A DNA stretch of 64,000 nt, from positions 10,558 through 74,557 of the IMG/VR virus record IMGVR_UViG_3300009448_000012, one strand, 5' to 3'. This stretch comes from a virus. How positions within the stretch are numbered: position 1 is the stretch's first letter; every line of letters starts with the position of its first letter. The translations under genes and the position numbers were made by a program. Positions 1 to 64,000 of the stretch are shown here, in pieces. The notes under the pieces were generated by a model. That model saw only the letters and a program-made list of their open reading frames with translations. It was not told where the DNA came from and did not search any database.

Positions 1-1
1 C

Positions 2-640
2 CCAATAGGCAGCACCTTCCCGGACTGGCGAGGCGAAACGGTCGCGGTCGTCGCGGCCGGGCAATCTGCCGAAAGCATCATGACCGCGATCACGCCGGGC
101 TCGTTCCGGGTGATCGCGGTCAATCGGTCTTACCAGCTAGTCCCATGGGCCGAATGCCTGTACGCGGCCGATGCCGGATTTTGGAAGCACTACAAGGCGA
201 CCGGCTTCAAGGGCTGGCGCTTCTGTGCTGACGAGACGATCAGATACATCGACGCGAGCGTTCACGCGGTCAAGATTGCCCGCGATCCCAAAGATCGCAG
301 GCTGACGGAAATGGTCGCCGGACCGATCGGGACGGTCGGGTTCGGTGGTAACAGCGGATATCAGGCCGTTAATCTCGCCGCGCAGTTTGGAGCGCGACGG
401 ATCTTGCTTGTCGGTTTCGATTATTGCGGGGCGCATTGGCACCCTGACCACCCGAAGACTTTGCGCAATCCCACGGGCGCGGAATTCAGGCGATGGGCGA
501 TGGACCTCGACCGGGCGGCGGGAACGCTGAAGTCATGGGGGATCGAGGTCCTGAATCTGTCGCCGGTCAGTAAATTAAGGGCTTTTCCATATGCCGACAG
601 CCGTCTGTTTGATTCGGGACAACGTCCATTATCGGCATGA
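2..640 (+). CDS. DUF115/Maf-like (MptE-like) putative glycosyltransferase, 5'-truncated
   Basis: Frame is open from the window start (FPDWRGETVAVVAAGQS); motifs IAVN, NSGYQAVNLA, GARRILLVGFD. Confidence 0.65.
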   Translation, partial: PIGSTFPDWRGETVAVVAAGQSAESIMTAITPGSFRVIAVNRSYQLVPWAECLYAADAGFWKHYKATGFKGWRFCADETIRYIDASVHAVKIARDPKDRRLTEMVAGPIGTVGFGGNSGYQAVNLAAQFGARRILLVGFDYCGAHWHPDHPKTLRNPTGAEFRRWAMDLDRAAGTLKSWGIEVLNLSPVSKLRAFPYADSRLFDSGQRPLSA

Positions 641-1379
641 TGCCTTTATTCGCGGCCTTGCCGCGCTCGGGTACACCGTGCGGACGAAGCCGCTCCAGCG
701 CATAGCCGCCGACGACGTCCTGGTGATCTGGAATCGGGGCGCGCAATTCCAGTTCGAGGCGACCCGCCACACCAAAGCCGGGTCGCCGATCATCGTCGCG
801 GAAAACGGGTACACCGACGCCGTCGACGACCATGGGCATCAGTGGTTTTCGCTCGCGCTCGACCATCATAACGGCGTCGGGCGCTGGTGGATCGAGGACC
901 AGCCGCGCTTCCCGTCCATGGGCCAAGCCGTGGCGCCGTGGCGGGCTGAAGGGTCCTTCATCCTGGTGTTGCCGCAACGCGGCATTGGGGCGCCCGGCGT
1001 GGCCATGCCGCAGTCTTGGCCGCGCCTGATCGCGCAACGGCTCGCCAAGGTCACGGCGCGGCCGGTGCGCATCCGCGCGCATCCTGGTCTCAAGTCCTTG
1101 GCTAAGCCGCTGGCGCCCGCGCTGGAGGGCTGTCACGCCGTCGTGACTTGGGGATCAGGCGCGGCGCTGAAAGCGATCATGCTCGGCGTTCCCGCCTTCC
1201 ACGAACTTCCCGGATGGATCGGCGCGCCGGCCGCGCGCTTCGGCATCGACCAGGGCGTCGAAAACCCCTTCCTCGGCGATCGCGGTCCGATGCTCGAACG
1301 AATGGCATGGTCACAATGGCCGATCGCCGACATCGCCGCCGGGACCGCCTTTCGCACCCTTCTGAAATGCAATCACTGA
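591..1379 (+). CDS. GT-B-like putative glycosyltransferase, paralog 1
   Basis: RxHP motif; VVTWGSGAALKAIMLGVPAF; ends in WSQW...GTAF like its two paralogs. Confidence 0.6.
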   Translation: MPTAVCLIRDNVHYRHDAFIRGLAALGYTVRTKPLQRIAADDVLVIWNRGAQFQFEATRHTKAGSPIIVAENGYTDAVDDHGHQWFSLALDHHNGVGRWWIEDQPRFPSMGQAVAPWRAEGSFILVLPQRGIGAPGVAMPQSWPRLIAQRLAKVTARPVRIRAHPGLKSLAKPLAPALEGCHAVVTWGSGAALKAIMLGVPAFHELPGWIGAPAARFGIDQGVENPFLGDRGPMLERMAWSQWPIADIAAGTAFRTLLKCNH

Positions 1380-1425
1380 TATTCGCCGCCGAACCCGTCC
1401 ACAACCTACAATTGGGGCCCGAACT

Positions 1426-2262
1426 GTGAAAGTTCATTTATTCGCCGTATCCCGCCACGGCCGCGCCGGACACATCGCCGAGGCGATGCAAACCGGGCTG
1501 AAGCGCCACGGCATCGCCGCCGAGATCATCACCGACCAGCGAACCGGGCGCGCCGTGCTCGGCGACGTCGCGATCGCGTATGGTTGGGTGCATGAACCCG
1601 TCTTCACCGCGTACCGGCACGCCGGCGCCCACTATGCTTATTTCGATATGGGCTATTTCAACCGGAAGCCGTCGAAGGACAAGGGCGGGTCCCGCGACGG
1701 TCATCACCGGCTCGCCGTGAACAGTTGGGACACCGCCGACACAATGCGGACCCTGTGTCCATCCGACCGATGGGACGCGCTCGGGATCGAGGTCGCGCCC
1801 AATCGCGAGCAGCACGCCGGCGCGGTCCTGGTGTGCGGCATGTCCGAGAAGGCGGCCGGGACGCATGGGTTCCGGCCGGGTCAATGGGAAGCCGAGACCG
1901 TCGCGACCTTGCGCGCGGCGTTCCCGACGACCGAGATCGTCGACCGACCTAAGCCCGCGAACCTGGACGCCGGCGAGCCGATCGCCGAGGTCCTGAAGCG
2001 GACGGCGATCGTCGTCAGCCACCATTCGAACGTCGCGGTCGACGCCCTGGTCGCCGGCGTGCCGACCTATGCGCGAAAGGGCGTCGGCAAGCTGGTGTCG
2101 TGCTCGAACCCGGTGGACGCGGTCCGCATGATGGGGCCGATCGTCGCCGAGCCGATGCGCCGCCAGATCCTCGCCGACGTCGCATACGCGCAATGGTCGC
2201 CGCCGGAGATGCGCACCGGAGCGGCGTGGTCTCACATTCGGAGCCTGATCGATGCACAATGA
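1426..2262 (+). CDS. GT-B-like putative glycosyltransferase, paralog 2
   Basis: RPKP; VVSHHSNVAVDALVAGVPT; YAQWSPPEMRTG. Confidence 0.6.
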   Translation: MKVHLFAVSRHGRAGHIAEAMQTGLKRHGIAAEIITDQRTGRAVLGDVAIAYGWVHEPVFTAYRHAGAHYAYFDMGYFNRKPSKDKGGSRDGHHRLAVNSWDTADTMRTLCPSDRWDALGIEVAPNREQHAGAVLVCGMSEKAAGTHGFRPGQWEAETVATLRAAFPTTEIVDRPKPANLDAGEPIAEVLKRTAIVVSHHSNVAVDALVAGVPTYARKGVGKLVSCSNPVDAVRMMGPIVAEPMRRQILADVAYAQWSPPEMRTGAAWSHIRSLIDAQ

Positions 2263-2578
2263 CAATCCAGCGCCGCCGGCGGCCGGAGCGCCCGCGCGCG
2301 GGTACGCGATGGCCTTCACGCCCACGCGGCTCCAGCGGTTCTTGCGCGCCCTTGGGTTCGATCGCGGCGCGGTCCCGGACTTGCCGGTCGACGTAACCGA
2401 CCGGTTACCGTGTTGGGCGACAACCGAGACGCATATCCGGTTCGACTTCCTCGACCGGGTTCGCCTGCTCGTGACCGGCCGGCTGTTCGTGAAGGCGCTC
2501 CACGCGATGGAGCACGATCCCGGCGAGGTGGTCACGCGGTCGGCGGTTTCCGTGAGGTGGACCGATGCTCGTCCATAA
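2252..2578 (+). CDS. hypothetical protein
   Basis: Overlap-coupled ORF in the operon. Confidence 0.6.
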   Translation: MHNDNPAPPAAGAPARGYAMAFTPTRLQRFLRALGFDRGAVPDLPVDVTDRLPCWATTETHIRFDFLDRVRLLVTGRLFVKALHAMEHDPGEVVTRSAVSVRWTDARP

Positions 2579-2801
2579 TCGGTCGCGCTCGCCGGCGCGG
2601 GTCCAGCTCGACCGCGACTTCATCGACGGCAAGTTCGACGACGACTTGTCGCGCTACACCAGCCTGTCGCGCGACCTGGACGCGCTCGAAGGCGCGAAGG
2701 ACTTCATCGACGCCCGTCGTGACCGCCGGCGCGGTTATTGGGCGATCGGCGGGCTTGCCGTCTGCATTCTAATCGCTCTCAAGATTTTGGTGACGCTATG
2801 A
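2565..2801 (+). CDS. small protein with C-terminal transmembrane helix
   Basis: YWAIGGLAVCILIALKILVTL; ATGA overlap with the next gene. Confidence 0.6.
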   Translation: MLVHNRSRSPARVQLDRDFIDGKFDDDLSRYTSLSRDLDALEGAKDFIDARRDRRRGYWAIGGLAVCILIALKILVTL

Positions 2802-3664
2802 AATTCGCCTTCTATGTCTCGACCGGCAAAAGCCGGGAAGCGCCGCTTCGCGACGCCTGGACCGCCGGCGCGGCCGCGCTCGGCGACGAACTGGTGGTGA
2901 CGTCGAACGATGTCGCGGCGCCGATCGACGCCGACGTCGCGGTGATGGTCGGACTCAAGTCCATCGACCTGCGCGAAGCGTGCAAGGCGGCGGGTCAGCG
3001 CGTGCTGATCTTCGACAAGGGGTATGACCGGAAAGAGGATTGGTGGCGCGTCTCGATCGATGCGCACCAGCCGACCGACTATCTGACCAAGCTGGTCCGC
3101 CCGCGCGCGCGCATGGACAAATGCGGGTGGAACCCGAAACCGTGGCGCGCGCCGACGCCTGACGGGCATGTGATCATCGCCGGCGGCGGCCGCAAATACT
3201 ATGACGCCCACGATCTTCCGGACCCGGCGGACTACATCGCCGGCGTCGTGGCGGACCTGCGCGCGGCCGGCTGCTCGCGCCGGATCTGGTATCGCCCCAA
3301 GCCGTCGATGGCGGACGTTGCGCCGGTTGCCGACACGACGCTGTCGCGGCACAAGTCGATTTATGATCTGCTGAAGGGGGCTCACGTCCTGGTCACGTTC
3401 GGCTCGAACGCGTGCTTCGAAGCGGTGCTGGCCGGAATACCGTCGATCGTCACCGGCGACGCGGTGATGCGCCCGATCTCGTCCACACGGCTTGACGAGA
3501 TCGAGGCGCCTCACTTAGCAGACGACGGGGGGCGTCTTTCGCTGCTGTCGAGCTTAGCATACTGCCAATTCCGGTTAAGCGAAATCTCGCAAGGTTGGGG
3601 CGTTCATGAAATTAAAGCGCAATTACAAGAAATTGTACGAAACGCACCACACGAACAACCCTAA
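2798..3664 (+). CDS. GT-B-like putative glycosyltransferase, paralog 3
   Basis: YRPKP; LVTFGSNACFEAVLAGIPSI; YCQFRLSEISQG; ATG at 2798. Confidence 0.6.
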   Translation: MKFAFYVSTGKSREAPLRDAWTAGAAALGDELVVTSNDVAAPIDADVAVMVGLKSIDLREACKAAGQRVLIFDKGYDRKEDWWRVSIDAHQPTDYLTKLVRPRARMDKCGWNPKPWRAPTPDGHVIIAGGGRKYYDAHDLPDPADYIAGVVADLRAAGCSRRIWYRPKPSMADVAPVADTTLSRHKSIYDLLKGAHVLVTFGSNACFEAVLAGIPSIVTGDAVMRPISSTRLDEIEAPHLADDGGRLSLLSSLAYCQFRLSEISQGWGVHEIKAQLQEIVRNAPHEQP

Positions 3665-4133
3665 ACACTTCTCCGGAAACATTGGCGAGCTTCAGGTTCT
3701 CGAAATAAAGAGCCTTGTCGATTGGGCTCAACCTGACCGTTTGTTAGATTACGGGTCGGGAAAGGGTTTCCAATACCTGAAGCAACGTCGGCATGAACAA
3801 TGGGGCGGCCTGCTGCCCCATTGCTACGACCCCGGCGTGATCCAGATCAGCACCAAGCCGCCGGGCGTTTTCGGCGGCGTCATTTGCACGGACGTTCTAG
3901 AGCACATCGACGCCGACGACCTCGACATGATCCTTGCTGACATCATGTCGTCGATTGCCAAGACCGGGCGCGCCTTCGCCTATTTCCACATCAGCACGCG
4001 CCCGGCCGGGAAGACGTTCGAGGACGGCGAGAACGTCCATCTGACCGTCGAGCCGCCGGCATGGTGGGAACAGAAGCTTCAGCGGTTCGTCACGCGGTCA
4101 GATTTCAGGATAAGAGCGACCTATGGGGATTAG
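3606..4133 (+). CDS. class I SAM-dependent methyltransferase
   Basis: LLDYGSGKG motif I; YDP; ICTDVLEHI. Confidence 0.85.
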   Translation: MKLKRNYKKLYETHHTNNPKHFSGNIGELQVLEIKSLVDWAQPDRLLDYGSGKGFQYLKQRRHEQWGGLLPHCYDPGVIQISTKPPGVFGGVICTDVLEHIDADDLDMILADIMSSIAKTGRAFAYFHISTRPAGKTFEDGENVHLTVEPPAWWEQKLQRFVTRSDFRIRATYGD

Positions 4134-4935
4134 ACTGGTCATGACCTGTCACGCCGAGGGCTGGCGCGACTATGGTCGGAAGATGGTTCAGACCTTCGTC
4201 GAGCACTGGCCGGCGGCCGCGACGCTCAACGTTTACGCGGAAGGCTTTTCGGTTGACGTCCAGGCGCCGAACGTTTTCGAACGCCGGCTTCCCGCTTGGC
4301 ATGACGCCTGGAAAGCGCGACACGCCGAGAACCCGGACGCACACGGGACCGACCCGCGCCGGTTCGGCGCGACCGATAAGCGCAAGGGCAAGGGATACAG
4401 CTACAGGCGCGATTGCGTGCGGTTCTCGCACAAGGTCGCGGCGCTGACCGACACCGCGCTGGAGTGCCGCGCGGCCGCGCCCGGCCTGCTGATCATGGTC
4501 GACGCCGACGTCATCACGCACGCCGGCGTGACGCTCGAATGGTTGAACCAGATCTTCCCGGACCCGGCGAGCTATCTGGCATGGCTCGACCGCGCGTCGT
4601 GGTATCCGGAATGCGGGTTCGTGATCTTCCGCGAAACGCATCCGGGTCACGACTGGTTCATGCGCGCGTTCCGATCCACCTATGAGACCGACGCCGTCTT
4701 CACCCTGTCCGAGACGCACGACAGCTTTGTTCTTCAGCAACTCGTCACCGACGCGGTCCGGTGCGGCAAGATCCCGGCGCCGTTCGGCCTGTCGAGCAAG
4801 GTCGGCAAGCGGTCGTCTCACCCCTTCGTCTATTCCCGCCTTGCCGAACGCCTTGACCACGCCAAGGGCAAGTTCAAGGTGGAGGGGCGGACGCCGAAAG
4901 GATACGTCCGCCGCACCGAGGCGCATTGGCTTTAG
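4123..4935 (+). CDS. GT-A putative glycosyltransferase
   Basis: DCVRFSHKV; VDADV (DxD); ECGF; HDSFV; DHAKG. Confidence 0.7.
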   Translation: MGIRLVMTCHAEGWRDYGRKMVQTFVEHWPAAATLNVYAEGFSVDVQAPNVFERRLPAWHDAWKARHAENPDAHGTDPRRFGATDKRKGKGYSYRRDCVRFSHKVAALTDTALECRAAAPGLLIMVDADVITHAGVTLEWLNQIFPDPASYLAWLDRASWYPECGFVIFRETHPGHDWFMRAFRSTYETDAVFTLSETHDSFVLQQLVTDAVRCGKIPAPFGLSSKVGKRSSHPFVYSRLAERLDHAKGKFKVEGRTPKGYVRRTEAHWL

Positions 4936-5465
4936 ATCTTGACGAAGACGTGTTTCCGCCGGTTTCCGGACTTGCCTAATCGGTCGACCAGTCGGAAACC
5001 GGCGTCGACGAAGTCCTTCGCCTGGATCTCGTTAAACGGTTCGTCGTCGGGTCGGAAATCGGTGATGATTAATCCGCCCGATCTCAGCGATCGTTGCGCA
5101 AGGGGGATGTATTCCGACACCGGGTAATGCGTCCCCCAAGACTTGAACGACGTGATCAGGTCGACCGGTATGGTCAGGTCAGGGTTCTGAACGAACGCTT
5201 CGACAGGACAGTCGAGATGGATGTCAGCAAATGCTTTCGCGTCGGCGACGTTGTTCCATGCCAAGGCGCCTTCGCGATAGTCGTGAAAGATTTCACCGGA
5301 GCCGTCGCCGTCCATGAGAGCAAGATATTTGACCCGGCAATATCGCGCGATGACAACGCTATGCACGCCGGATGCGCAACCGATGTCGAGCATCGAACCC
5401 GGTTTGTATTCGTCCAGGATCGGGCGGATGTGCTCCAGTAGCTTTTCGGAAAGTCTGGTGTTCAT
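4932..5465 (-). CDS. class I SAM-dependent methyltransferase, opposite orientation
   Basis: Start MNTRLSE at 5465 with GAGG RBS; MLDIGCASG motif I; fills the gap between + strand genes. Confidence 0.75.
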   Translation of the reverse strand: MNTRLSEKLLEHIRPILDEYKPGSMLDIGCASGVHSVVIARYCRVKYLALMDGDGSGEIFHDYREGALAWNNVADAKAFADIHLDCPVEAFVQNPDLTIPVDLITSFKSWGTHYPVSEYIPLAQRSLRSGGLIITDFRPDDEPFNEIQAKDFVDAGFRLVDRLGKSGNRRKHVFVKI

Positions 5466-5501
5466 GTGTCCTCGGTTTATGTGAAAGGGCAGGGTCGCAA
5501 A

Positions 5502-6113
5502 ATGAAATACCCCAAGACGGACGGCAAGGCGAAGCGGATCATCCGGAGCGGTGTCCCTTACCAGGGCGACCGGCTGGCGGCCGCCCTGCCCTTCCTGCGC
5601 GGGCGAAGGCGCGCGCTGGACATCGGGGCGCATATCGGCCTTTGGGCCGTCCAGCTCGCGCCGGTGTTCGCTAAGGTGGCATGCTTCGAGCCGCACCGCG
5701 CGAGCGCGGCCGCGCTGTGCGAGAACGTCGCGGACCTGGAGAACGTCGAGACTTGGGAAGCGGCGGTGGGCGACGTCCTCGGCGTGCGCGGGCTGGTGCA
5801 AGACGGGCTCGCCGCGCATCTCGACGACGACGGTCCGATGAAAGTCTCGGTCGTGCGGCTCGACGACATTTGCGAGCGGTACGGTTGGGACGACGTCGAC
5901 TTCATCAAGATGGACGTCGAAGGGTTCGAATATTTCGTGCTGCTCGGCGGCGAAAAGATGATCCGCGCGCAACGGCCGGTGATCGTGCTGGAGCAAAAGC
6001 ACGACGGCCGGTATGGTGTGGACAAGCTCGCCGCGATATCGCTGCTTCAGCGATGGGGCGCAACCCTGGAATGGCGAATGAAACACGACTATTGCTTGAG
6101 GTGGAAGCGATGA
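5502..6113 (+). CDS. FkbM-family methyltransferase
   Basis: ALDIGAHIGLW, FEP, IKMDVEGFE, PVIVLE. Confidence 0.9.
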   Translation: MKYPKTDGKAKRIIRSGVPYQGDRLAAALPFLRGRRRALDIGAHIGLWAVQLAPVFAKVACFEPHRASAAALCENVADLENVETWEAAVGDVLGVRGLVQDGLAAHLDDDGPMKVSVVRLDDICERYGWDDVDFIKMDVEGFEYFVLLGGEKMIRAQRPVIVLEQKHDGRYGVDKLAAISLLQRWGATLEWRMKHDYCLRWKR

Positions 6114-6368
6114 AGCATGCGCGCGCGGATTATGACCGCATCCAAGATCCCGCCGGTCTGATCCCTGATGACGAACCGGTTTTCCTGATCCGTGGTCAGG
6201 ACCTCGCCGCGCCCGACACCCTTCGCGCCTACGCGATGAACGCTCACGTCGCCGGCGCGGCGAACGACATCGTGATGGCGACGCTCGATCAGGCGCGCGC
6301 CATGGAACAGTGGCAACGCGAGCGCGCGCAAGACGCCGGACCTCGCCGTCGAAAGCGGGACCCTGTGA
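6110..6368 (+). CDS. small phage protein, in frame with the downstream methyltransferase as assembled
   Basis: ATGA-coupled start MKHARADY; DEPVFLIRGQD; see finding on a possible frameshift. Confidence 0.55.
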
Positions 6369-6370
6369 CC

Positions 6371-7063
6371 ATGACCGGACAAACCATCATTGCCGGAATC
6401 TCGGTCCCGCTCGGCGACACGCACTTCGGCGACCATCTCGCGCAAAGCCCGCTGTTCGCCGGCAAGGGGACTTACCAGTTCGCCAAGATCGAGAAGGCGC
6501 TGGCGGTCTCACCACACCGGCGCGGTGTCGCGCTCGATGTCGGCGGGCACATCGGCCTATGGTCGCGCGTGCTCGCACATCACTTCAAGACGGTGATCGC
6601 GCTGGAGCCGCTTCCCGCGCTGATCCCGCATTTCCGGTTCAACACCGACGACTGTCCGAACGTCCGCCTCTATGAGGTCGCGGCCGGCGCCGAGAACGAC
6701 GACATCATGATCGTCACGGTCGCCAGTAATTCCGGGAACGGGCACGTCGCGCCGCCGGGCGCGGTCGCCGATGTCAATGTTCACCGCACGCAATCGGTCC
6801 GCCTGGATTCGCTCAACCTTCATAACGTCGACCTGATCAAGATCGACGTCGAAGGTTGGGAATTGCGGGTCGTCGAAGGCGCGGTGAAGACCATCATGCG
6901 GGACAAACCCGTCATGGTGGTCGAGCAGAAACCGAACAACGCCGAGCGGTACGGCGTGAAGCAGCGCGCGGCCGTCGACCTGCTCGCGTCGTGGGGATAT
7001 GTCGTCGCGTGGGAAAAGGCGGGCGACGTGTGCATGACGCATCCGGGCGCGGTGGCGGCGTAA
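6371..7063 (+). CDS. FkbM-family methyltransferase
   Basis: ALDVGGHIGLW, LEP, IKIDVEGWE, PVMVVEQK. Confidence 0.9.
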   Translation: MTGQTIIAGISVPLGDTHFGDHLAQSPLFAGKGTYQFAKIEKALAVSPHRRGVALDVGGHIGLWSRVLAHHFKTVIALEPLPALIPHFRFNTDDCPNVRLYEVAAGAENDDIMIVTVASNSGNGHVAPPGAVADVNVHRTQSVRLDSLNLHNVDLIKIDVEGWELRVVEGAVKTIMRDKPVMVVEQKPNNAERYGVKQRAAVDLLASWGYVVAWEKAGDVCMTHPGAVAA

Positions 7064-7803
7064 TGCGCGAGTCGATCTTCATCGGGTTCGATCGCCGGCA
7101 TGCCGTCGCCTTGGCGGTGTGCCGGCACAGCATCGAACGGCGCCTGTCGCGCAAGATTCCGATCAGGGGGATCGCGCTCGACGAAGTCCGCGCCATGGGC
7201 CTTTACAGGCGACCGACCGAGACGCGCCCGACCGAAGACGGCGAGCATGTCCAGCTATGGGACACGATCAGCGAATTCGGCATGTCGACGGAATTCGCGA
7301 TCAGCCGGTTCCTGACCCCGCATCTCGCCGGCGGCGGGCTCGCGCTGTTCATGGATTGCGACATGGCGGCCAGAGTGGACCTTGCGCGGCTGTTCGACCT
7401 GTACGACCCGCGATATGCAGTCATGTGCGTGAAGCACCGCCACGAGCCGCCGGAAGGCGTCAAGATGGACGGGCAAGCGCAAGTCCGGTACACGCGGAAA
7501 AACTGGTCGTCGGTCATGCTGTTCAACTGCGATCATCCCGCGAACGCCGGGCTGACCGTGGGGCTGATCAACAGCGTCGCCGGCCGCGACCTTCACCGGT
7601 TTTGCTGGTTGCCTGACGACCTGATCGGCGAACTGCATCCGCGTTGGAACCATCTGGTCGGGCATACCGTGTTGCACGAACCGCCTTCCGACACGAACCC
7701 GGCGGTGATCCATTGGACGGACGGTTATCCGCTGCTGAAGGGGTACGAAAGCGCCGATTTCGCCGATGTCTTTCACGCCGAACTGACGAGTTGGGCGAAA
7801 TAG
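7063..7803 (+). CDS. GT-A (GT8-like) glycosyltransferase
   Basis: IFIGFD, STEFAISRFL, FMDCD (DxD), RKNWSSVMLFNC, WNHLVG, HWTDG. Confidence 0.8.
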   Translation: MRESIFIGFDRRHAVALAVCRHSIERRLSRKIPIRGIALDEVRAMGLYRRPTETRPTEDGEHVQLWDTISEFGMSTEFAISRFLTPHLAGGGLALFMDCDMAARVDLARLFDLYDPRYAVMCVKHRHEPPEGVKMDGQAQVRYTRKNWSSVMLFNCDHPANAGLTVGLINSVAGRDLHRFCWLPDDLIGELHPRWNHLVGHTVLHEPPSDTNPAVIHWTDGYPLLKGYESADFADVFHAELTSWAK

Positions 7804-7937
7804 TAAAAACGCATTCGCTTTCGGGAACGGGCGAAATCGACTAAGATGGTGCCGCGATCGGCGGCGCTCGATATACAGCGCCCGACGCCCTGTGTTATAC
7901 ATTTCGCAGAAAGCGATTTTCTGCGAGGTGCTGTGCT

Positions 7938-8618
7938 GTGCTCGAAGTGATTGATCCGCCGGCTGATCGGATTGTCAGCCTCGCCGAGATGAAGCAGCAT
8001 TTGCGCGTCGATCACACCGACGACGATCAGGTGATCGACGCCTATATGCTCGCCGCCGAGGGTCGGATTGACGGGCCTTGGGGGATCACCGGCCGGGCGT
8101 TCCGGCCGCAAACCTACCGCTATTCGATCCCGAACTTTCTCAGCTCGATTCCGCTTCCGTTCCCGCCGCTGATCGAGGTCGTCAGCCTCGACTATCTCGA
8201 CGACCAGGGCAATCCGCAAAACTTTGCCGAGGCGGGTCAGTGGCGCGCGATCGGCGTCGGCAATGAGCAGGGCGGCGCGATCGTCCCGCTGTCCGGCGTG
8301 ACATGGCCTTCCGTGCTGGCCACCAGCGACCCCGATAAGGTCCGTGTGACCTTCACGGCCGGATACTATCGCGCGGGCTCACCGGAGAACGACGCGGTCC
8401 CGCCGACGATCAAGGCGGCGGTCAAGCTGATGGTCGGTGACTGGTATGAGCACCGCACGTCGTCGGTAATCGGCACGGTCGCGGGACCGACGCCGCACGG
8501 CGTCGAAATGCTGATCGCGCCCTTCAAGATTTACGGCGCATACTTCGCCTATGATCCGGCGGCCGCCGGCGCGGTCTATTCCGAGGCATGGGAAGGCTTC
8601 GGTTGTTCAGCCTGCTAG
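7938..8618 (+). CDS. head-tail connector protein (gp6/phiE125 gp8-like)
   Basis: VSLAEMKQHLRVD...DD; IKAAVKLMVGDWYEHR. Confidence 0.9.
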   Translation: MLEVIDPPADRIVSLAEMKQHLRVDHTDDDQVIDAYMLAAEGRIDGPWGITGRAFRPQTYRYSIPNFLSSIPLPFPPLIEVVSLDYLDDQGNPQNFAEAGQWRAIGVGNEQGGAIVPLSGVTWPSVLATSDPDKVRVTFTAGYYRAGSPENDAVPPTIKAAVKLMVGDWYEHRTSSVIGTVAGPTPHGVEMLIAPFKIYGAYFAYDPAAAGAVYSEAWEGFGCSAC

Positions 8619-8627
8619 GGGGACGTC

Positions 8628-8984
8628 ATGCCAGCACAGCTTCAAGCCGGCGATCTCGATCGGCGGATCACCATCGAGCGAAACACGCAAGTCGTCGCCG
8701 GCGACTTCAATGAGGTCCAGGACGCGTGGGCGGCGATCGCGACCGTTTGGGCGAAGCGGCACGACGCCAGCGCCGGCGAGGCGGTCCGCGCACAGGAAGT
8801 CGGCGGACAGATCACGACCCGGTTCACGATCCGATATTCGATCCTCGCCGCGACGATCGACGTGAAGGACCGCATTCAGTTCGGTGACAGGTCGTTCAAC
8901 ATCACGGCCGTTCGCGAACCGACCGGGACCCGAAACCAGTGGATCGAAATCGACGCGGTCGCGCGCTCGGACAAGGTGTCCTGA
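8628..8984 (+). CDS. head-tail adaptor / head closure protein
   Basis: AGDLDRRITIER, ATVWA, RFTIRY; synteny. Confidence 0.9.
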   Translation: MPAQLQAGDLDRRITIERNTQVVAGDFNEVQDAWAAIATVWAKRHDASAGEAVRAQEVGGQITTRFTIRYSILAATIDVKDRIQFGDRSFNITAVREPTGTRNQWIEIDAVARSDKVS

Positions 8985-9445
8985 TGGCACTCCAGAATTT
9001 TTTCAATCCGATCGAGGTCGAGGGGCTGGCCGAACTTCAGGTCGCCTTGCGCGAGCTTCCCGACGCGACCGCGCGGAACGTGCTTCGCCGGGTCGCGAAA
9101 TCGGTGCTCCAGCCGATCGCGCAGCGGGCGCAATCGCTCGCGCCGGTCGAGGTCGGTCGGTTGCGCCGGTCGATCGTCGTCAGCGACAAGCTGACTCGTC
9201 GGCAGAAATCGCAGTTTCAGCGCGACGACCCGAACGACGTCATCATGTTCGTCGGCGCCGGCGCGCTCGCACAGGCGCACATGATGGAATTCGGCACGAC
9301 GGACATCAGCCCGCGCCCGTTCTTGCGGCCGGCGTGGGACGGCGGAAAAGACAAGGTGCTACAGTCGATTAAAGACCAACTGTGGATCGAGATTCAGAAG
9401 GCGGCGGCACGGCTGGCGCGCAAAGCGGCGAAGGGTACGGGATAA
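8984..9445 (+). CDS. HK97 gp10-like protein
   Basis: APVEVGRLRRSI; EFGT...PRPFLRPAWD. Confidence 0.9.
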   Translation: MALQNFFNPIEVEGLAELQVALRELPDATARNVLRRVAKSVLQPIAQRAQSLAPVEVGRLRRSIVVSDKLTRRQKSQFQRDDPNDVIMFVGAGALAQAHMMEFGTTDISPRPFLRPAWDGGKDKVLQSIKDQLWIEIQKAAARLARKAAKGTG

Positions 9446-9449
9446 TCAC

Positions 9450-9854
9450 ATGGCGATCATGGAAGGCGAGTTGATCGATTTGCTGCTGACCCACGCGCCG
9501 ATCGCCGCCATCGTGGGTACGCGGGTATACCCGGCGCGGCGCGCGCAGGGCTCGGCGTTCCCTGCCATCGTCGTGACCAGGGTCAGCGGTCAGCCGCTCT
9601 ATGCGGACGACGGCGAGGTCGGTTTGCAGGATGCGCGCGTTCAGATCGACAGCGTCGCCATGACCTATACCGAGGCGAAGAATCTCGCGCAGGCGGTGCG
9701 CGCGCGGCTGACGGCTTTTAGTGGTGTACACGGCGACGTAAACTTCAGCTATATCATGTTGGATGAAGAACGTGACTTGCCGGAAAGTGGAGCGAACGCG
9801 GCGGAATATACGACGCGCGTCGCGATGGATTTCATCGTCTGGACCAGGGGTTAA
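9450..9854 (+). CDS. tail completion protein (DUF3168-like)
   Basis: VGTRVYP, RVQID, A..LA.AVR..L; synteny. Confidence 0.85.
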   Translation: MAIMEGELIDLLLTHAPIAAIVGTRVYPARRAQGSAFPAIVVTRVSGQPLYADDGEVGLQDARVQIDSVAMTYTEAKNLAQAVRARLTAFSGVHGDVNFSYIMLDEERDLPESGANAAEYTTRVAMDFIVWTRG

Positions 9855-9856
9855 AA

Positions 9857-10258
9857 ATGGACGGTTTTCTAGGGCGTGACATCGTATTCCAGTGGGGCGG
9901 TAATTCGCCCGGCGATACGATCGCGGGCATCCGCGAAAAGGGTATCGAATGCAGCGGCGAAGCCGTCGACGTCACGTCGGATGAAAACGACGGTTGGCGC
10001 GTCGTGCTGACCGAGGCGGGTCAGAACGAAGTCACCGTGTCGATCAGCGGCGTGACCAAGGATGACCGGCTTGCGGCCGCGTGGTTCAGCCTGGAGCGGA
10101 CGCAGCCCGTTTTTCTGACCTATCCGGACGGCCGGATCGTCAGCGGGACGTTCTATCTCCAGTCGTACACCGACACCGGACCTTACAATGACGCCACGAC
10201 CTTCGAGGCGGAATTGATCAGCACCGGCGTAATCAGCTACACACCGGCGACGGTGTAG
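9857..10258 (+). CDS. major tail (tube) protein
   Basis: EAVDVTSDENDGWR, SISG, TFEAELISTG; synteny. Confidence 0.85.
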   Translation: MDGFLGRDIVFQWGGNSPGDTIAGIREKGIECSGEAVDVTSDENDGWRVVLTEAGQNEVTVSISGVTKDDRLAAAWFSLERTQPVFLTYPDGRIVSGTFYLQSYTDTGPYNDATTFEAELISTGVISYTPATV

Positions 10259-10259
10259 C

Positions 10260-10706
10260 ATGGGCGCTTTCGATGACGTGACCTTTCAGTGGGCAGGGGT
10301 CAGCTATACCATCCCTGCCAACAAAATGATGGGTGCGATCGCCCGCATCGAGGACCATGTGACCATGCCGGAGCTTCAGCGTTTCGGCGAGCGGGGGGCC
10401 GTTCCGCTGTCCCGCCTCGCCGGCGCCTTCGCTTCCGTCCTTCGATATGCCGGCGCCAATGTGGTGCATGAAGACGTTTACGCGGCGATGTTTGCCGGCG
10501 CGGAAAAACAAATGGAAGTCGCCGAAGCCGTCTCGCTCTTAATGGCCATGATGGTTCCGGCGGGGTCCCGCGACAAGATCCTGAAGGTCGCCGAGGAAGC
10601 CAAAGCCGCCGGAGCAGTGCCGCCGGGAAACCCCGTCCCGGCCGCGACCGCTTCGTCGAAGAAGCTTACAAAATCGCGGTCGGGCAAGCGTGGGTCTCGC
10701 CTGTAG
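10260..10706 (+). CDS. tail assembly chaperone (G-like)
   Basis: Between major tail and tape measure genes; in-frame slippery heptamer G GGA AAC at 10625-10631. Confidence 0.8.
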   Translation: MGAFDDVTFQWAGVSYTIPANKMMGAIARIEDHVTMPELQRFGERGAVPLSRLAGAFASVLRYAGANVVHEDVYAAMFAGAEKQMEVAEAVSLLMAMMVPAGSRDKILKVAEEAKAAGAVPPGNPVPAATASSKKLTKSRSGKRGSRL

Positions 10707-10858
10707 AATTCTGGCAAATGACGCCTCAAGAATTTCACTGGCTGTGCGAGGCGAAAATGCCGAAGAAGGTCTTCAAGGGCAAAAAGCGCTCGATGACCGA
10801 AGACGAAGCCGACGCAATTTACCGCAAAGCCTACGGACCACCACCAGGGGAAGATTGA
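10625..10858 (+). CDS. tail assembly chaperone -1 frameshift extension (GT-like)
   Basis: The -1 frame is open from the slippery site to TGA at 10856-10858 and encodes WVSPVEFWQMTPQEF. Confidence 0.75.
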   Translation, partial: GKPRPGRDRFVEEAYKIAVGQAWVSPVEFWQMTPQEFHWLCEAKMPKKVFKGKKRSMTEDEADAIYRKAYGPPPGED

Positions 10859-10862
10859 TCAA

Positions 10863-13136
10863 ATGGCAACGGCAGAAATCGGGGCTTTGCGCGTTCTGCT
10901 GTCCATCAACGCTGGTGAGTTCGCGCGCGGGATACAGCGCGCGAGCAAGGACGCGGACGGCTTCGGCGCGAGCATGTCCAAGCTTTCCGACAAAATGGAA
11001 GCGGCGAGCTACGAATTCAATTCCGGCGTCATGGCGGCACAGCGCTTTGCGTCGGTCGTGACCAGCATCATCGGCGTAAGCCGAGAATTCGGGTCCGGCA
11101 TGTCGGCGGTGTCGACCCTGGTCGACACCAACACCGAAAGCATGAAGCAGATGTCGGAAGCCGTCCTGAAGATCGGACGGAATACGCCTGTCGCCCTGTC
11201 CGACCTGACGACCGGTCTCTATGACCTGCGATCCGCCGGCACGTCGGCGGAAGACGCTATGGACCGCCTGGAGCGGTCCGCGCAACTCGGCGTTGCGGGC
11301 CTGGGCTCCACGAAGGAAGCCGTCGATCTGGTCACGTCCTCGATCAACGCTTTCGGCCTGAAGGGGCGGGAAGCCGACGACGTCTATAACAACATCTTCA
11401 AGACGATCCAGGCGGGCAAGACCACGATCAGCGGGCTTGCGCAGGGCTTCGGCGCCGTCGCCTCGACCGTGTCGGCGGCGGGCGTGAGCCTGAAGGAATA
11501 TCTCGCCTCGATCGCGGCGCTGACCGTCACCGGCTTGCCGGCGGCCGTGGCACATACGCAGATCCGCGCGGCGATCGCCGGCATGACGCGCGAGAGCGAG
11601 CTTGCGACGAAGGTGCTCGACGCGATGGGCGTCAAGACCTTCAAAGAACTGATCGACAAGTCGGGCGGCATGGTCAACGCCTTCAAGAACATCACGACCG
11701 CGCTCGGCGGGAACGACGCCGCCATGATCAAGCTGTTCGGCTCGGTCGAGGCTTACAACGCCGTGTTGTCGCTGACCGGGAAGCAGAACGACGCCTTCAC
11801 GCAGAACATGGCCAAGATGAACGACGGCCTCGACGCGGTGACGGAAGGCTTCGATAAGCGCAACGAAGGCATGGGCGCCGCGATCGACAAGATGCGCAAT
11901 GCGGTCCAGGAATTAGGGATCGCGCTCGGCGACGCGCTGGCGCCGACGATCAAAGCCGTCTCGGCGTTCGTGATCGACCTGACGACCGCGTTCAAGTCGC
12001 TCGACCCTGAAGTCCAGGCCATGATCACGCGGGTCGCACTGATCGCGGCCGTGATCGCGCCGGCGGTGACGGCGATCGCCTTCTTCGTGAACGCGCTCGG
12101 CTCGATCGTCGGCGTCGTGGCCACGGTCAGCGCGGCGCTATGGGGGCTGGTCATGGTGGGCGGGCCGATCGCGCTGTTCGTCGTCACGGCGAGCGCGGCC
12201 GTGACGGCTTGGCAGATTTTCCAAACCGAGATCATCGCGATTTTCGACGCGGTCGCGAGCGCGATCGGGCGCAAGGTGACTGAGATGGTCGAATGGATGA
12301 CCAAGCTCGGGACCTATGTGAGCGAGGTCTTTTCCAAGATTTGGAACGGCGAATTCGAGGAAGCCATGACCCGCATGGGTGAAGGCATCGCCGGCGGGAT
12401 GATCGTCGCCAGTGACGCGACGGACCAGCTCGGGACGTCGATCAAGAACGTCGACCTGCTCGCGCAGGAACAGGCGAAGAAGGCGTTCGAGTACAAGGGG
12501 CCGGTGATCGCCGCGACCGACGCCGAGGCGAACGCGGTGCGCAATCGGAACAGCGCCTATCGGGAAGGGCTCGCGCTGTTCAACGAGACGCTGGACCCGA
12601 TGGAAAAGCTCATTTTCAAGCAGATGCAGATTCACGCGCTGATGACACAGGGCGCGATCGACGCCACCACCTACGGCCGCGCCATGGCGGCCGCGTCGGT
12701 CTACAGCGCCAAGAACATGGACGCGCTCGCGTCGTCGGTCGGCTCGAACTTGGCGACCATCTTCGGCGACAGTAAAGCGGTCGCGATCGCGACCGCCCTG
12801 ATCAACACCTATCAGGGCATCACGAAAGCGCTCGCGTCCTACCCGCCTCCGATTTCAACCGCGATGGCGGCGATCCAGGCGACCGCCGGCTTCGCGCAGG
12901 TGGCCAAGATCCGGTCGCAGACGTCCAAGGGCGGCGGGGGCGGTGGTGGGGGCGGTGGCGGCGGCGAGGCGGCTGCAGCGGCTGCTGTGCCTGCTGCAAG
13001 CGTCAATCAAACGCTGATGGTCCAGGGCGTGAACCCCGGACAGATGTTCAGCGGCGAGAGCATGCGCGGGCTCGCCGAACAAATGCTGGAATACCAGCGC
13101 AACGGCGGCAAGGTCATACTCGATCGGGCGGGTTAA
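10863..13136 (+). CDS. tape measure protein (TP901-family core)
   Basis: 757 aa, Ala-rich helical, hydrophobic segment, canonical position. Confidence 0.93.
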   Translation: MATAEIGALRVLLSINAGEFARGIQRASKDADGFGASMSKLSDKMEAASYEFNSGVMAAQRFASVVTSIIGVSREFGSGMSAVSTLVDTNTESMKQMSEAVLKIGRNTPVALSDLTTGLYDLRSAGTSAEDAMDRLERSAQLGVAGLGSTKEAVDLVTSSINAFGLKGREADDVYNNIFKTIQAGKTTISGLAQGFGAVASTVSAAGVSLKEYLASIAALTVTGLPAAVAHTQIRAAIAGMTRESELATKVLDAMGVKTFKELIDKSGGMVNAFKNITTALGGNDAAMIKLFGSVEAYNAVLSLTGKQNDAFTQNMAKMNDGLDAVTEGFDKRNEGMGAAIDKMRNAVQELGIALGDALAPTIKAVSAFVIDLTTAFKSLDPEVQAMITRVALIAAVIAPAVTAIAFFVNALGSIVGVVATVSAALWGLVMVGGPIALFVVTASAAVTAWQIFQTEIIAIFDAVASAIGRKVTEMVEWMTKLGTYVSEVFSKIWNGEFEEAMTRMGEGIAGGMIVASDATDQLGTSIKNVDLLAQEQAKKAFEYKGPVIAATDAEANAVRNRNSAYREGLALFNETLDPMEKLIFKQMQIHALMTQGAIDATTYGRAMAAASVYSAKNMDALASSVGSNLATIFGDSKAVAIATALINTYQGITKALASYPPPISTAMAAIQATAGFAQVAKIRSQTSKGGGGGGGGGGGGEAAAAAAVPAASVNQTLMVQGVNPGQMFSGESMRGLAEQMLEYQRNGGKVILDRAG

Positions 13137-13166
13137 GCCCGTGCGCATCTTTCTGGAGCGGTCCAT

Positions 13167-14012
13167 ATGAGCGTCGTCATCTCGTCTTCGCTGGTCCTGT
13201 CGCGCGCCCTGGTGGGCGACGCCGTCAACGGCAATAGCCCAATCATCGGTTATGAAAACCGGGTCACGGTCGACAACATCGAGACGACCAGCGAAGACCC
13301 GAACTTTCCCGCGACCAATCTCGCGAACGTGGCGACCCACGAACTATGGAAGGGCATCAGCGGGTCGCCGGCGGCCGGCGACGAGTACATCACGATCACG
13401 ACCGCGACCAGCGAAGAAATCGACTATGTCGGCATCGCGAATCACAACCTTGGGTCCGGCCTGTTCCCGGTGTCGGTCGAGGTCCAGGCCGGCGAATTCG
13501 ACTCGTTCGTGGAGGTCATCTCCGATCGGTTCCTGGTCGACGACAAGCCGGTCATCTTCCGGTTCACGCCCCAAGCCGCGACGGCCGTGCGGGTGAAAAT
13601 CCAGGCGTCGCAAGCGGCCGTGCCGGTCGTGCCGGAAGCGGCCGTCGTCTATGTCGGCAAGTTGCTCGTGCTCCAGCGCCGGATCTATGTCGGGCACACG
13701 CCCATTCCCTACGGCCGCAACACGCAAGTGATCAACGGCAAAAGCGAGAGCGGGAATTTCCTCGGTCGGATCATCGTCGGCGAGACGCGCTCGACCGGCA
13801 TCAGCATGTCGAACATGACGCCGGCGTGGTATCGGACTTACATGGACCCGTTCGTCGTGTCGGCGCAAAGCAAGCCGTTCTTTTTCAACTGGCGCCCGCT
13901 CGACTACCCGGAAGAAAGCGGCTTTTGCTGGGTCACTGACGAGCCGCGTCCTTCAAATCAGCGTCCTAACGGCATGATGCAAATCGCCTTTCAGATGAAC
14001 GGGATCGTCTAA
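13167..14012 (+). CDS. distal tail / minor tail protein
   Basis: Follows the tape measure gene; beta-rich. Confidence 0.7.
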   Translation: MSVVISSSLVLSRALVGDAVNGNSPIIGYENRVTVDNIETTSEDPNFPATNLANVATHELWKGISGSPAAGDEYITITTATSEEIDYVGIANHNLGSGLFPVSVEVQAGEFDSFVEVISDRFLVDDKPVIFRFTPQAATAVRVKIQASQAAVPVVPEAAVVYVGKLLVLQRRIYVGHTPIPYGRNTQVINGKSESGNFLGRIIVGETRSTGISMSNMTPAWYRTYMDPFVVSAQSKPFFFNWRPLDYPEESGFCWVTDEPRPSNQRPNGMMQIAFQMNGIV

Positions 14013-16963
14013 TGTCCGGTGAACGCGCCCTGGTGTATGTCGAAGTCGATGTCGATTACTGCTCGCTAAGGTACGGCGAGGGCGCTTGTCCGGCAATCCT
14101 CGGCGTCGACAGCGCTGACAAATGCTTCAACTCGCTCAAGACCTGCGCGGTGCGGACCGCGTTCACGAACGACCCTGTGACCATCCGGTTCGCACAGGAC
14201 AATGTATATTTGCCCAAGGATATCCCGGCGATCCCGTCGATCACGGGCGTCCAATTCTCGCCGGCGACGATCTCGCTCGGGAAGGACCTCGGTCAGCGCG
14301 CGACCCTGACGGTCGGTTTCCGCGATCATAAGCACAGCGACACCGGCGAGGGCTTCGACAAATACCACGCCGAGCGCTCTTATAACCCGTTCGATCAAGG
14401 ATCGTTTTGGGGGAAATTCCGCGCGCGCCAGCCCTATCTCAAGGGGCGGTCGATCCGGCTGATCCGTGGCTATCTTGGTCAAACGCTCGCCGAGATGGAC
14501 ACGCGGCATTACATCATCGAATCGTTCAACGGTCCGACGCCACAGGGCTCTTACACTCTGATCGCGAAAGACGTCCTGAAGCTGGCCGATGGCGACCGCG
14601 CGCAAGCGCCGATGGTGTCCAACGGGTTCCTGGTCTCGGCGATCGACGAAGTCGCGACGACCTTGAACCTGTCACCCAACGGGATCGGCGATTTCGAATA
14701 TCCGAATTTCGGCTGGATCGCGATCGGCGGCGAAGAAATCATGGAATTCACCCGAACGGGTGGCATCGATGACAACACGCTGCTGATGCTTCACGGCGAC
14801 GGCGCCGACAACGGGACGACCTTCACCGATTCGAGCGCGTCGAACCGGACCGCGACGCGCGTCGGCACGCCTGTGACCGACACCGGGCTGGTCGTGCATG
14901 GGACGGCGTCGCTCCAGTTTCCAGGGTCCGACGACTTCCTGACCTTTCCCGACGATGACGCCTGGAGCTTTCCCGGCGACTTCACGATCGATTGTTGGGT
15001 CTATGTCACCGACCTGTCCATAAACCGGGTTATGGTCTCGCACTCGGACAACACCGCCGACAATCATTGGCGTTTTCAGGTGGGCACGAGCGGCGCGCTC
15101 GGGTTCATCGTCTTCGTCGGCGGCGTGCTGTCCTTTTCGATCCAGTCGCCGGCGAGCAGTATCACGATCAACAGTTGGACCCATGTCGCGGTCGTGCGAG
15201 AGGGAACGACGTGGCGGATGTACGTCAACGGCTTCGAGGCGTCGGAAGAAGTGAACGCCACGGCAATCACCAATTATTCGGGCCTGCTCCGCGTCGGCGT
15301 GAGCGGCGACGGGACCAGCTTCGACTTTTTCAGCAATATCGACGAGTTGCGAATTTCCAAGGTTGCGCGCAGCGAATCCGAACTGATCGCGGGCCTGCTC
15401 AACCAGTATAACGACGGCGACATTCTCCAGATCGTTCGCGGGCAACTCGGCACGACGGCCGCCGAGCATGACGTTCAAGACCGCGTGCAATTGGTCGTGC
15501 GATATGACGGCGCGGACCCGGCTGACATCCTATACGACCTGTTCACGAATTACGCGCAGATCCCGGCCGAATATATCAGTCTCGGCGACTGGCAAACCGA
15601 GACCGGCTCATTCCTTCAGCGCCTTTACGGCGCGACGATCGCCGACCCGACCGACGTCACCAAGCTGGTGAGCGAGTTGGTCGAGCAAGCCGCGCTGGCG
15701 ATCTGGTGGGACGACGTGAACCAGCTCATCCGCCTTAAGGTGTTGCGCTCGATCCTGACCGACACCGCGCTGTTCGACGACGACAATATCATGGCCGGGT
15801 CGCTCACCGTCCAGGAACAGCCCAATTTACGCGCGTCGCAGATCTGGACCTACTACGGTCAGCGGAACCCGCTTCGTCCGATCGACGAACCCGACAATTT
15901 CCGCTCGACGCTGGCCACGGTCAATTTGCAAGCCGAGAGCGACGAAGGTCAGCCGGCGATCATGAAGATTTTCGCCCGCTGGATTCCCGCGTTCGGGCGG
16001 GACACCGCCGAGCGGCTGAACGACATCCAGTTGGGCCGGTACCAAACGCCGCCGCGCCGCGTCACATTCGACGTCTTCCGGGGCTCGGTCGACGATCCCG
16101 TGTTGGGTTCCGGGTATCAGGTGGGTGCATACTCGATCCAGGACGAATTCGGCGCCCCTGTGACCATGCCGATCCAGCTCACGCGCCTTAATCCGATGTC
16201 TGATCGCTTCAGCGTCGAAGGCGAGGAAATGCTTTTCGAAGCGCTCGACCCGGCGGACCTGCTCGACCGGACGATCGTGATCGATAGCGACATCCTGGAC
16301 GTCAATCTTCGCGACCTTCACGACTCGATCTATCCGGAGCCGGTCGCGTTCGAAAGCCCGTCGATCACCGTGACGTGCATCGTCGAAAGCGACGTCCTGG
16401 TCGGCGCGAGCGGCGCCGATATCCCCGCGTTCGACGTCGGTGACTGGCCGGGCGGCGTCACGATCACGGTCATCAATAACGGGCGCATTCAGGGCGCCGG
16501 CGGCGACGGCGGTGACGGCGGCAACTTCTCCGGAAGCAATTTTAAGGACGGCGAGGCGGGCGGCACGGCCGTTTATACGCGGTACCCGATCATGTTCGAG
16601 GACGCGGCCGGACAGACCTATGGCGGCGGCGGCGGTGGCGGCGGTGGCTACTTCAGGGGCGGCGGTGGCGGTGGCGGTGCTGGTCAGGTGCCGGGTGAAG
16701 GCGGACCCTTCACAACCGACCAGAACAGCCCCAAGTCGGGCGCGCCCGGCACGCTGGACGCGGGCGGCATCGGCGGCGACGGCGGCGGTGAATGGGACGA
16801 CGACGGCGGTAACGGCGGCACGCCGGGCGTCGCGGGCGGCGTCGGCGAACCGGGTCCGCCGACAGCCGGCGCCGGCGGCGCGGCCGGGCACGCGATTGAC
16901 GGACTGTCGTTCATAACGCAGGTTGGGGCGGAAGGTGATCGCCTTGGAGGGGAAGTGAACTAA
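14012..16963 (+). CDS. tail tip/hub protein with inserted LamG-like domain and Gly-rich C-terminus
   Basis: N-terminal Cys cluster; FTIDCWV...WTHVAVVR...MYVNG...IDELRISK; GGGGGG tracts. Confidence 0.8.
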   Translation: MSGERALVYVEVDVDYCSLRYGEGACPAILGVDSADKCFNSLKTCAVRTAFTNDPVTIRFAQDNVYLPKDIPAIPSITGVQFSPATISLGKDLGQRATLTVGFRDHKHSDTGEGFDKYHAERSYNPFDQGSFWGKFRARQPYLKGRSIRLIRGYLGQTLAEMDTRHYIIESFNGPTPQGSYTLIAKDVLKLADGDRAQAPMVSNGFLVSAIDEVATTLNLSPNGIGDFEYPNFGWIAIGGEEIMEFTRTGGIDDNTLLMLHGDGADNGTTFTDSSASNRTATRVGTPVTDTGLVVHGTASLQFPGSDDFLTFPDDDAWSFPGDFTIDCWVYVTDLSINRVMVSHSDNTADNHWRFQVGTSGALGFIVFVGGVLSFSIQSPASSITINSWTHVAVVREGTTWRMYVNGFEASEEVNATAITNYSGLLRVGVSGDGTSFDFFSNIDELRISKVARSESELIAGLLNQYNDGDILQIVRGQLGTTAAEHDVQDRVQLVVRYDGADPADILYDLFTNYAQIPAEYISLGDWQTETGSFLQRLYGATIADPTDVTKLVSELVEQAALAIWWDDVNQLIRLKVLRSILTDTALFDDDNIMAGSLTVQEQPNLRASQIWTYYGQRNPLRPIDEPDNFRSTLATVNLQAESDEGQPAIMKIFARWIPAFGRDTAERLNDIQLGRYQTPPRRVTFDVFRGSVDDPVLGSGYQVGAYSIQDEFGAPVTMPIQLTRLNPMSDRFSVEGEEMLFEALDPADLLDRTIVIDSDILDVNLRDLHDSIYPEPVAFESPSITVTCIVESDVLVGASGADIPAFDVGDWPGGVTITVINNGRIQGAGGDGGDGGNFSGSNFKDGEAGGTAVYTRYPIMFEDAAGQTYGGGGGGGGGYFRGGGGGGGAGQVPGEGGPFTTDQNSPKSGAPGTLDAGGIGGDGGGEWDDDGGNGGTPGVAGGVGEPGPPTAGAGGAAGHAIDGLSFITQVGAEGDRLGGEVN

Positions 16964-18153
16964 TGGTTCTCGCACGTTGGCAAGCGACCGTCGTCGACGA
17001 CGAAGGCAACATTCTGACCGCCGCGAACGTCGAGGTCCGGCGCGAGATCGCCGGCGCGCCGATCGCCGTGATCTATAGCGACCGCGACGGGCTCACCCCC
17101 AAGGCGAACCCCTTCGCGGTGGAGCCGGACGGCTTCGCGGCCTTCCACGCGCTCGGCGGCGCCTATCGGATCACCGCGACGTCGGGCACGTTCTCGCGAA
17201 CGTGGCGCTATGTCCCGATCGGCCTCGGCGCCGAGACGGACGGGCGCGGCGTCGGCATCGAATTCTCATTCAACACCGACACGACCGACGCGGACCCCGG
17301 TTCCGGATTTCTGAAATTCAACAATGCCACGTTGGCGAGCGTGACGAAGCTGTTCATCAGTGACGACGCTCTGAACGATTCGGACATTTCGCCATGGATC
17401 GACAGTTGGGACGATGGCGGGTCGAGCGCGGATCGCGGGACCGTCATGATCCAATCGATCGAGGGCGTCAATTTCCTACTGGCGCGCGTGACGGGCTCGG
17501 TCGTCAACGATTCCGGATATCGCGATGTGACGGTTTCGCCGATCGCCAGCAACGGGACGTTCGCGGCCGATCAATCCGTGTACGTGACGTTCAGCGTCAA
17601 CGGTGCGGACGGCGAGGACGGCGCGGACGGTGACGTCGCGGGACCCGGCGCGACCGTGGTCGACGGTCAAGTCACCCTGTTCGCGAGCGGCACGGGCTCG
17701 ACGATCAAGGGGCTGTTCAGCAGTGACAGCCCGCTCGAACCGATCTTGGGCAACGAACTGTTGCGCGCGGCCGAAGCGACCGACGCCGAGGTCCAGGCGG
17801 CGACGCCCGGCCGCAAAGCGCTGATGGCCGATCATCTCGAAACGGCCGCGCTCGCGGAAGCGCTGGTCGACGCGGCGACGGTGGCGGTGGACTGGAAAGG
17901 CGCGATCAACTTCACCCTGACCGTCACGGCGAGCCGGATCATCGGCAATCCGACCGGCGGTATTCCCGGCACTCACCGGACCATCATGGTCCAGGGCAAT
18001 GACGCGACCGACCGCGCGATCACGTTCGGAAACCAATTCCTCGGCGAAGTCCCGGTCATCACTGATTGCGACAGTGCACGGTGGTATCTGATCAGCATCT
18101 ATTGTCACACCGCGTCGCACTTCATCGCCAGCGCTAAGAGGGCATTCGGGTGA
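16963..18153 (+). CDS. tail fibre / receptor-binding protein
   Basis: NPF..DG.AAF N-terminal anchor; DADPGSG; short GxxGxxG tract. Confidence 0.7.
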   Translation: MVLARWQATVVDDEGNILTAANVEVRREIAGAPIAVIYSDRDGLTPKANPFAVEPDGFAAFHALGGAYRITATSGTFSRTWRYVPIGLGAETDGRGVGIEFSFNTDTTDADPGSGFLKFNNATLASVTKLFISDDALNDSDISPWIDSWDDGGSSADRGTVMIQSIEGVNFLLARVTGSVVNDSGYRDVTVSPIASNGTFAADQSVYVTFSVNGADGEDGADGDVAGPGATVVDGQVTLFASGTGSTIKGLFSSDSPLEPILGNELLRAAEATDAEVQAATPGRKALMADHLETAALAEALVDAATVAVDWKGAINFTLTVTASRIIGNPTGGIPGTHRTIMVQGNDATDRAITFGNQFLGEVPVITDCDSARWYLISIYCHTASHFIASAKRAFG

Positions 18154-18785
18154 ACATGCTTCCCGGCTGGAATCCCGGTTTCATCGTTCCTCGACTGCTC
18201 CGCAGTCTCGCGCAACAGGCGACCACGTCCGCCGGCGCGACGTCGCTGACGTGTCCCACGGTGGCCAAAGGCGATCTGATCGTCGTGCTTTCCTACGCCA
18301 CGGGATCGGCGGCGTTCGTCACACCGACCGGGTTCACGCCTTTGGTGCAAAGCGTTCTTGGAGCGGTGAGACAAGCGCTTAGTGCCAAGGTCGCGGACGG
18401 TACCGAGAGCGGGACCACAATCAACGGCATGACCGGAAGCGGTTTCGGTATGGTGTTGGTCACGCTTCGACCAGACACGCCGCTCGTGTCGTTTGTCTTG
18501 GCAAGTCCTCAAGGTGAATTGACGGACGGTAATCCGGTTGCGCAAAACGTGACGTCCGGTGCGGGACCTGCCCCGCTCATTGTTATCGGTGCTTACGGTT
18601 CGTTGGGCGTCGTCAATCCACGCACTTTCTCACCAGCGAAAGACGGTGAAGTCCTGTTGGGTACCGGGACCATGTACATCGCTTGGAAGAATTATTTTAA
18701 TTCACAAGTCGACGTGAGCATCGACATGGACGACGAAGGCAACGGGAACGCGTTGCAATCGTGCTATCTCCGTTTGCAGGTGTGA
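18150..18785 (+). CDS. tail fibre-associated protein
   Basis: GTGA-coupled to the fibre gene; Thr/Gly/Ser-rich beta content. Confidence 0.55.
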   Translation: MNMLPGWNPGFIVPRLLRSLAQQATTSAGATSLTCPTVAKGDLIVVLSYATGSAAFVTPTGFTPLVQSVLGAVRQALSAKVADGTESGTTINGMTGSGFGMVLVTLRPDTPLVSFVLASPQGELTDGNPVAQNVTSGAGPAPLIVIGAYGSLGVVNPRTFSPAKDGEVLLGTGTMYIAWKNYFNSQVDVSIDMDDEGNGNALQSCYLRLQV

Positions 18786-18860
18786 CGCTGTAACTTTTTG
18801 ACTTTGGTCGCGTTTACGTATTGGGCAAGACCGATTACCGTCCGGGGAAATGGTAAGATA

Positions 18861-19265
18861 ATGACCGAAGCGACCAGCAATTTCGAACACCGGCTGGATA
18901 GCCTGGAACAACAAGGCGTGGATAATCGGAACCGGCTGGTTCATGTCGAACGGCAGGTCGCGGACGTCGCGCGCAATGTCGATTCACTAGGGACCAAACT
19001 CGACACGGTTGTCAGCGCCGTGACGACCGTCACCGCTCAGCCAAAATTCGACATTTACAAGGTCGTTCCGCTGATCGTTTCGATCGTCATCCTGGTCGGC
19101 GCCGCCTCGACGGCCGTGACGTATATCGCGTCGAACATCAACGCGCCGGCGATCGCCGAGGCCAAGGCGGAAATCAAGTTTCTGGGTCAGCGGCTCGACA
19201 ACGGTTGGTTCAAGGCGTCCAATATGAGCATTCGAGCACCAGGGGGATCGGTATCGCCGCAATGA
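18861..19265 (+). CDS. coiled-coil plus transmembrane protein (holin-like or lysis-associated)
   Basis: Coiled coil followed by VVPLIVSIVILVGAA; upstream of the endolysin. Confidence 0.5.
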   Translation: MTEATSNFEHRLDSLEQQGVDNRNRLVHVERQVADVARNVDSLGTKLDTVVSAVTTVTAQPKFDIYKVVPLIVSIVILVGAASTAVTYIASNINAPAIAEAKAEIKFLGQRLDNGWFKASNMSIRAPGGSVSPQ

Positions 19266-19450
19266 TCACAACACGACGCGCCGCGCTGATCGAGCGCAAG
19301 GACGCACTCGCCGCCAGCCTGCGCGCTGATGTCGAGGCCATGCCGAACGAGGTCGACCGCAAGGGGTTCTCGCAAGCCGTCGAGCTTGGGAACCTGCTCG
19401 CCGACATCTTGATCGACATCGCGCATCCCGTGACGGACGCCCCAAGCTAG
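19262..19450 (+). CDS. hypothetical protein
   Basis: ATGA-coupled MITTRRAALIE. Confidence 0.55.
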   Translation: MITTRRAALIERKDALAASLRADVEAMPNEVDRKGFSQAVELGNLLADILIDIAHPVTDAPS

Positions 19451-19462
19451 GACCCTGTGACC

Positions 19463-20209
19463 ATGACGAACAGGCGATTGTCTAAGGCCGGTGCTGGCGC
19501 CGGTGCAGCGCATGAGGCTTGCTATTTGTTCGCCTATCCCGATCCGGGAACCGGCGGCGATCCCTGGACGATCGGCGTCGGGCACACCGGCCGCGCCGGC
19601 TTGCCGAACGTGCGGCGCGGCGACCGGATCAGCTTCACCAGGGCGTTCGAGATTTACGCGGTCGACATGGGCAAGGTCGAGACCGACGTGAACCGGGCGA
19701 TCACGGTGGACCTGGAGCAACATGAATTCGACGCGGCGTGCATTTTCCATCTCAACACCGGCGCGATCCGCGCGGGCTCGGTCGACGACAAGCTGAACCG
19801 GGGCGACCGCGCGGGCGCGTTCAAGACGTGGGGCGCCTACATCAACGCCGGCGGCAAGCCGATGAAGGGGCTCATCACGCGCCGCGCCGAGGAAATCGAG
19901 ATCTTCAAGACCGGGCGTTATCCGACGCGCCGGATCTTGGTCAAGGACACGCAAACGGGATCAGGGCGTTACGTCGCGCCGTCCTCGATTCCGTGGCGTG
20001 GGGACGTGCCGGCCGGCGGAATTGACCCGACGCCGGTCGCACGTCCCGCGATCGTCGCCGAAATACCGGCGCCCAAAATCGTGACCTCGCCGGTGAAGGT
20101 CGCCACGCCCGCGCGGCCGATCGGCAAGCCGGCGTCGGCGCCGTGGTATTCTCGATTTTGGGAATGGATCAGCACGGGCAATGACGGCGCAATCGCCGGC
20201 TTAGGATAG
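19463..20209 (+). CDS. endolysin (GH24 phage lysozyme family)
   Basis: HE...AYPDP...WTIGVGHT; FDA...N.G; GLITRRAEE; Pro-rich tail. Confidence 0.9.
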   Translation: MTNRRLSKAGAGAGAAHEACYLFAYPDPGTGGDPWTIGVGHTGRAGLPNVRRGDRISFTRAFEIYAVDMGKVETDVNRAITVDLEQHEFDAACIFHLNTGAIRAGSVDDKLNRGDRAGAFKTWGAYINAGGKPMKGLITRRAEEIEIFKTGRYPTRRILVKDTQTGSGRYVAPSSIPWRGDVPAGGIDPTPVARPAIVAEIPAPKIVTSPVKVATPARPIGKPASAPWYSRFWEWISTGNDGAIAGLG

Positions 20210-20222
20210 AAGGAACCATCGC

Positions 20223-20870
20223 ATGTACAATCGCTCCAAACTGGTCGCCCTGGTGGCGATCGCCGTCATGATCACAGCGGCGCCATCGCTGGCGCAAACC
20301 GTCGACTTGCGGACGCCGGCCGGCGAGGTCGTCACTTACCTGTTCGGCATGCTCGCGACGGCGCTGACCGCGCTCGCTAGCGTCGCGATCCGGCTGGTCA
20401 TGGTCAAGGTCGGGATGCAGAACAGCGCGCTCGAACAGAACCTAAATGACCGGCTGAATGACATCATCTTCAAGGGGATGGACTTCGCGCAGGCGACTGC
20501 CGAAAACGAGATCCTGAAAAAGGGTTCGGGCCTGGAGGCGGTCAAGTTCGACAATTACTTCATTTCGCTGGCGGCGAGCTATGTCGCCGAGCGCGCGCCC
20601 GACATCCTGAAGAAGTTCACGGTCACGCAGGAAAAGCTTGTCGAAATGATCTGGGCTCGCATCCCCGCTTACGCGCAGACCGTGCCGGTCATGGGCGGCG
20701 CCTCGACGCCGGCGACCGGCAAGGCTGTCGCGGCCGTGACGGGCGGTCCCTCGATCCCTGCGCGCGCGCAGCCGGCGCCGGTGATCGAGCAGCCGAAGAC
20801 CGAAACGCCATTGCCAGCCGACAAGGTGTCCGCTAGCATGTTCGACGAGGCGCCCCAAACAGGCGCTTAA
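20223..20870 (+). CDS. membrane protein in lysis cassette (putative holin)
   Basis: Two N-terminal hydrophobic segments; directly after the endolysin. Confidence 0.5.
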   Translation: MYNRSKLVALVAIAVMITAAPSLAQTVDLRTPAGEVVTYLFGMLATALTALASVAIRLVMVKVGMQNSALEQNLNDRLNDIIFKGMDFAQATAENEILKKGSGLEAVKFDNYFISLAASYVAERAPDILKKFTVTQEKLVEMIWARIPAYAQTVPVMGGASTPATGKAVAAVTGGPSIPARAQPAPVIEQPKTETPLPADKVSASMFDEAPQTGA

Positions 20871-21035
20871 ACGACCCGTGGGCGCGGGTACGGCGATGGC
20901 GCTGGTCGGTCGGTCCCTGGCGGGTTCCCGGTTCGACCAGCGCTTCACCCCGCTCCACCAAGCCCGATAACCTGCCCTGTCGTCTCCAGCATGCCGCAAG
21001 CTCGCACGGTCCGCCCGCGCGGGCTTGCGGTCCGT

Positions 21036-22940
21036 TTAGGCGTCCCGCTGAAGCGGACCGCTGGCAAGCTCCATCTCGATGCCGTCCAGGCGCCCGACGA
21101 CGCGCCAGCACGGCACGTAGTTGATCAGGCCCTTCTGTAGCTCGAACACGACGTGGCGGATCGGCGTGAGGCGTGGGGGCAGCACCAGGGCGGCTTCGAC
21201 GGCCGTGACGAGCCGATGCGGTTCGTCGACCATGACGCGGACGACCGGGGTCACATTCGGGTTCCACCCTTCGAGCGACTTGGACGCCCATGCGGCGCGG
21301 ATCTCGGCGACGGCTTGCGTGGTCATTTCTGTTTGCCCGTCCCGTCGCATACCGGACAATCGACCGTCTCGACCGGTGTCTGGACGTGCTCGCGATCTTC
21401 GGCCGGGAAGATCTTCCCGAACGGCGCCGGCTGAACATCGACCTTCCCGTCGCCGCCGCATGGCTCGCACGGGTCCCCTTTAGCTGTCATTGGCTGTCGT
21501 CCTTTTCTGGTTTGCCGAACAGTGCGATGAACGCGCGGCGCCGGCGGTGTCGGCGCTGGATAGCCTCGACCCGGCGCATGTGAGCGACGCGGCGATCGAG
21601 ATCCGGCGTCTTGCTGGAGCTATTCAGGTTGCTCCACATGAAGACGATCAGGATCGCGATATGATAGTACGCGAGCAGCCACAGCGCGGCCGTTTGGATA
21701 CCGGGCGACCCGTATGCGAGCATCACCGCAAAGGTCCCGATCAGGGTCCCGTAGCTGATCAGCATCATTCCGGAATATCCGCGTCCAGCGCTTCGTCGAT
21801 GTCCGCGATCAGCCGCGCGCGGACGCCGTCGCTCATCGGGTGCTCGACGTCGACGATCTCGCGGACGCTGGTCAGGGCGTCGCGAAGGTGCTGGACCATC
21901 ATGCGATCGGTATTCGGCCCTGTGACCATCGGCGCGAGCGACAGCATCACTAGCCCGTCGCTCAGCGCGCCGAAGTCCGCGATATGGATGACCCGGACGC
22001 CGATCGGTTTGGTCGCGTCCTCGGCTAGGTCCTGGTTGCCGCGCCCCATTTCGAGCAGGTCGCCAGCCTTGACGTTGGCGCGGGTTTTGTCGACCAGGAT
22101 TGCGCGCATCTCGCCGGCGCGGACGGCGTCCCAATAGTCGGCGCGGACAACTAGCTTGTGCGTCTTGGCGGTCATTTGGTTCGGTCCAAGGTTGCGTCGA
22201 TATAGTCGACCAGGGTTTCGTTGGGGCTGTCGGCTTCGTTGACCCAAACGGTGCAACAGATCGACAGGGCGTTGATATCGGCGAAGATCGACCGGCGGAT
22301 CACGGCCAGCGCTTCGCGGGCCTCGACAAGCCGAGGGTCTTCAGGCGGCGTGCTGGTGGTCATGTGGCGGGCTCCGATCGTCCGCTAAGGCGCCGACACG
22401 CGGCCGGCGCCTGGACTGACGGTCAGTTGTGCGACGGCTTGCCGGGGTCGCTGGTCGGCGGCGGCTCCGGTGAGTCGGGGCTGTCCCAAAAGTCCGGATT
22501 GCGGGGATCGAAATTCGGGAGGTTGGTCGGATACTGAATATCCGGGTCCGGCTTGGGCGGCGGGTTATCGGCCATGGTTTTCCTTTCGGGCTGGTCGTCC
22601 ACTAAGCCGCCGGGCTCGCCGGCGGCCGGGAAGGCGACCGTCATTTCGACGGCATCCATTCAGATCGCGCGCGCGGCTGATGTGTCCAGCGGACCCAAGT
22701 CCACCAGATCAGTTCGAGCCGCACGAAGCGGGCGTAAAGCCGGATGCGTCGCGGCGCCTGATCGACCAGTTCGAACAGGCAAGCGAGGAACATCAGGCTG
22801 TGACCTAAAGCGTTTCGAAACATCAGTGGTAAACCCCTGTTAGCAACCAGCCCATGAAGCGGTCGTCGCGGCATGCGATGACGAACATGACCAGCGTCAT
22901 CAGCACGACGGTCATGACGGTGATCTGGTTCGTGGTCATG
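21036..22940 (-). other. run of small hypothetical early genes (e.g. 21036-21326, 21487-21768 membrane, 22172-22363, 22423-22575 Pro/Asp-rich)
   Basis: Tightly packed minus-strand ORFs, several with ATGA overlaps. Confidence 0.55.
21765..22175 (-). CDS. ASCH/DUF3850-like (PUA fold) protein
   Basis: HKLVVRADYWDAVRAGE...VKAGDLL. Confidence 0.55.
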   Translation of the reverse strand: MTAKTHKLVVRADYWDAVRAGEMRAILVDKTRANVKAGDLLEMGRGNQDLAEDATKPIGVRVIHIADFGALSDGLVMLSLAPMVTGPNTDRMMVQHLRDALTSVREIVDVEHPMSDGVRARLIADIDEALDADIPE

Positions 22941-22957
22941 TTCGAGTCTCCAGATGT

Positions 22958-22993
22958 GAAAAAGGGACGGTCGCGATACACGGCCGCCCCTTC
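22958..22993 (-). terminator. intrinsic terminator downstream of the OMP gene
   Basis: Minus strand GGGGCGGCCG-TGTATCG-CGACCGTCCC then TTTTT. Confidence 0.6.
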
Positions 22994-23040
22994 ACTTCGG
23001 TCCGCCGCTTCGGCTTATGCCTGGGCTGACGGTCGCGACG

Positions 23041-23823
23041 TTAGAAGTTGTAGTTCAGACCGACCCGGACAACGTCCAGGTTCGCGTCGCCGTCGTGCGT
23101 GAAGGCGAAGCAGTCGACGCCCTTGGAACCGCCGAAGCTGTTCAAGTCGAATCGCTGCCATTCGCCGAACGCGGACAGGTGCTCGGTCAGCTTGACGTCG
23201 ACGCCGCCACCAAAGGTGAACGCGGTGACGGTGTCGCTATAGCCCATGACGCTCACGGTCTCGCCGCCGAGCACGGGGCCGCCGATCGAGCCGTCGACCG
23301 AAATGTCGACCATGCCGACACCGACGAAGCCGTACACGCCGACGCGCTCGATGACCTCGACGCCGCCCTTCAGCACGGCCGCCGCACGCCAATCGGAACC
23401 GACCGACAGCTTCCCGGTCGCATAGGTTTCGTCGACCTGACTGAAGTCGACCATCAGCACGGGGCCGCCATAGATGCGGCCGGCTTGGAACATATAGCCG
23501 CCGCGCAGACCACCGCCGATGCCCTTGTCACTGATGTCCGGCAGATTGCCGGCGATGCCGCCCTTCGTGCCGAAGTACTCGTTCAACGGCTTCTGGACCG
23601 AGCAGTTCGGGCAATCTTCCCAATTCATCGAGCCTTCGTGCTCGACGTCCAGGCGGTCCCAATTCACCGAAGCGCCGACGAAGAACCCGCCGAAGCTCGA
23701 CTTCGAAACCTGATAGATCGCGGGCGCGTCGGCGCCGACGTCCTTGGTCGATCCGCGCAGGTCAGCAGCGCCGACCGACGTTGCGCCGGCGACGATCGCC
23801 AGCAAGGCATAGATAATTCGCAT
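23041..23823 (-). CDS. outer-membrane beta-barrel protein, Omp25/RopB-like
   Basis: Signal peptide + AADL; GGFFVG; GGLRGGY; FTFGGGVD; C-terminal VVRVGLNYNF. Confidence 0.85.
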   Translation of the reverse strand: MRIIYALLAIVAGATSVGAADLRGSTKDVGADAPAIYQVSKSSFGGFFVGASVNWDRLDVEHEGSMNWEDCPNCSVQKPLNEYFGTKGGIAGNLPDISDKGIGGGLRGGYMFQAGRIYGGPVLMVDFSQVDETYATGKLSVGSDWRAAAVLKGGVEVIERVGVYGFVGVGMVDISVDGSIGGPVLGGETVSVMGYSDTVTAFTFGGGVDVKLTEHLSAFGEWQRFDLNSFGGSKGVDCFAFTHDGDANLDVVRVGLNYNF

Positions 23824-23884
23824 GCTTGTCTTTCCCCGTTTGAGCCACAGGACACAATGCCCCGTGATCATCCTTACGCACACT

Positions 23885-24904
23885 CTAACCCTTGTTGCGG
23901 TCCCCGTAAGCTTCGTCGGCGCGGTCGAGGTCGCTGGCGGCGCGCAGGTGTTGCGCGGCTTCACCATCGAGCCGATCGGCCTTCGCGGCGTCGCCCTGGT
24001 CGCGGGCGGTTTCCGCCTGCTTCTGGAGGTCGACCGCGTCGTTCACAAGCGCTTTGCTCGCCTGTCCTACGGGATGCGCATATTCGTCTGACATCGGTGT
24101 TCGTCCTAGTGAAGAAAAATCCCGGCCGGGAGATGCAAGCAGGGCGTGACCGGCCGGGTCGGGCTTTGGAGAATGCCCACGCCCGCTTGTTCTATGAGTC
24201 GTCGGTGCAGATCTCGACGATCGGTCCTTCGACCACGTCTTCGCCTCCGTTGTCGGCGGTCAGATACCGCCCGGCCGGCGAGAATAGGAAGCCGCTCACG
24301 GCCGCCAGTCGCCCGGCGTCGGCGTCATAAGCTACGACGGTTGCGTCCGGCGGATACTGCTTCAGCTTCTCGATCAGGTTGGCGACCGTGGTCATCATTC
24401 GGCGTCCGGTTTCGGCATCACGTTGTCGACGACGTGCCGGACTTCGTCAACGGCCTGTTCCGCATGCGCGATCGCGATCGCCGCGCTGTCCGGCTTGTCG
24501 TTCGCCGTGTCGCGAAGCGCTTGGCTCGTGTGGTCGGCGAGGTCGGATAAGGCGTCGTCCAGGCGTTCTTTGTTCATGTCGGTTTTCCGGGTGAAGGGGA
24601 CGGCGCCGACCGTTGCTAGCGGTCGACGCCTGGGGGGACAACCTTAAAAAAGGGACAGTTGCAATTGCACCGGCCGCGTCGAGCGCTCGGCGATGTAGGC
24701 TTTCGCGATCTCGATCCGACGCGCTCGTTCTTCGGCGCGGTACACGATCAGATCATTTTCAATCTTGGTCCATTTGGCGTGGTCAGCTTCGGCTTTCGAC
24801 TTCGTCCGAAAGGTCATGCAGTAGTATTCGTTTGCGATCTTCTTCGGATGCGTCGTGATTTTTCCGCTCACGAACCAGTAGCTACCACGTTTTTCGATTT
24901 GCAT
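23885..24904 (-). other. four small hypothetical genes (23885-24094, 24192-24398, 24395-24577, 24644-24904)
   Basis: Protein-like composition and RBS-like sequences. Confidence 0.55.
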
Positions 24905-24974
24905 GTCTCATTCTCCAGTAGTTCGCAACGCCCTAGTTGGTGGACTTGGGTCTGGGGACCCAAGTCCTAGTCGG

Positions 24975-25226
24975 TTACAGCTTGCAGTCGGGTGCGGGCT
25001 GATCCGGCTTTTGTTGTTCAGCTTTAAGCTTTTCTTCGAGGCGCTTTTTCATGAACTCACCGTAAACGGCGAGGACTTTTAATCCGACGTAACTGATAAC
25101 GAAGCCAATCATTATCGTTCCGAGGACATCGCCTTTCGTGCAACTCGCCGGCGACTTCGTTTCGGCTTGCGCCGGGACGACAATCAATTGCGCGGCGATG
25201 ATTGCTGCGAAGATTTTCTTAAGCAT
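24975..25226 (-). CDS. small signal-peptide plus transmembrane protein
   Basis: MLKKIFAAIIAAQLIVVPAQA; TM segment; GGAG RBS; AT-richer than flanks. Confidence 0.65.
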   Translation of the reverse strand: MLKKIFAAIIAAQLIVVPAQAETKSPASCTKGDVLGTIMIGFVISYVGLKVLAVYGEFMKKRLEEKLKAEQQKPDQPAPDCKL

Positions 25227-25382
25227 CACACATTCTCCATTTTGCGTTCCGGGGAACCCCGGACCGGATGGAACCAAGTCCACCAAGTAAGGCGTTGCTT
25301 GTTTCTTTGGCAGCTTTCCGTTCCAACGTTTGTTAGACTGCGCTTGGAACGGTAAAGGATCAGTGGGGCCTGTCTTCTGATT

Positions 25383-25415
25383 ACTAATGTATGCTCACTT
25401 GTGCTCACCGTCAAT
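25383..25415 (-). promoter_or_regulatory. sigma70-type promoter with operator box in the spacer
   Basis: TTGACG-N17-TACATT; spacer contains TGAGCACAAGTGAGC. Confidence 0.7.
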
Positions 25416-25571
25416 AGAAAAACGAACGATTTTTCATTAAATCGACGATTATTGTTCCGACGATGAACGTCCAGATGATCACAGCGGCGGCGATGCTTGA
25501 TCGAACGTGTCTAGGCATTGATTAACCTTGGAAAATGGTCGTGCCGACCGATCATCGACACGACCCTGTGA

Positions 25572-28500
25572 TTATTCCCCGCGTTTCGCGGCTTCGAGGT
25601 TTTCCAGCGCGGCCGTGATCTGATCACGGACATCGTTGAGCAGTTTGTAAGGATCGACGCCCACGCCGGCGGCGTCGATGTTGGTCTTGATCAGCTTCAG
25701 GTCAGCTTCGACGCCGCGCATCAGCTCGCGCCATTGCTTGATCACGACGGTCTTAAGCGACGGCGCGGCCGCCGGCTTGGGACGGTTCTCCGGATCGAGC
25801 GACCGCGCCTTGACGACGCCTTCAGCCGTGCGGTGCGTGACGCCGCCGGCGATCTTCTTCCACGCCTTGCCCGTCCAGGTGTAAACGTCGGTCAGGTTGT
25901 TTCCGATGTCGCGGATCTCGCATGCGCCGACCTCGGTCCCGGCGTCGATCGGCACGGCGCCGGGATGAATGACCGCTTCGACTTCCTTCCACGTCAGGTC
26001 GTCGACCAGCCGATCGACGACGCCGGTGTTTTTCCATTCATCGACCGCGTAAAGCCCGTCACCGGTCGAGACGGTGAACTTCACGCTGAACGTGCTGGTC
26101 GGTGACGGCTCGACCTCATCAGGCATGTCGACGTCGACCGCGTCGCCGGCGCGCGGCGGCGCGGTCAGGACGAACCCCTTAGCGGCCCAACGCTCGATCT
26201 GTTCTTCCGTGGGTGCGGCGAGCCGGGACACGTCGCCCATTCGTTGCGCCGCCTGTGCGACCAGCTCGACCGCGTCCCAATAGGTCGCCGAGACCGGGAA
26301 ATTCTCGCCGCGCATGGTCAGCCATTGCCCCTTGGTCGCGCTCCAGCGTTGGACGCTCCAGCCGCCGGCGGGCTCGATCAGGTTCGGCATGATCCGAAAC
26401 GTGCCTTCGTGCTCGGGAACGTTGGTCCCGACCGGCATGGTCACGGTTTCGATGCGAACCGGCGGCTGTTGCGCGACGCTGGCGGCGTAAATCTGGTCGA
26501 AGGTCTCGGTCGGCGGGACATGCGCCGCGACGTTTGCGTGTGGCGGTTGTTCGGGCTGGTCAGCCTGCATCGTGCAATCCAGTGCGTGTTGACGGCGCCG
26601 GGCTTCCGAAAGCTGTTCAGCGACGTCGGCGAAGTGTTGGGGGTGTCGTTTCAGGTAGTGGATCGCGTCCGCCCGGTGGGCACTGTTCCCTTGCTGCTCG
26701 CCGCCGTTGGGTCCCTCGCCGGTGTGGCGAAGGTGATGATCGAGCGCTTCGAGACACGACAGGGCGGTCGCGATCGCGTGGCGGCCGTCCTGAAACCGGT
26801 TGGGCTTCGGCACGTCGCCGATCGGCGTCGTCCGCGTGGCGATCGCCAGCGCTTCGTCGATCAGCTCGATCGCGCTCGGGACATATCGCGATATCATGCT
26901 GTCACCGCGCAGGCGGCGAAGGACCTCGGCGACCGCATCGAGGCGCGTGTTATTCGCCTCGATCATGCCGTCGCGAGCATCGACCGGTTCATCGTTGATC
27001 ACGCTCACGGTTTGGTCGCTGATGATTTCGTCGATCAGCACCATCGCCGAGCCGATCGCCGGGTCGTCGCTCCGGACACTATTCAGGATCTCGATCACGC
27101 GGGTCAGCCGGCGGACCGTCAGACCATCAGGTTCGTCGGCGAATGGTTGCAAGCCTTGCAAGCCGCGATAGATCGTGTTTTCCGACCAGCCGGCCGCGAC
27201 CAGCCTGGAGACGATCGTGTTCAGCGCGGCCGTTGCGTGGCTGTCGCGTCTCCATCCGAGGACCGCGCGGCACTGCTCGGCGAACGCGGTCAGTTCGGGA
27301 CTATCCATTTTCCAGATCAAGCCGGTGTCCTGACCGTTCGGGTCGAGGATGCGGCGCGGCAGATCGTAACCAGGCGAAGCGCTGGCGATCTCGTTTTCAC
27401 CGCGAACGATCGTGATCGCCTGACCGACCCTGTGACCATATTTCACGATCTCGCCTTCGGCCTCGGCGACGGTGTCGAACTGGCGCCATGGCCACAGCTC
27501 CGGCTCGCATTCCGATATCACCGCCGACCAATGTCCGCCGACCGGTGTCGCGCGCCAGCGCTCGATCTCGAACATGCCGTTCGTCGACGACTGGCGGACA
27601 TGAAACGCACCGTCCATGATCCCGGCGACGGTCTCGGCGTCCTCGCCGGTGAGCAGTGCCGGCACATCGTCGGCGCTGATCAGCTCGACCGCGTAAGGGG
27701 CTTGTTCGCTGGACCAGTCGCCGAACGCTTGGATCGCCGAGGCGCGCGTATCGAACGACCTCGACAGCACGCGGTACATGACCGGGAAGCCGGTTTTCTT
27801 GTGAATGGCGGACCAGCCTTCGACGTCGTCGTGGATGAAGAAGAACCACAATCCGTTGTAGGGCGATTGCTGGATCTGAAACATCACCGGCGTCGGCTCG
27901 ACCGCGATGTCGAAGTCGGGACCATTGGCGCCACGGAACGCGCTGATCGCGCGAAGCGCCTGTTCGCGGCTGACGAAGGTCGTCGGGCGAAGCGACGGTT
28001 CATCCGAGATACGCACGACCCGCTTGTCATAGCCGTCGTAAGGCGCGCCGATCCAAACGTATCCGCCTTGGTCGAGCCGCTGAATCAACCAGGACCCGGC
28101 GGCGTTCAGCACGATCCGCGCGGTCACGGTCGGGCGGGCGGGCACATCGCGCGGCGAGGCGGGCGGCGTCGGTGTCATAGGCGGTTCGCCGGCGGGCTGG
28201 TTGTCGGCGATCCATTTTTCCGGCAAGCCGCTGATCCCCACGGTCAGCGGCACGTCGAGCATGAAGCGGTCTTTCATGCCGATCCGCGCGGCGTATCCGT
28301 GGATCGCCTTTTCGGTCGCTTCGTAGTTCGACCGAACCAGCAAGCCGTCGACCATGATGGTCCACCAGTTGCCGGCAAGGTCCTGTTGCTGGATCGCGCA
28401 GTCGGTGTTGATCATGCTTTTATCGCCGGCGCGCGAGAACCGCACGATCCGGAACAGCTTGTCGGGACCCTGGACGATCGGCGCGTGATCGCCGGGAAGG

Positions 28501-28712
28501 AAGACCATCACGCCGGTTTTCGCCTTCGTCGCGGCGCGGTGTTTCTCGATCGCGGCGAGCGCGGCCGGGCTATCGGGGAAGGTTCCCGACAGCACGCTGT
28601 CGCTGTGCGGCGGGACCCAAACGCCGGCGGCGTTCCGTTGCTCGATCGCGATGGCGTAAGTCACCGGATCGCCGATCGGCTTGATCCGATATTCCTCGGT
28701 GTGCTGTGTCAT
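25572..28712 (-). CDS. 1046-aa hypothetical protein with repeated beta-beta-beta-alpha-like modules
   Basis: Recurrent [IV]xxxxxxGxW...F.[ST]..xA..AI pattern. Confidence 0.8.
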   Translation of the reverse strand: MTQHTEEYRIKPIGDPVTYAIAIEQRNAAGVWVPPHSDSVLSGTFPDSPAALAAIEKHRAATKAKTGVMVFLPGDHAPIVQGPDKLFRIVRFSRAGDKSMINTDCAIQQQDLAGNWWTIMVDGLLVRSNYEATEKAIHGYAARIGMKDRFMLDVPLTVGISGLPEKWIADNQPAGEPPMTPTPPASPRDVPARPTVTARIVLNAAGSWLIQRLDQGGYVWIGAPYDGYDKRVVRISDEPSLRPTTFVSREQALRAISAFRGANGPDFDIAVEPTPVMFQIQQSPYNGLWFFFIHDDVEGWSAIHKKTGFPVMYRVLSRSFDTRASAIQAFGDWSSEQAPYAVELISADDVPALLTGEDAETVAGIMDGAFHVRQSSTNGMFEIERWRATPVGGHWSAVISECEPELWPWRQFDTVAEAEGEIVKYGHRVGQAITIVRGENEIASASPGYDLPRRILDPNGQDTGLIWKMDSPELTAFAEQCRAVLGWRRDSHATAALNTIVSRLVAAGWSENTIYRGLQGLQPFADEPDGLTVRRLTRVIEILNSVRSDDPAIGSAMVLIDEIISDQTVSVINDEPVDARDGMIEANNTRLDAVAEVLRRLRGDSMISRYVPSAIELIDEALAIATRTTPIGDVPKPNRFQDGRHAIATALSCLEALDHHLRHTGEGPNGGEQQGNSAHRADAIHYLKRHPQHFADVAEQLSEARRRQHALDCTMQADQPEQPPHANVAAHVPPTETFDQIYAASVAQQPPVRIETVTMPVGTNVPEHEGTFRIMPNLIEPAGGWSVQRWSATKGQWLTMRGENFPVSATYWDAVELVAQAAQRMGDVSRLAAPTEEQIERWAAKGFVLTAPPRAGDAVDVDMPDEVEPSPTSTFSVKFTVSTGDGLYAVDEWKNTGVVDRLVDDLTWKEVEAVIHPGAVPIDAGTEVGACEIRDIGNNLTDVYTWTGKAWKKIAGGVTHRTAEGVVKARSLDPENRPKPAAAPSLKTVVIKQWRELMRGVEADLKLIKTNIDAAGVGVDPYKLLNDVRDQITAALENLEAAKRGE

Positions 28713-29065
28713 AGGTCCTCATTGGGCAGGGTATCGCGAAAGTCTTCGTGCTGTTCGCCGTCCAGGCGGATGTGACGGGCGTTCTCGCACGTCATCATCT
28801 GGATTCGCAGGGGGATGTTATTCCCCTGGTTGATCTGGTTCATCAGCCAACCGACGCAATGAACCTGTTCCTCGGTGTCGTGCTGGTGGCATCCCATGGC
28901 GACGATGATGCCGCCGGGCGTGTGCGAGGCGCCGGGCTCGGCGATCGTGCATAACAACGCCCGGTGAAGGTCCTCGGAATAGCCGTCCGGGATCTCGCGC
29001 GGATCGGTCGTGACCTTCCACGGGCACTTGTCGCACTGGTGGAGCCGCTTCAGTTTCCAGGTCAT
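28709..29065 (-). CDS. Cys/His metal-binding protein (DUF6283-like)
   Basis: CDKCPW...CHQH...HCVGWL. Confidence 0.55.
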   Translation of the reverse strand: MTWKLKRLHQCDKCPWKVTTDPREIPDGYSEDLHRALLCTIAEPGASHTPGGIIVAMGCHQHDTEEQVHCVGWLMNQINQGNNIPLRIQMMTCENARHIRLDGEQHEDFRDTLPNEDL

Positions 29066-29665
29066 CAGAACACCAGCATGCCGACCGTGAAGGACACGAC
29101 TGCCGTGATCACGAACCACGCGGCCGGATGGATCGCGCGCAGCACGGCGCCGACGATCGACCAGTCGTCATGATCGAACACGCTCGACCGGAACGCGGCC
29201 GCGCGCGGCGAGCGGTTCAACCGGTTCAGAAACCGCGCGACGTTGCGCGCGTCGCGGGCGGCCGCCTCGCTCACGGCCGCGCCGAATTCGCGCAAGGCGT
29301 CGGCGAGGACCCGCATTTCGTCGGCGGTCGAGCGGCTGACCGGCTTCAGCCCTTGGCATTCAGGCGGCACAGGCTGACCCTGTGACCATCCTTGCTCGAT
29401 CGCGCATCCATAGGACGCGGGACAGCCTTCAGCCGGGCACATGTGCCCTTCACGGCGCGTGCAATGCCAGCCTGGAAAGTTCATGGGCGGGTTCTCCGTA
29501 AGCTTTGAATGATCGACGCCGCGTCCGCCATGATGCCGGCGACGACGTTCGGCGCGTAAGGGATGTCGTCGACCACGGTGTCGAGCAGTTCGGTCAGGAC
29601 GTGGTCGACCGTCTTTCGGCTGATCCGCATGGGACCGCGTTCCGCCTGCTTTTGCCTGACCGTGG

Positions 29666-30073
29666 TCATGCGGGTCGCTCCGGCAAGGCTTGAGCGCGCG
29701 CCCATTGGTCCCGCCAATAGCTGATCTCGTTGCGAAGGAAGGCTTCGTCGGTCAGCATGCGCGGGTCGGCTCGACGCCGGGTTATTTCCGCTCGACCGGC
29801 GTCGGTCATCTTCTCGCGAAACTGCTCGATCAGCGCGTCGAAGTCCTCGATCGTGACGGACGCCGGCTTACCGGGCTCCACCTTCACGAACGCCCGCACG
29901 GCGCGATAACCGAACTTCGTCGCATAGTTCGTCGTCACCGGGCGCTTACCGCGCAGCACGTCCGAGACGTCGCCGGCGTGCATGCGGTTGTCGACCGCCC
30001 ATTTCGTCATTGACTTGCCGCTGGCCGCGATGCCGGCGCGGATGATCTGCCGCATCTCGTCTTCGCTGATCAT
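29666..30073 (-). CDS. HTH (Cro/XRE-like) DNA-binding protein
   Basis: SMTKWAVDNRMHAGDVSDVLRGKRP. Confidence 0.65.
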   Translation of the reverse strand: MISEDEMRQIIRAGIAASGKSMTKWAVDNRMHAGDVSDVLRGKRPVTTNYATKFGYRAVRAFVKVEPGKPASVTIEDFDALIEQFREKMTDAGRAEITRRRADPRMLTDEAFLRNEISYWRDQWARAQALPERPA

Positions 30074-30465
30074 GTTGGTCGTCCTATGCGGGCGACCAAG
30101 TCGTCGAGTGCAACCCCAATGTTGTTCGGGCGCGCGGTCGCCGACCATGTGTCGTCAGTGTTGGTCGGCATGGACAGGAACAGGTCCCAAGCCGTCGAGC
30201 GATCGCCGAACACGGTTTCTTCAAGCTGAATCATCAGGTCGACCCGTGACATGACCTGCGCGGTATCGCGGAAGAACGCCGCGAGATTGCCGATTGTCTC
30301 GGCGTCGGTCTCACCCTTGGTTTCTAGGAACCGTCCGATCAGCGCTGCGCGGACACTGTCCAGACCGGCGCCGAATTCCTCGGCGGGTCGCTGGAGCAGG
30401 TCGACCACGCCGGCGACGCCGATCTTGTCGACCTTGTCGATCGTCCGGAGAACTTGCGCCGTCAT
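30070..30465 (-). CDS. protein resembling the HisRS insertion domain
   Basis: VLRTIDKVDKIGVAGVVDLL...GAGL. Confidence 0.5.
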   Translation of the reverse strand: MTAQVLRTIDKVDKIGVAGVVDLLQRPAEEFGAGLDSVRAALIGRFLETKGETDAETIGNLAAFFRDTAQVMSRVDLMIQLEETVFGDRSTAWDLFLSMPTNTDDTWSATARPNNIGVALDDLVARIGRPT

Positions 30466-33400
30466 GCCGCGTTCCGATACTTTTCGGCCAGCACGCGGTC
30501 GACCAAGTCGCCCAAGGCGACGGCGACCGGCAGGGGGACCGCGTCGAACGCCCTGACGGCCGGATGCAGCTTCGGGAAGGCGATCGGGGCGGTCCAGGCT
30601 TCCGGGGCCTGTGCGGGCGCCTGTGCGGCTCTCACGGCAACCGGCTTAGCGGCGGCCGCCATCGGGAGACCGAGCATCGGCGCCCATAGCTCGACGCCTA
30701 TGACGGTCAGGTAGGCGAGGGCGACGCCGGCGGCCGCGCCGATCAGGGCGCCGGCCGCGACGTACAAGATCAGCTTGGTCGGGATCGTGATTGAGATCGT
30801 GTGATGTGACTTCACTGCATATGCTCCAAACGGACCGCCAGCGGCTTGAAGCCGGCGAAGGCGGTGGTTAGGTCGGGACCGGCGGCCGCCGCGATTGCGA
30901 GCAGCACCAGACCGACCAGGATGAACACAGGGCCGCTTCGGTCATTCATCGGCGCGCCGCATCATACAGCGCGCTTGCGGCGGGTGGCGAGGCGGGCGCG
31001 GTCGCGTACAGCCCGGCGAGGGCGACGGCGACCAGGGCGATCCATTGCACGGCGACGGTGTCCTTCAGGTTTGGGGACGCGAGCGCTTGGCGGCGCGCCG
31101 GCGCGTCCCCTGGTGAGTGGCTATGCCGGGACTTCGTTCAGCTCCGGCAACGTGGATTCGGCCAGCCCGCGAAGGCGGCGGATCAGTTGGTGTGTCCGCG
31201 ATCCCTTGCCGGCGCCCTGCTCGAACTGATGATCCAGTTCGGCCAGCTCGCGCGTGTTCTGGCTGATCAGGTCGAGCGCGGCCGTCGCGGCCTTGTCGGT
31301 CGGGCTGGTCTTGCTGGAGCCGCCCGACCGCATCAGGTCGACCAGGGCGTCCGAATATTCGGCGATGTCATTGACGACGATCTTTTCGTCCTGCTGGTCG
31401 GGCGTGTTGGCGGCCTTCAGCGCGGCGCTAAGACGGGTCGACAGAAGGGCGCGGATTAGTGCGATGCTTGACGATTTCATTTTTGGTTAGGACCTTTGTT
31501 TTTTCAGGGCTCAAGTAAGCGACGCCCCAAGGCGTCATTATCTGGTCAGGGTCAAGGACTTCGATCTTGGCTTCGTGCAACATCCATTTGGTACGCTTCG
31601 ACAATCCCTTGTCGATGCCGTATCGGATGCGCCAATAGCGCGCGCGATAGTACCATTTGCCGTTGCAAGCCTTCGTGAAATGTCGGACGGCCTCCTTCGT
31701 TCTGATAATGTATTGTTCGCCGGGCATTAGTCGAGCCTGTCCCAATCGTCCGCGTACACGTCGGCGCGCTCCAGTGGTCCAGGCAATCCCGCCCGATGAT
31801 CTTCGCACATGACGACAGTCCAGAAATGCACATGCGTCCGTCGGTCGATGAAATGCAGCGGATCGCCTGCGCGATAGGTCCATGCCGCGTAAGCTGGCCA
31901 CGCCTTGCGATACAGGCGCTTCCCGGCTTTGATGTCGTCGCGTAGCTCGATCAACAGCATCAAATCGGCCTTGTGACTATGTCGCCTGCCATGCGGTCGA
32001 CGTGCCAATGACCGCGTTGCGGGCCATGAATCTGAACGTTGTTCGTCGCACCGTTCGGCACGACACCGCGATCGGTCGCGATGGTGACGGCGTCGCGAAC
32101 GGCGAGGTTGAACGTGTGGCTGAAACCGGTCGCGATCATGCGATCGTCGACACCGACGATCGACCAGCGATACCAGCCGTGGAGCACGAAAATCCCGTGG
32201 CTCATTTCAGCTCACCGACATCGATCGAGACGACGCGCATACACTCCAGCGCCTCGGCGTTGGCGCCCTTGGCTTGGAGCGCTTCGACCGTGGCGGCACA
32301 TTCGGCCGCCGAGTGCATCCGCTCGAAGATGGGTCCGAAGCCGGCGATCTGACCGACCAGGAACCAGGATACCGTCAGGACGTGCATGGGCTAGGCTCCT
32401 TCATCGTTCAGCCGCTTGGCGACCGAGACCGCCGCGCTTTCGAATTCATACCGGATGATCCGCTTCGTCCGACTGCTCAGATGCTTTTCATCGGTGAAGC
32501 GATTGACGACGTACCAGCGCCGCCCCTTCGACTTGCTCCGGTCGTATGCCGGGACCCATTTCACGCTGTTCGCGAAGGCGTCGTCGATCGCCGCCTTGTA
32601 GCTTTCGAGCATCTGACCGTGGCTGATCGTGTCCAGGCAATCGGCCTTGATGAACACAATGTCGAGTCGGTGTTTGAGGGTGCGAGCGTCGATCATTTGG
32701 CGGACACCTTCAGGGCGAATCGGATGTGGCGGGCATAGACCGCGACGGCTTTCCAGTAGGCGGCCATCGGCGCTTTATGCCTGACCCAACTGTGTTCGGC
32801 GGCCGCGCGGGCGTCCTGTGACAGCTCATATAGAAGCTGTTCTAGGGCGACGCGGGCTTCCGGCGGAAGCTCCGCGATCTTCTGTGCGGCCGGCAAGCGC
32901 AAGATCGGATTGCGCGTTTCGGGCTTCGTGCTGCGCGCGGTCATTTCTTCCTCGCATTCAACTGGTCAGCGAAGCGCGCGGCGCCTTCCTCGGTCTTGTA
33001 GAGCACGGGCATCGCTCCACCGTCGCGGCGCGTCGTGCGGTTCCACGACCGGCCGTCAAGGTGCCGGATAGTCCATCGCTGGTTGTCCGGATTGAACACC
33101 GGGCGCCACGGCGTGAGCACGTCGAGCGCGGCCGGGATCTCGACTTGCAATTCCTCGACCGTGTTCAAGCCGAAGTGAATCGCTAAATCATCCTCACCGG
33201 TCATCTTGTCGATCGCTTCGTATTTGGCGGTCAGCACGGCCGCGATCAGCGCGCGGACCTTCTCGATCTCGACCTTCATTTGGCTGTTCCTCTGGTCTCG
33301 GCGTGCCGTTCGCTGTTCAGTTCGTAGGCGCGGCGCTCGGCGGCTTCGTGCTTGCCGAACGTGATCGCCCTGGTCGACCCGCCCTTGGCCAAGCAGCCAT

Positions 33401-34279
33401 AGAGCGCGCCGGTCGCGTGGTCGCGGATACCGAACCGGCCGCCGACCGTCTCGACTTTGAAGTCCTCGATCATGGTGAACTCGGCGCGGATCGCGTCGCC
33501 GATCTGATCGGCGATCCAGGCGTGATCGTCGACCATCGCCCGGAACAGATCCGGCGTTTCTTCGAGTTTTTCCATCGTGCGGTCGATCGCGGCGAGCGCG
33601 CGGGCAATGACGTCCTGTTCTTTCAGCATGGGATCACCGCCAGTAAGTCACGCCGTCGTCGCACAACCATCCGGTTTTGCCGGAGATCACGACCACGGAC
33701 ACAGGGTTCGTTCCGGACGGTGCGGACGGGTTCACCGTGACGCCGGTCGACCTGCTGGTCTTGCCGACGACGCGGCACGCGTGCTCGACCTTGAAGGCTT
33801 CCCATGTCTCGGTTTCTCGCGAGGACATGACGACAGCGACGACGACGAACAGGACGACCGTCACGGAAAGGGCGACCAGCAAAGGCAACGTGTGATCTCT
33901 ATTCGACATCGGACATCGCCTTTCTGATCGCTTCGTTCAGCGCGAACGCGCGGCGCTCGGCGGCCGCCTGGGTCTTGTAGTAAATCGGGTACCGCCGGCC
34001 GCCACGGCCGCGCGTCTGTTCGAGCACGGTCCCGTCGAGGTGTTCGACGACATACCGGCCGCCGTGGCTGTGCTTCGCGGTCCACAGGGCGCCGCGCTTG
34101 AATTCCTGGTTGACCTCGATCACCGCGCGTTCGCGCACCATCGCGGCGCCGGCGAGGATGCCGGCGATCGTCAGTTCGTTGTCCGGCGTTTCCTCGATCG
34201 TGGCTGCGTACTTTTCGACGAATTCCAGCGCGCGCAGCAACGCGGCGGTGACACGGTCGATCGTGTTCTGTTCGGTCAT
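30462..34279 (-). other. run of about 14 small coupled hypothetical genes, including paralog-like 32391-32696, 32941-33279, 33276-33629 and 33899-34279
   Basis: ATGA overlaps; shared C-terminal Y/F....AA...A..LN motif. Confidence 0.65.
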
Positions 34280-34473
34280 TGGGGAACCCCTAAGAGATGA
34301 TTGCCAAGGTGATGATTAAGCCGGTCAGGATAATGGTCACGAAGATGATCGGACCCGCCCGGCGCTGGAGGTTGTAAGTCGCCTTGTACCGGCGCCACGG
34401 GTCCGAGAGGACGAACAGGGCGGCGCCGGCGAGGACCAACAAGGCGAGGGTTAGCGGTGTGATGGTCACAGGT

Positions 34474-35079
34474 TCATTCCCCGCGCAGCCATTGACGGAT
34501 CAAGTCCAGGTCGTCGAAGTCCTGGTCGTTCATCATGCAAATGACGTCGAGCATGAACCGGACGTTCTCGCGCGACACCGGCTTGCCGGACGCAAAAAGA
34601 AAGCGGGACATGATCGCGGTCGCCTTGTCGAAAGTGCGAACCTTGGTTTCTTCGGTCACGGCCTCGGCGACCAGGGCTGACGACGCCTTCAGCGCGTCGA
34701 CGACCGGCGCGGTCGGGCGCTGCTCGACCAGCTCGTGACGGTGGGCGACGTAATCCAGCATTTCTTGCTGGTACGCGCGCAGCTTGGGCGCGCGCGGCGT
34801 CGCCAGCGCGGCCGCTTCCTCGGCGGTGAGCTTCTTCCCGCTGACGACCGCGTGTTCGGTCTTGTCGGCGTACAGAACGGGCGACATGCTGTACCGACCT
34901 TGCGGGTCGATTGCCTCGACGCCGTCGATCACGCGGATCGTGCGGCGGACTTCCTCGCCGCGAACCTTGATCCACACGCATTTGTCGGTGCGGCGGATGA
35001 TCTCGAAAGCGAAGATGGTGTCATAGTCGGCGCTGGAGCGGGCGGCGTAGGACTGGCCGGGAACGAATTTGATGGTCAT
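34474..35079 (-). CDS. hypothetical cassette gene
   Basis: Starts MTIKF directly after a type-A leader. Confidence 0.75.
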   Translation of the reverse strand: MTIKFVPGQSYAARSSADYDTIFAFEIIRRTDKCVWIKVRGEEVRRTIRVIDGVEAIDPQGRYSMSPVLYADKTEHAVVSGKKLTAEEAAALATPRAPKLRAYQQEMLDYVAHRHELVEQRPTAPVVDALKASSALVAEAVTEETKVRTFDKATAIMSRFLFASGKPVSRENVRFMLDVICMMNDQDFDDLDLIRQWLRGE

Positions 35080-35132
35080 GACGGGGAACCCCTTGAGAGT
35101 GGCGGGCGCCGCGCGGGCGCCCTGGTTGGTGG

Positions 35133-35285
35133 TCAGTTCTTGCGGAAGCTGCGAACGATCTCGCGACGAAAACCGGGCGAAAGCTGGTGCCACTGATCCT
35201 CGGTCCCCGCGAACGCGCCAAGCGCGACGGCTTCGGCGTGGGTCGGCGTCGGGCTGGCAGGCTTCCATGCGTGATATCTGGCCAT
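35133..35285 (-). CDS. 50-aa hypothetical cassette gene
   Basis: MARYHAW after a type-B leader. Confidence 0.7.
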   Translation of the reverse strand: MARYHAWKPASPTPTHAEAVALGAFAGTEDQWHQLSPGFRREIVRSFRKN

Positions 35286-35358
35286 CTTGGGGAACCCCTT
35301 GAGAGAACCGGGCGACACCGCGCCGCCCGTGCTTTCGTTTCTATAGGCTCACTCGTGC

Positions 35359-36777
35359 TCAGTCAAGCGGTATGTCACTAAATCGTTCCAGGGTGAGCGG
35401 GTCGACGTGCAAGTGATGTTGCGCCCTGGTGATCGCGACATAGAACAGCCGGCGTTCTTCCAAGCTGATGTTGGCGTCGTCGTCCTCGGCGTCGCCGCGC
35501 ATGAAGTCGTCATTGATCGCCACGGAAGGCCATTCCAGCCCCTTGGCCTTGTGACCCGTGGCGAGCGTGACGCAACCTGTCACCGGCTTGTCGCGGATCT
35601 GCTCCAGGACCCGCCGGAGCTTGCTACAGCCGTATTTGCCGACCAGATTGACGAAGACCTTCAGGGACGCCCCTTCGTCCGTGGCGGCGTATTCCTGGAC
35701 CTTGCTCCAGGTCTCGAAACCAAGCAGCTCGCCGGCCTTGGGCAACCGGCCGTTCTGAAGCCCGTCCGCGTCGTCGACCAGCGCGCGCAGCTCGCCGGCG
35801 CCCTTGGGCGTGTAGACGATCCGGCCGGCGTCCAGATACCGGAAGGCGTTTTCGATCAGCCCGGTGTTCGTGCGGACCAGGACCGCGTCGACGCCGGCGG
35901 GACGACCGCCGCTGACGGTGTCACGAATGACGCTGTGACCATGAAGCGGGTACTTTTCGCCCATGGCGGTCAGCACGCCGTTCGCGGCGGCCGCGATCTG
36001 GTCGCCGAAGCGGAAGGACTTCGTCAGCCGGCATTCATGACCCGGCAAGATGGTCAGGGCGTCTTTGGCGCCGCGCCATGCATAGATCTGCTGATGACTG
36101 TCGCCGACCGCGATGATCTGGGCTTCCTGGTTCCGGATCACGCCGAGGACGACGCCGTTCGTGTCCTGGGCTTCGTCGACCAGGATGAAGTCGAACCGCA
36201 AGCGCGGATTGCTCAGCGCCCAAAGCTTCACGTATCCGTCGCCGCCCAAGGGCATGTCGTCCGCCGGGTCGGTCATGTGCGACCAGACGTCGGCGGCCGC
36301 GACCGGCGCCCATTTATAGAAGAATTCCTGGACCTCGGTCGTCATGCCGGGCACGCGCGGAACAAAGAATTCCGTGATCGAGCGCGAATCGGACTGACAG
36401 AAACGGGTCAGCACGCTGGCGACGATCGACTTGAAGATGTCCGGGTTTACCGGAAGCTTGTCCTTGACGCATGAAATGTCGAAGCTCCAGGACTTCGGCG
36501 ACTTGCGAAGCTTGCGTTCCGGGTCGAACCCGCGATCGGCGACCGCGCGAAAGGCGAGGCTGTGCGTCGTGCGGCACTCGACGTTGTAGGGGAATTTCAG
36601 GCGGGCGTCGGTCGCAACCGACGTGTTGAACGCCATGTAAAGCCCGCGATAGGTCTTCATCTGGATCGCGAAATTCACAAGGGTCGAGGTCTTGCCGGCG
36701 CCGGCGAAGGCGATGAACTTCGTCGGGAGCCGCTTCATCGCATAGTCGATCGCGTAACATTGTTCGGGCGTGAGCAT
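35359..36777 (-). CDS. UvrD/Rep-family (SF1) DNA helicase
   Basis: AFAGAGKT, DEAQD, GDSHQQIY, KSFRFG, HKAKGLEW, YVAITRA. Confidence 0.93.
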   Translation of the reverse strand: MLTPEQCYAIDYAMKRLPTKFIAFAGAGKTSTLVNFAIQMKTYRGLYMAFNTSVATDARLKFPYNVECRTTHSLAFRAVADRGFDPERKLRKSPKSWSFDISCVKDKLPVNPDIFKSIVASVLTRFCQSDSRSITEFFVPRVPGMTTEVQEFFYKWAPVAAADVWSHMTDPADDMPLGGDGYVKLWALSNPRLRFDFILVDEAQDTNGVVLGVIRNQEAQIIAVGDSHQQIYAWRGAKDALTILPGHECRLTKSFRFGDQIAAAANGVLTAMGEKYPLHGHSVIRDTVSGGRPAGVDAVLVRTNTGLIENAFRYLDAGRIVYTPKGAGELRALVDDADGLQNGRLPKAGELLGFETWSKVQEYAATDEGASLKVFVNLVGKYGCSKLRRVLEQIRDKPVTGCVTLATGHKAKGLEWPSVAINDDFMRGDAEDDDANISLEERRLFYVAITRAQHHLHVDPLTLERFSDIPLD

Positions 36778-36781
36778 GGCG

Positions 36782-37144
36782 CTAGACCTTCAGGAATTGA
36801 ACGGGAAGCTCGGGATCATATGCAAGGATCTCGGTCACTTCCTTCGCGGTCAAAGGCTTGCCGTCCGTCTTGCCGTTCACCGCGACATATCCGCCGGCGA
36901 TCTTGCTGGTCAACGTGCTGACATGGATCACGACGCTGATCGGATAGGTCACGACGGGAAGGTTCGCGCGATAGACGACTTCGACCTTCAGTTCAGCTTT
37001 GTCGCGAAGCCCGGCGACATAGGTCTTGCATGCGACGAGCGTGGGGAATTTCGTGAACAGCTCGCGGGCGGCGTCTTCGCGCGTGTCATGCGCGGTGGAG
37101 CACACCGGACCGTCGCCGCGTATGATGGCTGAAGCAGTGAACAT
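36782..37144 (-). CDS. hypothetical cassette gene
   Basis: ATG after a type-A leader. Confidence 0.75.
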   Translation of the reverse strand: MFTASAIIRGDGPVCSTAHDTREDAARELFTKFPTLVACKTYVAGLRDKAELKVEVVYRANLPVVTYPISVVIHVSTLTSKIAGGYVAVNGKTDGKPLTAKEVTEILAYDPELPVQFLKV

Positions 37145-37197
37145 GATGGGGAACCCCTTGAGAGTGGCGGGCGCCGCGCGGGCGCCCTGGTTGGTGG

Positions 37198-37401
37198 TCA
37201 GCGGGCGAAATGGGTCCAGTGTGCGTTCAGACGGTCGCGATCGGTTGCGCCGGCATAAAGGGAGTGGACACCGGTCGGACCGTACATCCGAAATTCGTTG
37301 TCACTTTTGCAGTAAATCAGCTTGCAAGTCCGGTCGGCGCTCATGACGAAAGCACCGGACTTATTGAGAAGCTTCGCGAACTGTTGGGTCGTGATATTCA
37401 T
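37198..37401 (-). CDS. hypothetical cassette gene
   Basis: ATG after a type-A leader. Confidence 0.75.
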   Translation of the reverse strand: MNITTQQFAKLLNKSGAFVMSADRTCKLIYCKSDNEFRMYGPTGVHSLYAGATDRDRLNAHWTHFAR

Positions 37402-37454
37402 TTGGGGAACCCCTTGAGAGTGGCGGGCGGCTCGCGGCCGCCCTGGTTGGTGAA

Positions 37455-37586
37455 TTATTTCCGAGGCGCTTTGATAGTGGCTTCAAGGGCGGCGATACGG
37501 CGGACCATTTCTTTTCTTGTTATCATGCCGTCCCGGTGGTGTTGCTTGGCGTCTTCGATGTACAGCTTGACTTCATCGTTCGTCAT
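37455..37586 (-). CDS. 43-aa hypothetical cassette gene
   Basis: MTNDEV after a type-B leader. Confidence 0.7.
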   Translation of the reverse strand: MTNDEVKLYIEDAKQHHRDGMITRKEMVRRIAALEATIKAPRK

Positions 37587-37588
37587 CT

Positions 37589-37686
37589 GGGGAACCCCTT
37601 GAGAGAACCGGGCGACACCGCGCCGCCCGTGCAACAAGTCATAAAGGCTCACTTGTGCTCAGTCAAGATTAAAAATCTTTTTAATT
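37589..37686 (-). promoter_or_regulatory. type-B element (AT-rich inverted repeat, promoter, hairpin, leader); near-identical at 38770-38867 and 40411-40508, variant at 35289-35367
   Basis: ATTAAAAA-GA-TTTTTAAT, then TTGACT-N17-TATGAC, GGGCG..CGCCC hairpin, CTCTCAAGGGGTTCCCC. Confidence 0.85.
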
Positions 37687-38307
37687 TTTCCAGGCGTTGA
37701 GCGCCGCGCGTGCGGCTGCTTCCCTGGTGGCGAAGCGGCGGAAACCGCCGGAAATGGTCACAAGGTCCTGATAACTCGCACCGTCGAACTTCCACGCGGA
37801 CCAGCGCTTGTTGCTTTTGACGCCGCTCGACCCGGCCGTCGAGACGGTGACGGTGATGACCTTGTCGCCGTGACCCTTGATCACCGTCTTCCATTGCCGG
37901 GCGCTTGAACCTTGCAAGAACGTCTGACCGCCGATCTCGAAGCTTTCCAGCTTGGCGGCGCGGGTCGCTTCGTCGCGGGCGTCCGCTTGGGCGATGCGAT
38001 GGTCGAGGTCGGTTTTGCCGGTGCTGTCGATCGGCAGGGCGCGCAGCTCGGCGGCGACGTTGCTGCCCAACGCAACACCGCGATGAACCGTCGCCTCGAT
38101 CCGCATGTCGCCGACGCGGGCGAAGGCTTGCGTATACCGGATGACGACGGGATGACGCTCCAGGCGGACCAGGATGTCGTCGAGGCATTCGCCCATGTTC
38201 AGCGCGAGCGCGAACACGCGATTGACGAAGCGGGTTTCGCGGGTCTCGCCGGCGTCGATCGCGTCGGCAAGTTCGGCGTTGGTCATGGTCTTGATCGGTT
38301 TGGTCAT
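37681..38307 (-). CDS. hypothetical cassette gene
   Basis: MTKPIK after a type-A leader; stop codon lies inside the next element. Confidence 0.75.
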   Translation of the reverse strand: MTKPIKTMTNAELADAIDAGETRETRFVNRVFALALNMGECLDDILVRLERHPVVIRYTQAFARVGDMRIEATVHRGVALGSNVAAELRALPIDSTGKTDLDHRIAQADARDEATRAAKLESFEIGGQTFLQGSSARQWKTVIKGHGDKVITVTVSTAGSSGVKSNKRWSAWKFDGASYQDLVTISGGFRRFATREAAARAALNAWKN

Positions 38308-38365
38308 AGCGGGGAACCCCTTGAGAGTGGCGGGCGCCGGCGATGCCGGGCGCCCTGGTTGGTGA

Positions 38366-38548
38366 TCAGCGGCAGGACAGGACGAAGGCGAGAGCGGTCC
38401 TCGGCGACTTGGCTTGAACCCAGCCATTGTTACAGCGAAGGACGCGGCGATCGTCGTCGTCGTAGCACAGATATAGGCCGTGCTCGTTGCAGGTCTTGAG
38501 CGCTTCGACGACCATGTTCCAAGATGTGGAGCGGCGGCGGAATGTCAT
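38366..38548 (-). CDS. hypothetical cassette gene
   Basis: MTFRRRS after a type-A leader. Confidence 0.65.
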   Translation of the reverse strand: MTFRRRSTSWNMVVEALKTCNEHGLYLCYDDDDRRVLRCNNGWVQAKSPRTALAFVLSCR

Positions 38549-38601
38549 AACGGGGAACCCCTTGAGAGTGGTGGGCGCCGCGCGGGCGCCCTGGTTGGTG
38601 A

Positions 38602-38766
38602 TTAGATCAGGCGAGATTCGACCCAATGGATTTCACCGAATGCGTCTTCGAAACGCCAAGCCATTTTAGAGGCTTCTGTTTCTGAAACGAAAGTCATGGG
38701 CGTGCGGTCTTGGTTGCAAACCAGCATGAATTTGTCGTTTTGCATGAAACGGATGACGAAGATCAT
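38602..38766 (-). CDS. hypothetical cassette gene
   Basis: MIFVIRF after a type-B leader. Confidence 0.7.
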   Translation of the reverse strand: MIFVIRFMQNDKFMLVCNQDRTPMTFVSETEASKMAWRFEDAFGEIHWVESRLI

Positions 38767-38861
38767 ATCGGGGAACCCCTTGAGAGAACCGGGCGACACC
38801 GCGCCGCCCGTGCAACAAGTCATAAAGGCTCACTTGTGCTCAGTCAAGATTAAAAATCTTT

Positions 38862-39667
38862 TTAATTCACGACCCGGTATTCGAGGCGCGTCAACCATCC
38901 CGACATATCGGGAAATCCGTCCGGGTCGGTGTATCCGTCCAGCCCGATGAACCGGCTTTCGCCGGTGTGCTCGCCGGTCAGTTGGGTGATGTAAACGATC
39001 AAGCCTTCCTGGATCAGCATGAAGCCGACACCGTCTTTCGCGAGCACCGCCCTTGTGATCATGATGCTGAACCCTTTGGTTGAATGTTACCGGCGAACCG
39101 GCTTGCGTTTGGGAAGGTCCTCGACGATCTCGCGTTGCTCGCCGGGCAAGCCCGACCGGTTGTCGCTGTAGGCTTGCGCAAGCTCGCGCGTCTCGAAGCG
39201 CATGTGCGCGCCGCGATTGGCGATGAACCATTTCCACACGACCCGCCCTTCGAACCGGTACCGGATGCGGAAGCGGCGCGGACCGTCGTCGACCTTCTTC
39301 ACCAGCCGACTGACGACCTCGAACAGCTCGGACAGGCGCGGGCACATCGTCGGGCCGATCGGAAGCGCGACGATCTCGGCGAGCAGTTCGCGGGCTTCCT
39401 GCGCGGTCATGTCGACCTGGATTGCGTCGGTCATGACTGCTCCGCCTTCAGCTCGATGATCTCGAAATGGACGTCGGTGATCAGTTCTTGCATGTGATGG
39501 CGGATGCGCAGTTCGGCTGATGCGCGGGACGCGGCGAACTGCGCATAATGGCGGGTGACGCCTTGGGCGGTTTCGCCGACGATCAGCCACGCGAACGGGC
39601 GGATGCGGGCGGTTTCCTGATTCGGAATATTCAGGACGTGACCGGTCGTGAAGATGACTTGCTTCAT
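38862..39667 (-). other. three-gene cassette (39431-39667, 39087-39434, 38862-39062)
   Basis: First ATG follows a type-A leader; first two genes overlap by ATGA. Confidence 0.65.
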
Positions 39668-39724
39668 GGGGGAACCCCTTGAGAGTGGCGGGCGCCGGCC
39701 GGAGCCGGGCGCCTTGGTTGCGGC

Positions 39725-40408
39725 CTAGTCGAGGATGAAGGTTTTCAGCCAAGCGGGGCCGTGCGAGTTGCGCAGGGCGTACACGACGGCTTCGGCGTCG
39801 GTGGTGGTGACGGCGCGTTCCCAAAGCTTGCGGATGTCGCGTTTCCAGTTGCGCGAGTCGCGAATGATGAAGGTCGTCAGGGCGGCTTTTTGCTCGGCGG
39901 TCAGCGGGGCGTGAGCCGCCTTGCGGCCCTTTCGGGCCGGTTTGGCGGGCTTGGCGGCCGGCGTGTCGTCGACGACCTCATAGGTCGTTCCGTCGCGGCT
40001 GGCGGCGACATAGGTCGCCATGCTGGCTTCAGCGCCGGCGCGGGTTTCGAAACGCGCATCCTGGTTGCTGCTACCGTTGCCGATGTGGAACGACCGGCCG
40101 TCCTTATAGGTGTACTTGATCCGGAAGGGCTGGCGGGCGGTCAGCTCGGCTTTCCACGCCTTGGCGTCGTGCTCGACGGTCGGGACGATCTCGATCGCGC
40201 CGTCCGTGGTCTTGCGAGCGGACTGCCATGCTGCGGCGGCTTTCTGTGCGAGGTCGTGACGGCTGCTGAAGCCGGTTTCAACCGCGTTGCCGTACTTGGG
40301 ATGGTTGCTGACGGCTTTCCAGGCGAAGGCGAGCTTCATGGTCGTCGAGCGATGGACGAAGGAACCGTCCTTGAAGGTGGCGACCAGGGTGATTTTTTTG
40401 GCGGGCAT
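39725..40408 (-). CDS. hypothetical multi-module cassette gene
   Basis: MPAKKIT after a type-B leader. Confidence 0.75.
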   Translation of the reverse strand: MPAKKITLVATFKDGSFVHRSTTMKLAFAWKAVSNHPKYGNAVETGFSSRHDLAQKAAAAWQSARKTTDGAIEIVPTVEHDAKAWKAELTARQPFRIKYTYKDGRSFHIGNGSSNQDARFETRAGAEASMATYVAASRDGTTYEVVDDTPAAKPAKPARKGRKAAHAPLTAEQKAALTTFIIRDSRNWKRDIRKLWERAVTTTDAEAVVYALRNSHGPAWLKTFILD

Positions 40409-40480
40409 TGGGGGAACCCCTTGAGAGAACCGGGCGACACCGCGCCGCCCGTGCAACAAGTCATAAAGGCTCACTTGTGC

Positions 40481-40702
40481 TCAGTCAACATTAAAAATCT
40501 TTTTAATTTTCGGGATCGCCGCGACGCTGGTTTCAGGGTGGATCTTACGGAACTTGACCGCCGGCTTACGGACGTTGCGACCGTACTGGTCGACGATGGT
40601 CACGCCGGCGCGACCGCGCGATGCGTCGCGGATCTCGGTCAGGCTGGCGAACGCCTTGGGCTCGATCTCGCCGGTGCTGGTGTTCTTGACGCGGTATGTC
40701 AT
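40481..40702 (-). CDS. hypothetical cassette gene
   Basis: ATG abuts the leader; C-terminus is encoded by the type-B element. Confidence 0.7.
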   Translation of the reverse strand: MTYRVKNTSTGEIEPKAFASLTEIRDASRGRAGVTIVDQYGRNVRKPAVKFRKIHPETSVAAIPKIKKIFNVD

Positions 40703-40796
40703 GGGGAACCCCTTGAGAGGGCGACCGTCAGGTCGCTGTGAGAGTGGTGGGCGCCCGGCACGGACCGTTTAGGCCGTGGTGCGAGCGCCCTGGTGA

Positions 40797-40970
40797 CTAG
40801 CTGACTGCTTCGACCGAATAGATCACGTCCTTGTCGAGGTTGGCCATCTCGCACCGGACTGAGTAATTCTCGGCGGTGTGCCTCGTCAGCGGCTCGCCGC
40901 GCATGTTGGTCGTGGCGACGATCTCGACTTCGTTCGTGACCTTGTTCGTCTTAATGACTTGGTAGTTCAT
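40797..40970 (-). CDS. 57-aa hypothetical protein (not in ORF track)
   Basis: MNYQVIKTNKVTNEVEIV...; GGAG RBS; first gene after the promoter at 41006-41035. Confidence 0.65.
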   Translation of the reverse strand: MNYQVIKTNKVTNEVEIVATTNMRGEPLTRHTAENYSVRCEMANLDKDVIYSVEAVS

Positions 40971-41005
40971 GGCGCTTTCTCCAAAGCTTCGTTGCCGATG
41001 AACTG

Positions 41006-41035
41006 AACATAAGGCTCACTCGTGCTCACCGCAAG
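41006..41035 (-). promoter_or_regulatory. sigma70-type promoter with operator box
   Basis: TTGCGG-N17-TATGTT; spacer TGAGCACGAGTGAGCCT. Confidence 0.7.
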
Positions 41036-41037
41036 AC

Positions 41038-43098
41038 CTAAAACAATAATTTATTGGTCTCGGCGATATAATGGTCGTAATCGATATCGGGAATGTGCTC
41101 GCCGTCATAAACGTCTTGTACCTTCACCTTGCGGGTATGGTGGAATTCGGCGTGTTCTTCGAATTCATATTTGTATTTGAAGCGCGGACCATGTTCGCCG
41201 CATTGCGAGCACCGAAAGTCGCCCTTGGGTCCGTAGCAGGTCGCCAGCAACTCGGCGAACAGCGCGAACCGGCGCCATTCGTCCGGCTTTTTCGCGGTGG
41301 GCGGCATCAGTTTGAAGATCGGCTGACCGGCCGGGCTCACGTAATAGCGGGTTGTTTGCTGGCATTCGGTCCCGTCGCCGAGGATCAGCCGCGATTGCCC
41401 TGTGACCTTGGCGCGTGCGAGGAAGTCCCATTGGTCCGGGTGGCGGTGGATGAAGTCGGTCGGGTCATGATCATCACAAAGCGCCGCATCGGCCGCACGC
41501 GGGATCACCAACATCGAATGGTCCTTGTGCCACGCCTTTTGCTTGCCGACCTTCAGTTCGAAATCATAGGCGCCTTTGCGTTTCCGCTTGCCGGCTTCGT
41601 CCTTGTTGATCGCGTCCATGTTGTATTCGCCGATGTAGCTGTTCACATCGCGGATGAACATGCGCCCGTAATGCAGCTTCTCCAGCTTCATTTGCGTGAC
41701 CGATTGCCACCAGTCGCACACCGCGTCGAACTGCGCGCGCATCACGCGCGGAAACTTCAACGTCATGCCGTCCGTGTTGACCTGAAGGATCTCCAGGCTG
41801 GGCACGGCCGCCAGAAACCGTTCGGCCAGCATGACCAGCATGAGTTGCCCGTTCACCGTGATCGCCATGGTGTATTGCGGGTCGTAAAACGGTCCGTGCA
41901 TGTTGTTCGAATCGCCGTAAACGCCGTTGTTCGCGAGCTTCAGCGCGTCGGACTTGACCATGTCCTTGATCGCCTTCGCCGCGACGCGTTGGGCTTTCAG
42001 CTCGCGATAGACCTCGACGAACAGCGGTCCGAGGTGGGCAGGGTACAAGCCCCATTCGATGGCGATCGAGGGATAGAAGGCTTCGACGTCGACGTCGACG
42101 ATCTCGTAAATCGCGTCGGCGACGACCGCGCGCCGCGTCACCGACCCGTGCAAGCCGCCCGTGCCGAACACCATCGTGAAGCCGTCGACGCTGGCCTTCA
42201 GGTTCTTGAAGACGCCCTTCGTCTCGACCTTGGCGGATTTCAGCTCGCCGGCTTCGATCTCCAGCGGGTTCAGCACCTTCGCCTTGAGCGTTTCGAGCAC
42301 CGCGTTCGGTTCCGGATTGTCGAACCTGATCCACGGGAAGATCACATCGGCAAGGGCGACGCTGTTCCGCCACGTCTGGCGCGGCTGGCGCCGGCCGTTG
42401 ACCTTATCAAAGCAGATGCCGGGCGATCGTTCTTCGAGCGCTTTGGTGAAGAAGGATTTCCCGATTTTGGTGTCGTTATCGTTCAGATGACGTTCGCCGA
42501 GTTGTTCGCGAAACCCGATCATCTCCATCGTTTCCCAAGCGAATTTCTTGGTACTGAACAGGTCGTTCCGGTTGTAGTCTAGACCGATATCCATTTCCGC
42601 ATGCGTCAAGACCTTCGTATGATGGAAGGGCATTTCCTGGACGCGGCGGGCGCGCATGTTCATCTGAAGCGTCTTCAGGCTGGTCATGCGGTTCTTGTTG
42701 TCGAAATGGTGGATCAGCCGTAAGTCGACCTGCTTCACCAGTTCATCGCGATAGTGGACCCGGTGAATCCAGGACGGACCGCCTCGCTTGCCGTTCTCGA
42801 TGATCTCGGTCGCGAACAGCTTCAGGTTCGCGCAGATCTGGAGCGCCGGCGTCCCGGCGTCGATCAGCTCGACCGCGCGGTGGATGATCGGATAGTCGAA
42901 ACTGAGATTATTGAAGCCGTACATCCGGCGGAAATATCCGGAGCGCAGCACCGACACCATAAGAGGACCGTCGTTCCGGCGATCGCTGATTTCATAGATC
43001 CAGGTTGTATCGTCACCCTTGGTCAACGGGGTGAACCCTAGACAGAACCAGTTCGGAAGGGTCTCGACGTCGCCGATGGTGTCGATCCATGCGTTCAT
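41038..43098 (-). CDS. family B DNA polymerase with 3'-5' exonuclease domain
   Basis: DVET and GFNNLSFD (exo); DVEAFYPSI, KLANNGVYG, NTDG (PolB motifs). Confidence 0.9.
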   Translation of the reverse strand: MNAWIDTIGDVETLPNWFCLGFTPLTKGDDTTWIYEISDRRNDGPLMVSVLRSGYFRRMYGFNNLSFDYPIIHRAVELIDAGTPALQICANLKLFATEIIENGKRGGPSWIHRVHYRDELVKQVDLRLIHHFDNKNRMTSLKTLQMNMRARRVQEMPFHHTKVLTHAEMDIGLDYNRNDLFSTKKFAWETMEMIGFREQLGERHLNDNDTKIGKSFFTKALEERSPGICFDKVNGRRQPRQTWRNSVALADVIFPWIRFDNPEPNAVLETLKAKVLNPLEIEAGELKSAKVETKGVFKNLKASVDGFTMVFGTGGLHGSVTRRAVVADAIYEIVDVDVEAFYPSIAIEWGLYPAHLGPLFVEVYRELKAQRVAAKAIKDMVKSDALKLANNGVYGDSNNMHGPFYDPQYTMAITVNGQLMLVMLAERFLAAVPSLEILQVNTDGMTLKFPRVMRAQFDAVCDWWQSVTQMKLEKLHYGRMFIRDVNSYIGEYNMDAINKDEAGKRKRKGAYDFELKVGKQKAWHKDHSMLVIPRAADAALCDDHDPTDFIHRHPDQWDFLARAKVTGQSRLILGDGTECQQTTRYYVSPAGQPIFKLMPPTAKKPDEWRRFALFAELLATCYGPKGDFRCSQCGEHGPRFKYKYEFEEHAEFHHTRKVKVQDVYDGEHIPDIDYDHYIAETNKLLF

Positions 43099-43442
43099 AT
43101 GCGGGTCCTGGTCCTGGTTCGCGGGATGGTGCAGCGCATGCGCATATACAGGGCGTCGAGCGCCGCTTGCGGGTCGGTGGGTAGCTCGCCGGTGATGTCC
43201 CGGATCATGCGCATCGCCGAGCACTGGCGCAAGGTGATCTCGACGGCGCCGTGTGCGATCGCGGCCGCGCGCTTGGTCATGGCGACGTCGTAGTGATCGC
43301 CCTGGTACCAGTGCCGCGCCACGCCGATCGCGGCCGCCATGGCGTGCAATTCACCCTCGGTCGTCGCGATCATGTGCGACATGCGCATGCCGCGAAAGCG
43401 ACCCATATCCGACCGGTGCATGTCGTCGACGAAGACCGTCAC
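43095..43442 (-). CDS. DUF4031-family protein
   Basis: VFVDDM, SHMIA, ELHAMA..IG, WYQGDHYD. Confidence 0.8.
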   Translation of the reverse strand: MTVFVDDMHRSDMGRFRGMRMSHMIATTEGELHAMAAAIGVARHWYQGDHYDVAMTKRAAAIAHGAVEITLRQCSAMRMIRDITGELPTDPQAALDALYMRMRCTIPRTRTRTRI

Positions 43443-43633
43443 CGCTGGCGCCACCACCAGACCAGGACGTCGCGCCAGCGCCAGCGGCCGGAGCCGGCGC
43501 ACTGGTCGCAACGTTCCTCACGAACGTTCCCATATCCGCCGTAAACGGCTTCGATGCCGGAGCCGCCGCACATCCGACAGTCGCCCACGGCGCGCCAGCG
43601 CCAATAGAGGCGCCACTTCAGCCCTGTGATCAT
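43439..43633 (-). CDS. small DnaJ-type zinc-finger protein
   Basis: CRMCGGSG...CDQCAGSG. Confidence 0.6.
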   Translation of the reverse strand: MITGLKWRLYWRWRAVGDCRMCGGSGIEAVYGGYGNVREERCDQCAGSGRWRWRDVLVWWWRQR

Positions 43634-46600
43634 TTCGCCCGTCCCTTCTTCGCCCGGCATCGTCGCATGCGTTCGGCGGCCGTCATGGGCTCGGCGCCGA
43701 TGCGCGGACGGCCGGCGGGTCCCTTCATGATGACGGCGACCGCTTTCTTCAGCGCCTCGGCGTCGGTCTCGGCGAGCTTGACCGCGTCGATCGCCGCCAT
43801 GATCCGCCGCTTCATGTTGTATTTGCGTTTGCGCTCGGTCGGCGTCATAGCGCGATGTGCCGGCGCATGCCCGCATCCGACATCGAGTGGTATCCGTAAG
43901 GCTTCTTCTTTTTGAACCATCCGTCCTCGATCCCGTGGATCATCGCCCAAGCCTCGCCGACCGGGTCCCGCCGGCTGAACAGGTTGATCGCATAGTGACC
44001 CTTGCCTGTTTTCTTGCCGTTCATGGTGCCGTCGTCGATGAACGACGGGTGGAGCATGCCGCCGGCGAACGACAGATTGAACGCCGAGCGGTCGGGTGTC
44101 TCGACGGCGCCGATGGTGTCCAGGATCTCGCGCGCGTTGGCGGTCGACAGCCGCGCGCCTTGGGCGCCGATCGTGACCCCGCGCAGGATCGCCCGATCGG
44201 TCGTGAAGATCCTGGTCGCGAGCAGGTCCCGGAAGCAGTCGTCATAAGCGAGGTCGACAGCATGGTGATAGGTCCCGTGGCAACCGCGCGGTTCCGGGTC
44301 GATCGCGACGACCTCGCCGAGGCGGGTCGCGACGTCCATGACGAACGGTTCCATCATCATGAACGTCGACGTCACCGTCAGCCGGTCTTCATCCTGGTCG
44401 TAGCTGATCGGAAACTTGAACAGCCGCGATCGCGGGTATCGTGGCGCCGGGTCCTCGATGCAGCGATTCAGGTCGAGGTGATATTCGTTCGCGACCAGCC
44501 CGGCGTCGATGATCTTGGCGGCGAGCGGTGTCGTGATCGGGATCATCGGACAAGCCAATTGCTCACGGGCTCGGACATGCGCGCTTCGTCCGCGATGATC
44601 ACAGCGGGGTCGGCGCGGCGGATCGAGGTCGGCCAGAACCAGTTCAGAAACTCGCGTTCGCGACCCGTCCAGTCGCTCGCCGCGATGAAGCCGCTCGGCG
44701 CCGGCGCGCCCCATGCGCGCGGGAAGAACCGCCAGTAAATGATCGGGTACCAGCGGAAGAAGATGTCGATCGGCGCGATCCAGCCGCGCAAGTCGGTCGT
44801 CAGCTTGAAGTGATAGAGGCGATCGGTCGAGCGTCTGATTCTCATTTGGCGGGTTTCCTGTGGCTGATGACGACACCTTTCCGGAAGACGCGGCCGGTGC
44901 CGCACGGGCATTCGTGCTCTAGGTCCTCGGACCAGTGCGCGGCCGCGTAGGGGCCGAACCTGTGCTGGCGGTCGCAGTGACAGCGCCACAGGCTTCCGGG
45001 GCTGTACGCGGCGCCCTTGACCGCTAGGGGAATGGCGGGTTCGACCTCGGTCATGTCACACCGTCCCAAAGTCGTCGATGTGACGACCCTGGTCGTCATA
45101 GACGTGCATCTTCGTCATGGTCCCCGCATTGTCGGCGGCGACCTTCAGCGCCTCGACCAGGGTGTCGAAGTCGCCCTGGACCCAATCGCTTCCGTCGCGG
45201 TCGAAGGTGTCCACACCGACGACGCGGAATTTCCCCACGGGGGCTTGCAAGGTAGTGCGGACGAAGCTCATTGGATGCATTTTCCTACGGTTTGCAGGGC
45301 GGTGATCAGATCGGCGAACAGCGTGAACGCCCGCACGATCGCAAGTAGGTTGACGACCAGGGTCGCGCTTACGATCACGACCAGCACGCTAAGCCACGGG
45401 AACGGGCGTCCCGTGGGGAACAGCTTCAGGATGCGTCGCGAACAGCGTTCGGCGGCCGTCCGGTGCATGGGGACCTCGCCGTGTATCAGCTCGTGAACGA
45501 TCTGCTCAAGGCGTGAATCGTTGGTCATGTCGTCGCCTTTGTTTTCGGATGCGGCGCGGCCGGGAAGCCGGCGCCGTGCATCGCGTAAATCCACACGGTA
45601 TTGTCGGGCACGCCGGCGTCGATCGCCACCATCATCACCGCGCGCGCCAGCTCGATGCGGTGATGCGCCTCGAACGATTTCAGCGGCGGCCGGGCGTGCT
45701 CCAGGTAGTCGGCGAGCAGCACGGCGACCCGGTTCCATTCCACGCGCAGGCGATCAGCCCGCGCGGGCTTGCGCTTCAGCATCGTCCGGACGCGCTCCAG
45801 GGCGGCTTGCTGGTCCGTCTTCATGCCGGCGACGACCTTCCTAGATTGTCGATCAGCGTCTTGACGTAATTGCATGCGATCTCGGTCGCGTCGGTCCATT
45901 CGCCGCACACCGCGCGGTGATGAAGCAGGCTTTCAAGACCCTGCTTTTCTAACCAGGTCATGACCCCTGGATCGAGCTTGCGCCCTGACAGGTTGACGCG
46001 GATGAACATCCCGACGCGCGTCACGCTCAGCCGATAAAAATTGATGTATCCGGTCATCCGATCGGCCGTTTCTTGCCGTTGTCCATCAACCATTTCATGA
46101 ACCCGGCCGGCATCGGCGAGCAACGGCACGTTTCGGGCGTGCATTGCTTGCGATCGATGGGACAGCGCGCGGTCGGTGGCTTGGGTGTTTCGGTCATGGC
46201 AGATCCAAATAGCGAACGATCTCGGCGTCGGTCATGCCGCCGGCGCGCAAGCGCTCGACGACCTGATGGGCGACCAGTTGCGCGACCGGATAGGTGATCG
46301 CGTTCAGCGACCGGCGAAGCTCGGTCCATAGGGCATGGGCCAGCCGCTCGGCGGGCGCGTTCTCGAACCCCGCTTCAATCTCGATGTCAATCATAGGGGA
46401 TCGGCATTTCGAACGGCGTCCGCCCGTGGACGCCGTAACTTGAATGTGCCGACATGCGGAAGATTCGCATCTCCATCCGCAGTTCATGGGCGCGGTCAAG
46501 ATCGTTGCGAAGTTTCGCCTCGGCGATGTCGCGACTGAAGCGGTCGAAAATGGTGAAATAGTCGACCGGCGACATGCGGCGCCGGCGCCCATAGTTCGCG

Positions 46601-46803
46601 CGCAGGTATTCCGCCCGATGCGTGAGCGGATCGCGCTGGCCGGTCATGCCTGTGATGATCCGAGCGCGCCAATACTCCTCGGACCGGCTGGTGTGCCATC
46701 GGTCGCGTAAGTGAGTGCCGTCGTCGACGACGACGTGCCACAGGTTGGCGGCGCAATGGGCGCGGCCGGACGCATAGACGATTCTGCCTTTTGGGTCGCT
46801 CAT
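43630..46803 (-). other. run of about 11 coupled small hypothetical genes
   Basis: Chain of overlapping ORFs (43630-43848, 43845-44546, 44543-44845, 45056-45280, 45525-45824, 46387-46803 and others). Confidence 0.6.
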
Positions 46804-47042
46804 CCGTTGCACCTTCTGTCGTTCCATTTGTACGCGGCCAGCTCGATCGCGGCCTTCAGGGGCTCGCGAATGCTGGCGGTGTTGTGCGGCGTCTCGACGA
46901 TCGGACCGTCCGCCCGACAGACGCCGCAACGCACGTTCGTCCGGTCGGGTGTCGGATAAGGCTCGCCGTTGCCAAACGCGGTCCCGATCTCCAGATCAGA
47001 CGACGCGCAAAACGGGCACGCTCTCAAGTCGTGTTCGCTCAT
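46800..47042 (-). CDS. Lar-family restriction alleviation protein
   Basis: LRACPFC...VRCGVCRADGP...AAYKWNDR. Confidence 0.7.
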   Translation of the reverse strand: MSEHDLRACPFCASSDLEIGTAFGNGEPYPTPDRTNVRCGVCRADGPIVETPHNTASIREPLKAAIELAAYKWNDRRCNG

Positions 47043-47807
47043 AGCGTCAAGATCCACAGGACAACCACGACGGCCGCAATACCGCCAAACAATGCACCGA
47101 CCAGGGCGCCGAGCAGGGCGACCAGCACACGGCCGCGCTGGCGCCGCGCCGGCGGCGTTGGCCAGTCGTCGATCGCCCGGTGGGTGCTCGGCGTATCGAG
47201 GACCGACCGATAGAGGATGAACCCCGGCACGCTGTCGCGGGCGCGGCCGATCGGGCTGTGACCACGGTTCTCCGGCGGCGCCGGCGGCCGTCCGCTGGAG
47301 CCGCCACGGGGCGGCGTGGCGGGCGCGGGCACGTCCGGCGCGCGATAGCCGCCGCGCGACGATTGCGGGGCTGGTGGCGGCGGTGGCGGTCCCTTGGGGC
47401 GGTTGTTCGGTTCTCGGATCATCAGCGGCGTTTCCTCACTAGCGCGACGCGTTCGTCGTCGGCGGCTTTGCGCTCCAGCTCGGCGGCGCGTTGATTGAGC
47501 GCGGCCGCCGTCTCGGACTGTTTGGTTTCGCGAGCGGCCTTGGCCAGCCGGCGAAGGTGGAGCGCTCGGCGTTTCATCCCGTGGATTTCAGCGTTCATCG
47601 ATCGCGATCCTGATCAGCTTCAGATCGGCGGGCGTGATCTGGTGGAGCATGCGGCGCACAGCCGCCCTGTGATATTCCCGCGCGTGATGGTTTGGCCAAA
47701 GCTTCGCGCCGCATGCCGCCAGCGCGAGACGTTCGACCATCTCAGCAAATGCAACCGTCGTGTCCGCGACGGATTGCTTGTTCGTCCCCCTAGTCATAAT
47801 CACACGG

Positions 47808-48209
47808 TCAGGCGCGATGCAGTGCGTGCGGGCGCCTGAAGAATACGGGCGGATTGCGGCGCGACCAGCCGGCGGACATGCCGACAGCTCGCCAGTAAGG
47901 TTTCGGGAACGCGACCGGGCGGCCGTCCGGCTGGACCGTGTCCGGGTCCCAATAGACGACGTTGAGCGCGGGACCCTTTTCGTTCTCGCCTTGGCAAAGC
48001 GCGACAAGGCGCGGTCCCCAAAGCTTGCCGGCCGGCGGCGTGCGCAAGCCGAATTCCTCGGCGCGGCTGATCGGATGCCAGCCGAACGCGTCGATCAGGT
48101 CAGCTTCAAGGTGTTGGGTTTCTTCTTCGAAATTCGTCGAGGACATTTTCTCGACGTGGTCGCTGTAGCGTTCGATCGCTGCGCGGATGGTCTCGTGAAC
48201 TGTCTGCAT
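47808..48209 (-). CDS. hypothetical protein
   Basis: Preceded by a degenerate AAGGGGTTCCCC leader. Confidence 0.65.
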   Translation of the reverse strand: MQTVHETIRAAIERYSDHVEKMSSTNFEEETQHLEADLIDAFGWHPISRAEEFGLRTPPAGKLWGPRLVALCQGENEKGPALNVVYWDPDTVQPDGRPVAFPKPYWRAVGMSAGWSRRNPPVFFRRPHALHRA

Positions 48210-48289
48210 AGGGGAACCCCTTTAGGGCGCTAGGGCCAGAGATGGCGGGACGGTCGCGGCGACCGCCCGCTGTTGCATGCGAGGCGAGA

Positions 48290-48451
48290 TTACTCGGCGA
48301 TCTGTTCCGGATGACAGGCGGGCTTGTCCTCGAAGCCGGTGTCGGCGTTCTGTGCGGGGACGTCCTTGGTCTCGGTCTCGGTCTCGACCTCGGTTTCGGC
48401 CGGCGTCACGGTCTCGGTCTCGGTCGTGGGTACGGTGTCGGCGTCCTGCAT
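48290..48451 (-). CDS. 53-aa acidic (TE)n protein (not in ORF track)
   Basis: MQDADTVPTTETETVTPAETEVETETETKD...; AAAGGA RBS; upstream CTTGCA-N18-CTATAT. Confidence 0.65.
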   Translation of the reverse strand: MQDADTVPTTETETVTPAETEVETETETKDVPAQNADTGFEDKPACHPEQIAE

Positions 48452-48525
48452 TGTCGTTCCTTTGGTTGCGGTTCAAAAAGCTCAGTACGGTTCATATAGG
48501 CTCGGATGCGTTACGCTTGCAAGCG

Positions 48526-48978
48526 CTAATTTCGTTTCAGAAACAGCGGTTCAAGTTCGTCCCATAAGTGACGGATCGGCAAGCATAAAACCGGCGTGCA
48601 ATCCTTCTGCTCAAGGTAACGCTGGAGCAGGGCGCCGAGGTCCTTGTGATCGCACAACCCGCGAAAATGATCGGTCCGCATGAACCAGCCGGGCATTGGG
48701 TCGACGCTGGTCTTGTGGCGGACCAGCGGCCGGATCTCGTTCAGCACGACCAGGACGCTTTCGGCGTCGGTCTCGGCGAGGTGGAGCGTCACGGCGAGGT
48801 GATACAGAAAGGCATGCCAGCGCATCCACGACGTCGGGCGTGTGTCGGACGATGCGTCCCACGGCCGGATCGTTCCCTTCTGGTACAGGCGGGCGATCAC
48901 GTCGGCGACGTCCATACTGTCGCCGTGCCGCTCGACCAGGAACGCGCGCAGGTCTTGAAAGCCGATCTCGGACAGCAT
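48526..48978 (-). CDS. hypothetical protein
   Basis: 150-aa ORF with protein-like composition. Confidence 0.6.
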   Translation of the reverse strand: MLSEIGFQDLRAFLVERHGDSMDVADVIARLYQKGTIRPWDASSDTRPTSWMRWHAFLYHLAVTLHLAETDAESVLVVLNEIRPLVRHKTSVDPMPGWFMRTDHFRGLCDHKDLGALLQRYLEQKDCTPVLCLPIRHLWDELEPLFLKRN

Positions 48979-48985
48979 GGCGGAC

Positions 48986-49219
48986 TCACTTTTTCAGGAA
49001 GACGGTCGGACGATAGGCGCCGTTCGACACCGCCCAAACGACGCTTTCGACCTTGAAGGTCGTCCCGACATATCGCCCGGTTCCGCCGGCGGGCGGAAGC
49101 TGAATTCGCACGCCGTCACCGACGCGCGGCACGGTGGACATGATGGCGCCAACGTCATGGAATTCGGGCACACCGTCGCGGGCGCCGTCGCCGATGTACA
49201 CCAGTTCGACAGTAATCAT
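48986..49219 (-). CDS. hypothetical protein
   Basis: AAGGA RBS; PRVGDGV motif. Confidence 0.6.
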   Translation of the reverse strand: MITVELVYIGDGARDGVPEFHDVGAIMSTVPRVGDGVRIQLPPAGGTGRYVGTTFKVESVVWAVSNGAYRPTVFLKK

Positions 49220-49237
49220 TTGGCGGGTTCCTTCGAT

Positions 49238-49862
49238 TTGAACTATTGGAGATGGGTCCGAATAGTTTTATGAACGAATTGTGGCGAAACCGAAAAGTTT
49301 GGACGTGCTCCGAACTTTGGTTTTAACTATTGGTCGGTTGTAGGAAAAGTTCGGTGCTACCGAAAACTATCGTTTGAACTTTTCCGACCTGCTCCGAATA
49401 GTTCGATTGACGGCAACTTACTGTCACGAACTTTTCGGTCGACCTCCGAACTTTTCCGTTTCGCCACAATTCGTTCATAAAACTATTTGGTCGACCTCGG
49501 AAAAGTTCGGACTGCATTCAAATAGTTTTATGAACGAATTGTGGCAACTCCAAACTTTTCGGACCTGCTCCAAACTTTGGAAATCCGTTCATGTAGATGA
49601 ACGGAAGTTTTCGTCGGTTGTAGGAAAAGTTCGGTGCTACCGAAAACTATCGTTTGAACTATTGGCGACGGCTCCGAACTTTTCGGTTTCGCCACAATTC
49701 GTTCATAAAACTATTCGGATGCGCTCCAAACTTTTCGGACCTGCTCCAAACTATTGCCCGAACTTTTCGTCGGTTGTAGGAAAAGTTCGGTGCTACCGAA
49801 AACTGTTCGATTAGCGGCAACTTGCTGTCACGAATTGTTCGGAGCAGGTCCGAACTTATTTT
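49238..49862. repeat. non-coding array of 25 quasi-palindromic 13-bp boxes (CCGAA-NNN-TTCGG consensus) with nested direct and inverted repeats
   Basis: Box spacing is always 20 or 32 bp; 47-bp inverted repeat at 49257 and 49673; 36-bp direct repeat three times. Confidence 0.9.
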
Positions 49863-49943
49863 GAACACAATTGACCCGCCCGCGCGGCGCTGCTTCCACG
49901 CGGGCGGACCCTGGTCGCCATAATCGGCCGGCGACCAGAACCG

Positions 49944-51179
49944 TTAGACGACCGGGTCAGCTTCCCATGCGGTCCGCGTCGCGTTCGGCCGGAAGCCGGG
50001 CGTCGCTGGCCAGCCGGCGGCCGCCGCGAGTACGGCGCTTTCGGCCTGGATCTGCGCGGCCGTGCGAGGCGCCGGCGGCGTCAAGAACCCCGGATGCGGG
50101 CTCACCGGCGGCGGGGGCGGATTACCAGGGGACGCAGTCGTCGAGCCAAGCGGATCTGTAGAAGGGGCAGGGACCGGCGACGCGCCGGCCGGGACACCCT
50201 GGACGCCCGCACCGGCTAAAGGGTCAGAAGGGTAAGCAGTGGTCGCACCACCAGCGGGCGGCGTGGTATGGGTCGGCGCCGATGTAGCCAAAGGAACCGG
50301 GGACGCGAGCGAACCGGGCGGTGTCGGTAATGCAGCCGCAAGCGGGGCAGTGACCGTCTGTTCCAAAGGGTCCGGGTCATAGCCGCTCCGATCGGCCTTC
50401 AGCCGGTGTCCGGGATAGTGCTGAACCCCGGCATCGGCCGCGATCTTGGCGCTGATCTGTTCCTGGGTCATCACCGGCGCGACAGGCGCCACGGGAGCGG
50501 GCGGCGGCGGTGCTGGTGGTGCGGGCGGCGTGGGGCTCGGCACGGCCGGAGCGCCGCCGGGCGTGGTATTGCCGGCGACTGGCAGGGCGCTGGCGCCGGG
50601 CGGCAACGTCGCCTGATGCTGCGCGAACAGTTGCGCCGCTGTCGGGCCTTGCTGGATCACCGGACCATAGCCGAGCAGGCGGACGCAGTTGGGATTGAGA
50701 TAGATCCCCGCGTTCTTGTCGGTCAGCATGTTGCAGGCCATCGCGCCGGCGACGTCGACGTAAAATCCGCACTCGATCAGCGCCGGGTCGATCGGCTGGT
50801 CCTGCGCGTTGGCGCATTTGATCGGGAACAGCGACGTCGAGAACCGGAAGATCCAGCAACCTGCGAAGCCTTCGCGGTTCCGGTTCTTTTCGCTGTCGCC
50901 GTCCTCAATCTTCCAGGCGAAGTTCGGCGCGCCGAGGCCCTGGTTGATCTGTGCCATGATACCGGCGTTCTGCTGATAGCCGCTGACCGCAACCTGTTTG
51001 GCCAACTGGATCACCGGCATCACGCGGGCGTCGGTCTTGGGCACGGCGACGCCGAAGAAGGCGGTCGGCTTCTCACGCTCGCGACCCTGCTGATCGGTCG
51101 TCTGAACGGTATGAGGGTCGCCCATGACGATCCGGCCGGGCGGCAAATAAAAGGGCGTGTTCTGTGTCTTAGGCGCCAT
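49944..51179 (-). CDS. single-stranded DNA-binding protein (DUF2815-like) with long Pro-rich tail
   Basis: PGRIVMGDP, WKIEDGD, GIYLNP; adjacent to the DUF2800-like gene. Confidence 0.75.
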   Translation of the reverse strand: MAPKTQNTPFYLPPGRIVMGDPHTVQTTDQQGREREKPTAFFGVAVPKTDARVMPVIQLAKQVAVSGYQQNAGIMAQINQGLGAPNFAWKIEDGDSEKNRNREGFAGCWIFRFSTSLFPIKCANAQDQPIDPALIECGFYVDVAGAMACNMLTDKNAGIYLNPNCVRLLGYGPVIQQGPTAAQLFAQHQATLPPGASALPVAGNTTPGGAPAVPSPTPPAPPAPPPPAPVAPVAPVMTQEQISAKIAADAGVQHYPGHRLKADRSGYDPDPLEQTVTAPLAAALPTPPGSLASPVPLATSAPTHTTPPAGGATTAYPSDPLAGAGVQGVPAGASPVPAPSTDPLGSTTASPGNPPPPPVSPHPGFLTPPAPRTAAQIQAESAVLAAAAGWPATPGFRPNATRTAWEADPVV

Positions 51180-51183
51180 GTGA

Positions 51184-52317
51184 TTATGATCCTGACTTCA
51201 TTGCAGCTTTGAACAGTTTCGCGATTGCGGATTGTGTCGCGGGAACCAGCTTCCGCCCTGCTGGGTCCCGTTTTACGACCATAGGGTCATTCGTAATTCG
51301 GACGTCGGCACCTTCCCTTTCCATTTCCGCCGGCGTCTTGGGGACTTGCTTATAAGGGTCGACACCGGTCAGCATGCCGACGATATCCATCGGAAGCGCG
51401 AATTCGCGGTCCTTGGTCCGCTGCTCGAACATCCATCCGGGAATAAACTCGCCGCGCAGCATGCGCCCTTCGACCTCGGCGGCGACGCCGGACTTGCGCG
51501 CCTTGATCAGGGCGCCGGCGATCTCCAGGAACGAGGCTTCGGCGCCGAGCGCGGCCGCGCTCATTGCTTCCATGCGGCCGCCGCGTATGCCTTCGAAGAT
51601 GGTGTAAATCGAGGTCGTCAGCGCCTCGCACCGCGCGCGGCCGCCGCACTGTGTACACCAGGGACCGACTCGACCTTGGGGATCGCCGGCGAGCGCGGCA
51701 AAGGCTTTGCTCGCAAGCCAATTATACCACGTCGTCAGCTCCGGTTCATCGACCCGCCAGTCGCGAATCTTCCCGTCCGGATGGTGCGGGCGCGGCTGAT
51801 AGATCGTCATGATCACATCGTCGTGCTTTTCCGGGTCGAAGGTCGCGAGCGCTTCGCAGATCAGTTGCGGATTGCCCGTGACCTCGATCGGCAACCAGCC
51901 GTATTTCAGTTCGACGATATGCAGGGTGGACGAATTCGCGATCACCATGCTGTCCAGTCGTCCATTGATGGACAAATGCGGAATGCTTACCTTGACTTGC
52001 GTGTGGACTACCTCGCCGAGCGACTGGCAGTAATCGACATATCCCTGGACGTGCTGGACCATGTCGGCGGTCACGATCCAGCCGTTCGGCGCGGTCTCGC
52101 CGAAGAACTCGCCGGCGCTGACCGCGTCACCGCGCAGCACGCCGTTCGCGACCCAATCGGCCGCCTGACCTTCTCGCCGGGCGTCGGTGTCGTTCGGGTC
52201 GTCGTCGATCGGCGGCGGCAAACCGTCGAGCGCGCCGGCGGGTCCTCGGCGGGACAGTTGCGCGGTCAGCGCGCAGTTCGTCCATAAATGGGCGGTCGAA
52301 GGTGTCAACATTTCCAA
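51184..52317 (-). CDS. DUF2800 / Cas4-like PD-(D/E)XK nuclease
   Basis: PS.AH.W..C; GRLD...ELKYG; NPQL; IYQPR; GPWCTQC.....C. Confidence 0.85.
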   Translation of the reverse strand: MEMLTPSTAHLWTNCALTAQLSRRGPAGALDGLPPPIDDDPNDTDARREGQAADWVANGVLRGDAVSAGEFFGETAPNGWIVTADMVQHVQGYVDYCQSLGEVVHTQVKVSIPHLSINGRLDSMVIANSSTLHIVELKYGWLPIEVTGNPQLICEALATFDPEKHDDVIMTIYQPRPHHPDGKIRDWRVDEPELTTWYNWLASKAFAALAGDPQGRVGPWCTQCGGRARCEALTTSIYTIFEGIRGGRMEAMSAAALGAEASFLEIAGALIKARKSGVAAEVEGRMLRGEFIPGWMFEQRTKDREFALPMDIVGMLTGVDPYKQVPKTPAEMEREGADVRITNDPMVVKRDPAGRKLVPATQSAIAKLFKAAMKSGS

Positions 52318-53669
52318 AATCCCCGCGCGTCGTTCGGCATGCCGTGGCGTAACAGCGCCTCGACGTCGTCCAGGGCGGCGCGATAGCCGCCGTCATATCC
52401 TTCACCCGCCAGCCCGCGCCCATAGACGCCTTGGGACTGCTCGGCGATCCGCTGGTCGATCTTGCGGCGCGCCGAGACCAGTCGCTTCAGGAATTGGGCG
52501 CGGGTCAGGGCCGGCATGTCAGACCGGCCGGCGCGGCTTGGTCGCCCAATTCCGGCGAACGTACATATCGACCGTTTCCAGGGCGACGCCGCCGACCTGA
52601 TCGAGTAGGGACCCGACGCTGACCTTGTGATTATCCGGATTTTTCATCAGGCTTGTCATGATCAGCGCGCGAAGACCGATCCAGAATTCCGCGTCCGCCT
52701 CGAACCGCATGTCGGGCGCCGGCGGCGGCGGGGCGAAGGGTGCGGTCGGCGGCTTCGGCAGGGGTGGCGGGGTGATGGGCTTCGGACCCTGTGACCGGGC
52801 GTCAAGCGCTCGCTCGGCGCCGGGCGGCATGGGCACAGGGAACAGCTTTTCGGTACCGAGATACGTCTTGCCCTTGTGCTGCTCGACCATCAGGCGGGAA
52901 TGCTGACCGCATCCTTCGCACTCATAGACCACGCTGACCGCGTCGCGGCGCGTTGACGGGTTCTCATGGATGCGCGGGTTCGGGAAGGTCAGGCGCGGTC
53001 GATCATAGGCGCGGTGACTGTAGGTCGGACTGTCCTCGCCGGCGGGGCGGGCGTGGATGTCGACGGCCGTGTGATGCACGAACGTGTTGCGGCAATGGGC
53101 GCAAATCAGCGCATGCGAGGCGTCGCCGTCGTGGTCGATGATAATGCTCATTTGATCCAGCCTCGTTCGCGAAGACCTTCGACGATCTCGATCGTGATGT
53201 TTTCGCAGTGTTTTGACATCTTGACGGTGTCTAGCGTGTCAAGAGTCCCGGCTTTCTCGCGTGCTTTCAAGATTGCTTGCGAGAACGTATGAGGCATGTT
53301 GCGCCGGATCATTTCAATGTCCGCAACCATTTCTTGCGGTACGGTGCGAGCCGCCTTCAAGCGCGCGATTGCTTCACGTTGTTCTTTCGAATGCGGTGCA
53401 GGTTTGTTCATGCTTCCGTTTTCGATAGCAATCGCAGCAAGGGTAATGACGTGATCAAGCAACTGATTAATGATGTCAGTCATTATTTCGCCGGCATTGG
53501 CTGCGCCGGGTCCGCGTAAATCCAGATAGCCTTTGGATTTGGCACCGTTTGCCAACAAGTCTTGACTTACCCTGTGTGCCTGACCGACCAGTCGCGCAAA
53601 TTCGCGGAAATTGTCGACGTCGTTTTTACGTTCTTCCGGAAGGTCTTCGTAATTCTCGGTTTTCGGCAT
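52305..53669 (-). other. three hypothetical genes (52305-52517, 52519-53151 with CxxC pairs, 53148-53669 AT-richer)
   Basis: Coupled ORFs. Confidence 0.6.
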
Positions 53670-53742
53670 GGATGGCGGGTCCTAGTTAGAGGGATAGGTG
53701 CTCGCCGACCAGCGGGGGCAGTCGGCGAGCGTCCGAGTTGAC

Positions 53743-54651
53743 TTACTGGGTGAGGGCCATCAACTCGGAATAGGAAGCGATACGGGCGGCCGGGTCCTTG
53801 AAGAACACCATCGGATCTTCGACCGCGCCATATCGCTGGCAAATTTCGGTCCAGACCTCACTAGATATGCGCTGACCGGCGACCAAGTTGGAATAGAGGT
53901 TGTGCCAAGTCGGATAACCCGGATCGGTGACTTCCTCGGTTTCGGCGGGCGCCGGCGGTGCGGGCGGGGCGACAGGCGCGGCCGGCGCCGATGCCAGCGG
54001 GTCGACGCTCGCGCCCTGCGGCGGCAAGCCCGGTGCGAACTGCGCATTGATCTGGTCCGCCGTGGGCGCGGCAGGCATGCCTACGGGACCTTGCGGAGCG
54101 GGCGGCATGCCGGAACCGACCGGCGGTGCGGGCGGGATGTTGGTGGGCGGTGCGGGCGGTGCGGGCGGCGTGGCGCCGACCAGGGTCGCTTCCCACGCGG
54201 CACAGGCGACCTTGTCCAGCCCCTTGCGCTTCGCCCAAGTCCCGTCAGCGTTCTTGCGCTTGCTGTCGGCATGGAACGCCGAATGGTGGGGCGTGCCGCG
54301 ACTGTCGAATTCGGTGGTGCTGATCGTCGGGCCGGCGGCCGGTGCGGCGGGCGCTTGCGGCGCGGCCGGAGCCTGGGGAACGGGCGGGACGCTCGGCGGT
54401 GCGGGCGGTGCGGTGCGGACGGGCGCGGCGCCGTTGGCGTTGTCGTACTGTCCCCACGGATTGACGCCGGGCGCGGCCGGGGCCTGGGGCATGGTGGGGA
54501 CGGCGCCGGTCGCGGCGGCCAGCTCGGCGACGGTCTGGCGGGTCTTGGTGGGATCAGACGCGGCGGGCTTGGCGCCGCGTGCGACGACGAAAGCCGTCAC
54601 GGCGTCCAGTTCGGCTTCCGTCATTTCGCTGATCACGATCGAATATTTCAT
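53743..54651 (-). CDS. Pro/Ala-rich protein
   Basis: Core DSRGTPHH..FH...K.KNADGTWAKRKG; GAGGA RBS; first gene of the leftward replication operon. Confidence 0.75.
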   Translation of the reverse strand: MKYSIVISEMTEAELDAVTAFVVARGAKPAASDPTKTRQTVAELAAATGAVPTMPQAPAAPGVNPWGQYDNANGAAPVRTAPPAPPSVPPVPQAPAAPQAPAAPAAGPTISTTEFDSRGTPHHSAFHADSKRKNADGTWAKRKGLDKVACAAWEATLVGATPPAPPAPPTNIPPAPPVGSGMPPAPQGPVGMPAAPTADQINAQFAPGLPPQGASVDPLASAPAAPVAPPAPPAPAETEEVTDPGYPTWHNLYSNLVAGQRISSEVWTEICQRYGAVEDPMVFFKDPAARIASYSELMALTQ

Positions 54652-54680
54652 GCTGTCATTTCCTCGAACGGTGGGTTATA

Positions 54681-54695
54681 TGAGCACAAGTGAGC
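54681..54695 (+). promoter_or_regulatory. operator box at the divergence point
   Basis: Exact TGAGCACAAGTGAGC between divergent genes. Confidence 0.65.
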
Positions 54696-56372
54696 TTCTT
54701 GGGGCAAGGGATAACATCGGTGCTTCGTGATTACCAGGAAAAATTAAAAACCGATGTTTATGCATCCTGGAACGCTGGTAATCGAAACGTTTTGGCGGTT
54801 TCACCGACAGGGTCGGGCAAAACGGTGACGATGCAGGCGATCACGGATGATTTCGTCGGCATGACATGGTCGATCGCGCATCGTCGCGAACTGGTCGGTC
54901 AAATCAGTATGGCGGCCGCGTTGGCTGGTGTCTATCATCGAATAATCGCGCCGGATAAGATCGTTCGGATCATTATCGCGATGCACGTCAAGAAATATGG
55001 ACGATCGTTCGTCCATCCCGAATCGAATCATATCGTCGCATCCGTCCAAACGATCAACGCCCGCATTGAACAGCTTCGCCCAATCATCGAACAGGCGAAG
55101 CTTTGGAACATGGATGAAGCTCACCACATCCTTGAAACCAATCTTTGGGGGACGTGCGTCGCTGAATTCAAGAATGCTTACGGCGCCGGTTATACGGCGT
55201 TGGCCCTGCGCGGGGACAAGAAACCGTTGCGCCGTGGATCGGGCGGCGTGTTCGACGATCTCGCGATGGGTCCTGAAGTCGGTGAACTGATCAAGCGCGG
55301 GTTCCTGGTCCCTTATGTGATCTATGGTCCGCAAGTGTCGTCGATCGATGTTTCGAACGTGCCGATCACTGCGAGCGGGGATTATTCGCCGACGAAGCTG
55401 TCGACCGAGGCGCGCAAGTCGTCGATCACCGGCGACATCATCCGCGATTATCTCCGGTTCACGCCGGGCAAGATCGGGGCGACGTTTTGCGTTGACGTTG
55501 GTATGGCCGAAGAAACGACACAGGCGTTTCAGCAAGCCGGCGTTCCGGCTTTCCTGATCACCGACCAGACGCCCGCCGACGCTCGATCCGACCTGATGAG
55601 CGACCTCGCATGCGGGATCAAGAAACAGGCGGTAAACGTCGGCATCATCGGCGAGGGCGTCGACGTGCCGGTGCTGGAGGTGGTCAGCCTCGGTTGCCCG
55701 AGCGACAGTCTCCAGAAATACCGGCAGGAAGTTGGGCGCGTGTTTCGCCCGGCGCCGCAGATCAACAAGACGGTTGGTGTGATCATCGATCACGTCAAGA
55801 ACGTCGAGCGGCACGGCGCGCCGGACAAGATCGTCGTCCAGTCGCTCGACGGTCACACGAAGAAACCGCGCAACGCCATGAAGGACCCGGACGAAGTCCC
55901 GATCAGGACATGCCCGTCGTGCTGGCGCGTGTCGGAAGCCTGGACGGCGACATGCCAGCATTGCGGCTTCACGCCGGCGCCGGTGCTGCGCGGGCGGCCG
56001 GAATTGGTCGAAGGCGACCTGACCCTGTACACGCCGGAATTGCTCGCGCAGCTCGGCGCGGCCGCGATCGACATCATGAAGCCGCCGGCGTTGCCGTTCG
56101 GCGCCGGCATGCGCGCGGTGGAGGGGCGGCGCGCGGCCGCGCTGCGCGACCAGGAAGCGCAATTGTCCCTGCGCGATGCGATCGCATGGTGGGCGGGCGT
56201 CCAGCGCGACCTATACGATCGGAGCGACAACGAAGCTTACATTCGGTTCATGCGTAAATTCGGCATCGACGTCTATTCAGCACAAAGCTTAGGCGCCGTG
56301 GAAGCAACCAAGCTCAATGACTTGATATGGGAAGACATCGGGGATGACGTTGATCGAAAGCATGTTGCCTAA
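54690..56372 (+). CDS. SF2 (DEAH) DNA helicase with C-terminal zinc finger
   Basis: LRDYQ, PTGSGKT, DEAHH, EGVDVP, QEVGRVFR, CPSC...CQHCG. Confidence 0.93.
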   Translation: MSFLGQGITSVLRDYQEKLKTDVYASWNAGNRNVLAVSPTGSGKTVTMQAITDDFVGMTWSIAHRRELVGQISMAAALAGVYHRIIAPDKIVRIIIAMHVKKYGRSFVHPESNHIVASVQTINARIEQLRPIIEQAKLWNMDEAHHILETNLWGTCVAEFKNAYGAGYTALALRGDKKPLRRGSGGVFDDLAMGPEVGELIKRGFLVPYVIYGPQVSSIDVSNVPITASGDYSPTKLSTEARKSSITGDIIRDYLRFTPGKIGATFCVDVGMAEETTQAFQQAGVPAFLITDQTPADARSDLMSDLACGIKKQAVNVGIIGEGVDVPVLEVVSLGCPSDSLQKYRQEVGRVFRPAPQINKTVGVIIDHVKNVERHGAPDKIVVQSLDGHTKKPRNAMKDPDEVPIRTCPSCWRVSEAWTATCQHCGFTPAPVLRGRPELVEGDLTLYTPELLAQLGAAAIDIMKPPALPFGAGMRAVEGRRAAALRDQEAQLSLRDAIAWWAGVQRDLYDRSDNEAYIRFMRKFGIDVYSAQSLGAVEATKLNDLIWEDIGDDVDRKHVA

Positions 56373-56658
56373 GAAACCGGCGATCGAGACCGAGCGCGGG
56401 ACCGAACAGATCTTCGACGAGATGAAGACGATCGCGCTCGGGTTCGTCCGGCGAACCGAGGCGGTTGAAACGCAACTGAACCACATCATCGCGACGGTTT
56501 ACACGAACCTGAAGCGACAGCATCAGGACGGTTTGCACCCTGAATTCGTGCCCATGATGGTCACATGGATGGATGTCGAGATCGCCAAGCTGAAGGACCT
56601 ACGCGAGCGGTATCTTGTCGAGGTTGCCGCGCGACCGGTCGTCAAGGGTGACGGGTGA
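56344..56658 (+). CDS. hypothetical protein
   Basis: Helical ORF coupled in the operon. Confidence 0.6.
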   Translation: MTLIESMLPKKPAIETERGTEQIFDEMKTIALGFVRRTEAVETQLNHIIATVYTNLKRQHQDGLHPEFVPMMVTWMDVEIAKLKDLRERYLVEVAARPVVKGDG

Positions 56659-57107
56659 TGCGCTGGCGCAAATGGTGGTGCGTGAACCACCATTGGGGGC
56701 GGTTCATGTTCGCCCGCACGCTGATCCGTGAGACGACCGCGTTCATCGAGAGCAACGATGCCAGCCGGCACATATGGCTGGATCAGGCTCGCTTCTATGT
56801 CCGCAAGTCCTATCGGCCGATCGGCGGAAGCTGGCGCCGGACCCTGGACATCGCGTCCGTCGAGGTGGTCGAGCCGTATCGCCGCATGGGCTATTTCTCG
56901 ATTGCCCTGGTCGTGTTTCAGAACCAAGTGATGCGCCCGTCACTGGCGCTGATCGAGAACATCGACAAAGTCGACCATGGGCTGACCGTGGTCTATTTCG
57001 AGAGCGTGCTAAACGATGACTTGGCGACCTTCCTAATGGTCAAGCATCAGTATCAACAGGACTTAATGATTTACCCGCCAAGCTTTTATAGGATCATGAG
57101 ACCGTGA
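56655..57107 (+). CDS. GNAT-like acetyltransferase (tentative)
   Basis: IASVEVVEPYRRMGYF resembles GNAT motif A. Confidence 0.45.
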   Translation: MMRWRKWWCVNHHWGRFMFARTLIRETTAFIESNDASRHIWLDQARFYVRKSYRPIGGSWRRTLDIASVEVVEPYRRMGYFSIALVVFQNQVMRPSLALIENIDKVDHGLTVVYFESVLNDDLATFLMVKHQYQQDLMIYPPSFYRIMRP

Positions 57108-59841
57108 ATAAAGAACTCCATTCTGCCCTGATGACCCTTTGGGAATTCCGGGAATTCGTCCAGCGCGAAGCCAAGGTGTGGACCATCAACGGGTCGCATC
57201 ACAACCCGATCTGGCAAAAGGTCGCTGAAGCGCTCGATGCCCATGGGATGAACGCGTGCTTCGGCACGCCGCCGGCGCCGGTGCTGGAGACGCCCGAACG
57301 CGTGCTGGTGTGGCATTGCCCGATGTGCGACGCGCGCGTTCCGGAAGCGCTCGCCGACTGTCCGGCGTGCGTGTCGGGCGTCGCTGAATTCGACCCGGCG
57401 GTCGAGGAACAGGCGCGGGTGCGCGGCGGCGCCCTGGACCCGACAGCCAAGGCGCGCGCCGTGTCGCGCGGTCAGGCGTCGTGGAGGAAGGGGCCGAACT
57501 ATGGGGACTGGTATTGCGTCCGGTGCGACGTGAAGCTGGTCGGGCAATATGAACCCTGTGACCATTGCGCCGACGACCAGATCGCCGAACCGCTCGCCGC
57601 GACCATGTTCCGCGACCTGACCGAGACGGTCGCATGCGCCGTGAGGTCGAGAACGCCGAAACCTGCTTGCACACCCTCGGTCAGTTGCTCGACGACGACG
57701 ACGACGTGCCGACGTGTCGGATCTGCGGATGCACCGCCGACGATTGCTCGGGATGCATCGAGCGGACGGGCGCGCCGTGTTCGTGGGCAGAATGGGATCT
57801 GTGCTCGGCGTGCGTGGATGACGCCCGGCTGATCGCCGAGATCGACGCGGTCGAAGGGTCGATCACCACCACGTCGGAGCGCCATATAACGGGCGCCGTC
57901 GACAAGGCATTGCGGAAGCTCGACCTCAATGCGGGCTATGGGAATCGCGGCCTGCGCGATGTCGGTGTCATGCAAGACTTTGGCAAGCCGTCGCCGGCCG
58001 CAAGGGACGTGCTCGCCAAGAACATGACCAAGGCGGTCGCCGACTTCGACGCGAAGGTGCTCGACGTGCTGACAGGCGGACGATCGGCGCCGATGACGGC
58101 CGCCTATGCGGCGAATCTGTTCCACAAAGACGCCGATCGCTTCATCGACATGATGTTGCCGCCATGGCCGACCGTCCGCTTACCCTTCTACGACGCCGAT
58201 CTGGTCCGGTCGGTGAATGACACCGGGTCCGAGATCCTGACGGTCGGGCTCGGCATGACGGCAACGCCTGAAGGCGTGGTTCCGCCTTGCTCGTGTCTGG
58301 TGTCGATCGACCATGAGGACGGGCTTTGCACGCAATGCGGCGGCGTGTTGCCGACACCGGACAAGCATCTATGCGTCGATGAAGGGTGCGAGCATCACGA
58401 GGCGCCCGACGTTGCCGCGTGGCGCCCGGGCGTGGATGGTCCGACCGGCGACGGCGCGGCGGACCTTGACGCCCTGGACGCGGCTCTTTACGTCGGCGAC
58501 GCGGTGTCATGCGTGCATATCTGGCGCCCGATCGAAGGGCGTTATCCCAAATGCGTCCTTTGCGGCGCCGAGGACATCCCGGCATGATCGACCCTGATGA
58601 CCTGTTGCACGCGACGGCCGTGACCGTGGGCGACCACCTGGACGAGATCGCCGCGCTGTTCAAGCCCGGCGCGCGGATCTCGGTCGTGGTTTGGGTACCA
58701 GGGCGCCCAACCGTCGATTTCGTGCTGACCTCGCCGGAAGCGACGATCGACGACGTGATCGAGGTCTACACGCGCCGGCGAGATGACCCGGCGACGGTGC
58801 GCGGCCGGACCAGCATGCCGGCGGGCGCGGTGTCGGCGTGCTCGCATGAATTCCAGTCGTATTTCAGGGCAACCGGCGGCCGGTACGACAAATGCCGGCT
58901 ATGCGAGGCGGAACGGCCGCTTCCGGAGAACCCGTCGATCCCGTATGTGCGCCCGGCGCGGACCGTGGAACGTGCAAAGCACTGCCGACGTGCTGGCGGT
59001 CAATGCGCTTGCTTGCCCAACTATTGCGATATGCAACCCCGTGAGGCGCAACGCGACGTGGAAGATCCGGTGGTCCCGTCGATCAGGGCATGCCGGCGGG
59101 CTGGTCCCGCATTACCGAGCGACACGCCTTGCGACTGCGATCACCCGAACCGGTGCGCGATCGTCGAGGCTTACACGACGGAAGGTGATGAGGGATGACT
59201 AAAGAACAACTCGAACAGCTCGACGCCCGCATGCATCTGTTGCGCCTGGAATGCTGGCGCGAAATTAAGGAAAGCGCCGACAAATCGCCGGCATACACCT
59301 TGTTGCGCGTGTATTCGAAGATGAAGATGCTTTGCGAATTCTATGACGGTTTGCGCAAGGCGCCGGTGGTGGTGACGCCCGATGAAGAACCGCCGTCGAT
59401 CGTGAAGGTGTTCGGATGTCGCCGCGCGATCTTCGGCCCTGGAGTGGTGCGAGCGGCCGCCAAGGCGTGCGACTGCGATCACCCGAACGAATGCCGGATC
59501 GTGGATCTGTGCTCGCCTGAAGGTGATGAGGGATGACCCGGCGCTGTGATCATGCATGGACGGTCGCGGTCAGCAAGCGCGGCTTTGTAGTGGTGGTTCG
59601 ACCGTATGGTGAGAAGCTTCATCAGCGGTGGTTCTGGAGCAATCCGCCCGCTGGTCATCCCATGCATCAACTTCATTCGGGGATGTGGCTTTGCCGGTCG
59701 CGGCCGCTGGTCTTCACCGACTATCGGAAAGCGCTCCGAACCGCTAAGCGGCTGAACGACGCGGTCCGCAGCATGACGCGCCACAACGAACGGATGCGTC
59801 AAGAACGGCTCACACGACAGAAGGTGATGAGGGATGAGTGA
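57104..59841 (+). other. hypothetical genes, several Cys-rich (57104-, 57634-58587, 58584-59198, 59195-59536, 59533-59841)
   Basis: Multiple CxxC motifs; ATGA coupling; shared 18-bp junction repeat. Confidence 0.6.
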
Positions 59842-60298
59842 CCGCATTAGCGCATGGGCGGCGAAATGGCGCATATCGCCTGAAGCGCTGAAAGAACTGT
59901 ACGACCTGGACGCCCTGGAGCCGGACGCCGAGGTGCGCGGCGAAGCGGCGGTCGTGCGGGAATGCCGGCTTACAGCGGATGGTCACAACGCGGTGTTGTG
60001 GCGCAACAATTCCGGCGCGACATTTGACCAAACGGGTCGTATGATCCGGTATGGGCTCGGAAACGACAGCGCAAAGCTTAGCCGTGACTATAAATCATCC
60101 GATTTAGTCGGCATCGGGCCGGGCGGTGTCTTTATGGCGGTCGAATGCAAGGCGCCCGGTTGGAAGGGTCCCAAGAATGACCGCGACCGCGCGCAAGCCA
60201 ATTTCATGAACCATGTGAGGGCAATGGGCGGGCGTGCGACCTTCGCAACGTCGGGCGCGCATGTCGTATCGGCAATTATGGGAAGACCTTGGATATGA
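59834..60298 (+). CDS. VRR-NUC domain nuclease
   Basis: LWRNNSG, RYGL, SSDLVG, AVECK, Q..F...V...GG. Confidence 0.88.
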   Translation: MSDRISAWAAKWRISPEALKELYDLDALEPDAEVRGEAAVVRECRLTADGHNAVLWRNNSGATFDQTGRMIRYGLGNDSAKLSRDYKSSDLVGIGPGGVFMAVECKAPGWKGPKNDRDRAQANFMNHVRAMGGRATFATSGAHVVSAIMGRPWI

Positions 60299-60639
60299 GC
60301 AATCTAGGAGCACGCGGCGGCGCCGTCATTACCGAAGCGGCTTGGTCGCCTGACGATGTGCGGGCACGGGCGAAACCCCGGTCATTTGTGCATTTGGGGC
60401 CGCAGCAACGCGCCATTGTGATCATCACGGCCGCGACCGTGGTCGCTAAGCGCAACGGCATCATGGGAATCAACTGGCGGGACGTGCTGGAGGAGTGCAA
60501 GCCCGAAACCGCCATGGCGACGGCGCGGCGGACCTTCACAAGTCTAATGGACTTGCGCAAAGCAGTCGCCGAGCGTGCGAAGCGCGACGGTGATCAAGAA
60601 CTGATCAACCAGGGTCGGGCGCATGGCCTGCTGAAGTAA
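60295..60639 (+). CDS. possible TetR-like HTH protein
   Basis: IITAA..VA.RNGI..I.WRDV pattern. Confidence 0.45.
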   Translation: MSNLGARGGAVITEAAWSPDDVRARAKPRSFVHLGPQQRAIVIITAATVVAKRNGIMGINWRDVLEECKPETAMATARRTFTSLMDLRKAVAERAKRDGDQELINQGRAHGLLK

Positions 60640-60665
60640 ACCGACCCTTAGGTCCGTTACATGGC

Positions 60666-60704
60666 AACGCCCGGCGTGGACCAACACGACCGGGCGTTTA
60701 TTTT
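60666..60704 (+). terminator. hairpin plus T-tract upstream of the primase gene
   Basis: AACGCCCGG...CCGGGCGTT then TATTTT. Confidence 0.55.
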
Positions 60705-60718
60705 GGAGACGTGTCTAG

Positions 60719-63085
60719 ATGCTTAATCCGGTACCGGTCAAAATGCAAGCGGTTCCAAAAGGGTTCGAGAAGTATAAGCAATTCATAAACTGGCGACTGG
60801 TTCCAGATAAAAAAAAACCCGGCAAATTCAAAAAGCTTCCGTGCAATAGCAACGGAACGATTATTTCCGCACATGACCCGACGCAATGGATGACCGCCGA
60901 ACAAGCTTGCTTGTCCGAATACGGAATCGCGTTCGTCTTCACCGCACATGACCCCTTTTGGTTCATCGACCTCGACGAAGCGTGGAACGGGTCGTGTTGG
61001 TCGGAAATCGCCGATTGGTGCTTCCGGTGCTTCCCTGGTGCGGCGCTGGAGATATCGAACAGCGGGACGGGCCTGCATCTGTTCGGCGCGGGCTCGCACA
61101 GCTTGCCGGCGGATCACGGTTGCAAAAATATGTCCGCCGGCATCGAGCTATACACCCAAGGGCGTTTCGTCGCCCTGACGGGCACCAGCGCGGCCGGGAA
61201 CGCGTTTCTCGACTATAGCGACCGGCTGGCGACCTTCGTGGTCCAGGCGCGCTTACAGCCGCGTGACACGACCCTGGAGGACCTTGGGGACGGTGATGCG
61301 GTCGATCCGCGCTATACGGGGCCGGCGGATGACGACGAACTGATCGCCCTGATGCTCGACAGCGTCGGGTCGGTCAAAACGCAGTTCGGGTCGAAGGCGC
61401 ATGTCCGCGACCTTTGGGAAATGAACGTGCCGGTGCTCGAAGGGTGCATGTCGGCGCCGTCGCGCCAAGACGGCGTCAAATTCGACTGGTCGAGCGCCGA
61501 CGCGTCGCTGATGTGGCATTTGAGTTTCTGGACCGGTCGCGACCGCGATCGCATGGTCCGGCTGTTCGAGCGCTCCAAGCTGTACCGGCCGGACAAATAT
61601 GAGGGCAAGGGCGCCTATCGGCTTCCCCTGGTCCTGAAGCAAGGCTTCCGCAACACGGCCGTGTACGACCGCCCCAAGCCCGGCACGGCGATGCAGCCGA
61701 TCGAGCCGGGCGCGGTCGCACCGTCGCAGCGCGGCGGCCGCTCGACCATGGACCTCGCCGAGCAGATCCAGCACTTCGACGGCTGTTGGTACATCCAGGC
61801 GTCGCACAGCGTCATGTTGCCCGATGGGCGGATCGTCCCGCCCAAAGTGTTCGACGTGGTCAAGGGCGGGCACAAGTTTCAGATGCAATATGACAACGGC
61901 AAGCCGACGACCGAGGCGTTCACCTGCTTCACGCAAAGTCGGATGCATACCTTCAACAGTGCAATTGATACGTGCTTTCGCCCTGATCGTGAACCCGGCG
62001 CCCTGGTGGATGGTCGGATAAACACATGGCGCGCGCCTGTCGTGGTCGAGACGCCGGGCGACATCACGCGGTTTCTGGAGCATGTCGCCCGCATGATCCC
62101 GAACCCGGTCGACCGCTCGATTCTGTTCGCCTATATGCAATCGCTCGCGCGCAATCCGGGGAAGAAATTCCAATGGGCTCCGGTGATCCAAGGCGTTCCC
62201 GGAAACGGCAAATCGCTGTTGATCCGGGTCCTGTATTACGCGATGTCGAAGGAGTTGTCGCATCTGCCCAAGGCGTCGCAACTCACCGAAAAATACAATT
62301 CGTGGATGGCCGAACGGATTTTTATCGGTGTCGAGGAAATCAAAGTCACGGATCGTCGTGAGGTGCTGGAGGACCTTAAGGACGCCGTGACGAACGATTG
62401 GATCGAAATTCGCGGCATGCATCGTGAAAAGAAGATGGCCGATAATTTCACCAATTGGCTGTTTTGCACGAACCATAAGGACGCAATTCCCGTCGATCGT
62501 TCAGAACGCCGATATGCGATCTTTTACACCGCTCAGCAAACGGTCGAGGATCTGGTTCGCGACGGCATGACCGACGATTATTTCGTCTCGCTTTACGATT
62601 GGCTGAAGGCGGGCGGTTATGCGGCCGTTGCGCACTGGTTGCGCCATGGCGCGATCGAGGCGGTGAAATATGATCCGGCGACCGTTTGCCAGCGCGCGCC
62701 GCACACGTCGTCGACCGCCGAGGCAATCGGCGTTTCGCTCGGTCGGGTCGAGCAGGAAATCATGGAAGCGGTCGACAACTGCGAACCCGGCTTTAAGGAC
62801 GGCTGGATAAGCACAGGCGCTGTCGCGCGTTGGTTGCAACAGCGCGGCGCGCGCGATGTCAGTGCTCGCAAAATGGGCGAAATCCTTAAATCACTTGGAT
62901 ATACGCACGCTTTCAAATCGTCGGTGAAGGTGATGGAAGAAAACGGCGTTCGAGCGCACATCTATCGAAAGAACGATTCATTCCAGCACGGCGATCAAAA
63001 CGATTTTCTAATCGCTCAAGGATATTCTTCAACATTGCGAAGCGGGTTCACTGTTCAGCCTGGAGCGGACCCGCTGGCGTCCTGA
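60719..63085 (+). CDS. primase-polymerase fused to a D5-like/DUF5906 helicase
   Basis: FIDLD, EISNSGTGLH, IELY..GRFVALTG; Walker A GVPGNGKS; IGVEE; CTNH; RRYAI. Confidence 0.92.
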   Translation: MLNPVPVKMQAVPKGFEKYKQFINWRLVPDKKKPGKFKKLPCNSNGTIISAHDPTQWMTAEQACLSEYGIAFVFTAHDPFWFIDLDEAWNGSCWSEIADWCFRCFPGAALEISNSGTGLHLFGAGSHSLPADHGCKNMSAGIELYTQGRFVALTGTSAAGNAFLDYSDRLATFVVQARLQPRDTTLEDLGDGDAVDPRYTGPADDDELIALMLDSVGSVKTQFGSKAHVRDLWEMNVPVLEGCMSAPSRQDGVKFDWSSADASLMWHLSFWTGRDRDRMVRLFERSKLYRPDKYEGKGAYRLPLVLKQGFRNTAVYDRPKPGTAMQPIEPGAVAPSQRGGRSTMDLAEQIQHFDGCWYIQASHSVMLPDGRIVPPKVFDVVKGGHKFQMQYDNGKPTTEAFTCFTQSRMHTFNSAIDTCFRPDREPGALVDGRINTWRAPVVVETPGDITRFLEHVARMIPNPVDRSILFAYMQSLARNPGKKFQWAPVIQGVPGNGKSLLIRVLYYAMSKELSHLPKASQLTEKYNSWMAERIFIGVEEIKVTDRREVLEDLKDAVTNDWIEIRGMHREKKMADNFTNWLFCTNHKDAIPVDRSERRYAIFYTAQQTVEDLVRDGMTDDYFVSLYDWLKAGGYAAVAHWLRHGAIEAVKYDPATVCQRAPHTSSTAEAIGVSLGRVEQEIMEAVDNCEPGFKDGWISTGAVARWLQQRGARDVSARKMGEILKSLGYTHAFKSSVKVMEENGVRAHIYRKNDSFQHGDQNDFLIAQGYSSTLRSGFTVQPGADPLAS

Positions 63086-63402
63086 TCGGATGTGACGGCT
63101 TCAGGACGCTATTAGGACGGATGGTTCAGGACGTGCAAAAACCCTTACATTTCCTATACTTATATCTTCTCCGTCCTAATGGTCCTAAAAAAGAAGGGGT
63201 ATATATGAGGAAGGATAGAGGAAATAATAACGATAATAACAATGGATAGATGGATAGATGGATAGATGGATAGATGATGGTTTGAAGGGGAAAAAGGTAG
63301 GGGGGAAAGGGCCGATTAGGACATCAGGACGCCTTTGCGATAAGGTGTTGAAATATAACGGTTTTCAGGACGTCCCGATTTAAAACGCAAAATATCAGGA
63401 CG
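63078..63402. repeat. candidate replication origin: 10 TYAGGAC(G) boxes around an AT/purine-rich core with (ATGGATAG)x4
   Basis: Boxes at 63078(-), 63101, 63112, 63126, 63172(-), 63181(-), 63316, 63324, 63365, 63395; tandem repeat 63242-63273. Confidence 0.65.
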
Positions 63403-63409
63403 GGTTGTC

Positions 63410-63637
63410 ATGCTGAAATGGTATATCCTGGGTATAGTAGCGGTGTTTGTTTCAACCTTACGTTGGGAAAACGATCGCGGTTGGGGCGTGATCATCTCCT
63501 ATGTCGCCCTAACCATCGTGGGTTATTGCGCTATCATGGTCCTGTGGAGGCTGAAGCGTGGATGGAACAATAGGCATGGGGGTAGGACCAGGGCGAAACG
63601 CCTGCCCTGTGATCATCATGAGGAACATGGGCTATGA
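63410..63637 (+). CDS. small two-TM membrane protein
   Basis: Two hydrophobic segments; ATGA overlap with the HNH gene. Confidence 0.5.
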   Translation: MLKWYILGIVAVFVSTLRWENDRGWGVIISYVALTIVGYCAIMVLWRLKRGWNNRHGGRTRAKRLPCDHHEEHGL

Positions 63638-63963
63638 CCGCACCGTGGAGCGAGGGACAGCACGAATTCGGGTGGATGTACAAGACCAAGAGATGGCAGC
63701 ACATCAGGTCGAGCGTGCTAAGGGACCATCCCTTATGTGCCGTGTGTTGGGAAAGGGGCCTGACAGTGGTTGCTACCGTGGTCCACCATCTGAATGCACA
63801 CCGGGGAAGGTGGCATTTGTTCGTGGACCCTGATAACCTACAGGCCGTATGCAAACCTTGTCATGATGGCGAACTACAATTCGTTGAGCGTCGAGGTTAT
63901 AGCAATTCTATAGGGGATGAGGGCTGGCCAATGGACAGTAATCACCCTGTAAACAAAGGGTAG
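63634..63963 (+). CDS. HNH endonuclease (terminase-associated type)
   Basis: PLCAVC, VVHH...H, NLQAVCKPCHD, G.DGWP.D..HP; typical position before cos/terminase. Confidence 0.9.
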   Translation: MTAPWSEGQHEFGWMYKTKRWQHIRSSVLRDHPLCAVCWERGLTVVATVVHHLNAHRGRWHLFVDPDNLQAVCKPCHDGELQFVERRGYSNSIGDEGWPMDSNHPVNKG

Positions 63964-64000
63964 GGGGGATCTTTTTTTCTAGAGTGATCACCCTACGGAC

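Follow-up and report, generated by a model that had tools for sequence, protein, structure and literature searches.

The genome of an uncultured phage, recovered from a groundwater metagenome, carries an asymmetric word of about 15 bp that is confined to one DNA strand. On sequence grounds this word is the recognition site of a strand-specific factor of the phage lineage, as it is a long one-strand word that is written against codon preference, shared within the lineage and absent from the sampled candidate hosts. A localized nick is the only experimentally established class of site that has these properties, and we tentatively favor the view, with somewhat less than even confidence, that the copies are site-specific nick sites of the kind present in tf, the LUZ24-like phages and Rembedalsseter.

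Genome setting and occurrence of the word

The IMG/VR virus record comprises 74,557 bp (62.5% G+C, estimated completeness 91%), and the positions given below are those of the window, the stretch of 64,000 bp that was analyzed, which corresponds to bases 10558-74557 of the record. Two groundwater metagenome runs contain the phage, one of which is probably its source, and the sequence in the second run is identical; no RNA run is listed as containing it. Judged from its sequence, the genome is siphovirus-like with an HK97-type terminase. Its left arm, on the + strand, encodes the HK97-type large terminase (TerL), portal, protease and major capsid proteins, followed by a glycosyl/methyl-transferase island, the tape measure, the tail fibre and the endolysin. 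A central block on the - strand holds early and replication genes, including those for a UvrD-like helicase, a DNA polymerase, a Gp2.5-like single-strand-binding protein and a DUF2800 nuclease, as well as a 1046-aa protein for which Pfam, PHROG and Atlas provided no lead. The right arm, again on the + strand, encodes a SNF2-type helicase, an NrS-1-like primase-polymerase fused to a helicase (60719-63085; helix bundle domain PF22763, DUF5906) and, at the extreme right end of the genome, an HNH endonuclease (63634-63963; PF01844, E 1.2e-5). The N-terminal domain of the primase-polymerase matches the NrS-1 primase structures 6k9a/6a9w (E 3e-17), and the HNH gene adjoins the terminase genes once the genome ends are joined, an HK97-like packaging arrangement. 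These domain matches bear out two of the three proteins that a first-pass annotation of the DNA had named as possible partners of the word; the third, a VRR-NUC protein, gave no match in a Pfam VRR_NUC search of the genome. No relative was found by DNA among GenBank phages, and there is no cultured relative; the best cultured match of TerL is Paracoccus phage Shpa (54% identity). By TerL, its nearest matches lie in alphaproteobacterial phages and prophages (45-58% identity), and this class probably includes the host.

The exact 12-mer, CCCTGTGACCAT, occurs eight times in the window and nine times in the genome, and its core, CCCTGTGA, 14 and 16 times, respectively; all of these copies are on the + strand, with no copy of the core on the - strand. 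The first-pass annotation had placed the eight exact copies correctly, on the + strand only, and its five additional core-bearing sites are also correct, but it overlooked a copy at 47665, which raises its total of 13 to 14 in the window. Dinucleotide shuffles of the window predict 0.00 copies of the 12-mer and 1.04 of the core. The enrichment also holds against a null that preserves codons, as shuffling synonymous codons while keeping the proteins and codon usage yielded on average 0.58 12-mers, and never more than 4 in any of 500 shuffles, compared with the 9 observed. A logo built from the 16 cores gives the consensus c-g-R-CCCTGTGA-Y-C-A-T, in which information extends from position -3 to +11 and nothing is conserved further out. 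A hairpin or MITE-like element is ruled out by the lack of a common fold and of conservation beyond these ~15 bp; because the copies have no secondary structure in common, the signal is the linear sequence. The spacing of the copies is somewhat more regular than expected by chance (coefficient of variation 0.61, P 0.023), and the largest gap between them, 12 kb, covers a cassette-like early region.

The two halves of the word differ in their strand distribution. TGTGAYCAT lacking the CCC prefix is enriched approximately 4-fold on both strands (9 and 11 copies versus ~2.5 expected, P <0.003), and CGCTGTGAYCAT is likewise present on both, whereas the - strand has no copy of the CCC form. The imperfect reverse matches that had been reported near 34462 and 37754 are real and read ACCTGTGACCAT and CCTTGTGACCAT; none of the near-matches on the - strand retains the CCC prefix. 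This pattern suggests a two-part site: binding to the 3' half may occur in both orientations, but only one of the strands tolerates the CCC prefix. The absence of the prefix from the - strand is compatible with avoidance of cutting in the second strand, though it is no proof of it, and the enrichment of TGTGAYCAT on both strands is left unexplained by a simple nick model.

Placement of the copies and their conservation

The copies are found in both + and - strand genes, across the + / - / + layout of the genome, and 10 of the 16 fall in the - strand block; about half are intergenic or at gene ends, as judged from gene calls made with our own GC3 heuristic, for which short ORFs are uncertain. 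The last two bases of the exact copy at 6361-6372 and the G that follows make up the ATG of an in-frame ORF for an FkbM methyltransferase, and this copy more likely overlaps the start codon of this + strand gene than lies in a - strand gene. Two exact copies are located within + strand tail fibre coding sequence, where they are read as Pro-Val-Thr-Ile (14173-14184) and Pro-Val-Thr-Met (16156-16167), and another (19453-19464) separates the ribosome-binding site of the + strand endolysin gene from its ATG, an arrangement seen for two copies in all. Three exact copies are antisense to - strand reading frames, specifying Met-Val-Thr-Gly at 21918-21929, Gly-His-Arg-Val with the rare codon AGG at 27428-27439 (within the gene for the 1046-aa protein) and Trp-Ser-Gln-Gly with the rare codon TCA at 29378-29389, and the eighth lies at a gene junction (57554-57565). 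The variant CCCTGTGATTAT is intergenic, 8 nt past the stop codon of the 1046-aa - strand gene (25564-25575), CCCTGTGACCTT is antisense within the DNA polymerase gene (41398-41409), and CCCTGTGATCAT occurs both in an intergenic region (43622-43633) and 18 nt upstream of the HNH gene (63605-63616). In two further copies the core is followed by another 3' part: the divergent TATT in the intergenic copy at 47665-47676, and CCGG at 52787-52798, antisense in a - strand ORF.

Since the orientation of the word is the same in opposed gene blocks, its polarity is independent of transcription, as had been proposed. A promoter for a phage RNA polymerase is ruled out by reasoning, as 10 of the 16 copies would drive antisense RNA, and a protein-coded repeat is ruled out because the reading frames differ. 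The earlier claim that the copies use different frames stands for the - strand genes, in which all three are represented, but not for the + strand genes, in which, a doubtful 75-aa ORF aside, only Pro-Val-Thr is encoded. The word forces the use of codons that are rare in their families, as had also been noted: CCT accounts for 9% of Pro, AGG for 4% of Arg, ACA for 6% of Thr and TCA for 5% of Ser codons. The word is thus maintained against codon preference, which shows that selection acts on the DNA itself and supports what the annotation had surmised.

To place the word in its lineage we compared the genome with those of related phages. Three phage fragments were found whose TerL proteins are 69-73% identical to that of this phage; they share ~66% DNA identity with it and 75-80% with each other, and together provide ~19 kb (18.8 kb) of sequence, all of it from the structural region. 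In these 18.8 kb, CCCTGTGAYCAT occurs four times on the terminase-sense strand and not at all on the opposite one (0.0017 expected), and all eight copies of TGTGAYCAT are also on the terminase-sense strand. In the alignment with the relatives, an intergenic copy that follows the capsid gene persists despite the indels around it, and the degenerate copy CCGTGTGACCAT forms an island of identity. In contrast to these retained sites, the copy in the TerL gene of one relative (L122) reads GACCCGGTGACGCTT in this genome, where Asp-Pro-Val-Thr is unchanged and is specified by synonymous codons. The aligned sequences therefore show that some sites are conserved, and that others have been gained or lost through synonymous changes. 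The word goes with the phage lineage, in relatives whose G+C content spans 55-62%.

Beyond this group no comparable word was seen, either in TerL relatives at 40-50% identity or in phages that encode a 32-40% identical homologue of the primase-polymerase/helicase; in particular, the distant TerL or primase-polymerase relatives G411 to G415 contain no comparable one-strand word of at least 10 nt. The TerL homologues P0002, P0007, P0008 and P0013 lie on contigs of 29-74 kb. Other scans for relatives were negative: the 1046-aa protein and the SNF2 helicase retrieved none from viral contigs, a 17-mer from the ribosome-binding-site cassette and a pattern for the conserved intergenic site had no matches, and a 14-mer gave chance single matches only. 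Among 401 sampled Alphaproteobacteria, a set searched with the 12-mer, this sequence is at background level, with at most four copies per genome, which speaks against a host Chi or uptake sequence. These comparisons indicate that the motif is a word of the phage lineage that is absent from the sampled candidate hosts.

Candidate readers of the word

We infer nicking and its position by analogy with the phages in which strand-specific breaks have been mapped. In the proposed mechanism, c-g-R-CCCT/GTGA-Y-C-A-T would be the recognition site for a strand-specific DNA enzyme of the phage lineage, and the word would mark programmed single-strand interruptions in the + strand of the packaged genome, with the break predicted to fall between T and G as in tf. 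The candidate nickase is the small HNH endonuclease encoded beside the terminase genes, which might act late or during packaging; this assignment is conjectural. The consensus of the tf sites and its CTGTGAC overlap with the motif, both cited in the first-pass annotation, are confirmed by the tf paper, and the chance that a random 12-mer would share 7 contiguous positions with the tf consensus is ~0.005. A tblastn search against the tf genome revealed no significant protein in common (best E 0.004), and a Pfam scan of ten small tf proteins detected no nuclease domain. Phage 9NA, considered as a further case of a nicked phage, proved irrelevant. Of the three functions that had been proposed for the word, nick sites fit best, priming is unlikely but gains an argument that the annotation had lacked, the recognition of template GTGA by NrS-1-type enzymes, and a Chi/KOPS-like signal is weakened.

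The genome offers two candidate readers, the packaging HNH protein and the NrS-1-like primase-polymerase, whose relative recognizes GTGA, and the second of these underlies the alternative that the copies are priming sites. On the displaced + strand the primase-polymerase would recognize GTGAYCAT, and the T just before it would be the template base at which a DNA primer (5'-AGGG...) begins; such starts would punctuate lagging-strand synthesis in a unidirectional, rolling-circle-type replication. The NrS-1 enzyme recognizes the template 5'-GTGA-3', with GTG as the critical element, and begins synthesis at the base immediately 5' of GTGA (PMC8718748). The phage protein has the NrS-1 helix bundle domain along with the structural match described above, and GTGA is the center of the motif (positions 5-8), while the base before it, at which NrS-1 would begin its primer, is an invariant T; however, the overlap with GTGA is weak evidence, since a 12-mer will readily include a given 4-mer. 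The even spacing of the copies also counts for priming, as does the composition of the + strand, which is G-rich at four-fold degenerate sites in both + genes (+0.039) and - genes (+0.111, as seen from the + strand). Because the excess of G is present in both gene orientations, the asymmetry does not arise from transcription; it links the word to a one-way DNA process and is consistent with repeated exposure of the + strand as single-stranded DNA, such as a lagging-strand template would undergo. What speaks against priming is that the specific 8-mer site occurs only once in the NrS-1 genome, which lacks any dispersed word restricted to one strand, and that phages with more distant primase-polymerase homologues likewise have no such word. 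Moreover, the known sites of AEP primases (5'-GTGA-3' and 5'-TTTGGTTA-3' for NrS-1, GTG for pRN1 ORF904) are 3-8 nt long as compared to ~15 bp here, and, with GTG alone being abundant, a word of this length seems unnecessary. Overall we consider priming unlikely. Its most specific version, in which the word is not a nick site but a long sequence-specific Okazaki start code whose CCCT is copied and whose GTGAYCAT is recognized, is in our estimate quite unlikely; were it true, the G-rich + strand would be the mutational trace of long single-stranded stretches between sites.

Another proposal is that the word is a polar signal for a translocating machine, either a packaging-motor signal or a Chi-like word that tames a helicase-nuclease (AddAB/RecBCD of the host, or the UvrD-like helicase and DUF2800 nuclease that the phage itself encodes). 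The word resembles Chi and KOPS in being strand-polarized along the whole genome, in lying on the G-rich strand, as these do in bacteria, and in being written through genes. By analogy with lambda, a + strand with its 3' end at the right end of the genome is in the orientation read by a nuclease entering there, and the right genome end is where the 3' end of the motif-bearing strand is found. However, known Chi and KOPS words are 5-8 nt long and, as a property of the host genome, very abundant there, whereas the word described here has ~15 conserved positions, tracks the lineage of the phage and shows no enrichment in the 401 sampled Alphaproteobacteria; we therefore regard a signal of this type as improbable. 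Least of all do we expect the motif to be bound, in the manner of a stoperator, by a regulator or architectural protein of the phage, a reading that seems to us very unlikely. L5 stoperators, too, are asymmetric words (13 bp) with many copies, some within genes and others between them, comparable to a word whose copies are in about half of all cases at gene boundaries, and the enrichment of the 3' half on both strands is what might be seen for a protein-binding half-site. However, L5 stoperators are repressor-dependent and their orientation follows transcription, while that of the word is fixed across opposed gene blocks, a difference that the first-pass annotation had rightly drawn. No match to tyrosine or serine integrases (PF00589 and PF00239) was found in the genome, so a repressor-based lifestyle is not indicated, and a pure binding site gives no reason for polarity on a genome-wide scale.

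Comparison with known nick systems

The study of site-specific nicks in phage DNA dates back to T5, and to our knowledge no enzyme or function has been established for them. T5 (5'-R/GCGCRGG-3') and the phiKMV group (5'-CGACNNNNNCCTA/CTCCGG-3') have site-specific interruptions in one strand of their virion DNA, at sequences that are unrelated to the motif described here; the phiKMV consensus is absent from this genome, and the T5 7-mer occurs on both of its strands. A closer parallel is provided by the Pseudomonas phage tf, in which 14 nicks are located at TACT/RTGMC, all in the top strand and across two convergent transcription units, and in which substitutions at positions 1, 3 and 4 of the site abolish nicking (tf paper). 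LUZ24-like phages have similar site positions with a shifting consensus (tf paper), and Rembedalsseter has 13 strand-specific breaks at WACTRTGAC, restricted to one strand, a word that is conserved in 61 phages (2025 Rembedalsseter paper).

The phage studied here departs from these systems in several respects. It is of siphovirus type, with an HK97-like terminase plus an HNH protein, whereas tf is an unrelated podovirus; its motif is on the terminase-sense strand as opposed to the other strand in tf; and at ~15 bp the motif exceeds the 9-bp tf site in length and is flanked differently, by CCC and YCAT. The family consensus WACTRTGAC is matched at 7 of 9 positions, CTGTGAC being common to both and the first two positions differing, and the full consensus has one chance copy in the genome. 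In other respects the systems are alike. As in tf and Rembedalsseter, only one strand carries the word, whichever way the genes are transcribed; its density of 1 site per 4.7 kb is similar to that in tf (1 per 3.3 kb); and, as in tf and the LUZ24-like phages, relatives retain the motif and some of its positions, here over the ~19 kb available from three of them. If the copies are nick sites, the phenomenon would extend to an HK97-like siphovirus lineage from groundwater with probable alphaproteobacterial hosts, and its sites would have the CTGTGAC core in common with those of Pseudomonas podoviruses without a detectable shared protein. A shared core of this kind would point to a common constraint, or to a small enzyme that has yet to be recognized.

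Strand asymmetry and the surroundings of the dispersed motif

Throughout the genome, the + strand is G-rich at four-fold degenerate sites, as judged by GC skew, regardless of whether the genes lie on the + or the - strand, and the cumulative GC skew climbs steadily along the window without a turning point. The pattern suggests one-way replication or exposure of one strand.

The 16 core copies of the dispersed motif all lie on the + strand. The pentamer CACAG, which matches part of the reverse complement of the 5' half of the motif, lies at window 14193, 29368, 47657 and 52834 and thereby within ~47 bp of four of the 16 copies, where ~0.7 would be expected. For the motif copies at 14173 and 29378, CACAG is base-paired with the motif in the predicted local fold. 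When it is not preceded by the CCC prefix, the 3' half of the motif, TGTGAYCAT, is enriched ~4-fold on both strands of the genome, with 9 forward and 11 reverse occurrences as compared to ~2.5 expected (- strand examples are located at window 1319, 20280, 25487, 44607, 56569 and 59991). The sequence CGCTGTGAYCAT is present genome-wide in two forward and three reverse copies.

Features of the early block

The - strand early genes are associated with a separate repeated element, the 17-mer GGGGAACCCCTTGAGAG (as written on the + strand), which is present in 11 exact copies among the - strand genes between window positions 34282 and 48212; its 9-mer core occurs 14 times. Every copy sits immediately next to a start codon belonging to an early gene on the - strand, usually after a GC-rich hairpin. 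The element is a recurrent ribosome-binding-site/terminator cassette at the head of early genes. The largest protein of the early block (1046 aa; window 25572-28712, - strand) yielded no lead in Pfam, PHROG or Atlas, and no homologue among GenBank phages.

Apparent terminase insertion in some relatives and the right-end repeat

Several close homologues of the large terminase (TerL) are ~1010-1070 aa long rather than ~680 aa (the related-phage contig locus L120:1047-4247 and homologue proteins P0011, P0012, P0014, P0021 and P0026). This difference in length indicates that the terminase of some relatives carries a ~350-aa insertion, possibly an intein.

A direct repeat, RTRATCACCCT, is found only at the extreme right end, within the final 63 bases of the record, where its two copies are 46 bp apart (window 63938-63948 and 63984-63994). 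The second copy, GTGATCACCCT, resembles the dispersed motif with its two halves in exchanged order. The repeat may be a recognition element for the terminase or the HNH endonuclease, and it is located where an HK97-like phage would be expected to have its cos site.

Follow-up and report, generated by a model that had tools for sequence, protein, structure and literature searches.

Why should a row of small and mostly unrelated phage genes begin behind copies of one and the same sequence? This question is raised by a block of genes in the window, i.e., the whole stretch of 64,000 nucleotides that was analyzed. The source of the array is an uncultured, high-GC groundwater phage, represented by a 91%-complete record of 74,557 bp. 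Repeats with which this array can be compared have been described as promoter-early stem-loops (PeSLs) of T4-type phages (Arbiol, Comeau and Krisch 2010, PMC2839356; Comeau et al. 2014, PMC4122927) and as start-associated sequences (SAS) of cluster K mycobacteriophages (Pope et al. 2011, PMC3203893).

The core repeat and its position

It is clear from counts and from shuffled sequences that the 17-nt core CTCTCAAGGGGTTCCCC (gene sense, minus strand; GGGGAACCCCTTGAGAG on the plus strand) is present in 11 exact copies, each 0-3 nt ahead of a start codon, as the preliminary description had reported. The copies lie between 35083 and 40719, with plus-strand start coordinates of 35083, 35289, 37148, 37404, 37589, 38311, 38552, 38770, 39669, 40411, and 40703, and no other exact copy was found in the whole 74,557-bp record. 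When up to three mismatches are allowed, 12 matches are found versus 0.10 in the shuffled sequences. All copies share one orientation and fall within the replication-side, non-structural block, which may correspond to the early region of the genome. In 11 of 11 cases, the nucleotides that follow the core are an ATG and an open frame of 43-227 codons, and the AAGGGG of the core is found 6-9 nt from this ATG, which is the canonical Shine-Dalgarno (SD) spacing. The ribosome sites of the remaining phage genes are also of the AGGGG(TT) or the GGAG type, and the 17-mer is never used. The exact conservation of the core goes beyond ribosome binding alone, given that 17 exact bases are more than pairing with 16S rRNA needs, and this suggests either a trans-acting factor or homogenization by recombination. 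The sequence GGGGTTCCCC is an interrupted inverted repeat and no true palindrome.

All exact cores are within the range 34281-41035 first assigned to the array, while a degenerate member of the family at 48211 is outside of it. This outlying member (48210..48272, minus strand) has its own 11-bp hairpin and the core variant CCCTAAAGGGGTTCCCC, with the ATG 1 nt on. Another degenerate core, TCTCTTAGGGGTTCCCC, at 34280..34297 (minus strand), occurs without a hairpin 2 nt before the ATG of a 126-aa gene, and a further degenerate member is found at 39063. No copy of the element was found in 2.9 million viral contigs, and in metagenomes and genomes only chance single matches were obtained.

Elements with and without a predicted promoter

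Sequence comparison bears out the three types of element that had been distinguished, namely six of type A, four of type B, and one composite, all on the minus strand. [quoted passage not shown] In A1 (35080..35132), the stop codon with CCACCAACCA is followed by the hairpin GGGCGCC/CGCGC/GGCGCCC, GCCA, the core, GTC, and the ATG of a 201-aa gene. A2 (37145..37197), ahead of a 120-aa gene, is the same as A1 over about 50 nt, and A3 (37402..37454), ahead of a 67-aa gene, has a compensatory change in the hairpin (GGGCGGC/GCCGCCC). A4 (38308..38365) has an extra CGGC/GCCG stem in its hairpin and precedes the 208-aa orphan gene; A5 (38549..38601) precedes a 60-aa gene, and A6 (39668..39724), with a lengthened hairpin on an AGGCGCC base, a 78-aa gene.

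Type B elements have in addition the hexamers TTGACT-17-TATGAC or TAGAAA, with the box TGAGCACRAGTGAGC between them. Three of the four also have an AT-rich block upstream and share 96-98% identity across about 100 nt, and this identity drops to chance (13-35%) immediately outside the elements. Indeed, the identity from copy to copy stops sharply at the ATG and at the upstream stop codon. B1 (37587..37686) comprises the AT-rich inverted repeat AATTAAAAAGATTTTTAAT, which contains the TAA stop of the 208-aa gene, then TTGACT-17-TATGAC with the box, the hairpin, and the core, and is followed by a 43-aa gene. B2 (38767..38867) is 98% identical to B1, contains the TAA stop of a 66-aa gene, and precedes a 54-aa gene. 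B3 (40409..40508) is 96% identical to both and precedes the 227-aa gene, while the 73-aa gene upstream runs through its AT block and -35 hexamer and ends at the TGA of the box. The fourth element, B' (35286..35366), is without the AT-rich block and has TTGACT, the box TGAGCACGAGTGAGC, TAGAAA at 17 nt, the hairpin CGGGCGGC/GUCGCCCG, and the core; the UvrD-like gene terminates at the TGA of this box, and a 50-aa gene lies downstream. The earlier observation that the genes ending at 37681, 38862, 40481, and 35359 (UvrD-like) take their stop codons from the next type B element is thus correct.

The composite element (40703..40796), ahead of the 73-aa gene, is of type A; its long hairpin is built on the base stem found in the other copies, and it has a second hairpin of 19 nt inserted in the core, with a direct duplication of CTCTCA on both sides. 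A putative promoter without hairpin or core (TTGCGG, the box TGAGCACGAGTGAGC, and TATGTT at 17 nt) is found at 41006..41034 (minus strand), and the gene behind it (57 aa, 40797-40970) has a plain GGAG ribosome site.

The box TGAGCACRAGTGAGC is present in seven copies, at 25393, 35347, 37647, 38828, 40469, and 41014 on the minus strand and at 54681 on the plus strand. The -35 and -10 hexamers stand 17 nt apart in each of the six on the minus strand, although the box itself moves by about 1 nt. By sequence, the promoter is PeSL-like, with TTGACT-17-TATGAC after AATTAAAAAGATTTTTAAT in three copies, the fourth lacking the AT block. The -10 hexamers TATGAC and TAGAAA are weak, and because they lack the usual final T, a generic scan for E. 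coli-type promoters did not call the type B promoters. Promoter activity of the type B elements is proposed from their hexamers and spacing.

Hairpin conservation

A GC hairpin of 7-8 bp precedes each core. A search of the genome for this hairpin gave 15 strand matches over nine elements versus 0.26 expected, and, one unrelated match aside, it is found only together with the core. One pair of the stem covaries among the copies (C-G, G-C, and G·U), and the fraction of paired cells is 92%, while sliding the partner by 1-3 columns lowers it to 39-61%; this covariation concerns a single stem position in paralogous copies of one genome. On the opposite strand, the G·U pair seen in all four type B elements would turn into an A·C mismatch, which points to the sense transcript as the one that folds. 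In A4, A6, and the composite, the hairpin is longer and the base stem is retained. Folding energies of single sequences are no better than those of shuffled ones in this GC-rich DNA, with the exception of the composite (z = -4.1), and the predicted accessibility of the ribosome site is not higher than in other genes (0.50 versus 0.47, p = 0.21). No Rfam match was found in the elements.

Cargo genes and their neighbors

The cargo is mostly of unknown function, with the UvrD-like helicase giving the only Pfam and PHROG matches. In a search of 5.8 billion protein clusters, the products of the two largest cargo genes proved to be near-orphans: the 208-aa protein has no relative and the 227-aa protein one partial relative, versus 17 relatives at 58-64% identity for the adjacent polymerase. 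At least one cargo gene, that for 201 aa (34474-35079), on the other hand, is a member of a widespread family. Three small cargo genes have a GC3 of 0.58-0.68, versus about 0.8 elsewhere. A role of the cargo in anti-defense or host takeover is pure conjecture.

The UvrD-like superfamily 1 helicase (35359..36777, minus strand) is inside the array without a leader of its own, starts 4 nt after the 120-aa gene, and belongs to a conserved family. The DNA polymerase is directly upstream of the array (41038..43224, minus strand), and its database gene call of 686 aa indicates that the true start is inside this frame. Its nearest counterpart, at 40%, is the polymerase of Rhizobium phage P106B, and the range is 38-40% when those from Klebsiella or Edwardsiella phages of 43-56 kb are counted in. 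A Gp2.5-like single-strand binding/annealing protein (49944-51179) and an exonuclease (51184-52317), both on the minus strand, are candidates for the recombination functions of the phage itself. The absence of an integrase, claimed earlier, holds for the whole 91%-complete record, where PF00589 and PF00239 gave no match while the controls were positive.

Probable reusable expression leaders

Judging from their sequence, the repeats are probably reusable cis-acting expression signals for an accessory gene block on the leftward (replication-side) strand. The unit would be a GC hairpin followed, after 3-4 nt, by a fixed translation-initiation region, in which the core CUCUC-AAGGGG-UUCCCC would supply the SD AAGGGG at its 6-9 nt from the ATG. 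Four units would add a host sigma-70-type promoter (TTGAC-17-TA...) with a conserved, operator-like spacer box, and in three of these the AT-rich block may be UP-like. The type B hairpin would begin the transcript or lie close to its 5' end, whereas that of type A would lie between cistrons, about 22-25 nt before the ATG and just beyond the ribosome footprint, where it most likely stabilizes the mRNA and shields the ribosome site from the upstream gene. Owing to this shielding, any gene placed behind an element would be expressed alike, and the elements may serve as compact, insulated expression parts for GC-rich hosts. We infer a role for hairpin and core at the RNA level, and any regulator acting on them is likewise postulated.

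The identity of 17 nt in 11 copies, which exceeds the SD requirement, could also mean that a trans-acting phage factor, either a translational repressor or a site-specific RNase, uses the core as its RNA operator. The gene set would then be switched off (or on) together, as by RegA and RegB of T4, and a likeness to the coat-protein hairpin operators of RNA phages may also be drawn. In T4, RegB cuts inside the SD of early mRNAs, and RegA binds the translation-initiation regions of many mRNAs (PMC3014915). A small hairpin, GGG-GUUC-CCC, is present in several predicted ensembles of the core, and a stabilized version of it, UCCGGGGUUCCCCGGA, occurs in another leader behind the same promoter box; given that other phage genes have different ribosome sites, the core class would be distinguishable. 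Nonetheless, the mini-hairpin is only marginally stable, recent homogenization by recombination explains the exact identity equally well, and the family searches gave no RegA- or RegB-like protein and no candidate regulator. An RNA operator is possible, if somewhat improbable, and it refines the explanation of the repeats as expression leaders without excluding it. Should the core prove to have this regulatory function, it would help in studying the way in which phages co-regulate early genes that evolve fast.

The elements may instead be mainly recombination joints for the integrase-free capture, loss, and reordering of genes, with the turnover itself as the selected function. Nearly all genes lie between direct repeats of 50-100 bp, three of them nearly identical between flanks at chance level, and with stops and starts built into the elements an exchange would leave the genes intact. 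The near-orphan cargo beside a polymerase with many relatives, the deviating GC3, the phage-encoded annealing protein and exonuclease, and the PeSL mini-circles as a precedent (PMC2839356) point in the same direction. Against this, no variant, gain, loss, breakpoint, or circle was observed, and the array is present in two contig sets, apparently of the same strain. The sole cross-repeat joint seen at the contig level is in a low-depth contig, which extends 4 nt past a 78-nt shared repeat and does not count as evidence. At least two genes of the array, those for the 201-aa protein and the helicase, belong to conserved families, and the fixed position of the ATG, the SD content, and the sense-strand G·U are accounted for by expression and not by recombination. 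Without a recombinase or an attC-type site, exchange would have to proceed by ordinary homologous recombination, which has also been proposed for PeSLs, and the term integron-like used in the preliminary description was too strong. Exchange as the main function is unlikely. As a by-product of expression leaders, however, the direct repeats at gene borders would be joints for the phage recombination enzymes and would allow genes to be deleted, duplicated, or swapped, again as proposed for PeSLs; with no integrase but with an annealing protein, an exonuclease, and near-orphan cargo, shuffling at the repeats is plausible. If true, this would be a non-T4 example of recombinase-free cassette shuffling.

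Both roles may be joined in one reading, which we consider doubtful, where the core would be a phage-specific 'regulon tag' and a portable homologous-recombination joint in one. A phage factor would recognize the core, its SD-overlapping mini-hairpin included, and would so coordinate when about 13 mRNAs are translated or decay. Since the tags would double as joints, captured genes would be wired into the common control at once.

It is rather unlikely that the hairpins are attenuators, terminators, or nut/boxA-like antitermination sites, with the adjacency of core and ATG being incidental. A GC hairpin is present in every gap, and CUCUCAA bears a faint resemblance to boxA (CUCUUUAA), which we take to count for such a role; moreover, PeSL stem-loops terminate transcription in reporter tests (PMC2839356). 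However, no U-tract follows the hairpin at any element, the terminator scan called none at the elements, and with five promoters in 5.7 kb an antitermination site per gene is not needed. The distance from core to ATG, constant within 3 nt, favors translation over transcription. Finally, a small selfish or mobile (MITE-like) repeat that spreads into intergenic gaps and is merely tolerated is very improbable, because the insert with its 6-nt duplications in the composite and the extra palindromic inserts in the loops of A4 and A6 are set against the lack of terminal inverted repeats and transposase, the confinement to one 6-kb block in a single orientation with an ATG always following at 0-3 nt, and the scarcity of the element beyond this genome.

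Comparison with known systems

Integron cassette arrays comprise IntI, attI/attC, and Pc, the attC sites being imperfect palindromes of 57-141 bp at the 3' end of the cassettes. The present array resembles them in its rows of short, mostly unrelated genes between structured repeats and in that some promoter-less genes would be expressed from upstream promoters. It differs in having no IntI and no tyrosine or serine recombinase, and its repeats, a hairpin of 19-24 nt with a ribosome site, stand at the gene's 5' end and would act as expression signals. With T4 RegA/RegB it may share an early mRNA class with a common ribosome-site motif usable by a phage factor; those of T4 (GGAG; A/U-rich around the AUG) are short and degenerate, and the parallel is purely functional, with no RegA or RegB homologue seen here.

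The likeness to PeSLs and SAS stands, since the layout matches that of the published systems (PMC2839356, PMC3203893). SAS/ESAS repeats are 13 bp long and lie 3-7 bp before mostly ATG starts, in one orientation and in the non-structural half of the genome (PMC3203893). The core is likewise a short, asymmetric repeat with a G-run and a C-run at its ends and the SD inside (GGGATAGGAGCCC in SAS versus AAGGGGTTCCCC here), found a few nucleotides before mostly ATG starts, in one orientation and at non-structural genes only, and in both systems the upstream stop codon is sometimes inside the repeat. Sequence (13-bp consensus GGGATAGGAGCCC versus the core CTCTCAAGGGGTTCCCC), host group, and phage lineage are different, and the core is longer (17 nt) and exact. 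An inverted repeat is found upstream of about half of the SAS copies (PMC3203893), whereas here a hairpin is upstream of every canonical copy and a promoter is joined to four of the copies. RNA pairing was reported not to be supported by the ESAS repeats (PMC3203893), in contrast to the compensatory hairpin change observed here.

In PeSLs, a stop codon in an AT-rich block is followed by -35/-10 hexamers, a stem-loop, an SD, and an ATG (PMC2839356). Type B elements have the same order, with the upstream stop in an AT-rich block, sigma-70-like hexamers, a GC stem-loop, an SD, and an ATG, and here too conserved copies of ~100 bp precede genes of unknown function in a variable block of a phage that has no site-specific recombinase and carries its own recombination genes. 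The phage is not of the T4 type (74.5 kb; polymerase nearest to P106B, 40%), and the sequences are unrelated. Moreover, the stem-loop is downstream of the -10, in the leader, and without a U-tract, most copies (type A) are promoter-less, and all share the exact 17-nt ribosome-site core. PeSLs are defined by exchange at the repeats and by mini-circles, whereas the array is likened to them by its layout only. Reusable expression signals of this style have already been described in T4-like phages and cluster K mycobacteriophages. The array extends the design, in which one leader serves many unrelated accessory genes, to an unrelated, uncultured, high-GC phage from groundwater, and in a very clean two-tier form where promoter-bearing and promoter-less copies have the same hairpin and the same ribosome site.

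Genomic setting of the array

The window spans bases 10558-74557 of an IMG/VR virus record with a total length of 74,557 bp and a completeness of 91% (CheckV); G+C is about 62%. A long block of leftward genes extends between about 54650 and about 22400, and among its products are an exonuclease, a Gp2.5-like single-strand binding/annealing protein, a DNA polymerase (41038-43224) and a UvrD-like helicase (35359-36777). The repeat array lies inside this block, directly downstream of the polymerase. Two groundwater metagenome DNA runs contain the stretch, one of which may be the source sample, and there is no RNA run among those listed as containing it.

Core repeat and element anatomy

The core CTCTCAAGGGGTTCCCC (gene sense, minus strand) is present in 11 exact copies from 35083 to 40719, as the preliminary description had it, and in no further exact copy elsewhere in the whole genome; the chance expectation from shuffles is 0.10 matches, even at 3 mismatches allowed. 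The claim that every copy precedes a start codon also holds, given that in all 11 cases an ATG comes 0-3 nt further on and opens a frame of 43-227 codons. The third-position G+C of most of these frames is 0.75-0.87, as is typical of real genes here. The AAGGGG of the core is found 6-9 nt upstream of the ATG, the normal Shine-Dalgarno position, and several other genes of this phage have AGGGG(TT) or GGAG-type sites, none of them with the 17-mer. The reverse complement of GGGGTTCCCC is GGGGAACCCC, which means that the sequence is not truly palindromic, and this accounts for the restriction of all core copies to a single strand. A role of the core in translation initiation is indicated by its constant orientation, by its fixed spacing from the start codon and by the fact that ATG alone is used as the start.

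The elements fall into the three kinds originally distinguished, with six of type A, four of type B and one composite. Type A occupies the entire intergenic gap of 53-58 nt, in the order stop codon, (C/T)CACCAACCA, hairpin GGGCGCC-5 nt-GGCGCCC, GCCA, core, 0-3 nt and ATG. Type B has a -35 hexamer TTGACT and, at exactly 17 nt, a -10-like hexamer TATGAC (or TAGAAA), with the 15-nt box TGAGCACRAGTGAGC within the spacer; its downstream part consists of the hairpin CGGGCGGC-5 nt-GUCGCCCG, GUU and the core. An AT-rich inverted repeat, AATTAAAAAGATTTTTAAT, stands just upstream of the -35 hexamer in three of the four type B copies, and these three share 96-98% identity over about 100 nt and 13-35% immediately outside. 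Several upstream genes do take their stop codon from the next element, as had been proposed: the genes ending at 37681 and 38862 use a TAA within the AT block, and the TGA of TTGACTGA serves the helicase (end 35359) and the gene whose end is at 40481.

The composite element, which holds the eleventh core copy (40703-40796, minus strand), can be described as a type A element whose long hairpin extends the usual base stem. After CTCTCA the core is broken by a 19-nt second hairpin, CAGCGACCTGACGGTCGCC, and then restarts with CTCTCA; this has the appearance of a small insertion accompanied by a 6-nt duplication. Extra palindromic inserts are also borne by the hairpin loops of two type A copies, A4 and A6. 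Weaker members of the family are found at 34281, without a hairpin, at 48211, with a hairpin of its own and beyond the range initially described, and at 39063 (CAACCAAAGGGTTCAGC), where CAACCAAAGG stands just before a gene start (39063-39086, minus strand). This last motif reads like a type A element minus the hairpin and the CTCTC part (CAACCA + AAGG...). It is also seen just before the start of a second gene (48452-48475, minus strand).

Conservation of the hairpin

The hairpin motif gave 15 strand hits in the window versus 0.26 expected, always with the core except for one unrelated match. Across the 11 copies, 92% of the stem cells are paired, versus 39-61% if the partner column is offset by 1-3 positions, and one stem position varies between C-G, G-C and G·U. 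On the complementary strand, the G·U pair seen in all four copies of type B would turn into an A·C mismatch; folding is therefore better in the sense transcript. In A4, A6 and the composite, the loop has grown into further stems with the base stem kept. None of the hairpins is followed by a U-run, the intrinsic-terminator scan called none, and the elements have no match in Rfam. Single-copy folding energies are not unusual for DNA this GC-rich, and the computed accessibility of the ribosome site is 0.50 for the elements versus 0.47 for other genes (p = 0.21). For this reason, the case for structure rests on conservation and not on energy.

Putative promoters and the shared box

The box TGAGCACRAGTGAGC occurs seven times. 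In the six minus-strand copies, TTGAC-like and TA-rich hexamers lie 17 nt apart with the box position shifting by about 1 nt, an arrangement that fits sigma-70-type promoters sharing an extra spacer element; the box is probably the operator of a putative phage regulator. The copies at 25393-25407 and 41014-41028 (minus strand) belong to promoters without hairpin or core, and the one at 54681-54695 (plus strand), without a clear -35 hexamer, is located where the leftward block and the rightward helicase-primase genes diverge. The promoter at 25393 is followed by a long leader with a stable hairpin, UCCGGGGUUCCCCGGA (25251-25267, minus strand), which is a strengthened version of the core part GGGGUUCCCC. 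The generic promoter scan did not call the type B promoters, and their -10 hexamers are without the usual final T; their activity is therefore taken as putative.

Elements as probable expression leaders

We consider it probable that these elements serve as standardised leaders for gene expression. Type B would start a transcript and carry the hairpin at its 5' end, and type A would have this hairpin between two cistrons, at 22-25 nt from the downstream ATG. For either type, the hairpin would probably protect the mRNA and shield the ribosome site from upstream sequence, so that each gene would be provided with the same initiation region. The exact identity over 17 nt exceeds the need of ribosome binding, which suggests that a trans-acting factor is shared by the elements or that recombination has homogenised them. 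As a refinement of the expression-leader reading, a dedicated regulator acting on the core is a tentative and rather doubtful proposal. T4 RegA and RegB have early mRNAs as their targets, on whose initiation regions they act (PMC3014915). In several predicted folds, the core has a possible GGG-GUUC-CCC mini-hairpin, of which a stabilised version lies at 25251.

Searches for related arrays

No match was found by blastn among 50,697 phage records, nor was the exact core found in 2.9 million viral contigs, among which, judged by sequence, it is private to this phage. Beyond these, the exact core was found in 46 metagenome and 23 genome stretches, all single chance matches save for a 3-kb contig with two copies in an unrelated context and a conserved Phenylobacterium locus, where the motif and a host gene are on opposite strands. 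At this locus the reverse complement GGGGAACCCCTTGAGAG is kept just upstream of a gene starting MIGLVIVTHG, on the opposite strand to phage usage (L055, L058, L068 and many soil metagenome loci, L011, L018, L025 and L033 among others); it is probably a coincidence. The pattern AAGGGGTTCCCC-N0-3-ATG occurs in 109 viral stretches, with a single match in each of the 80 of the 109 that were listed.

Single protein queries with the helicase and the polymerase found nothing in viral contigs. The polymerase-clade alignment, and the polymerase relative P0005 alone, gave matches at <=45% identity only, and with the 201-aa family alignment, matches were confined to the N-terminal domain. In about 150 loci of distant polymerase relatives scanned for dispersed exact 13-mers, the only dispersed repeat among the top-ranked hits was one plain promoter motif common to three loci, the others being closely spaced coding repeats.

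Cargo genes and possible exchange at the repeats

The preliminary description read the array as a gene-shuffling platform. In favour of this reading, direct repeats of 50-100 bp border nearly every gene, and the phage encodes its own annealing protein and exonuclease. The array was rightly called integrase-free, as a tyrosine or serine recombinase was not found in the genome; the term 'integron-like' is not justified. The cargo, with functions mostly unassigned by family searches, also speaks for such a platform: among 5.8 billion protein clusters the 208-aa gene has zero relatives and the 227-aa gene a single partial one, versus 17 relatives (58-64% identity, three of them on 61-73-kb contigs) for the adjoining polymerase. 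Moreover, three small cargo genes (37455-37586, 38602-38766 and 37198-37401, minus strand) have a third-position G+C of 0.58-0.68 versus about 0.8 in the rest of the genome, a composition that may reflect a recent foreign origin. Nonetheless, the 201-aa gene (34474-35079, minus strand) has an N-terminal domain of about 75 aa from a widespread family, for which a search of 1.84 billion representatives found 624 matches at E <= 0.001, many of them stand-alone proteins of 75-100 aa, and the UvrD-like helicase is an ordinary phage helicase. The N-terminal domain matches no Pfam or PHROG family, and five or six full-length relatives of the 201-aa protein were found at 44-54% identity.

In its Atlas model, residues 1-82 of the 227-aa protein (39725-40408, minus strand) are like small proteins automatically named 'WGR domain', with a TM of 0.77-0.79 on their side; a single-sequence AlphaFold model of this protein was discarded (pLDDT 39.5). 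Atlas features gave a usable hit for neither cargo protein looked up, and these modelled look-alikes are weak leads.

The contigs assembled from the groundwater runs break at the repeats. The sole cross-repeat joint in public data, 37588 to 40411, is found in one contig of depth 3.6 that reaches only 4 nt past the 78-nt shared repeat, and it was rejected as evidence of exchange because a k-mer assembler can yield such a path by chance. The remaining contig joints, which lie outside the elements and have low likeness, were also set aside. By analogy with the promoter-early stem-loops (PeSLs) of T4-type phages, exchange by homologous recombination likely occurs at these repeats; exchange as the array's actual purpose is conjecture. 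A nut/boxA-like antitermination role and a MITE-like nature of the elements were both rated low.

Comparison with known leader systems

As probable expression leaders, the elements can be set beside two known systems. The PeSL layout is an AT-block stop codon, -35/-10, stem-loop, SD and ATG (PMC2839356), and type B shows that same order of parts. The start-associated sequences and extended start-associated sequences (SAS/ESAS) of cluster K mycobacteriophages are resembled in the core with its upstream inverted repeat. However, this phage is neither T4-type nor cluster K, and the sequences differ from those of both systems. Most copies here are without a promoter, in contrast to PeSLs, and the hairpin shows pairing-preserving change, whereas the ESAS repeats were reported without it (PMC3203893). 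The analogy drawn earlier thus stands in that the array works like both systems, but not in the sense of belonging to either; it is a clean variant of a known leader type.

Follow-up and report, generated by a model that had tools for sequence, protein, structure and literature searches.

A lattice of oriented repeats in a variable island of a groundwater phage: a candidate binding platform for a sequence-specific protein

What does a groundwater phage do with 625 non-coding bases of short, regularly spaced repeats? The array in question lies in a window of 64,000 bases, the whole stretch of DNA analysed here, which covers bases 10558-74557 of a 74,557-bp (74.5-kb) IMG/VR record of the linear class that is ~91% complete. 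The array contains 29 copies of an oriented core, RAACTWTTSG, each of which lies inside a quasi-palindrome, TCCGAA-NNN-TTCGGA, and the cores occur in both orientations. Centre-to-centre gaps between neighbouring cores take only three values, 12, 20 or 32 bp, and their sums are always 52 bp; with the sequence written out at 52 bases per row, the boxes fall into columns. Autocorrelation, which the original prediction had named as the check on periodicity, yields a strong signal at lag 52 (z 12.9 versus a shuffle maximum of 4.1), and lags 104, 156, 208 and 260 and the 20+52n series also peak. Both flanking genes are encoded on the minus strand, and read in this direction most units consist of a 15-nt palindrome, TCCGAAAAGTTCGGA, followed by ~5 variable bases.

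How many boxes does the array contain, and what is conserved in them? All 25 boxes listed in the original prediction were found at the coordinates given. The total is 29 rather than 25, however, and the gaps include 12 bp in addition to the 20 and 32 bp described, because four extra, degenerate copies (starting at 49322, 49362, 49642 and 49758) split some of the 32-bp gaps into 12 + 20 bp. The boxes had been described as quasi-palindromic, and dyad flanks are indeed present, but these are not the best-conserved part. In a frequency matrix of the boxes, the information is concentrated in a 9-10-bp core, and the palindrome-forming CC/GG flanks are weaker. The central C-T of the core is near-invariant (28/29 and 27/29), and the best-conserved element is the asymmetric RAACTWTTSG. 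"Oriented cores" is a better description of the boxes than dimer palindromes. The AACTWT/AWAGTT core occurs 25 times in a 640-bp region versus 12 times in the remaining 74 kb, and a position weight matrix (PWM) derived from the boxes detects 22 sites in the complete phage record, all of them within the array. The AT-richness noted earlier was confirmed: the array has a GC content of 0.43 versus ~0.63 for the phage genome, and positions 49201-49600 form the lowest-GC stretch of the window (0.43).

The segments between the 9-nt cores come in three lengths only, 3, 11 and 23 nt. The 11-nt linkers belong to three sequence types that are mutually unrelated, and the 23-nt linkers likewise comprise three unrelated types: type A with four copies, type B with two and type C with a single copy that is a perfect palindrome (Table 1). 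The orientation of type A alternates along the array, precisely as had been predicted for a 25-bp block. Because unrelated linkers have equal lengths, the spacing itself appears to be selected; this is the strongest sign that the spacing is maintained, and it fits a function at the DNA level. Inter-core segments also recur in sequence (GGAGCAGGTCC, three copies of TCGGTAGCACC and three of CTACAACCGAC), and variation is limited to ~5 nt. At a larger scale, the longer block that had been reported to repeat near 49333, 49613 and 49769 is seen as part of an 84-nt family, whose further copies are 83% and 71% identical to the reference copy.

Table 1. Coordinates (in the window) of the repeat array, its internal elements and the surrounding genes and signals
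Feature	Position	Strand	Remarks
Mosaic repeat array	49238..49862	.	29 oriented cores; 12/20/32 lattice; 52-bp sum; 12 units; GC 0.43
Type A linker block, copy 1	49261..49285	+	TTTTATGAACGAATTGTGGCGAAAC; holds 7/9 DnaA-box-like TGTGGCGAA
Type A linker block, copy 2	49463..49487	-	Inverted
Type A linker block, copy 3	49521..49545	+	27-nt perfect inverted repeat with copy 2
Type A linker block, copy 4	49691..49715	-	Inverted; 47-nt arm 98% complementary to copy 1 region
Type B linker block, copy 1	49401..49431	+	GTTCGATTGACGGCAACTTACTGTCACGAAC
Type B linker block, copy 2	49805..49835	+	
Type C linker	49584..49605	.	Perfect 9-bp palindrome TCCGTTCAT-N4-ATGAACGGA; ATGAACG common to type A
84-nt higher-order repeat, reference copy	49325..49408	+	Further copies 49605-49688 and 49761-49844
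Two GC-rich hairpins just past SSB stop	49873..49938	-	No clear T-run
Gp2.5-like ssDNA-binding/annealing protein (SSB) gene	49944..51179	-	411 aa; phrog_7011, E 5e-51
DUF2800 / PD-(D/E)XK exonuclease gene	51184..52317	-	
Island gene 1	48986..49219	-	77-aa beta-rich ORFan immediately downstream of array; RBS GAAGGAA
Island gene 2	48526..48978	-	150-aa all-helical ORFan; one remote homolog in 1.8e9 representatives
Promoter-like site closing the island	48493..48522	-	TTGCAA-N18-TATATG; also in L013 and L016

Do the boxes share one face of the double helix? At 10.4 bp per turn, all box centres fall within -55 to +28 degrees (resultant 0.91), and neighbouring boxes are in phase to within ~55 degrees. 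The long-range fit to one face falls to 0.32 at 10.5 bp per turn, and A-tract curvature with a 10.4-bp periodicity is absent in the array. We therefore claim local phasing only. The helical phasing put forward in the original prediction is thus robust only between neighbouring boxes; over the length of the array, the fit exists only at exactly 10.4 bp per turn.

The phage encodes a family-B-type DNA polymerase (phrog_1252), two helicases and a 788-aa primase (phrog_1829), and the gene upstream of the array was correctly recognized as that of an SSB, which is Gp2.5-like. Right after the primase gene, window positions 63085-63420 are origin-like, with at least six copies of TCAGGACG/TAGGAC, four tandem copies of GGATAGAT, an AT-rich stretch and a strong GC skew. 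The origin candidate that had been placed at 63.1-63.4 kb accordingly carries iterons of its own, which are different from the array; the two regions have no motif in common. Elsewhere in the window (25572-28712, minus strand), a 1046-aa protein contains ~8 tandem small domains of the beta-strand-plus-helix type and belongs to no Pfam or PHROG family. No protein of the phage exceeds ~43% identity to a cultured-phage protein. A tyrosine integrase was not found in the record, nor were prophage relatives among 185,579 species genomes; the phage appears to be lytic. The locus was found letter-identical in two groundwater DNA metagenomes from two studies, and no instability is therefore seen; no RNA run is among the datasets listed as containing it. 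In the metagenome contigs of those two samples, the array is broken into short unitigs. A blastn search of the locus against 50,697 phage records gave no match, and a scan of IMG/VR for two boxes 20 bp apart gave a single chance match, in coding DNA.

What do related phages carry at this position? SSB homologs at 45-58% identity exist, and the island downstream of SSB was compared in three metagenome loci (L013, L014 and L016), with about 20 closer SSB homologs left out. The gene order exonuclease, SSB, polymerase is kept in the sister loci, and the stretch between SSB and a conserved promoter-like site varies among phages. In the window, this stretch holds the array, then the 77-aa gene and then the 150-aa gene. 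In L013 (3820-4812), it holds an AT-rich insert (GC 0.3) that encodes an 85-aa protein and a T5orf172/MUG113 (GIY-YIG-like) protein and lacks an array, which suggests a mobile or homing element. The array type of the window is absent from all three relatives compared. The promoter-like site (TTGCAA/TAGACA-N18-TATATG) recurs near 4830-4860 in L013 and near 4268-4300 in L016, precedes a small acidic Thr/Glu-rich protein and forms the downstream border of the island. The early promoters of the window (40469 and 41014) differ from it and consist of TTGACT, a spacer with TGAGCACRAGTGAGC and TATGAC. Judged from these gene neighbourhoods, the array locus is a swappable accessory island, which would place the array outside the core replication machinery.

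The other two sister loci use the same slot for arrays of another kind. L016:2050-4270 (Ga0070694_100012388) contains an array, a 195-aa gene, a 276-aa gene and a second array, with 8 + 5 units, and L014:3660-4325 (Ga0307499_10002275) contains an array of the same kind with ~11 units and the 195-aa gene, after which the contig ends. Each unit has perfect 8-10-bp inverted arms, the sequence of which differs per unit, and a constant interior of 35 nt (34 in two L014 units) that is divided into 11 + 13 + 11 nt; the central 13 nt are conserved and read UACCGAUAAGGUU or UGCUGAUAAGGCU. The 276-aa TasA-like protein (L016:3141-3971) matches NF052498, "TIGR-Tas system RNA-guided endonuclease", with E 1.8e-21 at 77 bits, which is below the curated 100-bit cut-off, and it has further, weak matches to the model of the IS110 RNA-guided transposase and to a transposase family of PHROG. 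No family was found for its 195-aa partner. The L014 and L016 arrays fit the stem-loop TIGR architecture (Faure et al. 2025, PMC12045711; Xu et al. 2026, bioRxiv 10.64898/2026.09.09.750476), and on the basis of their sequence we classify them as stem-loop TIGR arrays. Their tigRNA spacers have no tandem target in the phage beyond chance (a mean of 4.6/20 mismatches, equal to shuffled spacers). Is the array of the window also a TIGR array? This assignment was rejected: a search of the complete 74.5-kb record with the Tas model NF052498 yields nothing at E<=10, variable spacer pairs are missing and the cores lie in both orientations. Some similarity exists between the TIGR loop repeat UACCGAWAAGGUU and the box CCGAAAAGUU of the window, and this 8-nt likeness, CCGAAAAG, may be a coincidence. 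Given that sister phages use the hot-spot for TIGR-Tas, the natural role of which is still open, this position has the look of an island devoted to conflict or regulation.

Which protein might recognize the array? The two genes that follow it have coding-like GC3 values. Their products match no NCBIfam, Pfam or PHROG family and have essentially no homologs, and their structural models (Atlas and AlphaFold2) are of low confidence, with a pLDDT of 41-55. The genomic locus of the single remote homolog of the 150-aa protein was looked for and not found. A relationship of the 150-aa protein to O-like HTH_36 proteins was rejected at an hhalign probability of 0.1%, and neither HTH_36 nor Phage_rep_O has a match in the phage record. 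LytTR regulators bind sites with the 9-bp consensus [TA][AC][CA]GTTN[AG][TG], repeated at ~21 bp. The core AAAGTTCGG fits this consensus, and no LytTR domain was found in the phage.

Related designs are present in bacteria. When 185,579 species genomes were scanned for pairs of boxes with a 20-bp separation, 16 loci were returned. Three of these, from three phyla (L024:6440-6580, L025:3400-3560 and L037:7150-7260), contain 10-bp phased arrays of TTCSGAA heptamers, flanked on one side by a divergent HTH_36/Phage_rep_O-like winged-helix gene and on the other by a conserved gene of 165-246 aa (motif ERSIVNWCQPN), in mobile elements with Replic_Relax, IS66 and a restriction enzyme. The TTCSGAA arrays and the O-like gene probably constitute an undescribed iteron/initiator module, and their adjacency suggests that this type of half-site is used in protein-bound iteron arrays.

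Another locus, L031, led to an Acidobacteriota MAG (G001, BP_59) of 7.7 Mb, in which the box YCCGAA-N3-TTCGGR occurs 17 times versus 3 for the reversed control. The loci of this MAG (L031 and L040-L056) carry no fewer than 13 tandem arrays, all intergenic and made of palindromic units of 20 or 21 bp (CCGAA-N3/4-TTCGG type), with 7-21 copies per array, several sub-families and super-periods of 40, 42 and 63. Some units are near those of the window, namely CTCCGAAAAGTTTGGACCCG and GAAAGTTCGGAGCCGTTCCA, the latter of which has a 15-nt sequence, AAAGTTCGGAGCCGT, in common with the window. A BLAST search of the array against the MAG gave 8 weak matches (best E 6e-4), and the window PWM applied to ~40 kb of the MAG loci gave 8 matches in four arrays and 0 outside arrays. 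Most of the sub-families have the design in common with the window but not the core, which makes a single common host binder doubtful. The box is enriched in some relatives of the MAG as well (18 versus 4 in G009). With respect to a RAYT link, the palindromes that flank the Y1 genes of G001 and G009 are GC-rich and of another kind, and the boxes are absent nearby. A 21-bp tandem array of G009 (TTCCGGAGCGCTCCGGAAGCG, ~9 copies; L058:2959-3144) lies ~1 kb from a Y1 transposase gene. A coding role for the 21-bp bacterial arrays looks unlikely: several frames are open, but the translations resemble wrong-frame products. No description of such arrays in Acidobacteria was found in the literature. 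The chromosomal look-alikes allow two readings, in which the phage either recruits or titrates a host protein or carries a member of a low-function, satellite-like repeat family; the sponge for a host regulator that was among the initial suggestions gains some support from them.

We tentatively propose that the array serves at the DNA level as a phased platform with many sites for one sequence-specific protein, encoded by the host or by the island, a reading that we consider plausible, if short of probable. It draws on the fixed spacing over unrelated linkers, the compact oriented core, the lack of RNA-type compensation (see below) and the protein-associated analogues. The array would act as double-stranded DNA that offers 29 close and regular sites to one DNA-binding protein, which would recognize the core RAACTWTTSG in either orientation. 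Because neighbouring sites lie on approximately the same helical face, bound copies could touch one another and build a continuous nucleoprotein coat of ~600 bp. The type A, B and C linkers may serve as sites for further factors. The binder would be one of the two ORFan proteins encoded just past the array or a host protein, and in the latter case the array would recruit or titrate the host protein, as a sponge, during infection. The scaffold for a protein that covers one DNA face, as put forward in the original prediction, remains the best reading in view of the lattice kept across unrelated linkers and the lack of RNA compensation, but its dimer palindromes describe the boxes less well than oriented cores do.

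Could the array instead be a selfish or structural satellite? A REP/BIME-like palindromic cluster might have grown by slippage, duplication and inversion, perhaps after the capture of host DNA, and would exert generic effects at most, such as stabilization of the SSB mRNA 3' end, transcription pausing or gyrase binding. The BIME-like mosaic of palindromic units in both orientations with few fixed-length linkers fits such a history, as do the few recent duplicates (including the 47-nt arms and the 84-nt copies), the location at the 3' region of an operon gene in an island that sister phages fill differently, and the similar tandem arrays and the enriched box in the Acidobacteriota. We nevertheless regard this origin as somewhat unlikely, since the equal lengths of unrelated linkers point to selected spacing, the array is single-copy in the phage, the Y1/RAYT genes of the MAGs are flanked by other palindromes, and the sequence is identical in the two groundwater samples from two studies. 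An RNA-level function is unlikely, too. By analogy with the TIGR arrays that L016 and L014 hold at the equivalent site (with a TasA-like gene in L016), read-through from the SSB operon might generate a long structured RNA or processed units, which would be guide-like or would divert an RNA-binding protein, in the manner of a decoy or sponge. The resemblance of the TIGR loop repeat to the box is in line with this possibility, as is the minus-strand orientation of both flanking genes. The two hairpins past the SSB gene may be either a weak terminator or an mRNA-end stabilizer, and because they lack a clear T-run, transcription would probably continue from the SSB operon across the array into the two next genes; a sigma-70 promoter scan found no promoter inside the array or in the L014 and L016 arrays. 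Both strands fold far better than shuffled sequences (z -28 and -19), but a good fold is the automatic outcome of inverted repeats. The mismatches in 13 inverted-repeat pairs are mostly not of the wobble type (24 wobble-type, 14 on the plus strand and 10 on the minus strand, versus 68 others), and there is no preference for one strand, which argues that no RNA structure is preserved by compensation. Against Rfam 15, the array matches no family at the gathering score, and the only hits, to miRNA-precursor models far below gathering, reflect long hairpins. Moreover, the record contains no Tas/Nop gene, the variable parts of ~5 nt and the recurring linkers do not provide guide-like spacers, and processed RNAs are not expected to need strict unit spacing. 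For the large non-coding RNA also considered at the outset, TIGR guide-RNA arrays in the same slot of relatives are a precedent, but positive support is nil.

Replication offers another explanation, in which the array is a second or auxiliary origin or a replication-control locus, with initiator-bound iterons and with host DnaA at the type A blocks. The array occupies the most AT-rich part of the genome, within the replication and recombination module, and contains iteron-like repeats in both orientations, and similar half-site arrays lie beside lambda-O-like genes in other mobile elements. Each type A block includes a DnaA-box-like sequence: three of the four carry TTCGCCACA or its complement, which matches 7/9 positions of TTATCCACA, a consensus that may not be that of the host, and the fourth carries the shorter TTGCCACA. 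However, these four sequences are copies of one block and do not constitute independent evidence. Sister phages with the same replisome genes lack the array (L013 has none, and L014 and L016 have TIGR arrays), the phage encodes no initiator-type gene and has a more classical origin-like site at 63.1-63.4 kb, and at least 13 chromosomal look-alike loci cannot all be origins. The second origin of the original prediction is weakened by the array-free sister phages and the missing initiator gene, and we consider it improbable. As a long shot, the array and the two ORFan genes could together form a new "array plus small protein" accessory system in the TIGR-Tas hot-spot that acts in inter-phage or phage-host conflict, and the 20/21-bp arrays of Acidobacteriota could represent, on the cellular side, an array-based system that has yet to be described. 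The array might then act as a decoy, at the DNA or RNA level, for a sequence-specific DNA-binding protein (possibly RNA-guided) of a competitor or the host, which it would sequester, or alternatively as a nucleoprotein structure that marks or shields the phage DNA.

If the array is a protein-coated platform, as we tentatively favour, few arrays of binding sites seen in lytic phages would match it in size and regularity, and its 12/20/32 lattice is unusual; in function, it may stand in for a DNA binder of the RNA-guided kind. The look-alikes in the Acidobacteriota MAG provide a first host lead for this uncultured groundwater phage and point to an uncharacterized class of bacterial tandem palindromic arrays.

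How does the array compare with known repeat systems? It shares with TIGR arrays the slot that they occupy in L014 and L016 and the use of short quasi-palindromic repeats, with a half-unit of ~20 nt. TIGR units, however, contain two variable 8-12-nt spacers that are flanked by box C/D and located between edge/stem and loop repeats, and the array of the window lacks these elements. In general organization, the array resembles the injection-stop region of the lytic phage T5, a large non-coding segment in which direct and inverted repeats are nested.

Plasmid centromeres, such as F sopC (12 x 43 bp), R1 parC and pSK41 parC (20-bp repeats), are comparable in that the array, too, comprises twelve fixed-length super-units that each contain a short inverted repeat, and in that a small dimeric protein, encoded alongside, could cover it. 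Unlike centromeres, the array has no partners: the phage record contains no integrase and no match to AAA_31 (ParA), ParB_N or StbA_N (ParM), which tells against the centromere-like site of the original prediction.

Further parallels are found among iteron arrays and REP/BIME elements. Iteron arrays (lambda ori and its O protein, P1 incA/incC, and P4 ori/crr) contain many 17-22-bp sites with internal dyads, which are about two helical turns apart and occur in both orientations. The array of the window is of this type by virtue of its phased ~20-bp repeats in an AT-rich non-coding stretch within the replication module. Unlike iterons, it contains 29 sites in 625 bp, far above the usual number, on a 12/20/32 lattice with three special linkers, and unlike iteron origins, it is accompanied by no initiator gene in the phage and is missing from sister phages that share the replisome. 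REP/BIME elements of enterobacteria and pseudomonads resemble it in their extragenic palindromic units of alternating orientation and their few linker types of fixed length, and a related family is scattered in a bacterial chromosome, that of the Acidobacteriota MAG. The units of the window are, however, 13-15 bp rather than 35-40 bp long and are found at one locus in the phage with no RAYT association, and the units of the MAG form direct tandem arrays, unlike those of REP/BIME elements. On balance, the array is best classed with binding-site arrays of the iteron/BIME-like kind.
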